64,000 nucleotides of DNA from positions 1 to 64,000 of the forward strand of contig CALSSJ010000044.1 of assembly GCA_943788985.1 (NCBI GenBank). Direction: 5' to 3'. This DNA is from an uncultured Lentisphaerales bacterium (GTDB lineage Bacteria > Verrucomicrobiota > Lentisphaeria > JABSQK01 > UBA12247). A model generated the notes under the pieces. That model was not told the DNA's origin and ran no database searches. It saw nothing but the letters and a program-made list of their open reading frames with translations. The translations under genes were made by a program, and so were the position numbers. This document shows, piece by piece, positions 1 to 64,000 of this stretch. Each line of letters begins with the position of its first letter. The stretch's first letter is position 1.

Positions 1-1091
1 GGTCCACACATTTCTGGCGCGATTTACGATTTTGGCCACTGGTGGCGCGGGGGAAAGCCTACCTCTATACCAGTAACCCGGATGTCGCCTGCGGAGAAGG
101 CGTGGCCATGGCCTATCGTGCCTATGCGGAAGTGGCCAACATGGAGTTCTACCAGTTCCATCCCACTTGCCTATTTCACCCGCATGCCGGATCTTTTCTG
201 ATCAGCGAAGCGCTGCGCGGCGAGGGGGCAATCCTCAAGGCCCAGCGTGGCGGGAAACTCGAGCCATTCCTGGAAGACCAGCACGAACTGGGCAGCTTGG
301 CGCCCCGCGACATCGTGGCAAGGGCGATCGACCGCGAACTCAAGCGCAGCGGCCGCCCCTGCGTCTACCTGGACATCAGCCATCATGACAAAGGGTATCT
401 CAGGCGTCGTTTTCCGACCATCTACGAAACCTGCCTACAGTTTGACATCGATATGGCCAAACAACCTGTACCGGTGGTTCCCGCGGCCCACTACTGCTGC
501 GGCGGCGTGCGCACAGACATCGACGGCACCACTTGTGTAGGCCAACTCTATGCGGCTGGAGAAGTGGCCCACACCGGCCTGCACGGAGCGAACCGGCTCG
601 CGAGCAACAGCTTGCTGGAGGCCATGGCCATTGCCCATAACGCGGTCGAGCATGCTGTCAGTCACTTTCATGACGTCGACGCCTCACACCTGAACGCGGG
701 AGGTGCGCGGAAGATTCCGGATTGGACCCGCGGCAACGCGATCGACCCCGACGAACTGATCGTTATCTACCATAACTGGGACGAGATTCGGCGCTTCATG
801 TGGGACTACGTCGGGATCTTTCGCACCACCAAGCGCCTGCAACGCGCCAAAGCCCGGATTCGAAATATCCGCAAAGAGATCGAGCACTTCTACTGGGATT
901 TTGTCATCGCCGCCGATTTGGTAGAACTGCGCAACATGGCCTCCGTGGCAGAGATGATCATTGACTGTGCGCTACAGCGCCACGCCAGCATTGGCCTGCA
1001 CTACAACGCAGACTTTCCGGTCGTGGATGCGTCGCAGACTTCGCCAGAGACCATCCTGCGCCGGCCTGGCTTCGAGAAAACGCTTCATTAG
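1..1091 (+). CDS. nadB: L-aspartate oxidase (5' end outside window)
   Basis: Motifs EFYQFHPT, LISEALRGEG, LAPRDIVARAI, PAAHYCCGG, TGLHGANRLASNSLLE. Confidence 0.93.
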   Translation, partial: STHFWRDLRFWPLVARGKAYLYTSNPDVACGEGVAMAYRAYAEVANMEFYQFHPTCLFHPHAGSFLISEALRGEGAILKAQRGGKLEPFLEDQHELGSLAPRDIVARAIDRELKRSGRPCVYLDISHHDKGYLRRRFPTIYETCLQFDIDMAKQPVPVVPAAHYCCGGVRTDIDGTTCVGQLYAAGEVAHTGLHGANRLASNSLLEAMAIAHNAVEHAVSHFHDVDASHLNAGGARKIPDWTRGNAIDPDELIVIYHNWDEIRRFMWDYVGIFRTTKRLQRAKARIRNIRKEIEHFYWDFVIAADLVELRNMASVAEMIIDCALQRHASIGLHYNADFPVVDASQTSPETILRRPGFEKTLH

Positions 1092-3554
1092 TGTCTTTTT
1101 GCGGCCTTGATCGCGGCGCGTATCTGCTGGTGAGGCGGGAGCCAACATCTGGCTGCGAGCGCTTTCAGGCTTGCTTCCGGAACCACGCCAGCCAGTCGGC
1201 TGCTGGGTAGCGTGCTAAATGCCTTCCCAGCGGCAATGCCATATTCCTCCAGCACGATCCCCAGTGAGACATTCCTGGACAGGAATACCTGCGGATGCAG
1301 CATGCACTGCGCTTCCGGTGGGGTGGTAACCGACTCGCCCGCGAGCGTCTGCAGGGCCGCAGCATCCGTTTGCAGCAGGTACGTTGCGGGCTTCTCTAGC
1401 CACACTACCTGACAGTGCCGCTCCAGAACCGCGGCCACAAGGTCTGTCCGATCATCCCCCGAAAGCTCGGGAAATCGGTCGTCTATCTGGTCGAAGCAAT
1501 CCTCTGGCACCTCGCAATCAAACAGGTCAACTGCCGTCACCACGCGCTTCCAAAATGCGAAGTCCGCAATCGAGAACCCGCCGGTCATGAACTGCGGCAG
1601 CAAAGGATCATCGGCCAAGATGTAATGCAGAACAGGATCGACCCGCTGCAGATCCTGCCCCTCGCAGAGTTGTCGCGCCGCCGTCAACGCCCCCGCGATA
1701 TCTCCCGCTCGTACCGCGACCAACCAAGCCTGCGCCAGCTGCTCGCCCACATAGTGGCTTGCGGCGGTATTAAGGACGGCCTTGCGATACTCCGCCATCA
1801 CGGCAGGAAGCTCCGCCGTTCGCCCGCCAATCGCGAGCGCGGTGTAGTAATCCAACAACGGTCGCGGCTGCCCGGGGTAGAGCCAACAATCCACTGCAAA
1901 ATACTTCGTCGCCTGCGCATGCTCACCCAGCGAGCCAAGTGTCCTGCCCAATAGGGCATTGACGTGGGCGAAGTGTGGCTCGTGCTCGACCACGTGCACG
2001 AAGTGCGGCAGCGCCCGGTGCGAATCTCGCAAGCGTTCCAGGCAGACGATCCCGGCATAAAGGTGCGGCTCCAGCGCACTGTCATCGATCTTGGCTGCAG
2101 CCTCGTAGCGATCTGCCAGCTCAGGGAAAAGTTTGGGGTTTTGCACACAGCGCATTTCAAAGATCTGCGCATCCCGCAGCAGCCAGCTAAGCCGCACGCT
2201 TTTGTAGAGCTGGCTGGTCCCGCCCCAATACACTGCCAACATGGCCACCGAGTACAACGCACGACGCACGTGTTCCGCCTGACGGCCGTCCACCCTGCCC
2301 TCACGGATCCAAGGCGCCCAGACCAATCCGAGGCAGATCCAGGCCAATATATCCGTCGGTGCGCGCACCAAGACCATGTCGAGGTGCCCGTGTGCATAGA
2401 GTACAAATGCGGAGATCGCAGCGATCCGCCGAATCCCGCCGCTGAGTAGCGCTGGAATGATCGAGCCAATCAGGATCAGCCAGGCCAATCCCGCCGGCCA
2501 GCCGATCTGGGCCATGATGTGCAGCCACTCGTTGTGCGGATGCTCGGTGATCGGCGCGCTGACAGAACGTTGGTGGTAGGTAGACCGGCTTCGGTACGGC
2601 GCAAAGGCTTGGCGGAAGCGCCCGGCACCGGCTCCAAGCCAGCCGTGGCGGTCCGTCAGTTTGAGTGGTTCACTCCATCGCGAGAGGATCGCGTCGTGCG
2701 CCCCAATCATACGAAAAGTCGCGGCATACATCGGGATCCGCACATCGTGCTGCACCTGTCGCACCGCCCAGTCGATGTCGCGAACCAGCATCCTATCGAG
2801 GACCTTCCAGCTCACGCCAGCGGTAAGCGCTAGGAACCCAACGACCAGCGCCAGAGCGCGCCCTGCCTTCCCCTCTCGGCGCATGGCTAGGATCTTTTTC
2901 CCGCCAAAGAGAAGGGCCAGCAGGACAAGGACACAGAGGCCAGCGAGATTAGCTGCCCGCGAGTGGCAATAGTAGATCAAAAAGCCAGTGAGCGGCAGTG
3001 CGGTGACAGCCCATAACCACACACCACGCGTCCCGAAGCGCTGTTGTGCGGCATAGCAAGGCCACGGCAGCAAAGCGACCAGCAGCGCGGCCTCCCAGTT
3101 GCGATTTCCGCAAAGCGCCACAGGCGGGCGCCCCTGCAGCTGGGCAATCAAGCAGTAGGTCACCTCCAAGGCCCATAAAAGCACCAGAAACCGGACTACC
3201 GTTTTCTCGCTTGCCACGTCATAGCCAGTGTAGACGATCGCTACCGCCAGCGGGATCGCGACTTGCGCCAGCACTAGCGTGTATCCCGTCCATGGCCCTC
3301 CCCACGTTGCGAAGTTCGCAACCGCGCAGAGCCCAAATACAGCGAGACACCAGCCCATCCAGCGGGGGCAGCGAAAAGGGGCAGCGAACGATCACCGTCA
3401 GCGCAATCAGCCCCAGAATAAGTGCCGTCGGAACTCGCACCCCATACGGTTGATCGGCAGCACCGGGCGGCAACAGCGCAAATGGATAAGAAATCAGCAG
3501 CGCCAAGGCACAGCTGCGCAGAAACACCCGGGCCAGTTTAGACGCGCCTAGCAT
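1088..3554 (-). CDS. O-antigen ligase (Wzy_C)-family membrane protein with C-terminal TPR-like region; one frameshift near 3360
   Basis: Multi-TM N-terminus, GNRN, SRAA, G-x-G-x-F and HPHNEWL motifs; ORFs 3219-3554 and 1088-3358 join with a net +1 base. Confidence 0.75.
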
Positions 3555-3556
3555 CT

Positions 3557-4613
3557 CTACTGCATGACGCCGCAGCCAAGGCAGACGTCGTCCTGATAGA
3601 GAATCGCATACTGCCCCGCAGCGATCGCGCGCTCTCCGATCTCAAGGTGAACCCGCAGACAGCCTGGGTCCGGGCTTTTGCGAACTTCGCAAACCTGGCG
3701 TTCGGGACCGTGCCTGAGTTTGCAGGTCAGGCCGCTTCCCGGATCCGGCGGGTCATTAATCCAGTGCATGTCTGCGATGTCAAATTCATACCGTAGCTCA
3801 GGCTTCTCAGCTCTCTGCTTGGTCACGAATAGCGTATTTGCATCCATATCCTTGCGCGCCACGTACCAAGGCCCGCCACTCAACCCGAGTCCCTGGCGTT
3901 GGCCGATGGTGTGGAACCACAGCCCACGATGCCGCCCAAGAATGGCACCATCTGCCTGGTGTACAATCCGGCCCCGGCTTCTCGCCCAGGTAGGAGCGCA
4001 CGAAGTCACGGTAGCTGATCTTGCCAAGGAAACAGATTCCCTGACTGTCCTTGCGGTTCTTCGGCGGCAGGTTTGCGGACTCGGCAATCGCCCGGACTTG
4101 TGACTTTTGCAGGTCTCCGATCGGGAAGCAGGCCCGAGCAAGTTGGTCCTGGCGCAGCTTGGCCAGAAAGTAGGTTTGATCCTTGACGGGATCTGGCGCA
4201 CAGCACAGCTGACTGCGACCGTTATGGCGGTCAATCCGCGCATAGTGCCCGGTAGCTACCTGGCCAAAGCTGTCATCAATGGTGTCGTAGAAAGCCCCGA
4301 ACTTGACCAAGGCATTGCAGTGAATGTCCGGGCTTGGCGTGCGCCCCGCCTTGAGCTCAGCGATGGCGGCAGTGACGACTCGGTCGAAGTACTCGCGCTG
4401 CAGCGGAACCACCTCAAACGGAATATTCAGCTGGACGCAAATCTCACGCACGTAGCCTAAATCGGCATTCCAAGGACAGTCGCCGAGAAAGGCCAGATCA
4501 TCTTCCAACCAGATCTTTAGGTAGAACGCAGTAACGTCGTGGCCAGCGTCACAGAGCCGTTTGAGCGCAACTGCGCTATCTACGCCACCTGATAGCAGCA
4601 TTGCTGTCTTCAT
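3557..4613 (-). CDS. mnmA: tRNA 2-thiouridine(34) synthase MnmA; frameshift near 3965
   Basis: LSGGVDS, GRTPSPDIHCN, ATGHYA, KDQTYFL, DSQGICF, HTIGQRQGLG and GQYAILY motifs split across two frames. Confidence 0.93.
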
Positions 4614-4643
4614 ACTTTGGGCCAGCACAGATCCCCGATAGGA

Positions 4644-5981
4644 TCAGCTGTCAATGCAATTCTGGAGGTTCTGGCGGGCTTCCTCAAGCATGCGCGAGAG
4701 GGTGTAGAACTCACGATAGAGCACGACCTTAATGTCAGGAGCGATATCCTTGTCTGCTGCGATGTCATCGTTCATCGATCGCACCTGCTCGCCAACACCA
4801 GTAATCTGGTCGCGAATCGGCAGCAGCTGGGAGCGCACGCCACCGATCGCCTTCTGCTCGATCTGCTCATGCTTCCAAATGGCAAGGTTCAAGGCATGCT
4901 GGACAATATGCAGTACCGCACCGGCGCTCCGGTCCATCCGGCCGCGAATATGCAGCGAATCGGCATAAATCAGGGCTCGAATCTCGCGCCTTCCAGTGTG
5001 CGCGCTGTAGCTGGTCACGGGCAGGACCAAGACGCCTTGATAGCCGATTCTCTGCGTATCGACCATCTCCTCGCTAAACGGATTGTCGATCATTACAGTG
5101 ATCATCTTGCCGTAGGCGTTCTCGAGCATCTCCTGATTAATCGGATAGCTGTACGCCTCATCGTCGCGGGCCATGCCCTTGCGACCGGAGACGCGGGCAG
5201 ACATCTCTTGAATCTCAACCTCGCCATGCTCATCTGGGACCACGAGGTAGGCGATCCCACGGGAAAAATGGGTAATCTGCAGCACCGTATCGAGCGCGTG
5301 GGCCATCACCGTCGCCGGGTGTGTAGCGATGTTTGCCTGGCTCAGCAGCTCAATGATGGAGAGCATCAAGCAGTCTATCTTGTCCTCATGGTGCCGCAGT
5401 TCGCGGGCGATCGAGCTTGTGGCTTCTCGGGCTTCTGCCTCTTCCGGCGAGTCCTCGCCCCCCCAACCGGTGGGCTCTTCGTCGTTCGCCGGCTCCTCGA
5501 CCGTATCAGACACTCCGCACTCCGGCACGGCGTTGACGGGTTTGGGCATCGCCTTCGTCGCGTCAAACTTGAACCGATACTCGAACTCCTCCACACCGAA
5601 CTTCAGGTGGTCTCCCGTTGCCAGCGGCGCGCCAGCCTTCCCTACCGGCCGGCCGTTCACCAAGCAGTGCTGGTCACGGTTCGCGTTGATCACCAGAAAG
5701 CCGATGCTCTTGAAGATGAAACTGGCCTGGCGCTTGGCGATGAGGTTGCTGTCTATCACGATGTCGTTGTGCAACCGGTCTCTGCCCAGCCTATTCTTCC
5801 GGGGGAATAATTCCCAAATGTTGCCCTCCGGCACAACACCAGCACCCAGACTTACCAACTTCCCAACCACGAGAGGGTTGTTGCAGCGTGGGCACACGCC
5901 TACGTGCTCCAGGTCTGGAGTGTGGCAATACGGACAGCGAATTGAGTTGTTTTTTTTTGGCACGTCGAACGCAGTTTTCAT
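4644..5981 (-). CDS. Zinc-ribbon + FHA domain protein with GAF-like and coiled-coil C-terminus
   Basis: CPYC..CPRC; LGRD..NDIVI..; LVNG..L..GD.LKFG FHA pattern; acidic linker; GAF-like LIYADS. Confidence 0.7.
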   Translation of the reverse strand: MKTAFDVPKKNNSIRCPYCHTPDLEHVGVCPRCNNPLVVGKLVSLGAGVVPEGNIWELFPRKNRLGRDRLHNDIVIDSNLIAKRQASFIFKSIGFLVINANRDQHCLVNGRPVGKAGAPLATGDHLKFGVEEFEYRFKFDATKAMPKPVNAVPECGVSDTVEEPANDEEPTGWGGEDSPEEAEAREATSSIARELRHHEDKIDCLMLSIIELLSQANIATHPATVMAHALDTVLQITHFSRGIAYLVVPDEHGEVEIQEMSARVSGRKGMARDDEAYSYPINQEMLENAYGKMITVMIDNPFSEEMVDTQRIGYQGVLVLPVTSYSAHTGRREIRALIYADSLHIRGRMDRSAGAVLHIVQHALNLAIWKHEQIEQKAIGGVRSQLLPIRDQITGVGEQVRSMNDDIAADKDIAPDIKVVLYREFYTLSRMLEEARQNLQNCIDS

Positions 5982-6177
5982 CTTTCAGCCCCCCGGCTAC
6001 CATAGCCAAGCCTTTCGCTTCGACAAGTGCGTCTGAGCAACGCTGGTAGGCATAACTAGTCAGCTCAAGATCCACGGCCTCCGAGAGCTGGTTTACAAGT
6101 CACTGCCCATCAGTTGATTCCGTGCAGACGGGCATTACTGTCCTTCGTTATATAACAGTCGATTCAAGGTAATCATC

Positions 6178-6444
6178 GTGCGATTTCTCATATTCAGTCT
6201 CCTCAGCATCATTGCCGCTTTGCAGCTTTCCGCGATGCCGGACGACACGGCAGGGCCGAAACCGGTCGCCGCAGGCGAGCCCCACCACCTTCTTCTGGCA
6301 CCAAGTGTGTCGCTGACCAACAGCGCGGGGAAGATCACCCTCTTCTACGGTAACCCGAACCATAAAGTTCGCCTGAAAGCGGATAAACTGCTCAAAGCCG
6401 CGACAACGCACGCTCCAGAGCAAGCTACGAAAAAGGACCAGTAA
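6178..6444 (+). CDS. Small secreted hypothetical protein
   Basis: Signal-peptide-like N-terminus; ends 4 nt before the ABC ATPase. Confidence 0.5.
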
Positions 6445-6448
6445 GACC

Positions 6449-7552
<1,104 letters not shown>

Positions 7553-7560
7553 GCCACTCA

Positions 7561-7629
7561 CTGAGAGCGCCGGATGTATCCGGCGACTGCACAGGGGCTC
7601 TGAATGCCGGATAAATCCGGCGCTCCCAG
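7561..7629. repeat. REP/REPIN-like inverted pair of palindromes
   Basis: CTGAGAGCGCCGGATGTATCCGGC and its inverted partner GCCGGATAAATCCGGCGCTCCCAG, between a convergent gene and tRNA. Confidence 0.7.
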
Positions 7630-7661
7630 TCTTGCCTCGCCTCCCACTCTACGCTAAGGAA

Positions 7662-7749
7662 TGGCGGAGGGAGTGGGATTCGAACCCACGGTGCCCGAGA
7701 GCACGCTGGTTTTCAAGACCAGAGCCTTCAACCGCTCAGCCATCCCTCC
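7662..7749 (-). tRNA. tRNA-Ser (TGA)
   Basis: Reverse complement GGAGGGATGGCTGAGCGG...CTGGT-CTTGAAA-ACCAG...long variable arm...GTTCGAATCC...CCA. Confidence 0.95.
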
Positions 7750-7813
7750 GCGATCGCGGTAAGAGTTGCGGTTTGCGCGAATTTCGCGAGCGGTGTTGCA
7801 GGATTGGTGCCGC

Positions 7814-8501
7814 TCAGTGAATCTGGTCGAACGACGCAGCCTCGGTCAGATCCACCTGATCCAGCAGCGTGGCACGCCACGCACGTAGCGGGCGATCGTC
7901 GGGAGTTACCTCGATCATCTGCGAGAAGGTAGCCAGCGCATCATACCAGATGCCGAAGCCTGCCAGCAATTGCAGGGTCTTGCACCGGTTCTTCTGCACC
8001 AGGCGCGTGCTCAGTCGGGCGTCTAGATTGGTGCGCAAATTGAAGCCCGTTGCCAGCACATCACGAGAGCGGTTCTTCGGCTCCACCACCAGCGCCACTC
8101 CCCCCCTTCTCGAGATACACATCGTGCTTTAGCAGGTCAATCTTAACCATGCCAGCCTCGGCGGCCTGCGGCTTGTTAAGGCTGAGCACTGGCGCTGGCT
8201 GATCATCGGTCCCCATCAGTAGCTCAGACTGAAGATTGCTAGGCTTGGACTGATACCGGTACAAGGCTGCCTGCTGCTGCAGTGTCAGCCCGACATGATC
8301 CGGCGCGAGCACGTAGATCGCGGGCACATCTACTGACACCGCACGGTGTGCTCCAGTCAAGCGGACGCCGGACTGCGTGCCTTCGGGCGGCCGGTAAAGC
8401 GGCCGAAAAGATGCCATCTCCGCGCTTTTCTACGCGGCCTTCGGGTTATCCGCCAGACCGACGCTGGCGATCATTGCACGTCTAAGGAGCCATCTCATCA
8501 T
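7814..8501 (-). CDS. Hypothetical protein, interrupted (in-frame TAG at 8430-8432 and a frameshift near 8100)
   Basis: GGAGGTGA SD before ATG at 8501, in frame with ORF 8061-8417; continues into ORF 7814-8122. Confidence 0.5.
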
Positions 8502-8656
8502 TCACCTCCGTGTTCCTACCGTTTTCATGCACCCGACGGCCGATCGCAGGAATCCTCAGCGGAAGATAACTTCGCTAATCAGCGGTTCTTGACAGCCACA
8601 TGCAGAAATTTCTCGAGTTTGTCTGAGAAAGAATGATAATCCGAGGCCGCCGCGCA

Positions 8657-8685
8657 TTGACAAAACGCTGGTGCTTGGCAACCTT
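8657..8685 (+). promoter_or_regulatory. sigma70-type promoter of tRNA-Ile2
   Basis: Perfect TTGACA at 8657-8662, weak TG-extended -10 about 16 nt downstream, just ahead of the tRNA. Confidence 0.5.
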
Positions 8686-8698
8686 ACCAGCTTGGAGT

Positions 8699-8774
8699 GG
8701 GGCCATAGCTCAGTGGTTAGAGCAGGCGACTCATAATCGCTTGGTCGCAGGTTCAAATCCTGCTGGCCCTACCA
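8699..8774 (+). tRNA. tRNA-Ile2 (CAT, lysidine type)
   Basis: GGGGCCATAGCTCAGTGGTTAGAGCAGGCGACTCATAATCGC...GTTCAAATCC...ACCA; D and anticodon arms match the E. coli ileX type rather than Met. Confidence 0.88.
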
Positions 8775-8847
8775 TTCCGTTTTCGCTCGCCATTGCGCAG
8801 CATTCTTGCCAAGTCGGTTATTTGTAGCAGCCCAGTAGTTCCTACAA

Positions 8848-10048
8848 CTATTCTCGCGCGGCTTCTACCTCGTCCAGAAACCCGCTCACAGCCTGTTCAA
8901 ACTCGCTCTCGAGCGCCTCCGGCGGATAGCTGTGATAGAAATTCGCTAGGCGCAGATGCGAATCCCAGCCTTCGCACGTCTTAAGCCAGTCTCGTACCGC
9001 TAGGGCACGCTCGTAGGCAGCAGCGAAAGCATCCTCGGCTGCCTGCGCATGCCGCTGAAAACGACGGCTGCGTCCATCAAGTAGCGTCTGCATCGCGGCC
9101 AGGTCCTGATTGATCGGCTCACGCAACAGCCAAGGGCTGCGAGCTGAGCAGCGCGACCAGTTCACTACGCTGGCTATGTATGTCGGCATTGCTAATCTTG
9201 AGCCTCTTCATCGTCTGCATAGCCTGCAACAGGCTCAGATCTTTGAGGTCTACGGCCGAGTCCTGCTGCGACCCGACGGCAGGAAGCGCGAGCGCAGCCT
9301 TGCGCATTTCTGCGACCCACGCGTAGTCACGTGGCCGGAAAATGTCGTACAGCACGTCATCAAGCTTGAGGTTCAACCAGCTCTGGATGGAATCTCGAGG
9401 CATATCTAAAGATCGCGCGGCGATCGCCACCGGCCCGTCCAACATCCCCACATTCGCCAGCAGCTTCTCAAGCACCTGGCGGTCGTGATCCAGAGCTGCT
9501 AGCCAGAAAACCTGCGCGATCTGTGCGTACGCCTGATACAGGATCGGATCAGCTACCGGCGCCCGCTGTTCGATCAGTACATCTACCACGGGGCGCGTCT
9601 TCAAGGCCCGCACAATCGCTAGCTGTCGATTCGGTGCGATGTCGCGGTCCAGTAGCACCTCCCGTGTCAACGCAGCCACCAGCCAATCCGGGAGTTGCTC
9701 CGCTGTGGGGACCGGCTCGATCTCCCGCGGCACATAGCGATGCAGCGCCGCCCGCATCAACAGCGGGACAACCTGCCACCGCGAGCGATCCGGCGGAATA
9801 AACACTACGCTCCCTTTTCCCCGGAAGGTCTTGCCCTCGGCCAGAATAGAGACAAACTCTGGCGCGTGTTTCGCGCTCCGAGGCAAATAGCGCTTGATCT
9901 GTGACTCACAGCGATTGAACAAGCCCAAGATTCGCGCGTCATTATCGCCGAAACCGGCTACACGACACTTAAATACGCGCGATTCGAGCGCGTGAGCAGT
10001 GATCGTCGCCAGGGTCAGGAACAGGATTGCTCGTGCGCAAGCAGCCAT
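8848..10048 (-). CDS. Hypothetical secreted protein; frameshift near 9130
   Basis: Signal peptide; ORFs 9119-10048 and 8848-9189 join with a net +1 base. Confidence 0.6.
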
Positions 10049-10470
10049 CTTTTACTCTCCAGTCCACCGGTATAACCACCCAATCCTTGCGTAGCCACCA
10101 CACGATGACAAGGCACGATGATAGGCCATGGGTTGCTCGCCATCACGTTGCCGACTGCTCGCGCCCCGCGTGGGGATCCAGCATGCGCGGCGACCTCGCG
10201 GTACTCGAGAGTTTGCCCCGGTGGAATCGCACACACGACGCGCGAGACACGCTGTTGAAAATCCGTGCGCTTGCGGAGTTCGCAACTCGCCAACGAGATT
10301 GCGGCTCCGGTCTCAAAGTAGCGCGATAGTTGCGAGCAAACCTGGCGCACGCTCTCTGGTGCGTCTGGATCCCACGTATCGGGCCGGCCAAATCCGAGTC
10401 CCGTGACGCACCCGCTGGCGTCATATGACAAGGCTAGCGGGCCGACTGGTGATTCGCAGCAATAGATCAT
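10015..10470 (-). CDS. ogt: Methylated-DNA--protein-cysteine S-methyltransferase
   Basis: TDFQQRV, ARAVG, active-site PCHRVV, GGYTGG. Confidence 0.92.
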   Translation of the reverse strand: MIYCCESPVGPLALSYDASGCVTGLGFGRPDTWDPDAPESVRQVCSQLSRYFETGAAISLASCELRKRTDFQQRVSRVVCAIPPGQTLEYREVAAHAGSPRGARAVGNVMASNPWPIIVPCHRVVATQGLGGYTGGLESKRWLLAHEQSCS

Positions 10471-11300
10471 GGGATAAAGAGAACCGGAGTAAACGTGAGC
10501 AGTGCGAGTTGGTCCGCAGGCAGTCCCTGCCCATCGAATCTGTGCTCAATATACCATCGTTGCTGGCGGCCGTGCCAGCGATATTGCTCACTGGCATGCT
10601 CAAACGCCATGCGCACACTCCCCGCATCCAGAGACATCCCTTGCGAACTCCGCAAATGCGGGAAAAATGCCGGCCCGAATGAGCCGTGTCGGTCAACCCA
10701 GCCCAGTTCATTGTCCAGTGCGGTCCCAATCACAGGATTGGTGAGCCGCGGCATTCGCTTGATAAACGCTCCTGCGTGGCAGGCATCTATGACCACCACC
10801 GTCTGCGCCTGAACCCGCTGCAGCCAGTTGCTCACCGTCGAGGCTCCCAATGTCTCGCCAAGGTCTCCGCGCAAGATCCCGGACCGTTCGCCGTGTGAGC
10901 TCAGATGAACGAGCAGTTGATCCTTGGGCCTAAGAATCCTGCAATACTCTGTGAAAGCTGATTCGAGGTTGGCGTTGGTCGCAGGAGCGATCAGCGGCAG
11001 ATGCTGGCAATGCCCTGCAGGCAGAATCGGCACCTCACACCGCGACTGGCCGTCGTAGTACAGCAGGCGCAGATTCTGGGCCGGCACTCCCGCGCGCTGC
11101 ATGCTCTGTGCCACGCGCACCGTCTGAATCCACCCGGCATAGTGCCCGCTTGGGTCATGGTTATCTTCGGGGAGCCACTCCGTCGCCGTAAAGATTAGGC
11201 CGTATTTTTGTGCAGGCGAGGCCAAATCATGGACCGAATCCTTGGTCATGCAGCTGCTCAGTAGCGACGCCACCACCACAGAAATTCCGACTATCCGCAT
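10467..11300 (-). CDS. Caspase-like/C13 (clan CD) cysteine peptidase, probable lipoprotein
   Basis: Lipobox LLSSC; His-Gly (LSSHGE) and DAC (VIDACHAG) dyad. Confidence 0.7.
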   Translation of the reverse strand: MRIVGISVVVASLLSSCMTKDSVHDLASPAQKYGLIFTATEWLPEDNHDPSGHYAGWIQTVRVAQSMQRAGVPAQNLRLLYYDGQSRCEVPILPAGHCQHLPLIAPATNANLESAFTEYCRILRPKDQLLVHLSSHGERSGILRGDLGETLGASTVSNWLQRVQAQTVVVIDACHAGAFIKRMPRLTNPVIGTALDNELGWVDRHGSFGPAFFPHLRSSQGMSLDAGSVRMAFEHASEQYRWHGRQQRWYIEHRFDGQGLPADQLALLTFTPVLFIP

Positions 11301-11403
11301 ACGTTGTCTCCACAGAATTTTGGACGATTGCATTGGTATTACAGCTACCTGTCGCGCACTATACGCTACGCGAGTAACCCCGCACCACAAGTAGACGATT
11401 ACG

Positions 11404-11739
11404 ATGGACGAAGACGAGCACAACGTCGACATTGATAAGCTTTCGCGATTACAGGAGCTCGAGATCCGGATTTCTGAGCTCGATATTGTTCATCAAGGCA
11501 GTGCAGACGCAGATGCCGTGCACACCCAGCGCGAGGCGTTGCGAGCGCAGATAGACCCCTTGGTTCTATCTCGGTTCGACCGCTTGCGCGCGGCCGGCTT
11601 GGCCGTGGCCCATGTGCGCGGTGGCATGTGCCTGAGCTGCAATCTATCGATTCCACAGGGAGACCTGAATAGGATTAACTCAGGAAAAGTCGAGCCATCC
11701 TGCCCGAATTGCGGTAGTTTTGTGCATGTAGACGTATAG
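11404..11739 (+). CDS. C4-type zinc-ribbon protein (DUF164-like)
   Basis: Coiled-coil N-terminus, CLSC...CPNCG. Confidence 0.8.
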   Translation: MDEDEHNVDIDKLSRLQELEIRISELDIVHQGSADADAVHTQREALRAQIDPLVLSRFDRLRAAGLAVAHVRGGMCLSCNLSIPQGDLNRINSGKVEPSCPNCGSFVHVDV

Positions 11740-11757
11740 AGAATTAAGAGGCGCTCG

Positions 11758-12216
11758 ATGTTGTTAAAGAACTTTATGAAGGCCGATCGCGTGATCTTGG
11801 GACTAGAGGGAGGTTCGCAGGAACAAATCCTGCGAACTCTCATCGCGCCCATGGTCCAAATTGGAACCGTCACTGACCCAGATCAAATGGTGGCGGACCT
11901 TCTCCGCCGCGAATCCGAGGTGACCACGGTCATCGATAACGGAATCGCCTTTCCCCATGCTCGGTCTAACGCCGTGCGCGCACTATCCCTAACTGTTGGG
12001 ATTGCAGTAGAAGGCGGGGTTTCCTTTGCCAGCGCTGCTAACTTGAAGACTCCGCTATTCTTTTGTCTGGCGATTCCCGCATTTGCCCCGACTGCGCACA
12101 TGCGCTTGCTGCAGTCTCTGGCTCTGTTCTCACGCGAAATGAATCGGGTAGAGCGTTTATTGCAGTCTGCAACCCCAGCGGCCGCTGCTCGCTATTTAGG
12201 TAACTTCAAAGGCTAA
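11758..12216 (+). CDS. PTS EIIA type-2 (PtsN/fructose-type) protein
   Basis: RRESEVTT..NGIAFPHAR. Confidence 0.88.
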   Translation: MLLKNFMKADRVILGLEGGSQEQILRTLIAPMVQIGTVTDPDQMVADLLRRESEVTTVIDNGIAFPHARSNAVRALSLTVGIAVEGGVSFASAANLKTPLFFCLAIPAFAPTAHMRLLQSLALFSREMNRVERLLQSATPAAAARYLGNFKG

Positions 12217-12714
12217 ACGCCCCCCGTTTCCCCTAGCAGCAGGGGCCAGGCCCACCAAATCCATCTCGGGTTTGAGTTGGCCTGCGTAACGAGTAGCGGT
12301 TCAGGGCCTCCAGGCGCGCGTTCAGATCCTTAGCGGATTCCAACCAGCGTTCTACCCTCTGACGCATTCCCACGGGACCTCGTCCGGTACGCGTCAAAAG
12401 GTCGGCATAGCGCGGGATTGCAATCCCCACGCTGACGAACTCACGAGGAATCGTGTCGTACCTGCCCCATAGGTCGCAGCCGTATGCCTCCTTTGGGCAC
12501 CTGCGTTGGCGGGCTCCTACTAGCCAGATCAGCGAGACGCGCGCGCCACGCATCCCCACTCACCTAAACTGTTTTCTTCGCGCGGTTACGACAAAACCGG
12601 AGTCGTTCCTCTTCTGTCATAGCCTGTTGTAAGAGTGTAGTTGATTCCAGTTCCATAGCCTGCGCGTACCGGTAGATTCACCTCGACAAATGGCAGACCA
12701 CCAGACCGGATTGC

Positions 12715-14550
12715 ATGGCGAAGATAAGAAAGAAGAAGGCGGCAGAACAGACTGCAACTGGAGAGAGGCGCTTTGGCCGCTTCGTCATATTCGGCATCAT
12801 GTTCACGGTCTGCATCGTCTACGCCCAAACTGCGAGCTTCGAGTTTACGGACTGGGATGACAATAAGCTCATTGTCGACAATGCCGGGATCCGGTCACTG
12901 TCTGCAGAGAGCCTGCGTACAATGTTCACACTGGAGTCTGGCCGCACGTTTCAACCGATCCGTGAACTCAGCTATGCCATCGACTACGCCTTGTGGGAGC
13001 TGAAACCCGGCCCCTATCACCTCGTAAACGCGCTCCTGCACGCGATCGCGGCGGTCTTGCTGTTCGTCTGGCTCCGAGTATTACTCCGCGGGTTTCGCCC
13101 GCAATGGGAGCCACGCCAGATCGGAATCGCGGCGGCGATCGCCGCACTGCTTTTCGCAGCCCATCCGGTGAATATCGAAGCAGTCGCCTGGGCATCGTCG
13201 CGCAAATATGGTCTACTGGCGGTTTTCTCGCTGCTGGCGGCAATCTGTCACCAGCAGAGCATCACGGCGACTGGTGTCCAACGCGCAGGCCTGATCGCAG
13301 GAACACTGCTGTGCATGCTCCTGGCAATGTGGTCGAGCCCCGTAGGCGTGGTCGTGCCCACACTACTGATCGGCACCGACCTCTGTGCAGCGGGCATCCA
13401 GCGCGCTCGCAAACTCCGGGCACAGTACGCAGGCTATCTGGCGCTGAATGTGATCATCACTCTTTCCCTGTTTCGAGTCTTGACCAGCGGGCAAGGTAAA
13501 ACCGCGCGCGATCACTCCGATGGCACCCTGACGGGGACTCTAGTCACAGACTTTCAAGTTTTCTTCGACTACCTCTGCAATCTGCTGCTGCCGCTTTGGC
13601 TGAACAATCGCTACTTCCATGAGCTGTCTCAGAGCCTCAGCAGCCCCAAGGTGCTGCTGGGAATGCTGTCAGGCGCAATTTTGGTCGCGGCAGCCGTTTG
13701 GCGAGCCAGACACCAAGACTGGTTCGCGGCTTGGTGCCTGGGCTGGTTTGTGGTCGCCTGGGCCCCGGTGGCGAACTTGGTCCCAATCTCGACCATCATG
13801 GCAGATCGCTACCTTTACCTGCCTGCGATGGGGGTTTTTGCCATCGCAGGCGCGGGCGGCTCCGCCCTGATCACACGCTACGGAAAAGGCGCAATGGTCG
13901 CGATCGGCTGCGTGCTGCTGGCGTATGCTGCAGGCGGGTACCAGCGATGTGGAGTATGGAAGAACAGTGCAACCCTCTGGACCGATTCTCTAGCAAAGGA
14001 TTCTCGCAGCGCCCTGCCCTACAACTCGCTGGGCACTCTCGCCCAAGATGCCGGACGCTTCGGCGAAGCGGAAGCCTTCTACCAGCAAGCGATCGACCGG
14101 GATCCAAATTCGGCTGTCGCGCACTATAATCTCTCGCGAATCCTGACACTCCAGAGCCGCGAGCATGAACGCGCAATTCGCCACATCGACCTAGCGATTC
14201 AGGCCGATCCACTGTTTGCCAATGCCCACAACAACCGCGGAGTTCTGACCAAGGACCTTACGTCCTTTCAAGAAGCTGTCCGCTTGGCCCCTGACAATGC
14301 CGACGCCCGCAAGAACCTCGGCAACTGCTATCTAGAACGCAAGCAGTTCGACCTTGCTCGGCCACAGTACGAAAAGGCGCTACGACTCATCCCTCACGAC
14401 CCGTCACTGCACCTGTACCTCGGGCTTATTGCCCAGCAAGCCGGCGACTTGGCCGCCGCCGCGTCACGTTACGAGCAAGCACTGCTGCTGGACCCGACGC
14501 TGAGCGCGGCCCAGTCCCGCCTCACCCAGATCCGCGCCAGCCAGAACTGA
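12715..14550 (+). CDS. TMTC-like membrane glycosyltransferase with C-terminal TPRs
   Basis: F..WDD, P.RELSY, YHLVN.LLH, HP.NIEAVAW, ADRYLYLP, W.NS.TLW, then TPR repeats. Confidence 0.82.
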   Translation: MAKIRKKKAAEQTATGERRFGRFVIFGIMFTVCIVYAQTASFEFTDWDDNKLIVDNAGIRSLSAESLRTMFTLESGRTFQPIRELSYAIDYALWELKPGPYHLVNALLHAIAAVLLFVWLRVLLRGFRPQWEPRQIGIAAAIAALLFAAHPVNIEAVAWASSRKYGLLAVFSLLAAICHQQSITATGVQRAGLIAGTLLCMLLAMWSSPVGVVVPTLLIGTDLCAAGIQRARKLRAQYAGYLALNVIITLSLFRVLTSGQGKTARDHSDGTLTGTLVTDFQVFFDYLCNLLLPLWLNNRYFHELSQSLSSPKVLLGMLSGAILVAAAVWRARHQDWFAAWCLGWFVVAWAPVANLVPISTIMADRYLYLPAMGVFAIAGAGGSALITRYGKGAMVAIGCVLLAYAAGGYQRCGVWKNSATLWTDSLAKDSRSALPYNSLGTLAQDAGRFGEAEAFYQQAIDRDPNSAVAHYNLSRILTLQSREHERAIRHIDLAIQADPLFANAHNNRGVLTKDLTSFQEAVRLAPDNADARKNLGNCYLERKQFDLARPQYEKALRLIPHDPSLHLYLGLIAQQAGDLAAAASRYEQALLLDPTLSAAQSRLTQIRASQN

Positions 14551-14654
14551 CAACCAAAACAACCCGCAGATTATTTCCCGCCAGCACTGTTACCGCAGGC
14601 GCAACGATCTACCTATACGAGATTCATTCTGTTCACCTCACCGATGGAATCGAC

Positions 14655-15737
14655 ATGAGCCAGGTTTATAATTTCAGCGCAGGCCCCGCCACGCTGCCGG
14701 CTGCGGTAATGCAGAAGGCTGCCGAAGAATTCACCGACTACCAGGGCCTCGGCTACGGTATCCTCGAAGCCAGCCACCGCAGCAAAGAGTTCACGGCTGT
14801 CATCGATGGTGCGGAGTCCGCAATTCGCGAACTGTTGAGCATTCCCGAAGACTATTCCGTTCTGTTTCTGCAGGGCGGCGCGAGCACCCAGTTTGCCATG
14901 ATCCCAATGAACTTGCTGGGCGAAGGGCAGACTGCGGACTACGTGGACACCGGTTCCTGGAGCCAGAAGGCAGCTAAGGAAGGCAAGCTACAGGGAAAAG
15001 CCAATGTCGTCGCGAGCAGCGGGCCGAACTACACGTCAATCCCCGATGCCGACAGCTGGAACTGCACGCCCGACGCTGCCTACCTGCATATCACCAGTAA
15101 CAATACCATCTACGGCACCCAGTTTGCCAGCTTCCCGACCGCGCCGGCTGGCGTCCCGCTCATCGCTGATATGTCCAGTGATATCTTGTCGCGCGATTTC
15201 GACGTCTCGAACTTTGGATTGATCTATGGTGGTGCCCAGAAAAATCTTGGCCCTTCGGGGGTGACGCTGGTGATCGCCAGGACAGACCTCATCAGCAGGG
15301 GCCCAGCAAATGTTCCCACGATGTTGCGGTATGACACCCATGTCGATAAGGCGTCGCTGTACAACACACCACCCACCTTCGCGATCTATATGGTCGGGCT
15401 AGTTGCACAGTGGGTTCAGAGCAGAGGCGGCCTGGCAGGCATCGAGGCGACCAACGCTGAAAAGGCTGCACTGATCTACGACTGCATTGACGCAGACGAC
15501 TTTTACCAAGGCCCGGCTGCCAAGGCCGACCGCTCCAAGATGAACGTCTGCTTCACGATCGGTGATGCCGAACGCGAGGGCACCTTCGTCAAGCAAGCTA
15601 GCGCGATCGGCTTGGTAGGGCTGAAAGGGCATCGCTCCGTGGGCGGCATGCGGGCAAGCATCTACAACGCGATGCCGATCGAAGGCGTCCGCAATCTGGT
15701 GGCGTTCATGCAAGAATTCCGCGCTCAGCACGGCTGA
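14655..15737 (+). CDS. serC: Phosphoserine aminotransferase
   Basis: YNFSAGPA, SHRS, LQGGAS, DMSS, GAQKN, GHRSVGG.RASIYN. Confidence 0.96.
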   Translation: MSQVYNFSAGPATLPAAVMQKAAEEFTDYQGLGYGILEASHRSKEFTAVIDGAESAIRELLSIPEDYSVLFLQGGASTQFAMIPMNLLGEGQTADYVDTGSWSQKAAKEGKLQGKANVVASSGPNYTSIPDADSWNCTPDAAYLHITSNNTIYGTQFASFPTAPAGVPLIADMSSDILSRDFDVSNFGLIYGGAQKNLGPSGVTLVIARTDLISRGPANVPTMLRYDTHVDKASLYNTPPTFAIYMVGLVAQWVQSRGGLAGIEATNAEKAALIYDCIDADDFYQGPAAKADRSKMNVCFTIGDAEREGTFVKQASAIGLVGLKGHRSVGGMRASIYNAMPIEGVRNLVAFMQEFRAQHG

Positions 15738-16589
15738 TGGGCAAGATAGTGCAGACACTTACCCAGACTAGCACCGTCACGTCCTTCGGCGGGCAGCAGG
15801 CCGTTTACAGGCACACATCCGCGGCCTTGAACTGCGAGATGAACGTAGGGGTCTATCTCCCCCCGCAGGCAGCCACCGGCCCCTGCCCCGTCCTGTATTG
15901 GCTCAGCGGGCTCACCTGCACCGAACAGAACTTTGTGACCAAGGCAGGCGCACAGCAGTACGCCGCCGAGCACGGGATCATCGTCGTGGCCCCCGGACAC
16001 CAGCCCGCGCGGCGATGATGTCCCGGACGACGACGGCTATGACCTTGGCTGTGGCGCTGGTTTCTATCTGAACGCCACCCGTGCCCCTTGGAGCAAGCAC
16101 TACCACATGTACGACTATGTGGTCAGTGAACTGCCAGCCTTGATCGACGCGACCTTCCAAACGACGGGAAAAGCCGGCATTTTTGGCCATTCGATGGGAG
16201 GCCACGGTGCGCTCACTATTGCGCTCAAGAATCCCGGCAAGTACGTGTCGGTTTCTGCGTTTTCCCCAATCGTGGCTCCCGCCAGCGTGCCATGGGGGCA
16301 CAAAGCGTTTTCCGCGTACCTCGGAGACGATCAGTCCCAATGGCAAGCACACGACGCCTGCGCGCTGGTCGCGTCAGCCAGCGAGAAGCTGCCTCTGCTG
16401 ATTGATCAGGGCGACGGTGACTGCTTCCTTGAGGAGCAATTGCAGCCCGCACGGCTCGAACAGGCTTGCGCCGCAGCTGGCCATCCGCTGACTCTGCGCC
16501 TGCAGCCGGGCTACGATCACAGCTACTACTTCATCAGCACATTTATCGGCGACCACTTCGCCCACCACGCGGCGGCGCTGAAGGACTGA
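15737..16589 (+). CDS. fghA: S-formylglutathione hydrolase; frameshift near 15995
   Basis: [32 protein letters not shown]. Confidence 0.92.
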
Positions 16590-16591
16590 CA

Positions 16592-17239
16592 GTGGCCCGC
16601 ATTCGGCGCATGACCAAAGCCCAGATCGCAGAGTGCTTTGCGATCTTCGCAAAGACCATCGAGCCCAAATCTGAGCTGAAGTGGGAATCGCCGTTGGACC
16701 TGGTCATCGCCGTTCTGCTGTCTGCCCAAGCCACGGATATCGGCGTAAACAAGGCGACGCGACCATTATTCGCACGCTGTCGCAGCTGTGAGGACTATCT
16801 GGAGCTGGGCGAGGAAGGCGTACGCGAGGCGATCAAGACCATCGGCCTGTTCCGCAACAAGGCCAAGCACGTGATCGGGCTTTGCCACTTGCTCCTGAAT
16901 GAACATGGCGGCGAAGTCCCTTCGGACCGCGAGGCGCTCGAGCGCCTCCCCGGCGTAGGTCGCAAGACCGCTAACGTGGTGCTGAACGTGTGCTTCAACC
17001 AAGCCACTCTCGCTGTCGACACGCACATCTTCCGGGTCGCCAACCGCATGGGTTTCTGCGACGAAAAAACACCGCTGGCGACAGAACAGGCGCTGCTCAA
17101 GAAGATCCCCCCGGAGCATCTCAAGCCCGCGCATCATTATCTCATTCTGCACGGGCGCTATACCTGCAAAGCGCGTAAGCCTATTTGCAGCGCCTGCACC
17201 GTGCGGGCCTGCTGCAATTACACAGACAAGATAGACTAA
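16592..17239 (+). CDS. nth: Endonuclease III
   Basis: LSAQATD, LPGVGRKTANVV, VDTH, C-x6-C-x2-C-x5-C Fe-S motif. Confidence 0.96.
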   Translation: MARIRRMTKAQIAECFAIFAKTIEPKSELKWESPLDLVIAVLLSAQATDIGVNKATRPLFARCRSCEDYLELGEEGVREAIKTIGLFRNKAKHVIGLCHLLLNEHGGEVPSDREALERLPGVGRKTANVVLNVCFNQATLAVDTHIFRVANRMGFCDEKTPLATEQALLKKIPPEHLKPAHHYLILHGRYTCKARKPICSACTVRACCNYTDKID

Positions 17240-17676
17240 TGTTTGCCCGGGTCGCTCGCGTCGCGACGGTACTTGCAGTGCTCGCGGCATACTTGCTCGC
17301 CTACCTTCCTGTAGTTTCGCCCACGTTCATCGCAGATTGCTTCCTCGCGCAAGCCCCCTCGAACGGCCGCTTTCTCTGCCAAGACCATAATTGCGGCTGT
17401 AAATCCGCGGTAGATTGCGCAACAAACTGCTGCTGCTTCCCCAAAGACTCTCGGCGGCGCACAGAATCCGCTCCCGCGCTTGCTGCTGGCAAATGTCACA
17501 GCGACGCCCCGGCCGGATCAGTCACAGCCGCCAATCCTATCAAACACGTTCCCAGCGCTGACAGCCCCTCATGGTTTGCGGAGTCCGCAACCCGGGGCCC
17601 CGTGCTGGCCTTCACCGCGGCATATTCCCCGCCAGATCCTGAGCACACCAGCCCGGTCCCCATTCACGAGTCCTGA
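17239..17676 (+). CDS. Cys-rich exported protein with Pro-rich tail (DUF2946/CutF-like architecture)
   Basis: N-terminal hydrophobic helix, CQDHNCGC..DCATNCCC, C-terminal SPPDPEHTSPVP. Confidence 0.55.
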   Translation: MFARVARVATVLAVLAAYLLAYLPVVSPTFIADCFLAQAPSNGRFLCQDHNCGCKSAVDCATNCCCFPKDSRRRTESAPALAAGKCHSDAPAGSVTAANPIKHVPSADSPSWFAESATRGPVLAFTAAYSPPDPEHTSPVPIHES

Positions 17677-17824
17677 GAACTCTTGTAGGCAGGAGATTGA
17701 GGAAAATGGCAGCCTCCCATAGCGCCAGCGTCTTCTCCGCCCGCCTGCATATCCTCGTGCATCAGCACGCCACCTCCCTGGTCCCCGGCTTTCCGGGACC
17801 GCATCCTCTCTCAGGTAATTTCAT

Positions 17825-18820
17825 ATGAGTTATTCACCGTTTTTGCGTGCCGTCGGCACGCTCCTTCTATCCACGATCTGCCTCGCTGGCAGTCGCCCGG
17901 ACGCTCACGCCCCAATTGGCGTCATGGGCGACCATCTTCACGCACGCAATCAGATCATGGTGTCCTACCGCATGATGCACATGGACATGCCCGGGCAACG
18001 GCAGGGCAGCCAAGAACTCAGTGCGCACGAGGTCCACGCTCTCGGCCATGACGCGGCCGCCACGAACATGAGCATGAACATGCACATGATGGGTGCCATG
18101 TACGCCCCGACCAAATCAGTCACACTCATGCTCATGGGCATGTGGCTTGAAAAGGACATGACCTTGCAGTCCAGCCCGCATGGCATGCACGGCCATGGCA
18201 CCCACGGGCACTCCAGTTCCGGCTGGGGCGACACTTCCCTGACTGCCTTGATCGGTCTCCATCAGGATGACACCCACCGCGTTCACCTTGGCCTGGGAGT
18301 CAGCCTCCCAACCGGGGCTGCGGACGTCCGCCAGGCAGGGACATTTCTGCCTTACGGTATGCAACTGGGCTCCGGAACCTGGGACTTTCTGCCAAGTGTC
18401 ACCTACACCGGGATCGCGGATACCTGGTCTTGGGGTGCCCAGATAAGCGGGAAGATTCGCGAGCATGCGCGCAATGACAGCGGCTTCACCCTGGGAAATG
18501 CTGTCAGCACCACCTGCTGGGCTGCACGCCCTCTTTCTGAGAGCATCAGCGCATCCGCCCGGTTGGTTCACCACAGCGAGGGCGCGATCGCAGGCCATTT
18601 CAACGACACCCATGGCCACGCGGCACCGCCGCATTTCCCGCGCAACTACGGCGGACAGCGGCTGGAATGCGCGGCCGGTCTCAACCTGTCACCGCCTACA
18701 GGGCCCTTGGCTGGGCATCGCATTGCGCTGGAAGTCCACGTTCCGGTCTACCAAGACATGAACGGTATCGGCATGGATACCGGCATCACCTTCATGGCTG
18801 GTTGGCAGAAGAAAATCTAA
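17825..18820 (+). CDS. His/Met-rich outer-membrane beta-barrel 'transporter' family protein
   Basis: Signal peptide, RPDAHAPIGVMGDH, MSMNMHMMGAM, LPYGMQLGSGT, amphipathic C-terminal strand. Confidence 0.75.
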   Translation: MSYSPFLRAVGTLLLSTICLAGSRPDAHAPIGVMGDHLHARNQIMVSYRMMHMDMPGQRQGSQELSAHEVHALGHDAAATNMSMNMHMMGAMYAPTKSVTLMLMGMWLEKDMTLQSSPHGMHGHGTHGHSSSGWGDTSLTALIGLHQDDTHRVHLGLGVSLPTGAADVRQAGTFLPYGMQLGSGTWDFLPSVTYTGIADTWSWGAQISGKIREHARNDSGFTLGNAVSTTCWAARPLSESISASARLVHHSEGAIAGHFNDTHGHAAPPHFPRNYGGQRLECAAGLNLSPPTGPLAGHRIALEVHVPVYQDMNGIGMDTGITFMAGWQKKI

Positions 18821-18887
18821 CCTCACAATGCTATCGATGGCTGTTCGCGTGACGTCCGCAATAGCGGTTCCCGCCTGCAGCCGCCGA

Positions 18888-19649
18888 CTACTCTGCGTCG
18901 CTCAACTCCATGCTCACCGGGCAATGATCGGAACCCATGATATCCGCCAGAATCTCACAGGATTCCAGGCGCGGGCGCAACGCTTCTGAGAGGCAGAAAT
19001 AGTCGAGCCGCCAGCCCACGTTGCGCTCACGAGCGCCGCCCCACTGCGCCCACCAGGTATAGTGGCCGTTTCCTTCGTGAAACTCCCGGAAGGCATCCAC
19101 AAAACCTGCCTCAATAATCCGGTCGACCCCAGCTCGTTCTTGTGGCGTAAAACCGTGCTTTTTCTGATTTGCCTTGGGATTGGACAAATCCAGCTCCGTG
19201 TGGGCCACATTCAGGTCGCCACAGAAGATTACCGGCTTGGTTTTCTCCAATTCGCAGCAGTACTTCAGAAATGCCACATCCCACTCCTCGGTGCGATAGG
19301 GCAAGCGGGACAAGTCCCGTTTCGCATTCGGCGTATAGACCGAGATCAGGTAGAAATCCGTCAGCTCGATCGTCGTCACGCGGCCTTCGGTATCGTGCTC
19401 TGCAATTCCGATCCCACGGCGCGTGGATAGCGGCTCTGCGCGGCTGAGAACCAGAGTGCCCGAATAGCCCTTCTTTTCCGCCCAATCCCAGACTGCGTGG
19501 TACCCTGGCAACTCCAGCTCCACGTCCACAGGGCGTGCCTTCGTTTCCTGGATGCAGATAAAGTCGGCGTCTTGCTCAGCGACGAAGTCGCGAAAGCCTT
19601 TTCGAATCGCCGCGCGAATGCCATTGACATTCCAGCTGAGAAACTTCAC
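18888..19649 (-). CDS. xth: Exodeoxyribonuclease III
   Basis: [33 protein letters not shown]. Confidence 0.96.
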
Positions 19650-20158
19650 CCTGCGGTGGTGTCTCCGTAAAGACCTACACGCAGGTCCTTGGCGGTGTAA
19701 ATGGTCTCGCCGTCTACTTTGACAATGCCGTCTGCAATGCCCATCGTCAGCTTACGATTGATGATCCGACGAATGTGGATCTCATAGGAGACAACTTTTG
19801 CATCGGGGAGAACTTCGCCACGGAAGCGTACGCCTTCCACTCCCAACGCGCGGCCCTTCCCCTTGTAGCCCTTCCAGGCAAGAAAAAAGCCGACCAATTG
19901 CCACAGTGCATCCAGTCCTAGACTGCCAGGCATCACCGGATCCCCGCGAAAGTGACACTCGAAGAACCACAAGTCAGGGGTGATATCAAGTTCCGCGGTC
20001 AAAAGACCTTTGTCGTAGTTACCACCTTCAGAAGCGACATGGGTGATGCGATCGACCATCAGCATGTGCCCTGCCGGGAGTTTCCCGTAGTCCGGACCGA
20101 ATAGACGCCCCTCGCTACATTCGGATACGTCTGCGCGAGAATAGGAATTGGATGACAT
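19646..20158 (-). CDS. fabA: 3-hydroxydecanoyl-ACP dehydratase/isomerase
   Basis: [32 protein letters not shown]. Confidence 0.93.
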
Positions 20159-20178
20159 GGACGCCCTTTTTAAGAAAT

Positions 20179-20253
20179 TGGCTCCGACATCTGGATTCGA
20201 ACCAGAGACCTAGTGGTTAACAGCCACCCGCTCTACCGCTGAGCTATGTCGGA
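20179..20253 (-). tRNA. tRNA-Asn (GTT)
   Basis: Reverse complement TCCGACATAGCTCAGCGGTAGAGCG-GGTGG-CTGTTAA-CCACT...GTTCGAATCC...GCCA. Confidence 0.95.
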
Positions 20254-20351
20254 ACCTGAACTCGTCTTGCGGCCGAGAGCCCGAACGATAGCATCGCATC
20301 CGGCTCTGTCACATGACATTTTAAAACTTTGTTTCATCCGCCCAATATGGG

Positions 20352-20428
20352 TGGTCGGGGTGAGAGGATTTGAACCTCCGACTTCTACGTCCCGAACGTA
20401 GCGCTCTGCCAGGCTGAGCTACACCCCG
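20352..20428 (-). tRNA. tRNA-Pro (CGG)
   Basis: Reverse complement CGGGGTGTAGCTCAGCCTGG...CTACG-TTCGGGA-CGTAG...GTTCAAATCC...ACCA. Confidence 0.95.
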
Positions 20429-20469
20429 AGCTTGGCAAGGGCGGTACGCTACGCGCGTAGTTCGACATT

Positions 20470-21633
20470 TCAAGGTGCAATCAGCGCTGTTCGTTGCTGA
20501 ATGCAGTGGAGATGATCAAACCTTGCTTCCACTAAGGCCCTGGCCGCGAGCGCGCGCTGCCGAACTTCTTTCGCATCCTGAAGGATTTTCTCGATCGTCG
20601 CCACATATCCAGACGCGGTCCCGTCCACCGGCCAACCAGTCCGCTCGCTCAAAATCTGGCCGACTCCCCCGCAGATCGTGCCGACAACTGGCAGCCCAGA
20701 CGCCATGGCCTCGACCACGATGTTGGGAATACCCTCGGCATCACCGTTGCGGAGTTCGCAACTCGTGAGCAGTAACGCGCAACTGCGCTGGAGTTTACGC
20801 CGGATCTGATCCTGAGGCAGCACCCCGGGAAGCTCCAGCCACTCCCGCTTATCCGGCATCAGCGCCCCGGCCCCAGCCATACAGAGCGTAAAATCCACGC
20901 CGGTCTCCCGTAACGCGGCAACCGCCTCAACCGCCAACCATGGCTGCTTTTTCTCGACGAACCGTCCAGCCCAGAACAACCGCCTCGGAGCCGCGTCGAG
21001 GTCTGCCATGGGCCAAGCGTCCAGCGCCAATCCGTGCGGAATCACGTGAAGCCGCGGGTGAGAGAGACTGGCCGCAACATGCTCATTGCAGGCCAGAACC
21101 ACGGTGGCCGTATCGTACAGCGACGGAGGATACGGGCTAGTGAGCACATCTGCAGCATGCACACTCACCGACCAACTCAGCCCGGCGGCGTCGGCTGCGA
21201 AGTGCGCAAGCACAGCCGGCAATCCACCAAATGCGGCGTGGATGTGGCTCACGCCGCGCTCAGTTGCGAACTCCGCAAGTTTTTGAATCAGCGTGCCATG
21301 CCTGCGACGCGCTAGGGGAAGCCGCAGACTACCAGGCACAAGTCCGGCCCGTGAGCTCTGCGTGCCTGCTGTGGGCGGTCGGTCGTCCAAGTAATTGCAC
21401 GCACCGGACGCAGGGGCGCCCTGCCGGATTGCTACCAGTTCCAACGGCATTAAGGCACGCAGCGACTCTACTTCCTGGGCGATGAACGTCTCGCTCCAGG
21501 CGGGCCAAGTCCCTGTCAGATATGCAATTTTGCTCAGAATGCCCCAGCATACGATGTGATCGTGCCTCCGCTCCCTGCTACCGTACTGAGGCGCATCCCC
21601 GAATGCAATCCGCAGCGAACGACTGTCCGTCAC
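20470..21633 (-). CDS. Glycosyltransferase family 4 (true start probably near 21540)
   Basis: KIAYL...SETFI.QE, HIHA.F, GRFVEKK, EGIPNIVVEAMASG. Confidence 0.88.
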   Translation of the reverse strand: MTDSRSLRIAFGDAPQYGSRERRHDHIVCWGILSKIAYLTGTWPAWSETFIAQEVESLRALMPLELVAIRQGAPASGACNYLDDRPPTAGTQSSRAGLVPGSLRLPLARRRHGTLIQKLAEFATERGVSHIHAAFGGLPAVLAHFAADAAGLSWSVSVHAADVLTSPYPPSLYDTATVVLACNEHVAASLSHPRLHVIPHGLALDAWPMADLDAAPRRLFWAGRFVEKKQPWLAVEAVAALRETGVDFTLCMAGAGALMPDKREWLELPGVLPQDQIRRKLQRSCALLLTSCELRNGDAEGIPNIVVEAMASGLPVVGTICGGVGQILSERTGWPVDGTASGYVATIEKILQDAKEVRQRALAARALVEARFDHLHCIQQRTALIAP

Positions 21634-21660
21634 TCAAAAGGGTGGTAGCGGTATGCACTG

Positions 21661-21684
21661 TTGTTCCGGATCTATCCGGAGCGA
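21661..21684. repeat. Single REP-like hairpin related to 7561-7629
   Basis: TTGTTCCGGAT-CT-ATCCGGAGCGA shares the CCGGAT-NN-ATCCGG core. Confidence 0.45.
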
Positions 21685-21707
21685 GGTGAATGCCCTGGAG
21701 GATCTAA

Positions 21708-23435
21708 ATGGCTTTAACGGGAAGTCGCACCAGTTTCCCCTCGACAGAACAGGCGCGCGCTTCGCGTGCGGGAAACGTCGCCGCCCTTACTGGCGAGAGA
21801 CCTGCGCTGCAGACCTATGCGCTGGCTGCGGCTGCTGGACTATTGCTCGCCGCTGCGTTCCCCCCGTTGAAGCTTTGGCCGCTGGCCTTTGTCGCCCTAG
21901 TCCCGCTGCCCTTGCTGAGTCGCAGGCCTGGACGCAGCCCGTTTCTCGTGGGCTACTGCTTCGGCTTCACCTTTTGGCTCGCGGGCCTAGCGTTTCTACG
22001 AGAAGTGTCCTGGCTCGCTCCCATTGCCCTGGCCCCCATCATGGCCCTTTGCCAAGGCGCGTGGGTCAGTGCGGTCTGCTTGATCCTATCCTCCCTGGAA
22101 CGAAAACGCGGCGAGGATCTGGCCTCACTGCACCAGGCTCATGCCACCTACCCGGACGCATTGACCGCTGGGCGCCAAGGCTTGTTCGCTCTGTGCGGCG
22201 CGGCCTGCTGGCTCTTACTGGAGTGGGTACGCAGCTGGATTGCGACGGGCTTTCCTTGGAATCAGCTCGGCGGGGTGCTGTGGGAACAGCCCCGCCTGAT
22301 TCAATCCTGCAGCTACCTCGGGGTACACGGACTGAGCTTCGCGATCTGCGTGGTAAATCTCGCGCTATTTCTGCTGCTGCGGCGTACGCCCGCCGCCTTC
22401 TCCTGCACGCCTCCATCCTACGCCGTAATCGGCGGGGCGATTGCGATCTCCGCAACGATTCTACTCCTACCGGGATCGGCACCGCCGCCCTCCCATACCG
22501 ACCTAAAAGAGATTGCCCTCGTGCAGGGCAACCTACCACAGATTCGAAACTACGAGAACGATGAACTGGCGAACGCAATCCAGATCTATGAGAACCTAAC
22601 GCGCGAGTTGCTGCAGGCTCAGGATCCCCCGTCTTTGATCGTCTGGCCCGAGACGGCTATCCCGGCCCCATTGGTCTTCGACAACGACTGCCGCGCTGCA
22701 CTGGGCCGACTATTTGCCCTGAACACGGAGAGCTGGCTGTTGGCGGGCACCATCCACTACCGCTTCCCTCCTCCCGGCCTAAAAGCCCCCCCGGACATGA
22801 CTAATAGCGCCATCATCTTCACCCCGGACGGGCTCTTGGAGCAGGTCTATGATAAGATCAAGATCGTGCCATTTGGAGAGTTTACGCCATTCGAAGACCA
22901 GCTACCTTGGCTGGTGGAACTGATCGGCATGGGACGCAGTCTGTTGCCCGGCAGAGAATACACGCTGTTTGAGCACGAGGAGGCACGCTTTGGCGTGAAC
23001 ATCTGCTACGAGGACATCTTCCCGCAGGTCAGTGCGAACTTCGCAAAGCAAGGCGCAGAATTCCTAATGGTGATCACCAACGATGCCTGGTACGGCACGA
23101 CCAGCGGCCCCGAGCAACACCTGTCACACGCGGTATTTCGGGCCGTAGAAACAGGACTGCCGCTGCTGCGTAGCGGCAACAACAGTGACAGCTGCCTGAT
23201 TCTCCCGGACGGCACCGTCACAGAGCGCCTGATCCGAGATGGGCAGCGCTTTGTGCGTGGCACGCAACGCTATCAAGTGCCGCTGGTTCGCCGCGAGCAG
23301 CTCACTCACTACGTCCGCTACGGGCCGTGGTTCCTGCATGCCATGGCCTTTCTCGGTGGCCTGAGCATTGCCGTTTGCGCAGTTCGCAAGCTGTCTTCGA
23401 ACCTAACTCTCATTGAGCGAGTCGAAGCAGCCTAG
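21708..23435 (+). CDS. lnt: Apolipoprotein N-acyltransferase
   Basis: TGFPWN.LG, VQGN, VWPETA, K..IVPFGE, ICYE, TNDAW, RAVE. Confidence 0.94.
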   Translation: MALTGSRTSFPSTEQARASRAGNVAALTGERPALQTYALAAAAGLLLAAAFPPLKLWPLAFVALVPLPLLSRRPGRSPFLVGYCFGFTFWLAGLAFLREVSWLAPIALAPIMALCQGAWVSAVCLILSSLERKRGEDLASLHQAHATYPDALTAGRQGLFALCGAACWLLLEWVRSWIATGFPWNQLGGVLWEQPRLIQSCSYLGVHGLSFAICVVNLALFLLLRRTPAAFSCTPPSYAVIGGAIAISATILLLPGSAPPPSHTDLKEIALVQGNLPQIRNYENDELANAIQIYENLTRELLQAQDPPSLIVWPETAIPAPLVFDNDCRAALGRLFALNTESWLLAGTIHYRFPPPGLKAPPDMTNSAIIFTPDGLLEQVYDKIKIVPFGEFTPFEDQLPWLVELIGMGRSLLPGREYTLFEHEEARFGVNICYEDIFPQVSANFAKQGAEFLMVITNDAWYGTTSGPEQHLSHAVFRAVETGLPLLRSGNNSDSCLILPDGTVTERLIRDGQRFVRGTQRYQVPLVRREQLTHYVRYGPWFLHAMAFLGGLSIAVCAVRKLSSNLTLIERVEAA

Positions 23436-23569
23436 CTAGTGTGGCGAATCGGAGAGGACCGCACTTTTAGCCAAGCACGGCAGTGCTGTTCCTCCCGAGT
23501 CTAGGAAGGAAGATGATGGTCGGAAAAATCCTCCCTGTCCTGGCTTGAATCGCCCTCTGCATTCCTGTA

Positions 23570-23809
23570 GTGATGGCAATCCCTCGCCCGCCAAAGGCGA
23601 TTAACTATGCCATTCACCATCTTAGCGCCGTATGCTATTCGGCCTATCTCGGCCACAGTTTCTTCGTTTTGGGCATTCAGCACGGATACATCCCGGTGCC
23701 GCGCAATGCCATTGGGGTTTTGCTCTATGTGCTGCTAGTGATCCTCTCTGCAACGCTACTCTACCGGCTCTACGAAAAAACAATGACCGACCTGCGCGAC
23801 GGCCGTTGA
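23570..23809 (+). pseudogene. C-terminal fragment of an acyltransferase-3 (OafA-like) gene
   Basis: HLSAVCYSAYLGH...ATLLYRLYEK resembles the SYxxYLxH..YxxxEK tail; no N-terminal part. Confidence 0.5.
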
Positions 23810-23974
23810 ATTCGCAGCATACCGCCCCACTGATTATGCCGGCGAGACGCTCGCAGTCCCAGCAGATGAGCGGGCGACGACGTCTAGCCAGGGCTGTTGG
23901 TTGCGGGGTTGCCCCCGGCGGGACAATAATAGGGATCTACGATTTCGAAGCCTGCAGCTATAAGTAGACCGGCG

Positions 23975-24092
23975 TAATGCCGCCAAACTTGAGCGTGGCC
24001 AAGAGCTCCTAGAGGACGTGGGGGAGGTCTGCTGGCGGTACGTGGAACAACGAGGCGTTGGCAAAGACGCCGTCGAAATGCGCGGGCGGTAG
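23975..24092 (-). pseudogene. Internal fragment of a class I SAM methyltransferase
   Basis: Hand translation LPPAHFDGVFANASLFHVPPADLPHVL*ELLATLKFGG with in-frame TAG at 24009-24011. Confidence 0.65.
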
Positions 24093-24112
24093 GCCCTAAG
24101 CTCGACAGGCTG

Positions 24113-25096
24113 CTAGCGCGTGCGTAGCCAGCGGTCGATCGCCTTCCAGTTATGGTTCCCGAATCGCTTGTGCACTTTACGGAAACCGCCGCCGTATATC
24201 GGATCCGGGCTCTTGTCGATGGTGATGTAATCCTGCATCCAGCCCTGCTTGCGGCAATACATGGCAGCGGTATACTGGCAAAGCCCTTCCTCCAAGTCTC
24301 GCGGCAGGTCCGCGATAGGACGGTAGGTCTCCGAAATCAGATCGTGAGTTAACTCGTGAATGGCCGTGATAAGAAACTGATCGGGAGTTAGCCCTGACAG
24401 GATGAAGATGGTCTCGCTGACTTCTGTGTCCGCAGAGACCACGCGCCCGGCAAAGGAACGCGTCTCGGTGCGCTCGTTGCGCCGGTAGAAGCCGCGGGCC
24501 GTCATCTGATCGGGCATGTGGCCCTGCTCCCCCATCACCCGCAGCAAACTCGGGCGGTCCACCAGTTTGAGCTTTGGCAAGGAGGCTGAGACGATCCCGG
24601 TCACGGCCTTAAGCTGTGCACGTGCCTGACGAAGCCGAGCCAGGCCGTTCGCGGGGTCGAAAATTGCGGACTTTGCGCAGGTGGCACATTGCTTGCGCCC
24701 GTCTTTTAGCAGCTTCCCCGCGTCGAATGGCAGTCCACAGCCGAAGCAGCGATGCCCGTCTGCGTGCGCCTTGCAGTACTTCTTGCCATTGATGGTGAAC
24801 ATCTGGCGTAACGGCTGGGCGCAGAGCGTGCATTTCGGCAGCGAAATATTCAGACACTTCTTGCCGCAATAGGACTTGCCCTCGGATATCACAAAGCTTC
24901 CAGACACATGCTCCTTGCAGCTGGCGCAGGTGGGCAAGGTCCGGCGATGACACGATTTCGAACAGAAGGATTTACCTTCGGCCGTGAGGTAACTGCCGGA
25001 AAGCGCGTTCTTGCAGACGCTGCAACGCGCGGCTTCTGCGGAAATCGCGAAGGATACCAGCAGGAGTATGACAGAGAAATATCTCGAATTGGGCAC
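24113..25096 (-). CDS. Secreted LIM-like zinc-finger + DA1-type metallopeptidase
   Basis: Signal peptide, four tandem Cys/His fingers, DGRKQC..C..SAIFD, HELTH, EEGLCQY, DPIYGGGFR. Confidence 0.8.
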   Translation of the reverse strand: MPNSRYFSVILLLVSFAISAEAARCSVCKNALSGSYLTAEGKSFCSKSCHRRTLPTCASCKEHVSGSFVISEGKSYCGKKCLNISLPKCTLCAQPLRQMFTINGKKYCKAHADGHRCFGCGLPFDAGKLLKDGRKQCATCAKSAIFDPANGLARLRQARAQLKAVTGIVSASLPKLKLVDRPSLLRVMGEQGHMPDQMTARGFYRRNERTETRSFAGRVVSADTEVSETIFILSGLTPDQFLITAIHELTHDLISETYRPIADLPRDLEEGLCQYTAAMYCRKQGWMQDYITIDKSPDPIYGGGFRKVHKRFGNHNWKAIDRWLRTR

Positions 25097-25194
25097 GTAA
25101 AATCCTCAAGAAGTCCCTGTAGTAGCTGATATTTCCGTTTGGTGACCTAGCTTACCCCCGAACGTCGGATGCACCACAGCGGGGAAGGGCTGAT

Positions 25195-26346
25195 ATGTCA
25201 ATGACCAAGTTTCAGCAAGATGCCGAGGGCATGACGCTAGCGGTGGCTTGTGGTGGAACCGGCGGGCATTTCTTTCCGGGCCTAGCGATCGCGCGAGAGT
25301 TTAAGCGCAAGGGGGGGACAGCGATCCTTTTTGTCGGCGGTAGCCAACAGGACGCTCAGATCAAGCAGGCCGAGGAAGAGGCCCTGGAGGCCGTTCCTTC
25401 TCCGGTTGTGCGTCTACCGCGGTCCAAGCTGGGATTGCCCTTATTTGCTGTACGTCTGGCTTGGTGCGTGTTGCAGACCGCCCGCCTGCTGGGCAAGCAT
25501 GGCGTGGACTTGGGCATCGTCATGGGCAGCTATGCGTCTGCACCATTGGGACTGGCACTTCTGCTACGTGGCAAGCCACTGGCGGTACACGAGGGCAACG
25601 CCATTCTTGGCCGGGCGAATCGTCGGCTGGCGAAGTACGCAGCCCACACCATGCTCTCGCTTCCTATTCCAGAGTTGCTATGCGAGGACGATACGACCTT
25701 GGTAGGCATGCCCGTACGGACGGAGATCCTGGGGGCAGCAGATCACGAACTTGAAGACGAGGAGTCGCTGAGTCGCTACGAGGCGCTCGGGCTATCTCCA
25801 GACTTCCCGGTGGTTCTGGTATTTGGCGGCAGCCAGGGCGCGGAGGCGATTAACCAGGCCGTGCTGGGAGCAATCCCCAGGCTGGACTTCCCACCCCTGC
25901 AACTGGTGCACTTCACAGGAAAGGAGGATAATCGCGAGGAGCAGGAACTGTGTGAGAAACATGAGATCATGGCCCAAATCGCAGCGCGAACGGACCAGAT
26001 GGGTGCGTATCTGGCAGTGGCAGATTTGGTCGTATCTCGGGCTGGCGGATCGACAGTTGCCGAGCTCGCGGTTACTGGACGGCCATCCATCCTAATTCCC
26101 TATCCGCACGCGACGGATGCACACCAGGCCCTGAACGCGGAGGTTGTCGCGCGTGCCAAAGGCGGGCATGTGATTGCCGAAGCGGACCTGACCTCCGACG
26201 CCCTGCGCGAGGCGATCACCGCCGCGCTCACCGACCCTGAGTTGCGGAGATCGCAACGCGAGGGTATTCTGACCTTGGCACATCCCCGTGCGGCCGAGGA
26301 CATCGTAAGCTTGCTGATTTACGAGCAACGCAAGACCTCGAACTAG
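25195..26346 (+). CDS. murG: Lipid II GlcNAc transferase
   Basis: GGTGGH.FP, HEGNA..GRANR, GGSQGA, SRAGGST..EL, IPYP...HQ..NA. Confidence 0.93.
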   Translation: MSMTKFQQDAEGMTLAVACGGTGGHFFPGLAIAREFKRKGGTAILFVGGSQQDAQIKQAEEEALEAVPSPVVRLPRSKLGLPLFAVRLAWCVLQTARLLGKHGVDLGIVMGSYASAPLGLALLLRGKPLAVHEGNAILGRANRRLAKYAAHTMLSLPIPELLCEDDTTLVGMPVRTEILGAADHELEDEESLSRYEALGLSPDFPVVLVFGGSQGAEAINQAVLGAIPRLDFPPLQLVHFTGKEDNREEQELCEKHEIMAQIAARTDQMGAYLAVADLVVSRAGGSTVAELAVTGRPSILIPYPHATDAHQALNAEVVARAKGGHVIAEADLTSDALREAITAALTDPELRRSQREGILTLAHPRAAEDIVSLLIYEQRKTSN

Positions 26347-26371
26347 CACAGCATCCCAATGAGGCCCTTGT

Positions 26372-27397
26372 TTGAAGCCGGCTTTCCTGACACTTCTGCT
26401 CGCCATTTCCGTAGTTGCGAACGAGTTTCGTCCCACCGACGCCGCGATCGACCGAGGGCTGGCTTGGCTGGCGACTGCCCAAGCAAAGAACGGGGCGTTT
26501 GCGCACAGCGATCAAGCGAAGCCGGCCAACGCCTATACCGGGCTCGCCGTCTTGGCGTTTTTGTCCAGCGGTCACCTCCCGGGGCGTAGCGCATACAGTG
26601 ACACGGTGACGCTAGCAGTGAATCAACTGCTGAAACAATCCCAAGCCCATCAGGGCTACCTAGGGGCGGACGGAGGCAGAATGTACGGGCACGCGATCGC
26701 GACACTGGCTCTTTCACAGGCCTATGGCCAGATGCCAGACACGCAGACCAATTTACGGATTCAGCAGAGCCTCACGCAAGCAACGGCAATTATGGTGGCC
26801 GCGCAGAACCCAAAAGGTCCTCGAGCAGGTGGCTGGCACTATGAACGCAAGCCCAAGGATGCAGACCTTTCGGTAAGCTGCTGGCAGATGCTGGCGCTGC
26901 GCGCCGTCCGTCAGTGCCAGATCTCGGTTCCCCAGGACTGCCTGGACCAAGGTGCTGCGTTCATCTGGCGATGTCATTCGGCAAAAATTCCGGGGTTCTC
27001 CTATCGCCCCGAAGACCAGCGCAAAATCGGCGCTATGCGTGCAGCCGGGATCGCGACTCTATCGCTCGCACAACCGCCTCAGGGCGACCGCGTGGCCGAA
27101 CTTGCGAAGTCCGCAGAGTTTTTGGGCTCCCCGCCGCCCAAGCACGGGCAGTATTACTACTATGAACTATTCTATCGCACACATGCGGCCGTACTCTACG
27201 GCGGCGATGCACTGCACTCTCTTCCGGGTATACACAGCGCCTTGTTAGGACTGCAGCGAAAGAATGGGGCATTTGCCCAGCACAGCGGCTTCGATGGCGG
27301 TGTATATTCCACGGCTTTCGCCATCCTTGCACTCAGCGCAGACTATCAGCTACTGCCTGCATTCTCCCCTCGTCGTACCGGAAGCTCGCCCTCATGA
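26372..27397 (+). CDS. Prenyltransferase/squalene-cyclase repeat protein, secreted
   Basis: GLAWLATAQ..NG, MYGHAIATLAL, GGWHY, DLSVS.WQ, QW-like repeats. Confidence 0.78.
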   Translation: MKPAFLTLLLAISVVANEFRPTDAAIDRGLAWLATAQAKNGAFAHSDQAKPANAYTGLAVLAFLSSGHLPGRSAYSDTVTLAVNQLLKQSQAHQGYLGADGGRMYGHAIATLALSQAYGQMPDTQTNLRIQQSLTQATAIMVAAQNPKGPRAGGWHYERKPKDADLSVSCWQMLALRAVRQCQISVPQDCLDQGAAFIWRCHSAKIPGFSYRPEDQRKIGAMRAAGIATLSLAQPPQGDRVAELAKSAEFLGSPPPKHGQYYYYELFYRTHAAVLYGGDALHSLPGIHSALLGLQRKNGAFAQHSGFDGGVYSTAFAILALSADYQLLPAFSPRRTGSSPS

Positions 27398-27987
27398 CCT
27401 TTTCTAAAGTATGCCTCCTTGGCCTTGCCCTTTTCGCCGTGCTGTTCATTATTTTCGGACTCACCTTGCCCAGGGAGTACTCCGTGGAGCGAGAGATAAC
27501 CGTCACTGCGCCCAAACATACAGTGCAGGACTTGGTAAGCGATCTGGCCCGTTGGCCGGAGTGGACCCCATGGCAGGAGGCAGACCCGACGTTGAAGGTG
27601 ACCACCAGTGAACAGACCCGGGGCGTAGGCGCAACCCAGAGCTGGAAGGGCGAGAAAGGTGCGGGTCGGCTTGAGATCACGGCAGACAATGATGACGGCA
27701 TCGCCTATGAAACGTGGTTTGACAATGGAAAACTTGCTTGCAAGTCCACTATTTCTTACAAGGTTGCGGACTCCGCAACCGTGGTGATCTGGCGATTGCA
27801 CGGTGTGTCGGACCTCCCGGTCGTGGGTGGCTACCTCTCGGCAGCCGTGGACGGGATGGTCGGGCCGATGTTTGAGCACGGCCTTGGCAAACTCAAGGCA
27901 TTGGCCGAGGAGCCAACCGCCGGCCCCGCTGCGGCTGGAGAGACCGCTGCCCCGGAGCCCGCTGCCAGCGAGAACAACAGTCCATGA
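27394..27987 (+). CDS. SRPBCC/polyketide-cyclase family protein
   Basis: TM anchor, VEREITV.AP, W.EWTPW...DP, GVGA.QSW.G, GL.KLK. Confidence 0.85.
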
Positions 27988-28913
27988 GCAAGTTTGCGGG
28001 GATCGCACAGAGCGCTTGCATGCAGCGCTTGCTTGAGCAGGCCGTGCAAATCAGCAAGCTTCCTCGGCCGGTCCTGATTCGCGGTGAACGCGGAGCCGGC
28101 AAGGAGCTGCTAGCGCGCTTTCTGCACGACTGCAGCGCTCGCGCCCAAGCTCCGTTCGTGGCCGTGAACTGCGCGGCTTTTACAGATGAACTGATGGATG
28201 CCGAGTTGTTTGGCCATGAGGCTGGCGGCTTTACCGGAGCGACAGATACGCGTCTGGGAAAGCTGGAGCTCGCCCACAGCGGATCTCTTTTTCTCGATGA
28301 GATCGGCAACATGTCCCCACGCCTGCAGGACCGGATCCTACGGGTCATCGAGTACCAGTCGTTCCAGCGCGTCCGAGGAAACCAGACCGTTCAGGTAGAT
28401 GTTCGAATTATTTCTGCGACGAACGCAGATCTCGAGTCTCTGATGCATGATGGCCTGTTTCGACCAGACCTTTACGACCGGCTCACCTTTGCCGAGCTGT
28501 ACCTACCCGCCCTGCGCACGAGGCGCTCGGACATCCCGCATTTGGTCGTAGACTTTGTTCAGGCATTACATCGCGAGATTCCCAACCTCCCACCACGCAC
28601 ATTCACGCGGGAGACTATGGAGGCGTTAATGAGCTATCATTGGCCTGGAAACATCCGTGAGCTGAAGAATGTCGTCGAGAGACTGTTTGTCTCCGGCAGC
28701 TCCGAGAAGATTGTACCGCCCGATCTCCCTTCCGAGATCGCCGGTGCCCCGCCAATCGTCGGCGACGGTTTCCACCAACAGGTCGAAGCATTAAGACGCG
28801 AGCTGATCCTGCGCGCGCTTCGCCAAACGAATGGAAACCAGCGCGCCGCAGCAGCTGCGCTGGACATGTCCTACCACCAGTTTCGGCACTACTATCGGAA
28901 GTATCAAAGCTGA
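27984..28913 (+). CDS. PspF-like sigma54 activator without regulatory domain
   Basis: [39 protein letters not shown]-terminal HTH with YHQFR. Confidence 0.88.
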
Positions 28914-28928
28914 CCCGGCCAAGCGCGA

Positions 28929-29379
28929 TCAATGAGCCATCAGAATCTCTGCGAGTTCGTCAACATCTGATGTTTGATACAGCTGCTGACGGAGCGAATT
29001 ATTGCGCATCAGCCAACTGATTCTGGCCACGACCTGCAGGTACAGCGCAGGCGGGCGGACAGGTGCCGCAATCAAGAATACAAAATGCACGCGGGCGTTG
29101 TCAGGGGCGAGAAAGTCAATTCCAACACGGCTGCGCCCCCACACAGAGACACAGATCACTCAGCCCCACAGGCCTCGCATGGGGAATGGCAACGCCCATC
29201 CCTAAGCCGGTGCTGTCTTCTTCCTCCCGCTGCAACACAGCCTCGAGAAAGTCCGCTGGCACAGCTAATAATGGGGACTGGGCCAGCGGTTGAAACAGCT
29301 CTCGAATTGCGTCGGCCGGTGTCTCGGCGGCTAGCTCAAGAACGCGCTCACGAGCAATATATTCGGCGATGTTACGCAC
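28929..29379 (-). CDS. PTS EIIA type-2 protein; frameshift near 29150
   Basis: QREEEDSTGLGMGVAIPHAR; GIDF.APD...VH.VFLI. Confidence 0.85.
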
Positions 29380-29406
29380 GTGCCGACAAAGTCGCTCCCA
29401 TCGCTG

Positions 29407-31701
29407 CTACTGAAACAGCTCCATGTATGGAACCACAGTCAGATAGACCGCACAGCCGACAGCGGCCAGAGCTGCAAACCGAAGTCAGCGTATACAGAAT
29501 ACCAGGGGCAACATCGTCACCAGATGCCAAGTCCTCGGACGCTGTTGTTGGTTCTGCCTCATCGTCAGTGGTTGCCTTCGTCTTCCCGGCTGGCTGTTTC
29601 AGGCGAAGCGTCTTTTCCTTCTTCTTGGCAGCCCGCCTTGTGGTACGCTGTGCTTCCTCTTCGGCTGGTGCAGCTTCCGGAGCCGCGACTGGATCACCCG
29701 AAGGTTTGCCTTGCGGTGGCTTAATCTTCAGTGTGGAACGAGAAGCTGCACGCTCGGGTGCGGCGGATTCAACTTGTGTAGGTGCCTTGATCTTAAGCGT
29801 GGAGACTTGATCCTCTCCCGCAGCAGGACGGCTGGGGGGGGGAATCGCATCGCTATCCTGTGTCGGTGTCTCACCGTCTACAGCGGGTGCCTTGATCTTA
29901 AGCGTGGGACGCTTCTTCGACTTGGCTGTCGGAAGTCCGGGCTCAGAGGCCTCTGTGCTTGGCGTCTTAATATCTGCACGGGTCAGCCGTGCGGTTGGAG
30001 TCTCGCCTACCTGCGCTGCTGGCCCCTTAACCTTGAGTGTGCGCCGCTGCGCACCTTCACCAGCGCCAACGGCGGGAGGTGGCTGTTGAACGGTCCCTGT
30101 TTGGCTGACCTGCTGCGGCCCAGGAGACGGACGCAGACGAATAGTCTGACTTGCAGAGAGAATTCCGGCAAGCTGCTTCTTCTTTTCCTTGATCACCTTA
30201 AGGTGAACGGTCTCGGTATCCAGTGTGTCTTCCGCAGACGAAGGTCGGCGCTCGTCACCTGGCCTGATATGCAGGACGCCAGCTCCCCCTTCTCCATCTC
30301 TGGCAGCCATGGGATCGCTAATTCCAGGTACGGTAGTACCTGGCCGCGGCACGCGCTTGAGCCGAGCGGTTGCCTGATCGCGCGATGATGCGGCCGGCGA
30401 TGCTACGCCGGGCGCTGTCGCGGGGCGGCCGGGGACGATGGGCTTGGCACGCAACGTGGAAGTGGCGGTTGGGTCGACCGGACGTTGGGACCTGGGACGT
30501 GCCCGAATGCTGGCGGTATCGGTGCCAATCGCACGACGCGAAATACTGGTAGATGTATCGGTCAAGCCAGGACGCGCGGCGGAGGGCTGCGGGCCAGAAC
30601 CGCCACCTCGGGTGGGGGCTGACTTTACTCGGGCGCGGATGGCTGCGGTCTCGTCGGTCGAGTTTTCGACGCGCGTACTTGGTCCGGAGGCGAGGGCCGG
30701 ATCGTTCGCACTAGCTCCTGGAGGCGGCGCAGATTCGCTGTCTTCGGTGGCAAACTCATTCGCTTGCATTGCTGGGGCGATCTGCGTGGCCAGCCGACGT
30801 TTGGCGCGCAGTGCACGGGTGCTATCGGTCGAAACGGCACTTGGGGCGACAGGGCGCCGACGAATGCCTTGCGTGGTATCTGAAGGTGTAGTGGCACCTG
30901 CCTCGTCTGTGGCGGCGCTGTCGACGGTCGCAGCTTCCCCATCAATACTTCCGACTCTGCGGCGACGGCGAATGCTCTTGCTGCTGTCGCGATCTTTCTT
31001 CTGGAGAGCGACAGTGCCATCAGAAACGAGGCCACGTGGCGGTGGTACTAATTCGCTGTCTTCGGTCGGCGCATCTGCCCTTGGGCCGGTTGCGAATTGC
31101 CATCGTCGTATCGCTAATGGCAGGGGTACCCGCACCCGGTTTACGACGCATCGACTTGCTGGTGTCCCGCACGCCCTTCTTCTGGACGGGCGACGTTCCG
31201 TCGCCCTTGCGCCGCAACATGGTGGTCGAATCAGTGGGGGCCATCTGCGGCGACGGAGCCTGACGGGGCCGCAGATGTGCGGTCGTGTCACTCCACGCGC
31301 GCCGCTGGTCCTGGATCGTCCTGGGTCGTATTTCCGGGCTTGGTCGAAAGCCCTGGCCGAACGCCGAGTGGGCGGGTTGGTGTCCCGTGGGCTGCTGGCT
31401 GCTGACAGAAACGCGCGGCTTTGGCATGGCTGGAGCCTGACTATTCGCAGAGACCGCCCGAATGTTTGCAGTCTCGATCTCTCTCCGGTTTCCTTCACAG
31501 GTCCACCTTCGGCCGAGCGCCGGGTGGAGTGGGTGAATGCTCCTGAGAACTTACCGTAGCTGCATGGCTGCGCGGCCCGGCCTTGGGCGCGCCAATCGGC
31601 TGGGGTCTTGTCCTCTCCGTCAGCAGGCAGGTTCGGTAGCCTGTCCAGGCACACGCAGGCTGAGCTTCTTCCGGAGGGGGGATTGGGTCGTCATTTGCCA
31701 C
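29407..31701 (-). CDS. Low-complexity disordered protein with repeated TxxL/I and TLKIK motifs and a C-terminal TM helix; several frameshifts
   Basis: AAGAGGT SD then GTG at 31701; P/T/S/R/A-rich; corrected tail ..LAAVGCAVYLTVVPYMELFQ*. Confidence 0.62.
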
Positions 31702-31801
31702 TGTGATACCTCTTGATCGGTCTCGTTTCCACCGTCCAAACGCGGCAGGCACAACTCATGCCCTACCATAACGCGACGAACATGATTTGTAAACCCAACG
31801 A

Positions 31802-33194
31802 TCAGCCAAGGAAGCCTAAGTTGCGCTGGCTGAAGTTTCCTAGGTTTGGAAGCACGGTATCGATATCGGAATCGCTTACGCCAAACCATTTTGCCAAGGT
31901 GGCAGCGTATTGATCCACACTCGTGGTCGGCAGCCAGCGACCGCGACCGGTATCATGGGGACTGCTCTGCAGGTCAATATCCGGGAATTGCCCGTATACT
32001 TGTGCGCCGTCTACAGCACCGCCCAAGACAATATGGTGCCCGCCCCAGCCATGATCTGAGCCGCGACCATTGGAAATGAAAGTGCGGCCAAAGTCCGAGG
32101 CAGTAAAGGTGGTCACATTATTGGATACGCCGAGGGATTCCATCGTATCTTGGAAGGCGGTCAGCGCGCCACTGAGTCCGCCCAGCAATCCTGCGTGTGC
32201 CCCGAGCTGGTCGCCGTGAGTATCGAATCCGCCTGTGGCGCAGAAGAAGATCTGCCGCCGCATCCCCAATGCCTCGCGTTGCTCGATCACGCGGGGCTGC
32301 GGAGCGCAACTGCTGGCCAAGACCGGAGTTTGGAAAATTCTCAAAGTCCGTGGCCCCTTCCATGGCCACATTGAACAGCCTCTGAGGTCTCGATCGCGGT
32401 GTTATTCACATCGGAAAAGGTGCGTTCGAGCAGATTGTCGTGGGTACGGTCGAACATCCCCTTTACCGTTTCAAACTTGGTCTTGTCATCGGTACGCCAG
32501 CTCGTGCGTAGTCGAAAGTCAGATCGCCTGTCCCCCTGAGACTGGCACGGGGAGAACCGATTTCCTCCTGTCTGAAAAAAGTTATTGCCAGACATGGACA
32601 GGTTCATGGAAATCGTGCTGTCGTTATGAACGGAATGCAGGAGATCGGCGATACGGCCACCCCAACCGGATGAATGGTAGTGCGCCGGGGCTGTGACGGA
32701 CACTTGTCTGCCACAGAACTTGCTGATCATTATGGGAGAACAGCTGTGGCGGCAGTGCCGAGGAACCATTGCGGAAGTCATCCAATGTCACGGGGCGCAA
32801 GCAGGGTGCCGAGATTCGCCACCATGGCGGCATCACCACGATTCACCAGACCGGCCATGCCCGCCATCGCCGGATGCAGGCCATAAAGCCTGCCTGCCGC
32901 ATCAGGTGAGTTCAAGAGTTGCAGCGCGTCGAGCGGCAAGGTCAGATTCTGACGCGCCGCGGCGTAGATGGCGTGCTGGCTGGCATCGGCGGGGAATCAG
33001 CATGTTCGCGGAGTCGTTTCCTCCGAAAAGAAAGACACATACCAGCGCCTTGTAGTCTGTAGGATCGCTATTTGCCGCGGCAGCGTTGACCTGCCGCAAG
33101 TTAAAAAGGGTATGCGCGAGGCTGCTGGTACCAACGGCGGTACAGCAGCACCAAACCGGAGAAAATCGCGACGGGTAATTTGGTCCATACTCAT
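31802..33194 (-). CDS. DUF1501 protein with Tat-like signal; multiple frameshifts
   Basis: ITRRDFL, DYKALVCVFLFGGNDS, LFSHNDQQ, GWGGRIAD, GGFDTH, SDFGRT..NG.GSDHGWG. Confidence 0.85.
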
Positions 33195-33203
33195 CACTCT
33201 CTC

Positions 33204-36200
33204 CTACTTCTGGATGACATATTCGGGCGAACTGTAGATGAGCTGCAGAACAGCAATAACTTGGTCGTCAGTATCTTGTGAGATTGCGGCCAGCGTCTGG
33301 GCAATTTCGGCCTGCATCTCGGGGGACATATCGCCGTCCATCAGCAGGACGTTGAGGGAATCGACCAGTATGGCCGGGGCAGCGGCGAGGGCTTCGTACC
33401 CGGAATAGTCCAAATACACGCTCGGGTGCATCCAGTGCGTACCCAAGCCATAGGCAATTCCCTGATGAAAGTAGTTCGCGGTATCGATCGCGGTCAGATC
33501 GTTGATCATTTGGAACTCGGGCGCGAAGACCCGTTGCTCTCGGGCCTCGCCGACGGGGATGTAATCAGGTTCAAAGAAGTTAAATACGCTCTTGGCGTAG
33601 AACGGTGCTTGGCCCATGACATCGGCCAGTGACGTATCGAATGTGTATCGCCCAAAGGTGGGAGGATTCCACGTCGGTGCCGCACGAAAGGCCCGCACCA
33701 GTTGCGTCAGACGAACGATAGGCTCACGAACCTTACCAGCCGTGTCCTTGGCAGCCTGTTCAAGAGAACGTGCCTCTGGATCCAGCAGGATGGCTCGAAC
33801 CACGGCGGAGAGATCGCCGCGCACGCCATGCCCATTGTCGTCAAACTGCTGCGCAACCCGATAGATATAGCCCGGAGAGGGATTGCTGGTCACCAGGCGC
33901 TGGATCATGCGCCGGGCGATGAACGGGCCAACATTCGGGTGTTGAAAGACGCTATCGATGACGCTCTGGCAATCCTGATAGGCCGTCTGCCCAGCCGGCA
34001 CAACCTGCCCCCTCAGAAGCACTTTCTCGCTGGTATCGTGATACTCCTCAAACGCCATCAGTGGCGCGAGTTCCTGCCGTGGATCAGAAGATGTCCAATA
34101 AAAGTTGGTCGAGCCGCTGAAGGTCCAGCCAGTCAGAGCCTTAGCAAAGTTTAGAATCTCGTCCTGACTATAAGTCTCGAGCGGCACCCCCGCTCTCATC
34201 CACTTTCAGACTACCATCTGGATTGAGCGCGTTCAGGCCGATCGAAAACAGCTGCATAATTTCCCGGGCGTAGTTCTCATCGGGTAGTGTGCCGGTGACC
34301 GGATTGGCCTTGGCATTGCGCAGCATGGTGAGGTAGATGCCCATCATAGGATTGAGCGTCACCTCTTCGAGAATCTGCCGATAATTCCCGAAGGCATTGC
34401 GGACTAGGATGTCGTAGTAATTGGTCACACCACGCGTCCGGCGACTCAATGCCGACGAATGATCCGATATCACGACTATCTCGCTCAGGGCAAACGCCAC
34501 ACGCTGGCGCAGTTGATCCTGCGAGTCGATTGCAATCGTCCACCACGTAAAGGCGCGCTCTCGAGCATTATCGACGCCGATAAAACCTTGGTCGGTCAAC
34601 TCGCGGGTCTTGTCCAGCACCGGCAAATGCAAAGTAGCCGGCATGGCGATCTGGCTGTTCAGCCAGCCCTCGAATCCCAGTGTCTGTACCTCGGAAATCA
34701 GCGCTGGTGTCGCACCGAACGTCGCCTGATTAAGAAACCGGGCCAACTCCGCATCCGAGGGCCGTTCCCGAAGGGCTATACTCCGGAACCGGCGGAACGG
34801 GAAAGTCTGCATCATCAGCATCTGGCGGAACGGAGGCGATCGGATCAGTGGCCGGTTCGACAGGCACAAACTCCGGCACATACAGCTCCGGCATTGTAAT
34901 GCCTTCAGGGATATAGGGCGAGAGAAATGCCCCGGTCACGATTTCAAACGTATCGCGGTCGGGTCGAAGCCATTGTACGGTCACGTGGTCATCGCCCCAG
35001 CCTTCCTTGTGCAGCACCTCTACATAGTACCCGCTGTCCTTGAGCAGGTAGGCTGGCGCGGAATATTGGGACGGATATTTATCCCACTCGCCAATATCGG
35101 TGTTTCCCCGGCACGTGCGCTGTGATCACATGGTATGCAACGGCTGTATCCGACATCTGTTGCCAAAAATCCCACGCTGTCGCCAGCAGCATTTAACATG
35201 AAGTACGCATCGTCATCGCCCTGCAATTCGGAAACGGTAGAGGGCCGTCCTCAGGGACATGTAGATAGCCGCGCAGACGCTGCCCGTATTGATCCCCGCG
35301 ATTCACCTCGGTTTCCAACGCCCCCGATCAGATCGCGCGAAGTCGGCTCGTGTGGGTAGCTAGGATCGCCAAGCAACGAGTACAATCGGTAGTGCCCCCA
35401 CCTGCTCCCAGACCTCATGCAGAATAGCACCTGTTTCCTTCGGCCAGTGCATCGCCTATGGACACGTTCACATTCGCGGTCCTGACATTTAAGCCATCAT
35501 TTGCGCTGAGGCGCAGGACGTACGATCCCGGCTGTGGAAATCTCACAACAGTCCTGCGGATCAGTCGAGTCTGCGAACTCCACCACTGCTGGCCCAGAGA
35601 CCTGAGACCATTCAATCGCCAGAGCCAACGGGCCTGCATACAGGTCGATCACCCAGCCCTCAAGCTGGCGCACATGATCGGGGCCCAATGGGCGTCGATG
35701 TCGCGCCCCCCCACGACCAGCAACTCATTCTCGCGCGCTGGCGCATCATAAAAATGGCGCGAGAAACGTCCCGTCGATCACGACCGGCTCTTCGTCTGCA
35801 CCCTGGCGTTGCCAGGCCACGGCCAGATGCTCGCTGCTCCAGCCTTGTTTGTGCAGCACATCGAGATAGATCTTCTGACCGGCACTCAAACTGAGGACCT
35901 CGCTGTACTGGGAATCCCGCTGCGTCCAATTCTGATAGCTCACCCAGCCTTCGACGCTGGCCCACCGGCTGGGCGCTGGCCGGTGTCCCGTCCAGCCCCA
36001 AGCTCAGGCTGCTATGGTCATCGCTGGCGATAAAGAACTGGTAGTCTCCGTCGGCTGGGACAATGAAGATAACCCCGGTAGCGGGCCACGTAGTGCTCCG
36101 TAAAACCTCAGAGGACCTTCCAGGGCGGGCATGAGTTCTGAGAACGTCGGTTCGAGCGGATAGCCCTCGGCGTTCGCCACGTCCGTCAGGCGCGCACCGT

Positions 36201-39200
36201 AGGCATCGAGCCAGACCTCACGCAGGATCGAGCCGGCGTTCGGCCCTAACGGCTCACGAACCAGCACGTCGATCTCGTCTGCGGCTGCATTCATGCCGTC
36301 TGTTGCGAACAGCATCAGGGTGTACGTGCCAGGCTCACTGAATGTCGCCGACGTAGCAGGATAGGCAGGATCCGAGAAGGTCACGCTGCCCGGGCCGGCG
36401 GCCTTGCTCCACAGATAGGTCAAGCTCTCTGGTCCCGTCCACCATGTCGTACACCGTCCCGAGAAAATCAAGCTGGTTGCGAGGCCAGTACGTGTCCTGA
36501 TCTTCACCGGCGATCACCAGAATGTCTTCATTGCGCGTTTGAACAGCGGCGAAAGGCTCGAGAAAAGATGCCTGGATGACTTCGCGTTCAAAAAGCGCCG
36601 GCCCTTCCCATTGCACGGCAAAGTGATCGTGTCCGGCTGTTTCTCTGTGGAGGAGCTCGATGTAGTAGCGCTGCCCGGCCTGCAAGGTGACCGGCTCTGA
36701 CTCCTGAGCGGCCGTGCGAATCTGCCGCACGCTGTTCCAATCATCCGTAAAGGCAACCACCGCAGTGTCAGCGGCAGAATCTGTGACGCTCAGTAACAGA
36801 GTCGCCTCACGATCGCCGGACACGTAAAAGGTGTACTCGCCGGTGGCCGGCGGATGCAGGTAGCCTCGCACACGCGTGCCGTAGTGGTAGCCCCCAATGA
36901 CTCGGCCCCTCAAAGGTACTGAGGTGGTCACTGAACGTTGGCGAATCAGGATAGCGCTCGTCTTCTCTACCAAGTCCTCAACCGAGCCACCACGTACGTC
37001 CAGCCATACCTCGCGCAGAATGCCACCGACAGCCTGATTCAGCGGCTCAAGCACGGTCACCATGACCGTGTCACGGTGACTGGCAGCATCACAGGTCACT
37101 GTCAGCTCCAGTTCATAAACACCGGGCGCCTGCAAGGTCAACGTGGTCTCGGGATCGCTTGCAGCCAGAAAACCGGCCCCCGCAGGGCCACTCAGCTGCC
37201 GCCACCGGACTGCTGGCTCTCCATCTTGGCCACGTCGAAACTGGATTCTGCCAGCCAGCGCCAACTCACTACGTGGGAAATAGATCTCGCGATCTGGTCC
37301 GGCGTCTGCGAAGACCTTAATTGCCTCGTCGACAGGCGCGGCGTCCTCTCTACTCCACGGAGAAAGCATACTACCGGGAACAATAGACAGTGCTGGCGAC
37401 CATGGCGTGGACCAGGCAACGGCCACATGATCACCACCCCAGCCCTCTTTGTGCAGGACTTCGACATAATACCGCTCACCAGCCTCCAATTCCACCCAGA
37501 TAGAAAGTTGCTCTTCGTACCGATCCCAATCTTCGGGAGACGTCGCCCCCGGGACCTGCGCGATCAATGTTGCCGTCGCGGGATCGTCGCCAGCCCCCAG
37601 CAGCAGTTGACACTCGTCATCCCCCGAAATCGCAAACCTATACTGCCCGCTCACGGGGGCATGCAGATAGCCACGAATCCGCGTCCCGTAGCCGTCGCTC
37701 CAATGAACCGGCGTCGCCAAGCGTGGAAGCAGATCACGAAAATATGGATTGTCCGGGTAATTCTCGTGATTCAGCAGTAGCTGTACCTCGTTGTACCAGA
37801 CATCAGTCCACACCTCGCGTAGAATTGAACCGGTATTTGGTGCCAGTGCGCGGTGCAAACGAACGATGACCTCATCGCTATGCACCACCGCACCTTCGAT
37901 GCTGGCATCCAGGCGGATTACGTATTCGCCCTCAGCCGGGAGCGTCAGTGCGGTAGTCTCTCCTGTTTGATCGGCGATCGCTGCCTGAGTCGGCCCATCA
38001 ATCTGCGTCCACCGAAAGGTCACCAGTTCTGGCTCCACGCTCATGGCGAAGACCTGCGCGGTGAGCGTCGTCTCCTGCTGCGGGCAGTACACCTCCTGAT
38101 CATCACCGGCATATGCCACAGCGACCGGCAATGCCGTGGCGCGCGGCGCGTCCAAATAGGGCATCAAAAACACGGAATCAATCACCTGGCGTTCGATGTC
38201 CGGCCCTTGCCAGCCGACCGTCAGATAGTCGTGTCCACCGCCGTCCTTGTGAATTGCCCGAATTAGGTAACTCCGACCGGCCTCAAGCTCGATCTCGGCG
38301 GAAGCCTGCGAGTCCCGATAGTCCCAATTCCGGTAGCTGGTCCAGATATTCAGGTGGGCGATCTGCGTCAGACCAGCAGCGTCTTCGCTGTCGCTGAGAA
38401 ACAGCGCACTATGGTCGTCGCTAGCGATGAAGAAGCGGTAGGTGCCAGTTGTTGGCGGCACCAGCAGCGCAGTCAATTGCTGCCCGTAGTTATCGGCCCA
38501 AGGCTCTGGAGTCTCGAACGACTCAAGCGTGTCCACCACCATCGGCGCTTGGAGATACGCCTCGCTCGAAAGCAAGTTATCCACCCCGCCGCCGGAAACT
38601 CCCAGCCACACTTCACGAGTCACGCCCGTCACGCCCTCAATCAGACTCTGCCGGAGAGCAATTTCCACGTTGTCCACCGCCAGGTTGTAGCCGTCCACTG
38701 CCGTGACCTGAAATTCATACACTCCAGCGGCTGGCAAGGCCACCGTCGTCTCAAGCGCGCTAGGGTCTGCGATGTTCGCAACGCCCAGCCCCGACACTTG
38801 CCGCCACTCCACCTCGACTTCGGCATCCCAACGACGCTTAAAATAGTCTGCCTTCAGCCTGAATGTCTGCCGCGGCAGATAGCCGCTGCTATCCGGCCCG
38901 GCTCCAACCGCGAGTTCTACGCGGGGCAACAGCAGGGGCGCTGGCTGAACTGGTGACAAGTGTGTGCCCCCAATAGCCTGGCGTTCAAACACCCCTTCCA
39001 GTTCCCAGGCCACGGACAAACTGTCTCCGCCGCCAGCTTCCTTTTGCAGCCCTTCGATGTAGTACACTTGGCCAGCCTCCAGGTGGACTGCCACGGAGCG
39101 CTGTTCCTGAAATTTATCCCACTCCAGCGCCGCGGTCCAATCGCTCACAGTGGCGATTAGCACGGCTCCGCTAGGGTGCTCCGAATCAGAAAGATAAAGG

Positions 39201-40198
39201 GCACACTGGTCATCGCCAGAGACCCAGAACACGTAGTCGCCTGTGACCGGAGGATGAAGATAGCCATGGACACGCGCTCCATAGCCCCAGCCCCAATTCA
39301 CTGGGGTTGCGAAGCTGGTGAGCGCATCGCTAAAAGTCGGATTGTCCGGGTAGGTCGCGTGCTGCACCAGGTCAACAAGCCGCTTCCCCCAGATCCCTGT
39401 CCAGACTTCGCGGGTCACGGTTCCGCGCTCAAGCGCATTCGTGCCAGTTATGTGGGCTGCGTAGTCCGCAATGTTGGACATCCCGTCAAAATTCACGTCC
39501 CGCTCTCTGTCATGGGAGCCCGGATCGAGTCCCTTAGCCAGCTCGTAGGCGTCATGCATGCCGTCACTGTCCGCGTCATCAAACATCGGATTTTTGCCCG
39601 TAACATACAACTCGTCGACACAAACCGGCCCGGCAAACGTCAGCTCACGAAGGCTCTGCGCGGCGCCGCTCAACGGCAGATCTGCGGCGAGCAGCCGTTT
39701 GTTGCCATACAAATCCCAGCGTTCCCGCAAAAAATCGATGCGGGCCGTAATCCGCAGCCAAATCTTCGAATGCCCGGCCGCGTCCACCGGAATCCGGCAC
39801 TCCGTCAGCAGCCACGCGCTGTTCGCCCAAACCGCCACCACGCCAGCATCTGCACCGTCTGCCACGAAACCGATCGCCGCGGTGTCCGCAATCAAGAACG
39901 GCGTTTCCGCCACGCCGGGCCGGTAGTAGGCATCCACAAACACCGTCGCGGACTCATTCTCGCGAAAGGGAATTGTCGCCTCACCACTAGCCTCAACCAC
40001 CAGGCTCTGACTGTGCTTCGCCTGATCGGCTGAGGTGATGGACACCCCACCCGCAACCGTCCAGCCTAGCTCCGTCAGGTCACTGTCGACCGCGTAGTTC
40101 TCCCACGTTTCGAACCGGACTCGCTCCGGTATCTTGTTCTGCGCCTCGGCATAGAAGGCGGCAAAAGTCATGGCCAGTAGTAATATCCTTGCTGTCAC
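33204..40198 (-). CDS. Giant exported protein: six PA14 domains with PKD-like linkers fused to C-terminal DUF1800; multiple frameshifts
   Basis: Six (R/H)EVW-initiated PA14 units with GDD/SDD and KEG.G.D motifs; DADSDGM Ca-binding loop; ARFLNQATFG, DQLRQRVAFALSEI, PDENYARE, LVTSNPS, SVFNFF, SPEY. Confidence 0.82.
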
Positions 40199-40403
40199 GT
40201 CTCATCGCTCTCTGGGTATAGCCTTCTCGGTAACAAAACGATCTTCGATTAACCTACCGTAGGTAGTTTGTGGCGTTAGGACAATCCCGATTTCCCATAA
40301 TAACCCGGAAATATCTGCGATGGTTGCCACTTGCCTGTTGCAGGGTGGCTGCCTGAGGGTAGATTTCAATCTACTCGTTCCTGTCGAACCAGCCGTAGGG
40401 GCT

Positions 40404-41183
40404 ATGGAGCAGCTTTCCTTTGATGTTACGTTGTTTTCTGCTGACAGTGCGAATCTGTCCGCTCACTTGTCGCGAGGAAAGCTCCGACAAGGCGTACTTG
40501 CTTGGGTAGCAGCGCAAGGAGCCGACGCGATTGGCCTTGACGTTGTCACCAGAAACCAGCGGTTTCGTGCTCCCATCGGCGCGTTTTGGAGCAGCCCCGC
40601 TCAACTGGCGGCAAAGTCCATGCTTGTGGAAATCAAGACCTCGCGCGCAGCTTGCTGGCCGGACCATGTTCGTTCTGAGAACCTGCTCCCAGAGCTCCGG
40701 AGCCTCAAGCGAGACCGCCAGACTTTGCTGGCAGAGATTCGTGATGCCGAGCCACATCTCCGCTGTAGCCAGTCGCTCTTCGAAGAGTTTGCAGAGTGGA
40801 ATTATGAGAAATCTGACAATCCCGCCTATCAGCAACTGAGCGAAGATATCCGGCGCGTACAGACTGCCATCTATCGCGGAACCCGCTTCGAGCGGCTCGC
40901 TGCCGGGACGATGGCCCACAAACTCTACCTAGCCGTGCCTGAAGGCGCTGTACACCCGGACGAGTTGGCCGACGGCTGGGGCCTACTTTGGGTACACGAA
41001 GATCAAAGCGTGACCTGCGTCGCTGATGCCACACACCACACCTGCCCCCAGGATGATGTAAACCGCTTCGCAGTTGCAATTGCGAAGTCCGCAAAAGCCT
41101 GCGTGCTGTTTGCCACTGGCATCGACGAGGCGCACGCATGCCGGATTGTGCAACCACCGCGCCGAAGACGAAAACCCCAATGA
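40404..41183 (+). CDS. MmcB-like PD-(D/E)xK-fold protein with helical insertion
   Basis: VEIKTSR and YLAVP......ELADGWGLL motifs. Confidence 0.55.
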   Translation: MEQLSFDVTLFSADSANLSAHLSRGKLRQGVLAWVAAQGADAIGLDVVTRNQRFRAPIGAFWSSPAQLAAKSMLVEIKTSRAACWPDHVRSENLLPELRSLKRDRQTLLAEIRDAEPHLRCSQSLFEEFAEWNYEKSDNPAYQQLSEDIRRVQTAIYRGTRFERLAAGTMAHKLYLAVPEGAVHPDELADGWGLLWVHEDQSVTCVADATHHTCPQDDVNRFAVAIAKSAKACVLFATGIDEAHACRIVQPPRRRRKPQ

Positions 41184-42160
41184 GCAGAAAACGGGGAAAG
41201 GCACTACGGACACGCCTCACAAGGTCACTGCTCAAAAACTGTTTCCCCCTACTGAGCCGCGCGCTAGCCCTCTGCCCCAGGCTACTGGCCCACGGCCTCG
41301 CCAGGCTCGCGTCTTGGATCATCTGGTCCCTTCCCAATGAGCGCAAACTTCTGCGCACCAATCTGACCATCGCCTTTCCTAAAAAAACATCCAGCCAACG
41401 TGCCCGCATCGCTCGGGCCTCGGTCAGTCACCTCATCTACGCCTCTTTTGCCTTCGCTCGTGCAGCACGAGATCCTAGCCGCATCCTTGAACTCATGACC
41501 TACGACGAAGAAGAACTTGCCGCCTTCCAAAATGCCGGTGGAGCCATCCTCATCAGCCCTCATCTAGGCCACTGGGAAGTGGGACATCTCGCCGTGAACC
41601 TACTGGGGATGCAGACCGTCACCGTCTCCCGAAAGCATCGCTACGACGAGGTCGAAAACTTTCTTAAAACCGCGCGCACCTGCACCGGTGCCCAAATGGT
41701 CTATCAGGCTGGGGCCGTGCGCGGCATGCTCAAAGGGCTGCGGGCTGGCCACAAAATATTCATCCTGGTCGACCAGAATATTCGGCCACGAGACGGTGGT
41801 GTCTATGCCCCCTTCTTCGGCCTGCCCGCAACCGTCAGCCGGGCCCCCGCCTCCCTCGCCGCCAAGGCCGCCGGCGGCGTCTGGCTTGGAGCCTGCCTGC
41901 TTGAACCTGATGGCAAGTTTCGCCTCACTTGCCGGAAAATTGACCTACTAGGTTCCGAAAGCGATGAAGCCGCTATGGCACAGGTAAATTCAGCTACAGA
42001 AGCCATTGTCCGAGAGTTTCCGGAACAATACCTGTGGTGGTATAAGCGCTGGCTCTTCATACCTGACGAAGCCGACACAGCGGACTATCCCTACTACGCA
42101 CGGACGATCCGCAACTCAGCTGGTTCCATTACGTCAACCCAACGGACGATGAAGCCTTGA
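41180..42160 (+). CDS. Lipid A late acyltransferase (LpxL/HtrB family)
   Basis: SPHLGHWE, LVDQ, PFFG, PEQYLWWYKRW. Confidence 0.9.
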   Translation: MSRKRGKALRTRLTRSLLKNCFPLLSRALALCPRLLAHGLARLASWIIWSLPNERKLLRTNLTIAFPKKTSSQRARIARASVSHLIYASFAFARAARDPSRILELMTYDEEELAAFQNAGGAILISPHLGHWEVGHLAVNLLGMQTVTVSRKHRYDEVENFLKTARTCTGAQMVYQAGAVRGMLKGLRAGHKIFILVDQNIRPRDGGVYAPFFGLPATVSRAPASLAAKAAGGVWLGACLLEPDGKFRLTCRKIDLLGSESDEAAMAQVNSATEAIVREFPEQYLWWYKRWLFIPDEADTADYPYYARTIRNSAGSITSTQRTMKP

Positions 42161-42654
42161 TTTTCCTGCGTGCCGTTTGCCAGAGCGTCGCCTAGGGACT
42201 CGAATACCTGCACAACCTAAAACAGCCCGTGATCGACGGCAATGTCCGGCCCCGGCACATGCGCATCACTCCCGATGGCGAAATCAAGCTCATCAGCTTT
42301 GGCTCTGCTTACTTCGCCTGGAGCGAACCGCCACACCGCGAGCCGGACGAATACGCCGCACCAGAACAGTTGCTCTACATGGAGGGCAGGAGGATCAGCC
42401 CTGATCTTGAGACAGACCGCTACTCCCTGGCATCCGCGATGAACTACGGATTCTGCGGCCAGCATCGCTTTCTTAGTGTGCAGAACACCACCGATTCAGC
42501 CGCCCGCCTCAAGAGCGCAATCTTTGCTCGCAAAATACCGCTTCGCAAGAAAAACGAACGACATGCTGGATGCCAGCCCCGTAAGGCGACCATCCTTCTA
42601 AGATCTACATCTCGTCTTGGCAGATCCCTATGGCGAAGACGCATCGGAGCCTGA
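42130..42654 (+). pseudogene. Ser/Thr kinase C-lobe remnant (pseudokinase-like)
   Basis: Hand translation AVCQSVA*GLEYLHNLKQPVIDGNVRPRHM..GEIKLISFG..YAAPEQ..TDRYSLA; no N-lobe; TAG at 42193. Confidence 0.6.
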
Positions 42655-42732
42655 AGAACCACCAGCGGCTGAATGTCCCCCCATACTCCCGCAGGCTCCC
42701 CCGGCAGCTGAAGAGTAGCACTGACTGCCATC

Positions 42733-43257
42733 TCACAGGCCCGCCACAGCCAGCGCCTGCCCCACCAGCTTGCTTGCTTGCTCTGCTGTAATCACCGCAC
42801 CGTCGGCTAAATCACTGACCACCTTCAAGACAGACAGCGGCAGCTGACCACACGCAGCGGCAATCGCTCCGGTCTCCATCTCCACCAACGTCTCTACTCC
42901 CTCAGTTTGCGGAGTTCGCACCGTCGTCAACGGCCGTGCGGGCATTCCCGGCCACGGACGCAGCGGGTACAGCTGTCCGTCCCACGCAACTGCCTCAGCC
43001 GTGAACACATCCCCGAACTGCACCTCTGGCGTCCCGCCGCAAATCCCGACGTTGCGAAGTTCGCAAATCTCGGAAAACTCGCGGAGCAAAGCACCTGTGG
43101 CCGCGCTCGCGCGCTCAGGCCCGACCCCCGTGATCGCCACGATGGCGTTATCCTTGCGATAGATGCGAAAGCCCAGCGCACTTGGCACGCGCCGTGCCTG
43201 CAGCCGCGTCAATATCGGCTGCGCCTCACAGCGTAAGGCACACAACCAGGCAATCAC
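42733..43257 (-). CDS. Nucleoside phosphorylase/MTA nucleosidase-like protein
   Basis: TGVG, NVGICGG, VEMET, KVVSD. Confidence 0.8.
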   Translation of the reverse strand: MIAWLCALRCEAQPILTRLQARRVPSALGFRIYRKDNAIVAITGVGPERASAATGALLREFSEICELRNVGICGGTPEVQFGDVFTAEAVAWDGQLYPLRPWPGMPARPLTTVRTPQTEGVETLVEMETGAIAAACGQLPLSVLKVVSDLADGAVITAEQASKLVGQALAVAGL

Positions 43258-43265
43258 CGCTCAGC

Positions 43266-43922
43266 CTACGCGCCCCAGCGCGCCCGATAGTCCGCGATCG
43301 CGCGCAGAATCTCCGCCGAGACCAGCCCATGCTCCGTGACATGTGCCACGATCTCGGAAAGAGTGACGATCGCAAAGGCAGGCATGTCGTAGGTAGTCGC
43401 CAGTTCATCCAGCGCATTGCGCTCACCGGTCCCCTTCTCCTCCCGATCCACGGATACGATCAGACCCGCGAGCGTAACGTCCGCCGCGCTGCGCAGCAGC
43501 GGTACGGTCTCACGCACAGACGTCCCAGCCGTCACCACATCTTCGACAATCACAACGCGCTCGCCATCGCCGAAAGGATGCCCGACAAAGACTCCCTTCT
43601 CGCCGTGATCCTTCGCTTCCTTGCGGTTGAATGTGAAGTTCACCGTATGATCATGCTCCGCAGCGAGCGCCATAGACGCGGTCACAACCAGCGGCACCCC
43701 TTTGTACGCGGGGCCAAAAAGCGTGTCGTACTCCCGTCCCAGCCGATCAGCCAGCGCCGCCGCGTAGAACGAGCCCAACTTCGCAATCTGCGGCCCGGTC
43801 GCGTATTGCCCGGTATTAATGAAGTATGGGGTTTTCCGCCCGCTCTTTGTCGTGAAATCCCCGAACCGAAGCCCGCCAGAATCTAGCATAAAGGAAATAA
43901 AATTTTGCTTATAGTTCGTCAT
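43266..43922 (-). CDS. pyrE: Orotate phosphoribosyltransferase
   Basis: FTTKSGR.TPYF, GPAYKG, RKEAKDHGE, VEDVVTAGTS. Confidence 0.96.
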   Translation of the reverse strand: MTNYKQNFISFMLDSGGLRFGDFTTKSGRKTPYFINTGQYATGPQIAKLGSFYAAALADRLGREYDTLFGPAYKGVPLVVTASMALAAEHDHTVNFTFNRKEAKDHGEKGVFVGHPFGDGERVVIVEDVVTAGTSVRETVPLLRSAADVTLAGLIVSVDREEKGTGERNALDELATTYDMPAFAIVTLSEIVAHVTEHGLVSAEILRAIADYRARWGA

Positions 43923-45400
43923 TCGTCAGCAAACTCCCAAGCATGACGTTCGCGCAGAGCTGGCACAGCGTTACCGCGCCCGGTGGCCTCCAGACGCTCT
44001 ACATATCGTTTCAGATGGCCACTCGCATGCAACGGGCCACCTTCCGCCATGACCTCCCACATCGGGTCTGAGCTACTCGGGCTGCTGGCCATCATGTCAT
44101 CATGCCAATCCAGTAGCCGGGAAGCGCCCTCACGACAGATCTCCGGATGCGCCTCCGCCAAGTCAAACTGCTCATGCGGATCGCTCTCAAGATTGTACAG
44201 CATCTCCTTCGGGAACAGGTGATAGCCGTCGTGATACGTACGCATGTACAGCCACGGCCCAAAGCGCACGCTTCGCTGGCAAACATGGGCACATTGGCTG
44301 ATCACCAGCTGGTCGCGCCCAGTCGCCTCGCCGTCTTGTATCGCAGCAGCAAAACTCTCGCCATCCCAGCGCGGGCGCGCCGCCACACCGGTCAGTTCTG
44401 CCAGTGTCGGGGCCAGGTCCACATTATAATGCAACCCCTCATTCACGCAGGCCTCTTCCATGCCGGGCCAGTGTACAATCAGCGGCACTCGGCAGGTGAT
44501 CGAGTCAGCCGTACCGTGCTCGCCGTAGATCCCAAGCTCGCCCTGGTTCTCACCATGATCAGCCGTCACGATCACCACCACATCATCCAGCCCGACTCCC
44601 TGGGCCTCCAGCCCTGCCAGGATCCGACCGACATGCTCGTCTGCCCAGTTCACACCGCAGTCATAGCCATCGATCATCCGCCGCAAATCTTCCATTGTCT
44701 GCAACTCACCCGGCTGCCTCGGAAACGCAGGGAGCTCATCTCCGTTGTACATGTTAATGTCCAACGCAGTGTGCGGTCCTGCCATCTTCTTATGGCCCTC
44801 AAGCACATCTTCCGTCAGCCATTCCGGGAGCGGGTCGTCCGCAAAAGGATTCCCTAACTCTTCTGGCGTTCGGTAGGGCGTATGCGGGTCCCAGTAGTTC
44901 ACGTAGAGAAACCAGTCATCATCTGCCGCATTGTCTGCGATCCACTTGAGCACAACTGGAGTGACTTCCTCTGCAGATTCCTGCCCGCCCTTTCCCGTGT
45001 TGTGCACTTCATTGAAGCCAGCGTAGAACGTCCAGCAGGTGTGACGTTCGGGAAAAGGGCTAACCAGCGTGGTTTTCATGCCCAGTTTACGAAAGATGGT
45101 AGGCAACGCATCCTCGTACAGCTCCGAGCGAAAGTTACGCCCCGGCCCTTCGAGGCGCATATCGGCCGCAGTGCCACCGTGCCCGACCACGCCAGTATGA
45201 ATCCCAAACCGGCCACTCATCAAGGCTGTACGAGAGGGCAAGCAGGGTGCATCTGAGCAGTAATAGTTCGTAAATCGAACTGCCCTCTCGGCAATTCGAT
45301 CAATGTTCGGTGAGGTATTTCGATGGTAGCCGTAGCACCCGAGATGATCGGGCCGAAGGCTATCAATGTCACACAGAAGTACGCGCATCTGGATCCTCAT
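43919..45400 (-). CDS. Formylglycine-dependent sulfatase
   Basis: DSLRPDH, CLPSRTALMSG, DPHTPY, ADHGE. Confidence 0.93.
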   Translation of the reverse strand: MRIQMRVLLCDIDSLRPDHLGCYGYHRNTSPNIDRIAERAVRFTNYYCSDAPCLPSRTALMSGRFGIHTGVVGHGGTAADMRLEGPGRNFRSELYEDALPTIFRKLGMKTTLVSPFPERHTCWTFYAGFNEVHNTGKGGQESAEEVTPVVLKWIADNAADDDWFLYVNYWDPHTPYRTPEELGNPFADDPLPEWLTEDVLEGHKKMAGPHTALDINMYNGDELPAFPRQPGELQTMEDLRRMIDGYDCGVNWADEHVGRILAGLEAQGVGLDDVVVIVTADHGENQGELGIYGEHGTADSITCRVPLIVHWPGMEEACVNEGLHYNVDLAPTLAELTGVAARPRWDGESFAAAIQDGEATGRDQLVISQCAHVCQRSVRFGPWLYMRTYHDGYHLFPKEMLYNLESDPHEQFDLAEAHPEICREGASRLLDWHDDMMASSPSSSDPMWEVMAEGGPLHASGHLKRYVERLEATGRGNAVPALRERHAWEFADE

Positions 45401-45427
45401 ACCCTTCAGGCCGCAAATGGAGGCTCT

Positions 45428-47464
45428 CTACTGTGAGGGCGGCGGCTGTTGACCAGCCGCTTCCCTCTTTTTCTGGGCAGCGCGCTCCCGCATCAGCCGC
45501 TGAAACTCTCTTGCCCGCTTGTTCCCGCTATTTTCTTCCTCAACTGTTTCGTCGACCTCGGGGCCCAGAAATTCTACCTCAACAGCAGCCTCAGTGTCCT
45601 CGGACGTGCCATCGATAGTCACTTCAACAATCTTAATTCTCCCGGTAGACTCGGGAAGCTCGAGTTTCTCCACACCGGAGATCACTGAGCTATGTCCCGC
45701 AGCTGGCATCTTGATAACCTCTCCCATCGTCTGCTCAGAATTCGGGAATTTCACCAACACTTTGGTCTCATAGCTCCCAGAGACGCGCTCTCTTGGAGTC
45801 AGTCGGTACTGCAGCCAGTACTCGACATCGGCAAGAGTCTTACCGTATTGGTCCAAAGAGACCAGCTCTTTCGACAGGCCAGTCACGCGGGCCGGACGGG
45901 GAGAACGGGATGAGCGATAGCGTGAGCGCGGCGGCAGTTCCTCCTCTTCAGGCGTCTTCGTCGCTTCGCGCGAACTCCCTGGTTGCCCAACCCGCAACAG
46001 GCGATACTTCAACGCGTAGTAGCTCTGATGATCTAGTGACTTCGCATTCCTCCAACTTGTGAAGCCGTAAACTCTGCGGTTGTCACCCTGCACGGCAGTG
46101 GGAAATGCGATATCATCAAACGCCATTTTGATGACGGTCTTTCTGGGCAGCTTGTCTCCGACCGAGTCTGCGGCCCTTGCGCCCTCAGGCGTCAACCAGC
46201 GATAGGCCCGATCAAACGATTCACGAGATGCGGCGAGCTGCTCACGCTCGAGCCGAGCAGTAGCAATGCTCTGCTGCTCAGCGTTTGCCGTATCGTCCTC
46301 TTGCTCGCGAGCGACACGGGCAACCTTCTTCTCCTCAAAAATCTGACGCTGGATCTCAATGGCGTATCGCTTCGCCAGGAGTGGTGCCTTGCCAAACTCA
46401 TTGCGAATTTTAGCCGTCGGCGGCCGAATGCTATCCTCATTCAAACGGAACATGTATGTAATCTCACTTGTGCGCACGGGCTCCAGCAGCGGAATTGTCG
46501 CCTGCGCATTTGCACCAGGGCAGTGAATCACCGTCTTTCCATCGCGATCCAGACTCTTCTGCGTCCCATCGCACTCGGGGCATGGCTTCGAGTTCGTGCG
46601 ACCTGGCGTAACATTTGTTGGCCGAGGCACCAGCAGCCAGCTCCCTACCTTGCTATCGAAACAGAAAATCTTCAGGCTCTTCGACAGCTTTGCGAGACTC
46701 CCTGGAACCTGCTCGCGCTTGAGCCGAAACCCGGCGCTCTTCCACTTTTCGCCACCATGAAACAGCTCTGAAGCTGCGACCACCTTGGAACCAATCAGCA
46801 GCATGAACTTCAGATTTTTGTCCGTGTTATTCACCAAGCGCGCCGAGAGATAGCTGCGGCTCGGATGATCGCGAATTTCCAACAGAATCGTACGGTCTCC
46901 CATGTGCTTCCGATAGCGGTACTCGCCATTGACCGCGAGCACTTGCCCAAAGAATTTCTCCGAGTACCCCGACTCGTGGATGAGCTTCTCCATCTCCACC
47001 GTCTCGCGACGGGCTCGTTTCTCAGCCAGCGATAGGCGCAACTCGTTCACCTCAAACGCAAGCCTTCCACGATTCATTCCGTAATAAAGGCGCTTCCAGT
47101 CAAGCTCATCGATGTCATCCTTCAGATAGGTCCGCTGGTCAATCCGTGCATACTTCTCCCGCTCAATCCCTTTAAAGACGCCACGAATGGTCTGAGTGCC
47201 CAGCCCCTTTCGCACCGTTACCACCACCATTTCGCCTACTGGAAACGGGGTATTCAGGCGCTTGACGAACTCCATATCCTGGCTGAACTCTTCATCCAGA
47301 ATTGCCTTGATTTGCTCTTTCGCGTCTCCCTTGAACTGCTCGTACGCTGCAATCCGCATGTCCACAGGCTCATTCGCGCACACAGTAAATATGCACAACA
47401 TCAGCAATTGCATCAGGTACTTCACACAGCTACCCTCGTATTCTATTCCGAATTTCGTTGTCAC
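45428..47464 (-). CDS. Hypothetical exported protein (paralogue of the upstream gene)
   Basis: 678-aa ORF with signal-like segment and a CPEC..C element. Confidence 0.75.
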   Translation of the reverse strand: MTTKFGIEYEGSCVKYLMQLLMLCIFTVCANEPVDMRIAAYEQFKGDAKEQIKAILDEEFSQDMEFVKRLNTPFPVGEMVVVTVRKGLGTQTIRGVFKGIEREKYARIDQRTYLKDDIDELDWKRLYYGMNRGRLAFEVNELRLSLAEKRARRETVEMEKLIHESGYSEKFFGQVLAVNGEYRYRKHMGDRTILLEIRDHPSRSYLSARLVNNTDKNLKFMLLIGSKVVAASELFHGGEKWKSAGFRLKREQVPGSLAKLSKSLKIFCFDSKVGSWLLVPRPTNVTPGRTNSKPCPECDGTQKSLDRDGKTVIHCPGANAQATIPLLEPVRTSEITYMFRLNEDSIRPPTAKIRNEFGKAPLLAKRYAIEIQRQIFEEKKVARVAREQEDDTANAEQQSIATARLEREQLAASRESFDRAYRWLTPEGARAADSVGDKLPRKTVIKMAFDDIAFPTAVQGDNRRVYGFTSWRNAKSLDHQSYYALKYRLLRVGQPGSSREATKTPEEEELPPRSRYRSSRSPRPARVTGLSKELVSLDQYGKTLADVEYWLQYRLTPRERVSGSYETKVLVKFPNSEQTMGEVIKMPAAGHSSVISGVEKLELPESTGRIKIVEVTIDGTSEDTEAAVEVEFLGPEVDETVEEENSGNKRAREFQRLMRERAAQKKREAAGQQPPPSQ

Positions 47465-48648
47465 TCTTCGAGGCCTTGCAGAATTCCAAAATTCAGCTCA
47501 ACAGGCTCGCCCTCTCTCTCCGTGTAATCGTCCGGGTAAATTTCGATCGGGACGATTTCGCCAAGTCCCTGCTCCTTCTCGGTCCTCGGCGCAAGGTCAC
47601 GCGCGGTGCGGAGCTCCGAAGCACGCTTGACGATGCGCTGGAGCATGGCAACCACCTCGTTTTGATAGGCGATGGCCTCCACTCGCGCAGCCTCATAGTT
47701 CGCCTCCGAAAGTGGCTTGGCCAGCGGCACGGTCTGCACAGCGCCCGGCCTGTCATGCTCGACGATACTGAAGCTCAACTTCGCTTGAATCGCATGACGC
47801 CCATTACTGTCCGCGTCACGCGGTGTAAAGCCCGGGTTAACCGCCAAGCGCCAATAGCCTGCCTCGGACTGGTAGCACCAGATCTCTACGTTCGCTAGAT
47901 CCTGTTCCGTGAAATCACCACCGAGATCGAGCGAAAGCGCCCGCATTGCCCCAGTCTTAGTCGAGACAACACTGATCGCTTTACGCCCAACCATTACGAT
48001 TGGGTTGAACTGCGCTGCGTTGGACATGGTCCCGGTGACAAAACGGCTTCCCGTCACACGTTGAAGCACCAGCGAAGCCTTTCCTTCCCCGAGATAGCTC
48101 CGCTCGCAGACACTGTCACCGGTTTGAATGTAGGTCGTGGCAAAAATATCCGGCTCCAACAGCCCGCGCTCTTCGAACGCGCGCCGCACAAGAAACCGGC
48201 TTCGCTTATCAACCTCAGCGTTGATCGCATCCGACCGATTCTGCAACTCCAACTCGCGATCCTCAGCCGTCTTAAAAAACGACCACTGCACATGCTCGCG
48301 CTCGGATTCCTCAATGTCCTGAATCAGTACCCGCTTATTGCTGACCTTGACATAGTCGTCACCGATCAGCCCATTCAGACGACCCGATATCGAGCGCGAC
48401 CCCATCACTAACCGAAAACGAACCTGCTGGCCAATCTCCAGCGGCGTTGCCAGCCGTTCCAATTGCTCCCTCTCTTGGGAAAATTCACGTTTCAGGTCCC
48501 GTTCTGCCTGTGTGGTGGCGTTGTGCTGGAACTCAAGCAGCCACTGGACTGAGAGCACACTATTCTGCCCACTCGACTGCACTGCCAAAAGAAAAGTTAG
48601 CCAAAGCGACAGGGTACACCAACGTCCATTGCTACACTTCGAAACCAT
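47461..48648 (-). CDS. Hypothetical exported protein
   Basis: 395-aa ORF, signal peptide, 4-nt overlap with the next gene. Confidence 0.75.
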   Translation of the reverse strand: MVSKCSNGRWCTLSLWLTFLLAVQSSGQNSVLSVQWLLEFQHNATTQAERDLKREFSQEREQLERLATPLEIGQQVRFRLVMGSRSISGRLNGLIGDDYVKVSNKRVLIQDIEESEREHVQWSFFKTAEDRELELQNRSDAINAEVDKRSRFLVRRAFEERGLLEPDIFATTYIQTGDSVCERSYLGEGKASLVLQRVTGSRFVTGTMSNAAQFNPIVMVGRKAISVVSTKTGAMRALSLDLGGDFTEQDLANVEIWCYQSEAGYWRLAVNPGFTPRDADSNGRHAIQAKLSFSIVEHDRPGAVQTVPLAKPLSEANYEAARVEAIAYQNEVVAMLQRIVKRASELRTARDLAPRTEKEQGLGEIVPIEIYPDDYTEREGEPVELNFGILQGLEE

Positions 48649-48710
48649 TCACGAATTCTCCGCATTTAAAACTACAGAACTGCGGTCTTACCATACTCCC
48701 AGCGCCCCAA

Positions 48711-49448
48711 TCACGCACATGGGTCTCGTAAGATCCGTACGAGGAGACGCGCGAAAAGTTGCGGTTGTTCCAAGTGCACGTTATGTCCCGCCTGTCCTAC
48801 TATCGCTGCCCGGACGCCCGCATGCGCCATCTCCAAGCTCTTTGCAATCTCTGCATACCGCGGATCCAGCGCGCCAGCAATCCACCACACCGGGCACCCT
48901 AAAAGCCCCAGATCCTGCTGCAAATCCCCCTGCCCGCCCAGACTGAATGCCCGTAGCGCGCGGGACAGTTCCTGCGCATTCCCCGTCGCCCTGCGCTGCA
49001 CCAAGTCAGCTCGCTGCACCACCACGCTCGCAAACAAATCCTGACCGTACCATTTTTGCAAGAACACATGTAACCCAAATTCGACCAATTCATCTGCCAG
49101 TGTCCGATCCGCCGCCAAACGCTCGGCGCGAACTGCGGGGTCCGCAATTCCAGGATTTGCGGACTCCGCAATCAGGCAGCGAAGGCCCTGTCCATCGTGA
49201 ACCGCCCAATCCAGCGCCAACCGACCGCCTAGCGAATAGCCCAGCACTGCGAATTCGGCGAGCCCCAGCGCCGCCACTGTCTCCGCGAACGCCGCGCGAA
49301 ACCAGGAAATCGAAGCATCTGCGGGGCAACTTGTCTGGCCATGTCCTGGCACAGTCAGGCAATAGGCATTCAATTCCGGCAGATCCCTGAGCAGCCGATC
49401 CCACTCTCCAGCGTCCCCCAGAAAGCCATGAACCAACAGCACCGGCAA
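48711..49448 (-). CDS. menH: SHCHC synthase (alpha/beta hydrolase)
   Basis: HGFLG, GYSLGGRLAL, ESANPG, R..R...D, AGHNVHLE. Confidence 0.85.
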   Translation of the reverse strand: MPVLLVHGFLGDAGEWDRLLRDLPELNAYCLTVPGHGQTSCPADASISWFRAAFAETVAALGLAEFAVLGYSLGGRLALDWAVHDGQGLRCLIAESANPGIADPAVRAERLAADRTLADELVEFGLHVFLQKWYGQDLFASVVVQRADLVQRRATGNAQELSRALRAFSLGGQGDLQQDLGLLGCPVWWIAGALDPRYAEIAKSLEMAHAGVRAAIVGQAGHNVHLEQPQLFARLLVRILRDPCA

Positions 49449-49493
49449 TCCCGTGCCCGGCCCGCCGCGTCACCTCCAACGGAGTTCGCCCGA

Positions 49494-51684
49494 TCATGCG
49501 TCTACGTCCACCTGGAGCACCACGCCCGTTGGTGTCGGATAGGCGCGCAGCGCCTGCCGCAGAAAACGGCTCGTCTGCACCACGCGATCCGTGATGATCA
49601 TCATCTCAAACCGGTATTGATTTCGCAGTCGAGCGACCGCACTGGGATATACCGGAGACACAGTCGCGGTGCCAACCAGCGGCTTGCCGATGTACTGGCG
49701 AAACTGCTCGCCCACCTGCTCAGCCTGTAACTCCTGTGGGCCCCGGATGTGAATCATAATCAGACGCTTTGTGGGCGGCAGTTGCAGCTGACGCCGGGCC
49801 TCGATCTCATGCTCGTAGAATCCCGTATAATCCTGTTTTCGTCCCGCCTCCAGCACCGGATGAAACGGCGTAAAGGTTTGCACGATCACCCGCCCCGGAA
49901 GATCTCCACGCCCAGCACGACCGGCCACCTGCACGATCAGCTGAAACGTTCGTTCCCCCGCCCGAAAATCCGTGAGATTCAAACTTAAATCAGCAAACAC
50001 AATGCCCACCAAAGTGACATTGGGGAAATGTAGGCCCTTGGCGATCATCTGCGTACCGATCAGAATATCGACCTCCCCAGCGCGAAAGGACGTGAGTGCC
50101 TTGCGATAGGAATCCTTTCCCGTCATCGTGTCCGAATCCATCCGCATCACTCGTGCATCCGGAAATGCACCGCGGGTCATCCGCTCCAGCTTCTGCGTCC
50201 CCAACCCGCCATAGCGTATCTCCTCCGAGCCACAGCCTGGGCACCGTACCGGCGGCGATCGCAAGGCACCGCAGAGATGGCAGATCAACCGCTGATTGTG
50301 CCGGTGATACGTATAGCTGCAACTGCAGTCATCGCATTCAGCCACGTAATCACACTGCATGCAGGTCAGACTACTGCTGTAACCCCGGCGGTTCAGAAAC
50401 AAAATCACCTGCTCGCAATCGTCCAACGCCTTATGAATCCCGGCGCGCAGAGACGGCGAGAAAAAGTCGATCTGCCCTGTTGCCGCAGACTGTGCCCCCA
50501 GGTCCACCACGGCGATAGTCGGCAGCTCCGCATCATCAACGCGCTCGCTCAAGACTGCCAGCCCATACTTTCCCAGCTGCGCGTTGTGGTAGGTCTCAAG
50601 CGCCGGCGTTGCCGTCCCCAAGACTACCGCAGCCTTTTCCATCTTAGCCCCGCACCACGGCCACATCGCGAGCCTGATAACGAGGTGCCTTCCCCTGCTT
50701 ATAGCTGGGCTCGTGCTCCTCATCCACAATGATCAGCCCCAGGCGGTGAAATGGCGCAAAGATCGCCGAACGCGTCCCGACCACGATGTCTACGTCACCA
50801 CGGTTGATCGCGCACCACTGCTCAAAGCGCTCGCCGTCACTCAGGCGGCTGTGCATGATACTGACACGCTCGCCAAACCGGCCCCGGAACCGCTCCACCG
50901 TCTGCGGCGTCAACGCAATCTCCGGCACCAGTACGATCGCCTGCCGCTCCTGCTCCAAACACACCGTGATCGCCTGCAGATACACCTCCGTTTTTCCGCT
51001 TCCCGTGATGCCAAACAGCAACGTAGGCTTCGGCTTCTCCGCCTTCAGCTCCACCAACACCTGGTCGTAGGCAACGCGTTGCTGATCAGTCAGCGTAAGC
51101 GGCTCAGTCTGCATATACTGCAAGGCCGAGAATGGGTCGCGAGAGACAGCCTCCTCGCGTATCTCGATCAGCTTCTTTTCTTCCAAACGCTTCAAGCTCG
51201 GGCGCCCAACCCGCGCTTCTCGGCACAACGATGAAACCGTCATCCGATGGCGCTGCACCAAGCGTTTTAATGCCTCCGCCTGTCGTGGCGCGGATTGCTC
51301 CAGCCTCTGCAGCTCGTCTGGCAGCTTCTCGTTCGCGCATAGCGTTACGATCTGCTGCATCTTCGGCTTCACCGATTGTGCCCGCACCGGTGCCGGCAAC
51401 AACGCCCGCATCGCCTGTTCCCGATTGCAGCAATAATAATCTGCCATCCACTCCCCCAGCCTCACCAGCGAGGCCGGAATCCGCTCCAGAACCGCCAGGA
51501 TTGGCGAGAGGTTTTTAGACGTGCTCGCCTCCTCCATGCCCACGACGTAGCCACGGCACTCGCGGCGATTGAAGATCACCTGCACCAAGGCTCCTACCGC
51601 GACCTGGCCCTCGAGCCCCTCCGGGATTCCATAGTCCCAATGGCGGTCCAGCGACACATCCACCAGGAGCTGCGCTACCTTCAT
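49494..51684 (-). CDS. priA: Primosomal protein N'; frameshift near 50645
   Basis: GITGSGKTEVY, VPEIALTPQ, DEEH, LNRRGY, Cys-rich region, QVAGRAGR. Confidence 0.95.
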
Positions 51685-51860
51685 TCGGCTAGCCCGGATA
51701 TTTCATGTGATTTGTCACGATAGGGCCGAAGGTGCGTGGAGTCAGCCAGTTACGGAAGTGAGTCTGATACGTTCGTGTCGAGACACGTCGAGGCCAGCGA
51801 GCAGCGTAGGTCGCTGAATTTGCATGCATTAGGATTTTGCAGAAGAATCTCATGAATGAT

Positions 51861-52292
51861 TCAGGCTAGGGACTCGCCCGTCAGCGTCACGACAATCCGA
51901 CGGCCGCCACCGCGAATGCGATGTTCGCACAAGTAAATGCCTTGCCAGGTCCCCAGCTGAAGCTTGCCGTTCCGAATCGGGATCGTCACCGACGGCCCCA
52001 GCAGAGATGCCTTGATATGAGCCGGCATGTCATCCGGCCCCTCATACCTATGCACAAAAAACGGCGTATCATCCGCCACAGCATGCCTAAAATATCGCTC
52101 GAAATCAGCGCGCACCGTCGGATCTGCATTCTCATTCAACGTCAACGCAGCCGAAGTATGCTGGATAAAGACATGCGCCAGCCCAATTGCGAACTCCGCA
52201 ATCTCCGGCACTTGACAGATCAGCTCGTCCGTCACCAGGTGAAACCCGCGGTCGCGACTCCGCAGCACGATCTGCCGTTGTGCCCAGCCCAT
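51861..52292 (-). CDS. yjbQ: YjbQ (UPF0047) family protein
   Basis: HTSA.LTLNENADP.VR, DDMPAHIK, LGTWQGIYLCEHR. Confidence 0.93.
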   Translation of the reverse strand: MGWAQRQIVLRSRDRGFHLVTDELICQVPEIAEFAIGLAHVFIQHTSAALTLNENADPTVRADFERYFRHAVADDTPFFVHRYEGPDDMPAHIKASLLGPSVTIPIRNGKLQLGTWQGIYLCEHRIRGGGRRIVVTLTGESLA

Positions 52293-53426
52293 CAGCGCAG
52301 CTTCAATGTGGCGATACCGATCGCCGCACACAGCAGTGCCACGATCCAGAACCGAATCACAATCTGCGTGTCAGCCCATTTATGATCACCACGATCCAGA
52401 TGGTGATGATACGGCGTGCAGCGAAACGGTCGATAATCCACCTTCAAAATTCGCCGCGAGAGCTGGCTGCAGATCACCTGCAGAATCACTGACATCGCCT
52501 CGATCACGAACACCCCGCCGACAACCACCAACAGCAGTTCCTGCTTCACCAGCACCGCGATCAGCCCCACGGCCCCGCCTAGCGCCAAGCTTCCCGTATC
52601 GCCCATGTACATGCTCGCCGGAAAACAATTGAACCACAGAAATCCCAACCCAGCGCCCATAATCGCTCCCACGATCACCACCACCTCACTAGCCCCAGCC
52701 ACATGCGGCACCAGCAAGTGTTCAGCAAACAGCCGATGCCCGCAGACGTAAGCAAACACACCGTACGCCGCCGTGCAGATCACCGTGCAGCCAATCGCTA
52801 ACCCATCCTTACCATCCGTCAAATTCACCGCATTCGAGGAGCCCGTCACCACGATCGCGCCAAAAATCACAGCCACCCAAAGTGGCATCGACCAGATTGG
52901 CTGCTTGAAGAACGGCATGTAGAGCTGCTGCACATGCGCCCCGGCCTCCGGCAACCGATCCAGCGCGTACACCGCCAGACAGCCGATCACCACCTGGGCC
53001 ACCAGCTTCCAACGGCCAGCCAGACCTGAAATATCCGCTTTATGTACCTTCAGAAAGTCATCTACAAAACCCACTACGCCCAGCGAAATCAGCAGGACCG
53101 CGAATACCGAGACCAGCCCGTTATCCCACCTTGCCCAGAGAAAGATCGAGTTTACCACCGCCATGATGATCAAGAGCCCACCCATCGTCGGCACCCCTTC
53201 ATCCAGATTCTCACGCCCGGGATCGCGGCCACGGCCAGTCGCGTTCAACATCTTGAGGAAGCGGACAAACCATGGACTACAGACCATCATGATCGCAAAC
53301 GCCATCGCCGCGGCCCCCGCTGCGCGAAATGTCACAAAGCGAAACAGCCGTAAAAAACTCAGCTCATCCACACCCGACAAAGGCCCGGCTGGGTCCGCAA
53401 AAAAAACTATACAAATAATAGAGCAC
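52292..53426 (-). CDS. mraY: Phospho-N-acetylmuramoyl-pentapeptide transferase; extra base in the A-run near 53400
   Basis: PTMGG, GFVDD, NAVNLTDG.DGLA, MGDTGSL, P.HHH; N-terminus MLYYLYS from GTG 53426. Confidence 0.94.
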
Positions 53427-53636
53427 GCGCCCCTCGCCTGTGGTGAACCGCGCACAACCGGCGCGCGTCGTAGTTTGCGAAGTTCGCGACCGAATGCAAA
53501 GCAAAACCGACAACCCCGACCGCGCGAGTGCAGTCTCCGCCGAACTGAACCGCAAACCCCCTCGCGGTCTTGCATTGACCACGAACAGGCCGTATTTGTA
53601 AAAGCTGTATAACTCCCTTTGAAAAGGATCCGGATT

Positions 53637-53822
53637 ATGGGCGGATTAGGCGAATATTGGGTCGTGTTGGTGATTGTCGTACTGCTCTTCGGTGCTGGTG
53701 CAATTCCAAAGTTGGCAAAGGCGGTCGGCCAAGCCAAGCAGGAATTCAAGAAAGGCATCGACGAAGGCACAGACGAAACAGCCGAGAGCGATGACAAGAG
53801 TAAGGGCACGCTGGACACGTGA
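53637..53822 (+). CDS. tatA: Twin-arginine translocase TatA
   Basis: TM helix, LLFG hinge, amphipathic helix ..EFKKG. Confidence 0.9.
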   Translation: MGGLGEYWVVLVIVVLLFGAGAIPKLAKAVGQAKQEFKKGIDEGTDETAESDDKSKGTLDT

Positions 53823-54767
53823 GCAACACCCGTGTCGGCGTCATCGGCGTGGGAGTTCTCGGGAACTTCCACGCAAAACTCTATCAGAACATTGACGACG
53901 CGGACTTGGTCGGGATCTACGACGCGAACCCGGAGCGAGCTGCCGAAATTGCAGCGGCTTACGGCTGCGCAGCGTTCGACGACATCACCACGCTCTGCCG
54001 CACCGCAGACGCAGTCAGCATCGCTGTGCCCACCGACCAACACTTTGACGTTGCCCAGAAGGCTCTCGCCGCTGGCAGCCATGTCCTCGTAGAAAAACCC
54101 ATTACCGCCACCACAGCCGAGGGCGAACGGCTAGTGCGCCAGGCCAAAGACCTCGGCCTTGTCCTCCAAGTTGGCCATGTCGAGCGCTTCAATCCCGTCA
54201 TCACCTACCTCGAGAAACACATCCAGCACCCGCGCTTCATCGAAGCGCATCGCCTGGCCTCCTTTCCGCCCGCCGCGTGTGGGGATGCTGCCGCGGGGCA
54301 CCGAAGTCGGGGTCGTCCTTGACCTCATGATTCACGACATCGACATCATCCTTCATTCTGGTCCGTAGCGAAGTCGTCCAGGTCGACACCGTCGGCATCC
54401 CCGTCCTTAGCAAGACCGAGGACATTGCCAATGCCCCGCCTCCAGTTCTCCTGCGGCTGCGTCGCCAATCTTACCGCGAGCCGGGTCAGCCAAGAACCAG
54501 TGCGCAAAATCCGCGTTTTCCAGGAGGACGGCTACCTGTCTCTCGACTACCAGGAACGGAAGGGGCGAGATGGCCATCCTCGGCCCCGCAGGCGTCACCC
54601 GCCAGGAAGTGCCCATACACGACCACAACGCCCTACTTCAGGAACTCGTCGATTTTGTCGCTGCCGTACGCAGTCCGGCCCCATCGTCCCTGCCGTCACC
54701 GGCCAGCACGGCCTCAACGCCCTGCGCATCGCCGAACAAATCACCCCGGCAGATCGCCGAAGCGTGA
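53819..54767 (+). CDS. Gfo/Idh/MocA oxidoreductase; several frameshifts
   Basis: GVG.LG, VEKP, VGHVERFNP, DLMIHDID, NLTASRVS. Confidence 0.88.
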
Positions 54768-55445
54768 GTCTGCAGGCTCTCCAGGACCAAGTCGTTGCCT
54801 GCCGCAAATGCCCGCGGCTCATCGCCTGGTGCGAACATGTCGCTAGCCACAAGCGCGCTGCCTACCGCCGACGACGACTACTGGGGTGGCCCTGTCCCCG
54901 GCTTCGGCGATTTAGCAGCCCGCGTCCTCATCGTCGGCCTCGCCCCTGGTGCCCACGGCGCCAACCGCACCGGCCGCATGTTCACCGGAGACCGCTCCGG
55001 CGACTGGCTCTACCGCTCCCTTCACCGTGCTGAGTTCGCAAACCAGCCACACTCCATCGATCGCAACGACGGACTCGTGCTCAGCGACGCCTTCATAACT
55101 GCTGGCGTGCGCTGCGCCCCGCCCGACAACAAGCCCACCACCGCGGAGCAAAACACCTGCCGCGCCTATCTGCAGCAAGAGCTCACCCTTATGCCCCAGC
55201 TTCGCGTCATCATCGCTCTTGGCGGGCTTGCCTGGAACAGCCTATTTCGAGCCCTTGCAGCCGTTGATCTTCACGACTCACCACGGCCCAAGTTTGGGCA
55301 CGGTGCCGAAGTCAGCGTTGGCCCCTATCTGGTCATTGGCTGCTATCATCCCAGCCAGCAAAACACCTTTACCGGTCGGCTTACCGAGCCTATGCTAGAC
55401 GCCGTTTTCCTTCGCGCCCGCGACATCATCCAGCCCCGCATTTGA
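54764..55445 (+). CDS. Uracil-DNA glycosylase family 5 (UdgB-like); frameshift near 54865
   Basis: CRKCPRL, PVPGFGD, GLAPGAHGANRTGRMFTGD, CAPPDNKP, YHPSQQNT. Confidence 0.92.
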
Positions 55446-55568
55446 GTCCAAGTCGCCCTGCCCTTCCCTACAGACCGCCCGATAAACCGGCTGGGACCGC
55501 AGGCAACTCGCCTGCATCTGCGTGCGTGGGGCGCGCTAGCCTTCCTCCCTACCGGAGTCCTCTTTTCT

Positions 55569-56762
55569 TCAGCCGCCAGTCTTTGCCCCTGCGCACCCAC
55601 CGTTAAGCAAGCGCTCAAGGTAGTGATACTCAATATTGTACAGCTTCTTGATTGCCTCGATCTCCGCGAGTTTCTTGGACGCCTCCCCTTCGGCATTCTG
55701 GTCTTTTATCGCCACGATCATCACATTCTTCGGTGTGTGCTCAGTCGAGATAAACTCGAACACCTTGGTCCTGTACCCCTGCGACTCGAGGATAAGCGCA
55801 CGTAAGCCATCGGTCAGAATCTCTGACTGGCGTTCCTCGAGAATGCCAAAACGGGTGATCTCCTGCAACTCATTGCTGGGCTTGATCTGCTCACGCAGTT
55901 GTTTGTGACAGCACGGGGCAGAGATGATGATCTTGGCCTGAGCCTGGATGCCCCGATAAATGGCATCATCGGTCGCCGTATCGCAGGCATGCAGGGCGAT
56001 CAATATTTCGATCCCAGCGAGATCCACTTGGTCGATCGCGCCCGCCCGAAACTCCAAACCGTCAAACTTCGCAAGCTTGGCAATGCGATTGCAGGTGTCC
56101 ACCAAGTGGGGACGCAGTTCGATCCCGACAAGCTTGGGATCGAGCCCCAGGGTCTGGCTCAAGTAGTCATAGAGGGCGAAGGTGAGGTAGCCCTTCCCCG
56201 AGCCCATATCGAAAATATTGCCGGTCCCTTCCAGGCCCTGCTTCTGGATGATGCCACCCACTACCTCGACAAACTTGTTGATCTGTCGATATTTATCCTC
56301 GCTGTTTCGCTTCACCTGCCAATCAGAGGTGATCACGCCCAACTCAAGCAAGTAGATGTTGTTTTTCAGCTCGATCAAGCGCTTCTTGGTCTTGTCATGC
56401 TCAAGGTTCTTCGGGACTACGCGCTGCTTTTCCTTACGCTTGAGGCTCACGTTTCCGCGTTTATCGATCGTCAAGTGCCACTCACTCTCGGCTCGAAAAA
56501 GGTCGGCGTGCACAAATGCATTGCTCACCAATTCCCGAATGACCGCCATTCCCGAATCAACGCTGTGGTTTTTAGTCACGTCTCGTGTCGCATGGCGATA
56601 GACAAAACAAAGCTGCAGTCCTTTCTTCGTGCGTACCAACCTCACGAAGACATTCTTGAAATCGAGGCTCTTATCTCGGGGCTTACTGAGCGTAAGCTTG
56701 GCAAGATCCTGTTGGGCAATGCTGCCTTCGACAGCAGTAAGAAAGGTGACCATTTTGCTCAT
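55569..56762 (-). CDS. SAM-dependent methyltransferase (Methyltransf_32-like)
   Basis: KYRQIN, DMGSGKGYLTF, ALHACDTATD, PCCH, EHTPKN. Confidence 0.88.
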   Translation of the reverse strand: MSKMVTFLTAVEGSIAQQDLAKLTLSKPRDKSLDFKNVFVRLVRTKKGLQLCFVYRHATRDVTKNHSVDSGMAVIRELVSNAFVHADLFRAESEWHLTIDKRGNVSLKRKEKQRVVPKNLEHDKTKKRLIELKNNIYLLELGVITSDWQVKRNSEDKYRQINKFVEVVGGIIQKQGLEGTGNIFDMGSGKGYLTFALYDYLSQTLGLDPKLVGIELRPHLVDTCNRIAKLAKFDGLEFRAGAIDQVDLAGIEILIALHACDTATDDAIYRGIQAQAKIIISAPCCHKQLREQIKPSNELQEITRFGILEERQSEILTDGLRALILESQGYRTKVFEFISTEHTPKNVMIVAIKDQNAEGEASKKLAEIEAIKKLYNIEYHYLERLLNGGCAGAKTGG

Positions 56763-57156
56763 ATCGACAACTCGCTTATCTCTCTAGAACTACGTTTCGC
56801 GCTAACCATGCGCCACTATGTAACCGCCCCGAGCCATGGCAAGCCTAGGTTGAGTGGCAGGGGCAGCCCCTTGCCCCTGCACTTCACTCGAGAAAACGGC
56901 TAGCCCCCCAACGGTATTACACCCAGTAGATCGCGCCGTACGCGACGAGCCAGATCCCCCAGCGAGCGCCAGATATGGTCTCGTCGCTCGTACGTCCGAT
57001 CCACGCGGCTCGCTGGTCCCGTCTTGAATCCTAGCCACCGCCACTAAACCAATCCCGAATTGACCAACTTCCAAAAACAGTTCAGCCGACGCTCCAGAAG
57101 ATCGGGAGGTTGATCACAACGAGAAATAGTTGCACCCGTTCGGTTTTACGCATCGC

Positions 57157-57909
57157 TCAAGTTCCGGGCAGCCAGCCGCGCCGGAGGGTCTCGTAGAGCA
57201 GAATGGTCGTAGCCTGGGCCACGTTTAGTGATTCCGCCTGCCCGGGCATCGGGATGGTCACGCGGGCTCCGGGCAGGTCGCCCACGCCATGCGCCTCGCC
57301 GCCAATCACCAGCGCACCACCGCGTGGGTCAAACGCGGCATCCATGCACCGGGCACCTTCGTGAGGATCGGTCAGCCAAAGGCGCCCATCGGGAAACCGA
57401 GTCTGCCATTCCGCCACGGATTGCAGCTTAAATAGGGTTAGTGAGAACTGCGCGCCCATTCCAGCGCGGATTGTCTTGGGCGAGTATGGATCGCAGGAGC
57501 CGTCAGTCACGCAGACACTGCGGAGTCCGCAAGCCCAGGCAGTGCGGAGGATAGTCCCCATATTTCCTGGGTCGCCGACACCATCAAGAATAAGCGTGTA
57601 GGGCTCTGGCGAGGGCAGCTCGCTGGCATAGGCGTAGCGCATCACTGCCAGAATTCCCTGGGCGTTCTGCGTCGTGCTGACGGTTGCAAATTCCGCAACA
57701 CTGCAGCGATGGATCCGCTCGGCGGAGATGCTGCGGGGGGCCTCAAAGCCCTCGGCCAAGACGACAAACTCAACCGCTTTGCCAGCGTGGATAAAGGCCT
57801 CTTCGCAGCAGCGTTGGCCTTCGACTAGGAACAGCCCTTCCTTGCGGCGGCTGCGGCGATCATGGAGGCGCCGGATTAGGGATCCTTGGCGGCGAGTAAG
57901 CGCATTCAT
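57157..57909 (-). CDS. TrmH/SpoU-family RNA methyltransferase
   Basis: F.VEG, DPGNMGTILRT, GGEAHG, IPMPG..ESLNVA. Confidence 0.92.
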   Translation of the reverse strand: MNALTRRQGSLIRRLHDRRSRRKEGLFLVEGQRCCEEAFIHAGKAVEFVVLAEGFEAPRSISAERIHRCSVAEFATVSTTQNAQGILAVMRYAYASELPSPEPYTLILDGVGDPGNMGTILRTAWACGLRSVCVTDGSCDPYSPKTIRAGMGAQFSLTLFKLQSVAEWQTRFPDGRLWLTDPHEGARCMDAAFDPRGGALVIGGEAHGVGDLPGARVTIPMPGQAESLNVAQATTILLYETLRRGWLPGT

Positions 57910-58039
57910 GGGCAGTAAGTCGGTCGTGGGTTCATAGGTCGAACTGTACGCCGATCCGCGAACTCTGGCACAGAAGGCGCAGTCCCGAACAGCTACCATT
58001 CTACAGGACCGTCGAATAGATTGTCTTCCGGCACCGTCA

Positions 58040-59882
58040 CTCAGTTGGTTGAGTCCTTTCGCAATGACGAGGGGCAGCCGAGGCAGTGCATCATTCTGTC
58101 GCTGGGCAGGCCAAAATCAACGAGGACATTCGCCGCGAGGTCGCCAAAGTCGTCGCAGCCCGCCTGTATCACGAACCAGAACTGCTTGAACGGCCACTGA
58201 GGCCAGAGGCCGCCTGTTAGGTTGATCGTATCGTCAACACTGTCCAGCATTATGGAACATCGCCCCCCAGGCGCAAACGCCGCGCCCATCAAGACAACAC
58301 CAGCTCGGAGGCGATTGATGGCGTGTTGTCCGACAAAATCGACCATACCCACAGCACTACCTTGGGCCCCGAGCTTCTAGCCTTGCACGCCTGGAAGCAG
58401 CTGAATATGCCCGGTCTGCTGGAGACGCTCGGCTTCAACCAAGCACAATGTGACGCCGCCGCCGTCAGGGTCGTTAACAGACTCGTGGCCCTCTGCAGCG
58501 ATTATTTCATGCAAACCTGGCTGACCACCAGTTCCCTCGCCGACCTGCTCCGCAGCGACATCTTGAACTTTGCCGATGACCGCGACTATCGCATCGGCGA
58601 TAAGCTCCTGGCGGCCAAAGACAAGATCGAAGACCACCTTCCACACGCCCAAAAAGAACCCTTCAACCTCCAGCGCACTATCATCCTCTACTACCTGACA
58701 AATACGCACTTCGCGGGTGTCTGCGCCAAGAATCCAAAAGCCAAGCGCGGCAAGAACAAGCAGAAGCGCAACGACTGCCCACAGGTCGTTGTCGGCATGG
58801 TCTTCGACGAATTTGGCTTCGAACTGGCACACCAGACCTTCAGCCGTAACACCCGGGACTCGACCACACTCACGTTCTTGGTAAACACCCTCAAAAAGCT
58901 CACCGATAGCGATCAGGAGTTGGCCGACGCCAAGCCCATTGTCGTCGTCGATGCTGGCATCGCGACCATAGACAACCTGCGGCGACTGCGTGAAGAAGGT
59001 TTTAGTTGCCTCGTCAATGCCAGTCACTAACAGCGAGAGGTCTAGGCCGATCATTTTCGCGACGATAGCGGCTTTGAGGCAGTGCCCGGTCGCGAGAAAA
59101 ACGGCCGAGCGCGAGCCCCTGTTTTGGTTAAAGCTGTCGATCATACTTTCACTGAATAACCCACCGGATAAGCCACCGAGGCCAGCGACAGCGAAAACAC
59201 ACCAGAGATCATTGCTGCGCGCTTGGTCTTGTGTAAAAGCGACACTCCCGGTGACAAAGAACGTGCTATGATCAGCAAGGCCGAGGAGAAACTCCTTGAG
59301 CGCCTGCAGAAGCTCGCCACCCGCATCGCCATCGGTCGGTTGCGCAGCAACAACTCGCGAGTGGTCAGATTCTACGACATCGACTTTCAGGAAGCCAATA
59401 AACCTGCGAAAGGCGAGCCTGAGGGCGTCTTGCGCTACACCCGCAAAGACCAACTTTTTGCTGACAGTCAGTTGGTTATGGGCTGCTACGTACTACGAAC
59501 CGATCAGCAGGATCTGCCTGCCGAGCAACTTTGGCAGCTATACATCACCTTAGTCCTGGCCGAAGAGGGGTTTCGGCTACTAAAAACCGACTTAGGCCTG
59601 CGCCCGAACTTCCATCAGATCCAAGATTGCGTGGACGGGCACATTTTCATCACCGTGCCTGCCTACCACGTACTGACGCACATCCTGTACACCTTACGCC
59701 AAGGCTTTCTGAGGCATCACAGGCGCAGATCTATCGCCACTTCGACATCGACACGACCGCCTTGCCACAGAGCAAGGTGATCATCACACCAAAATGACAC
59801 GAGAAGAACCTGCGACTTTGCAGGGATTCTTTCTTATCTCCCTCATTACCAGAGGCTTGCGATCCTGAGTGCAAAATTCGGG
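58040..59882 (+). mobile_element. Degenerate IS1634-family element
   Basis: QLVESFRNDEGQPRQ N-terminus, YYLTNTHF (first catalytic D lost), K.KR.DCPQV, VVVDAGIA, AEEGFR.LKTDLGLRP.FHQ; internal stops and frameshifts; probable right end ..GCAAAATTCGGG at 59882; left end not found. Confidence 0.85.
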
Positions 59883-60173
59883 CTAGCGCGCAACGCCGTC
59901 GGCGTGATTATGGTCGCCAAGGCTGGCAAGACCACCTGCCATTCCATACGCTACTGCCACGGCCAGTTCGTCAATACAAACATCCGCGGCTACGTCCTAA
60001 ACGGCATCGATTCCGGCGTACGAAGGTACGGCTGTTACTACCGCGGCCAGTACGGCTACAAGCCTTATGCCCAGCAACGCACCTACTACCGAGCGGCCCC
60101 AGAACTGAAGGAGCTGTCCGAGCGTCAAGCACTACCTGAATGCGCTCCTTCAGCGCCGCCCGTCCCGGCATAG
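59883..60173 (+). pseudogene. C-terminal fragment of a BY-kinase (Wzc/CapB-like)
   Basis: GVIMV.KAGKT, GYVLN, Tyr cluster RYGCYYRGQYGY..YY directly after the IS end. Confidence 0.7.
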
Positions 60174-60339
60174 CCACATTGGCCTCGCAATCCGCGATGG
60201 CAACAGACTCAGAAGTCGGACTCGCTCTACGACTGACACGGCGGGAAATTGACTGAGATTGTGTGCGGCAGCGACTGGCACGCGCTCGCCACCACCGTTA
60301 TCTTCCGGCCAGTCGTAGTGCACGTAGCTGGAGCCTCCC

Positions 60340-61752
<1,413 letters not shown>

Positions 61753-61828
61753 GTCCAGATTTGCCGTCAGCGCTGGCGCTCCCATCCCTAGCGGCATCCC
61801 TCCATCGCCTCCAGCCCGAATATGGTTC

Positions 61829-62119
61829 CTAAGAGTTTTCGAACAGCTGTGGAACAACCCGGCCTAGGAGCCGGTAGTGGTCGACGACCAGCACGGCCCG
61901 GCCGTCGTCCTCTAGCGCCAGCCTCCCGGTCACCTCAACGGCAAAGCAGAGGTGACGGGGCATTGACGCACCGCTGACTCCCAACTCGAGCAGGTACTCG
62001 CCTTCGCCGTCGGTTTCTAACGCCAACGTCCGCACCTGATCCCCGTCCCAGTCGATCGGGACCAGAATGCCACGCAGGACATGCGTCGGCGCATCGGTGG
62101 AGGTCGATTTCGTCATCAT
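61829..62119 (-). CDS. Small hypothetical protein
   Basis: GGGAG SD then ATG; OB-fold-like pattern LRGI..P.DW..V.VTG. Confidence 0.6.
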   Translation of the reverse strand: MMTKSTSTDAPTHVLRGILVPIDWDGDQVRTLALETDGEGEYLLELGVSGASMPRHLCFAVEVTGRLALEDDGRAVLVVDHYRLLGRVVPQLFENS

Positions 62120-62371
62120 GGTCTCCCTAGAGGTCGCCCTCCCAGTCGTAAAACATCAGGGCGGCGGACCAGTTTAGAAACTTGAGACTCCTTTGTCGGG
62201 TTCCGTCGGTCATTGGCGAAAGACAGACCTGTTAAGATCCTACCTACTCGCCACCCCTTGCAACTGCCGTGCCAATCGAACCAGACGTCGTCTGCAGCCC
62301 CACAAAAGACGCCAAAACGCTCCTCACACCGGGTTTTACTGAACCACGAGATCCGATTCGATTACCAGGCA

Positions 62372-62429
62372 GGAACTTCCAGTTCCGAAACACTAATTGC
62401 GCTGCCCAGAAAGCGGAACTGCAGCTTCT
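62372..62429. promoter_or_regulatory. Putative enhancer (UAS) for a sigma54 activator
   Basis: Perfect dyad GGAACT-TCC-AGTTCC at 62372-62386 and a degenerate copy starting GGAACT at 62415, about 90-135 bp upstream of the -24 element. Confidence 0.55.
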
Positions 62430-62506
62430 ACATCGCGGACTCTTGGTCGCTCCCCGAGATGCCTACATGCACCATCTTTCAAGGCTGCGCCATGTGTCCC
62501 CAGTGT

Positions 62507-62522
62507 TGGCACGCAACATGCA
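62507..62522 (+). promoter_or_regulatory. sigma54 -24/-12 promoter
   Basis: TGGCAC-GCAAC-ATGCA with correct GG-N10-GC spacing, about 40 nt before the start codon. Confidence 0.75.
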
Positions 62523-62562
62523 AACAAGATGTTGTCCGACCTTTTTTCTAGGAGCGATTTCC

Positions 62563-63360
62563 GTGCAACACCCAAACTTCTCGCTGGCTATCGGCAACGG
62601 CCCGATCGTCGCCGCCGCCCTTCACGCAGGCCATCAACTCCGGTCCGAAGTGGAGGCGGAAATCACTCTTTGCCCCGCGGATAGGCTTCGTGAAGAAGAT
62701 CCGTATACCGATCGGTGGACTCAGTTTTCCCCGACCCGGCTAGTTGTCCACACCTCTCGTTTTCAGGTCGACCTGAACCGTCCTCGCGGCAGCGCAGTCT
62801 ACCGCACCCCCGCAGACGCCTGGGGCCTGCAGGTCTGGCGCGACCGTTGCCCGGACGGCATCCTGCAGCGTTCACGTGCAGAGTACGACTCCTTCTACGG
62901 CATGGCCGAGCGCGTTTTCGACGACCTAGCCCGCCGCTACGGCCGGTTCGTCGTCTACGACCTCCACACGTACAACCACCGCCGTAACGGCCCGAACGCA
63001 CCACCGTCTCCCCAGAATGAAAATCCCGATGTGAATCTGGGCACAGGCAGTCTCGACCGCAGCTACTGGGCTCCGCTAGTGCATGCCTTCACGGGCGCAT
63101 TGCCCAGCCCCGACTCCGGCCAGACTCTGGATGTACGTGAGAATGTGAAGTTCCAAGGCGGCCACTTTGCTCGCTGGGTTCACGCCAAGTACCCGCACAT
63201 TGGGTGCGTCCTCTCCATTGAGGTAAAGAAGACTTTCATGGACGAGTGGACCGGAGTAGCCGACCCCGCACAGGTCACCTTGATTCGCGACAGTCTTGCT
63301 GCCACTGTCGATCCAGTCTTGCGGGTCCTCCATTCCGTCTACAACGCCCAATCCGCGTGA
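62563..63360 (+). CDS. N-formylglutamate amidohydrolase family protein
   Basis: AGGAG SD + GTG; H.GH, REEDPYTD, SRF.VDLNR, DLHTYNHRR, RENVKF.GG, IEVKK.FMDEW. Confidence 0.9.
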   Translation: MQHPNFSLAIGNGPIVAAALHAGHQLRSEVEAEITLCPADRLREEDPYTDRWTQFSPTRLVVHTSRFQVDLNRPRGSAVYRTPADAWGLQVWRDRCPDGILQRSRAEYDSFYGMAERVFDDLARRYGRFVVYDLHTYNHRRNGPNAPPSPQNENPDVNLGTGSLDRSYWAPLVHAFTGALPSPDSGQTLDVRENVKFQGGHFARWVHAKYPHIGCVLSIEVKKTFMDEWTGVADPAQVTLIRDSLAATVDPVLRVLHSVYNAQSA

Positions 63361-63364
63361 CCTG

Positions 63365-64000
63365 ATGGCGCTCGACTCCACCATAGTCCAACGCATCCGG
63401 GAACGCCTTGCCACCAACCAGCCGCTGCGTTGTCAGGTTCCCGGAGGCGGCGTGCTGAACGTAGACCGGCAACTGCCGTTCCTCTGCGTGTTCCGACGTC
63501 CTCGCAACGAAATCGACGCGAGCATGGCCAAGCTCGTGCGCGGCGAGGGCGCATATCTGGTGGGCCGCGGTGATCGTAGCGGGCGTCGCAACACGCGCGA
63601 GCTCGTCCAGTTGACCGTTGCCGAGCTCGCCCCACACTTCGGTGCCTTCCTGATTGTGGAGCTGTGGGCAGCCGCCGAAGCATCAGCGGACATGGCCCCG
63701 CATTTTACCCTCGCCGCGCCGGCAAGAACGCCACAGGCGATGCTCGAAACCTTGCAAGCCGAGCTAGGACGGATGCGCGTCCAGCGACGCCGGGCGCGAG
63801 TCACGGTCGAGCGCCTGCCGCCGGTAGCCCCTGGCTTCTCGCCGCTACTTACGCCGGCCCAAGCCCAGGCGCACAACGTTTTCGTCATCGGGATCGAAGT
63901 CGCACCGATCTTTCGCGATCCCACCACGGGAACAGTCTTCCCTCTGGTGTTGCGACGTCTCCACCGAGGCTTGAGCCTGGCGCTGCGACGTTGCTTCTAC
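63365..64000 (+). CDS. QEGLA-motif/DUF1704 protein, long form (runs off the window)
   Basis: Hand translation MALDSTIVQRIRERL..PGGGVLNVDRQLPFLCVFRRP..FGAFLIVELW; typical neighbour of this amidohydrolase; the QEGLA motif itself is outside the window. Confidence 0.72.
   Translation, partial: MALDSTIVQRIRERLATNQPLRCQVPGGGVLNVDRQLPFLCVFRRPRNEIDASMAKLVRGEGAYLVGRGDRSGRRNTRELVQLTVAELAPHFGAFLIVELWAAAEASADMAPHFTLAAPARTPQAMLETLQAELGRMRVQRRRARVTVERLPPVAPGFSPLLTPAQAQAHNVFVIGIEVAPIFRDPTTGTVFPLVLRRLHRGLSLALRRCFY

Follow-up and report, generated by a model that had tools for sequence, protein, structure and literature searches.

Copies of a short palindrome lie within unrelated genes across the window, by which we mean the whole 64,000-nucleotide stretch analyzed (positions 1 to 64,000 of contig CALSSJ010000044.1, from an uncultured Lentisphaerales bacterium). 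The host genes encode Wzy_C, mnmA-type, class-V aminotransferase, HhH-GPD, group-1 glycosyltransferase (GT1), Lnt, MurG, SRPBCC, PA14, alpha/beta hydrolase, UPF0047, GT4, UDG, and SpoU proteins (Table 1). The earlier note had reported 12 perfect, 12 one-mismatch, and at least 7 two-mismatch copies, far above chance and nearly all inside unrelated genes, and the recount agrees: TTGCGRASTYCGCAA occurs in exactly 12 perfect copies, at the same positions, with 12 one-mismatch and 7 two-mismatch copies. These 31 copies compare with 0.63 expected and a maximum of 3 in any shuffle, and 100 dinucleotide-preserving shuffles of the window yielded no perfect copy. By crude gene calls, 28 of the 31 are inside called genes, with all three frames used, and the remaining three are within ORFs skipped by the gene caller. 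The consensus proposed there, TTGCG-RASTY-CGCAA, describes a real word but should be a little broader and shorter: strong conservation extends over the 13-mer TGCG-RASTY-CGCA, with the outer T/A in about 60% of sites, and the arms alone, TGCG-N5-CGCA, occur at 34 sites in the window versus 3.4 expected.

Table 1. Copies of the 15-mer and arms-only matches in the window, with host genes (strand in parentheses).
Position	Match	Host gene or remark
3307..3321	perfect, centre AAGTT	Wzy_C-domain gene 1088-3358 (-)
3678..3692	perfect, centre AACTT	ORF 3557-4243 (-)
10271..10285	perfect, centre GAGTT	ORF 10015-10470 (-)
10641..10655	perfect, centre AACTC	gene 10467-11432 (-), without Pfam match
17576..17590	perfect, centre GAGTC	ORF 17185-17676 (+)
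20747..20761	perfect, centre GAGTT	group-1 glycosyltransferase gene 20470-21633 (-)
21264..21278	perfect, centre AACTC	group-1 glycosyltransferase gene 20470-21633 (-)
27764..27778	perfect, centre GACTC	Polyketide_cyc2 (SRPBCC) gene 27394-27987 (+)
41080..41094	perfect, centre AAGTC	gene 40320-41183 (+), without Pfam match
43052..43066	perfect, centre AAGTT	gene 42733-43257 (-), PNP_UDP_1 match
49157..49171	perfect, centre GACTC	alpha/beta hydrolase gene 48711-49448 (-)
52187..52201	perfect, centre AACTC	UPF0047 gene 51861-52331 (-)
1555..1569	one mismatch (perfect 13-mer)	Wzy_C-domain gene 1088-3358 (-)
4073..4087	one mismatch, right arm broken	tRNA_Me_trans (mnmA-type) gene 3807-4628 (-)
14809..14823	one mismatch (perfect 13-mer)	class-V aminotransferase gene 14655-15737 (+)
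16638..16652	one mismatch, centre ATCTT	HhH-GPD (nth-type) gene 16466-17239 (+)
22441..22455	one mismatch, centre ATCTC	Lnt gene 21708-23435 (+)
23032..23046	one mismatch (perfect 13-mer)	Lnt gene 21708-23435 (+)
23375..23389	one mismatch, centre CAGTT	Lnt gene 21708-23435 (+)
26242..26256	one mismatch, centre GAGAT	MurG gene 25195-26346 (+)
27102..27116	one mismatch (perfect 13-mer)	gene 26372-27397 (+), without Pfam match
42907..42921	one mismatch (perfect 13-mer)	gene 42733-43257 (-)
53475..53489	one mismatch, right arm CGCG	Glycos_transf_4 gene 52292-54082 (-)
57518..57532	one mismatch (perfect 13-mer)	SpoU methylase gene 57157-57999 (-)
3099..3113	two mismatches, arms intact, centre ATTTC	Wzy_C-domain gene 1088-3358 (-)
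21195..21209	two mismatches, arms intact, centre AAGTG	glycosyltransferase gene 20470-21633 (-)
38767..38781	two mismatches, arms intact, centre ATGTT	PA14/PKD gene 36335-40198 (-)
39457..39471	two mismatches, arms intact, centre TAGTC	PA14/PKD gene 36335-40198 (-)
49133..49147	two mismatches, arms intact, centre GGGTC	perfect copy at 49157, 24 bases away
55027..55041	two mismatches, left arm broken	UDG-family gene 54795-55445 (+)
57684..57698	two mismatches, left arm TGCA	SpoU methylase gene 57157-57999 (-)
2019..2031	arms only, TGCG-AATCT-CGCA	
2166..2178	arms only, TGCG-CATCC-CGCA	
2408..2420	arms only, TGCG-GAGAT-CGCA	
23254..23266	arms only, TGCG-TGGCA-CGCA	may be chance match (~3.4 expected in window)
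27995..28007	arms only, TGCG-GGGAT-CGCA	
28415..28427	arms only, TGCG-ACGAA-CGCA	may be chance match
51917..51929	arms only, TGCG-ATGTT-CGCA	UPF0047 gene

The host genome (4.58 Mb) contains 380 perfect 15-mers, 850 13-mers, and 1,749 arm pairs (158 for the reversed-pattern control), with sites on all 48 contigs and a word density of one per 2.6-5 kb; its commonest 10-mers and 12-mers are pieces of the word. Among the 13-mers, 729 are genic (gene calls cover 82% of the genome), distributed over the three frames as 505, 116, and 108, and both orientations occur, with no bias relative to GC skew detected in this genome. Density is 3.8 per 10 kb within genes versus 2.4-3.2 between genes, the spread along genes is even, and no preference for promoters or terminators was seen genome-wide. 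Site density correlates with GC content (r = 0.58), and no sites at all occur in an 80-kb glycan-degradation cluster, low in GC and encoded on one strand, which includes a DDE transposase and is probably acquired DNA; a phage head-gene module has five copies in 14.6 kb, which an uptake role does not require. Spacing in the host genome is over-dispersed, that is, not even (CV 1.38), and is random in genome G025 (CV 1.06 versus 0.98 +/- 0.11).

Enrichment over codon-preserving shuffles is strong: coding sequence holds 317 copies versus 0-4 (about 1.6) in 20 protein-preserving synonymous-codon shuffles, and 20 codon-order shuffles gave none. With all three frames and both orientations in use, a conserved peptide cannot explain the copies, as the earlier note had argued. 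The proteome is instead reshaped by the word: 532 of 858 A[EDKN][SF]A tetrapeptides are encoded exactly as GCG-RAS-TYC-GCA (9.5 expected), and these peptides are 2.1-5.9 times more frequent than expected, versus 0.56-1.3 times for reversed-order control peptides.

The symmetric tolerated variants noticed in the window are real genome-wide, A7>T occurring 133 times and T9>A 155 times (15-mer numbering) among 827 one-mismatch 13-mers; variants number 11-18 at the GC positions of each arm versus 187 and 213 at two centre positions. R and Y, described earlier as often non-complementary, vary independently, the centre-G counts, with expectations under independence in parentheses, being GAGTT 424 (416), GAGTC 239 (247), AAGTT 109 (117), and AAGTC 78 (70). 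A hairpin or cruciform acting in single-stranded DNA or RNA is very improbable: the 15-mer does fold as a 5-6 bp stem (-4.1 to -5.3 kcal/mol), and only 1-3 of 200 shuffles fold as well, but no covariation of positions 6 and 10 was seen (348 pairing combinations versus 365 expected), double changes in the arms show no surplus of compensatory cases (26 versus 23 non-compensatory, 13 of the 26 being one repeated sequence), the commonest centre gives the weaker fold, and the word lies in either orientation to transcription at about the same frequency. An in-frame insertion of a small mobile element (MITE-, RPE-, or REP-like) appears still less likely; the word is palindromic and intragenic, as RPEs are, but the flanks are not conserved beyond one weak base on each side, copies longer than 15 bases do not form a class of their own, each of the 14 sites in relatives that could be aligned to the host genome matches motif-free sequence without gaps, and homologous places within a genus differ by point changes alone. 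These observations uphold the earlier view that a symmetric factor reading duplex DNA fits better than a hairpin or mobile repeat. It is the DNA that bears the word, rather than peptides, transcripts, or a mobile unit, and point substitutions, some synonymous and others amino-acid-changing, introduced it into native genes. The best centre in the host genome, GAGTT, is not two-fold symmetric, however, and the base at position 6 varies with the centre base, so that a strictly symmetric dimer leaves the pattern unexplained.

The lineages carrying the word share an inverted pair of half-sites, (T)TGCG and CGCA(A), and the five-base centre forms a lineage "dialect," fixed in the host genome, GASTC in one family, and nearly free in two genera. 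Arm pairs number 898-1,442 versus 22-26 for the control in genus g18 (GC 40%, centre nearly free), 812-959 versus 69-116 in genus g15, and 429 versus 90 in f12 (centre GASTC). Enrichment was confined to a single class (labelled Lentisphaeria in the records), with all 167 genomes examined from other classes below three times control. Orthologue conservation, proposed earlier as a check, gave a divided answer. In g18, two sets of comparisons with shared ancestry found the arms retained at homologous places in 13 of 26 and 13 of 25 cases (26 of 51 together), versus 14.4% and 13.9% for control windows (p about 1e-5 for either set). Per-base identity was 0.855 for the arms, against 0.769 for the centre and 0.767 for the flanks. 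A chromosomal role could account for the conservation in g18 just as well. In genus g3, by contrast, 7 of 25 sites were kept versus 24-38% of control 13-mers, i.e., decay at the control rate, so any function is dispensable.

Co-occurring genes, another suggestion of the earlier note, did not single out a partner. The ParB_N domain was not found in the host genome or in any word-rich relative, and the 10 of 41 genomes of the class that encode it include none that is word-rich; word-poor families lack ParB too, so its absence is not linked to the word. Nearly all genomes of the class encode competence and pilus genes (PilT 41/41, PilM 38/41, ComEC 39/41), whose distribution thus does not follow that of the word; the host assembly (83.6% complete) yielded no ComEC. 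Among methyltransferase families PF00145, PF01555, and PF02384, none tracks the word: PF00145 is in 0/5 genomes of f3 and 1/3 of g18, PF01555 was not found in the host genome or in g18 (0/3), and PF02384 is in 7/7 genomes of f7 and 2/2 of g21, both word-poor, and in 0/5 of f3, and in the host genome as broken pieces only (C36:36244-38483).

The nearest known kinds are HIP1 of cyanobacteria (GCGATCGC, plus alternate highly iterated palindromes) and the DUS of Neisseriaceae and USS of Pasteurellaceae, which makes the feature less unprecedented than first thought; self-DNA recognition, the reading closest to them, is possible. Like the word described here, HIP1 is a short palindrome far above codon-aware expectation, found in genes and spacers in all frames, lost in some lineages, and reshaping peptides, its Ala-Ile-Ala frame being echoed here by Ala-x-x-Ala. 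It differs in sequence and phylum, periodicity has been reported for it, and it is a contiguous 8-mer, whereas the word is bipartite, with 4-5 bp arms and a lineage-variable 5-bp centre. DUS and USS are likewise lineage-specific words (9-15 bases) that occur in either orientation and in every frame, alter protein sequences, differ as dialects between related lineages, and are seldom found in foreign DNA; the Lentisphaeria, too, possess type IV pilus genes and ComEC. Unlike the word, DUS and USS are not palindromes, and their biased uptake is proven by experiment, with ComP as the DUS receptor. DUS, USS, and HIP1 all occur roughly once per kb, more densely than the word. The sites of matS/MatP, SlmA (SBS), Noc (NBS), and parS/ParB are also palindromes (12-16 bp) with dimeric readers, some of them intragenic, but their consensus sequences differ, and they number in the tens, confined to or excluded from one region; with 1,749 sites spread over all contigs, the parS-, matS-, Noc-, or SlmA-like reading entertained earlier does not fit. 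HIP1 sites are conserved between related genomes (Xu et al. 2018), as sites are here in g18, and natural transformation is enhanced by HIP1, for which a role as uptake sequence has been proposed (bioRxiv 10.1101/2024.09.10.611283; PMC13756078).

A chromosome-structuring or nucleoid-associated protein (organizer, condensin-loading, or occlusion-type) binding along the whole chromosome, the leading idea of the earlier note, is an unlikely but serious alternative, a nucleoid role having been proposed for HIP1 by Xu et al. 2018. A palindrome whose two arms of 4-5 bp are spaced by one helical turn is what dimeric DNA-binding proteins typically recognize, arm positions are constrained in g18, no contig lacks sites, and a class largely without ParB_N may have some other organizing system. 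Yet ParB is lacking in word-poor families as well, the decay in g3 would be odd for a core chromosomal function, density tracks native versus foreign DNA and not any visible replication landmark (contigs being unordered), and site-specific organizers are not known to use as many as about 1,700 sites. Less probable again is that the word is the by-product or target of a modification or repair system, either an orphan methyltransferase whose specificity for TGCG-N5-CGCA is bipartite, like that of Type I or IIB enzymes, or biased mismatch correction turning near-sites into sites. Arms-only dialects (4 + N5 + 4) share the geometry of bipartite Type I/IIB targets, but the methylatable adenines would lie 12 bases apart, wider than in known Type I sites. 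Elhai reportedly tied HIP1 to the methylases DmtA and DmtC in 2015 (PMC4390886). According to PMC13756078, HIP1 carries sites of these orphan methylases, whereas here none of the families tested follows the word, even if f3, the family with decaying sites, is without PF02384. Efficient repair conversion would deplete near-sites, which are instead enriched about 20-fold (827 versus 37 in the control at up to one mismatch).

The copies are best read as a genome-wide iterated DNA word with a constant part, (T)TGCG and CGCA(A) separated by five bases, and a centre that is also constrained in the host genome (RASTY, best GAGTT); a literature search found no description of it, in line with the earlier note. 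That it is a duplex recognition word under constraint is very probable. The fuller account, a HIP1/DUS-type word with a symmetric reader on duplex DNA and a role in uptake or recombination, is offered tentatively, at somewhat less than even chances. A two-fold symmetric (dimeric), sequence-specific protein would read the word on duplex DNA, contacting the two arms about one helical turn apart; selection or biased replacement would maintain the word, and loss of the putative reader would lead to site decay. Against uptake count the undetected ComEC, a density below that of DUS, USS, and HIP1, and the uneven spacing; for it count the uptake machinery of the class (PilT, PilM, ComEC) and, for an "own DNA" tag, the poverty of foreign DNA in the word, as seen in the siteless glycan-degradation island and a density that follows GC. 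This marine bacterium and several related lineages carry the short two-armed palindrome thousands of times in ordinary genes, where its most likely role would be that of a HIP1/DUS-type tag of "own DNA," promoting the uptake or recombination of same-lineage DNA.

The palindrome TTGCG-RASTY-CGCAA (hereafter, the word), with two arms around a five-base centre (positions 6-10 of the 15-mer), occurs throughout the source genome G000, an uncultured Lentisphaerales bacterium (4.58 Mb in 48 contigs, GC 58%, 83.6% complete). The 12 perfect 15-mers that an earlier note had reported in the window (contig C44, 1-64000) were all recovered at their positions, compared with none in 100 dinucleotide-preserving shuffles, and the mismatch copies were likewise confirmed, giving 31 sites with at most two mismatches (12 perfect, 12 one-mismatch, and 7 two-mismatch copies) versus 0.63 expected; arm pairs, TGCG-N5-CGCA, number 34 versus 3.4 expected. 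Genome-wide, we counted 380 perfect 15-mers, 850 copies of the 13-mer core TGCG-RASTY-CGCA, 1,007 copies of the 11-mer GCG-RASTY-CGC, and 1,749 arm pairs compared with 158 for the reversed pattern, the control for arm pairs in every genome. At least one arm pair is present on each of the 48 contigs, and the most common 10-mers and 12-mers of the genome are pieces of the word. The exact variant AGCGAAGTCCGCT occurs 13 times in G000 and probably belongs to a longer sequence present in multiple copies.

Genes of G000 were called crudely from open reading frames scored on codon usage (3,177 genes, 82% of the genome). By these calls, 729 of the 850 13-mers are genic and, as the earlier note had claimed, all frames are used (505, 116, and 108 copies), the most used one being GCG-RAS-TYC-GCA, which encodes Ala-x-x-Ala. 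The host genes in the window are indeed unrelated, encoding Wzy_C, mnmA-type, class-V aminotransferase, HhH-GPD, GT1, Lnt, MurG, SRPBCC, PA14, alpha/beta hydrolase, UPF0047, GT4, UDG, and SpoU proteins. The word is found in both orientations on the coding strand. Genes carry 3.8 sites per 10 kb, compared with 2.4-3.2 for divergent, tandem, and convergent spacers; the distribution within genes is even, and no promoter or terminator preference or positional bias along genes was detected in G000. The word is thus present in genes and spacers, in all frames and in both orientations, as an element of the HIP type, named after the cyanobacterial palindrome HIP1, requires.

The coding copies, 317 in number, compare with 0-4 in 20 protein-preserving synonymous-codon shuffles within genes, the kind of comparison that the earlier note had proposed, and with none after shuffling of codon order in coding sequence. 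The palindrome is over-represented far beyond codon- and protein-preserving expectation, which is again required of the HIP type. The tetrapeptides A[EDKN][SF]A are spelled in the exact codons of the word in 532 of 858 cases, compared with 9.5 expected from codon usage, and these peptides occur at 2.1-5.9 times the expectation from amino-acid frequencies (0.56-1.3 times for control peptides of reversed order). Protein sequences have thus been altered by the DNA word. An origin of the word by chance, codon usage, or a conserved peptide is ruled out by the shuffles together with the codon counts at these tetrapeptides.

Across 40 related genomes, grouped into families (f) and genera (g), the arms and the centre of the word show different distributions (see the table of lineages). 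Outside the lineages in which RASTY 13-mers are listed there, counts are 0-4, and in the remaining families arm pairs stand at about 1x control. The outer T/A and the arms are kept and the centre is almost free in genome G025 of g18 (GC 40%; RASTY in 3 of 70 sites) and in G022 of g15 (GC 63%; 0 of 33), the preferred centre in G032 of f12 (GC 67%) is GASTC, and G000 prefers GAGTT to GAGTC. The arms are common to families f1 and f12 and to genera g15 and g18 of f9, and the centres differ; these are dialects of one word. As to the phylogenetic range, which the earlier note had proposed to check, enrichment is confined to one class: of 251 genomes sampled from the phylum, 167 belong to other classes, and none of these reached 3x control. 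Among the named-genome matches listed, multiple copies of the exact 15-mer occur only in Lentisphaeria, Lentisphaerae, and Victivallales records and in two labelled Verrucomicrobiota.

Arm pairs and RASTY 13-mers in lineages of the class
Lineage	Arm pairs	Reversed-pattern control	RASTY 13-mers
f3	271-498	76-148	29-123
f8	299	14	188
f12	429	90	291
f9, g18	898-1,442	22-26	43-124
f9, g15	812-959	69-116	8-13
f9, g21	19-20	8-20	
f15 (additional rich family)	793; 630	11; 31	
f16 (additional rich family)	1,112	236	
f18 (additional rich family)	206	10	

Conservation of homologous sites differs among these lineages. For g18, 28 sites of G025 were compared with two genomes, G028 and G034, at 77-80% nucleotide identity, leaving out the multi-copy insertion-sequence-like loci L360, L362, L364, L366, L368, L370-L372, and L376-L384. 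The arms were intact at the homologous place in 13/26 and 13/25 covered cases, compared with 14.4% and 13.9% of windows of equal geometry (binomial p = 1.8e-5 and 7e-6, for comparisons that have ancestry in common), and per-base identity was 0.855 for the arms, compared with 0.769 for the centre and 0.767 for the ten flanking bases at either end. In genus g3, compared at 85-93% identity over 58 kb, with HSPs below 78% identity and the loci of genome G008 dropped, nine perfect sites of G005 were identical in 7 of 25 comparisons versus 24-38% for control 13-mers; a relic with 1-3 mismatches lies at every homologous place, and none of the sites has stayed perfect across the four genomes. Conservation above background was accordingly found in g18 (26/51 versus about 14% of controls) and not in g3, where ancestrally inherited sites are decaying. 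An index of decay, the ratio of perfect to one-mismatch copies, is valid only for f3; its low values in f9 were initially taken as decay, and the index fails there because f9 uses a different centre. G000 has no close relative among the genomes searched. Sharing across families was assessed with 40 sites taken from two genomes of f3, of which 14 had a tblastx match in G000 over the site; none of the 14 has the word at the homologous place, one being a two-mismatch near-site.

The way in which the word is read can be judged from its variants. A mobile palindromic element of the REP, MITE, or RPE type is ruled out by flanks devoid of information, apart from a weak K/M adjoining the outer T/A, and by the alignment of f3 sites with motif-free homologous sequence of G000, in which all 14 alignable cases lack gaps. 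A hairpin is excluded by three observations: positions 6 and 10, whose pairing would lengthen the stem, vary independently (424, 239, 109, and 78 observed versus 416, 247, 117, and 70 expected); of the 226 two-mismatch sites in which the arms contain both changes, 49 are altered at paired positions, 26 of them in a compensatory way and 23 not, with 13 of the 26 being one repeated sequence; and folding is weak (-4.1 to -5.3 kcal/mol), the weaker fold belonging to the most common centre. This agrees with the earlier note, which had disfavoured a hairpin and a mobile repeat. The number of one-mismatch variants in G000 is 11-18 where the G or C of an arm is changed, about 50-65 for the remaining arm bases, and 187 and 213 for two positions of the centre, where, in line with the symmetric tolerance noticed earlier, A>T and T>A make up most of the mismatches. 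This unequal profile points to protein-like readout, given that a binding-energy profile yields such a pattern whereas plain decay would produce roughly even counts. The centre of G000 is not fully symmetric: when its middle base is G, 78% of the sites have G at position 6 and 63% have T at position 10, and this holds for genes and spacers alike. A Chi-type recombination hotspot was rejected because the word shows no orientation bias with the replication strand and is unrelated to local GC skew (centre G:C counts of 172:163 in negative-skew and 137:112 in positive-skew DNA).

Sites of the parS/ParB, Noc, matS/MatP, and SlmA type number in the tens and either are restricted to one part of the chromosome or avoid it. 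The suggestion of such an organiser did not hold up: the 1,749 arm pairs lie on 48/48 contigs, and G000 has no match to ParB_N (PF02195). GC skew, profiled on 18 contigs of G000 of at least 90 kb, is weak and provides no usable switch point for ori or ter. A bipartite target of a Type I or Type IIB system would be accompanied by its methylase and specificity genes; here the pattern of PF02384 is mixed, with absence from f3 (0/5), whose sites decay, presence in the word-poor f7 and g21, and broken copies in G000. More generally, family-level presence was compared across 41 genomes (G000 and the 40 relatives). The competence proteins and ParB that the earlier note had proposed to look for do not track the word: the ComEC domain is present in 39/41 genomes, with none found in the G000 assembly (83.6% complete), the type IV pilus proteins PilT in 41/41 and PilM in 38/41, G000 included in both cases, and ParB_N in 10/41, with none in G000 or any word-rich relative; with ParB_N in just 10 genomes, this may be a class of bacteria without canonical ParABS. 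Words of the HIP type contain the target of orphan methyltransferases that share their distribution. The C5 methylase PF00145 is found in 21/41 genomes (f3, 0/5), PF01555 in 31/41 (none in G000 or g18), and PF02384 in 32/41 (0/5 in the decaying f3; broken in G000), so that, by presence in the 41 genomes, none of these seven families tracks the word. Genomes of f3 and f8 encode, beside the ordinary ComEC, a second long paralogue (1,054-1,214 aa) with DUF4131 and Competence domains and a C-terminal third without a Pfam match; it was dropped as a driver because it is confined to these two families and missing from other rich lineages.

Coordinates of features in the window, in G000, and in related genomes
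Location	Strand	Feature	Comment
Window 3557-4243 and 3807-4628	minus	mnmA-type gene in the form of two ORFs that overlap out of frame	Possible frameshift or assembly error
Window 15990		One base missing in contigs from 3/4 metagenome runs	Position just downstream of the aminotransferase gene; a strain indel or, alternatively, an assembly error
Window 20179-20428		tRNA-Asn(GTT) and tRNA-Pro(CGG)	
Window 20201-20800		Tenfold metagenome depth spike	Many loose contig ends
G000 C10:299151-301906		Tandem repeat, unit of about 660 bp	Two word copies, 60 bases apart, in each unit
G000 C12:1-80000 (L354-L357)	one	Sulfatases, alpha-L-fucosidases, GH20, GH95, rhamnosidase, EEP-family and DDE transposase	No word copies; GC 53-56%
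G000 C36:36244-38483		Two tandem Type I-like N6-methylase (PF02384) copies	Only pieces in different frames; one piece with an in-frame TGA stop
L152:2387-5551 (G011)		Second ComEC paralogue	
L153:2351-5995 (G005)		Second ComEC paralogue	
G017:C192		Second ComEC paralogue	
G013:C375		Second ComEC paralogue	

Within G000, the number of sites per 20 kb shows over-dispersion (variance/mean 2.8) and a correlation with GC (r = 0.58). The word-free stretch of contig C12 is probably an acquired island for the degradation of sulfated fucans. Viral contigs carrying the exact 15-mer contain a single copy in 59 of 60 cases, as by chance; only L317 is enriched, with five RASTY sites in 14.6 kb within the terminase, portal, protease, and major-head genes. 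This contig is a phage head module (terminase, portal/minor head, protease, major head, and neck; GC 60%), presumably from a phage or prophage of a word-rich member of Lentisphaeria, and its density of RASTY 13-mers (about 3.4 per 10 kb versus about 1.9 in G000) is at or above that of G000. The organism is frequent in metagenomes of marine and estuarine origin: the window or part of it was found in 20 runs from 11 studies, 18 of these runs containing at least half of its sampled words; one run may be the source of the assembly itself. In contigs from four runs spanning 18 kb, 34 places are variable, with none in 14 sites versus only 0.4 expected, an expectation too low for this comparison to discriminate. 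The depth spike and the loose contig ends listed in the table are explained by the two tRNA genes located there. In these genomes, the word is a practical marker for distinguishing native from acquired DNA.

To our knowledge, HIP1 and the uptake sequences DUS (Neisseriaceae) and USS (Pasteurellaceae) are among the few cases in which a DNA-level process prevails over the choice of codons and even over the sequence of proteins. Thirty years on, the role of HIP1 is still a matter of debate. HIP1 proper is GCGATCGC, in cyanobacteria, a sequence and a lineage different from those of the word in G000. The Lentisphaeria word resembles DUS and USS in having variant dialects between related lineages, here with the same arms and different centres. 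Xu et al. (2018) describe selection on HIP1, its periodicity, and a proposed nucleoid role; Kamoku and Nielsen (bioRxiv 10.1101/2024.09.10.611283) report an increase of transformation by HIP1 that depends on methylation; and Rodriguez-Cruz et al. (2026, PMC13756078) propose HIP1 as an uptake sequence, co-distributed with proteins that the authors call a Type IV secretion system. In the literature searched, none of four 13-mers was found in a relevant paper, and no report of an iterated palindrome or an uptake sequence from Lentisphaerae or Verrucomicrobia was found; one 13-mer and both 11-mers matched solely unrelated eukaryotic (cell-biology, veterinary, and parasite-expression) papers. The word is apparently an undescribed, real, and strong feature of the HIP1/DUS class, with lineage dialects and a bipartite architecture that is new.

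We infer that a symmetric protein reads the word on duplex DNA, and the constant arms with a lineage-specific centre are a pointer to the mode of reading. The most likely role would be to label own DNA for its uptake or recombination. Tentatively, and with more doubt than conviction, we propose a hitherto undescribed sequence-specific DNA-reading system of Lentisphaeria, in which a dimeric protein would recognise (T)TGCG-N5-CGCA(A), with a spacer preference that diverged between families. By drive or by selection, such a system would have brought thousands of sites into native genes, their spread rewriting several hundred tetrapeptides in the G000 proteome, and its repeated loss would have left decaying fossil sites.

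The word is an independent hyper-abundant case in a lineage other than those of HIP1, DUS, and USS, in which the recognition logic (arms versus centre) and the history of gain and loss are unusually easy to read. The presence of constrained, decaying, and word-free lineages in one class offers a contrast for finding the responsible gene by phylogenetic profiling. If the uptake reading is true, the word would be a candidate handle for genetic tools, and if the proposed system serves to mark DNA as own, be it for uptake, for recombination, or for protection, it would represent an independent second case of the HIP1 phenomenon.
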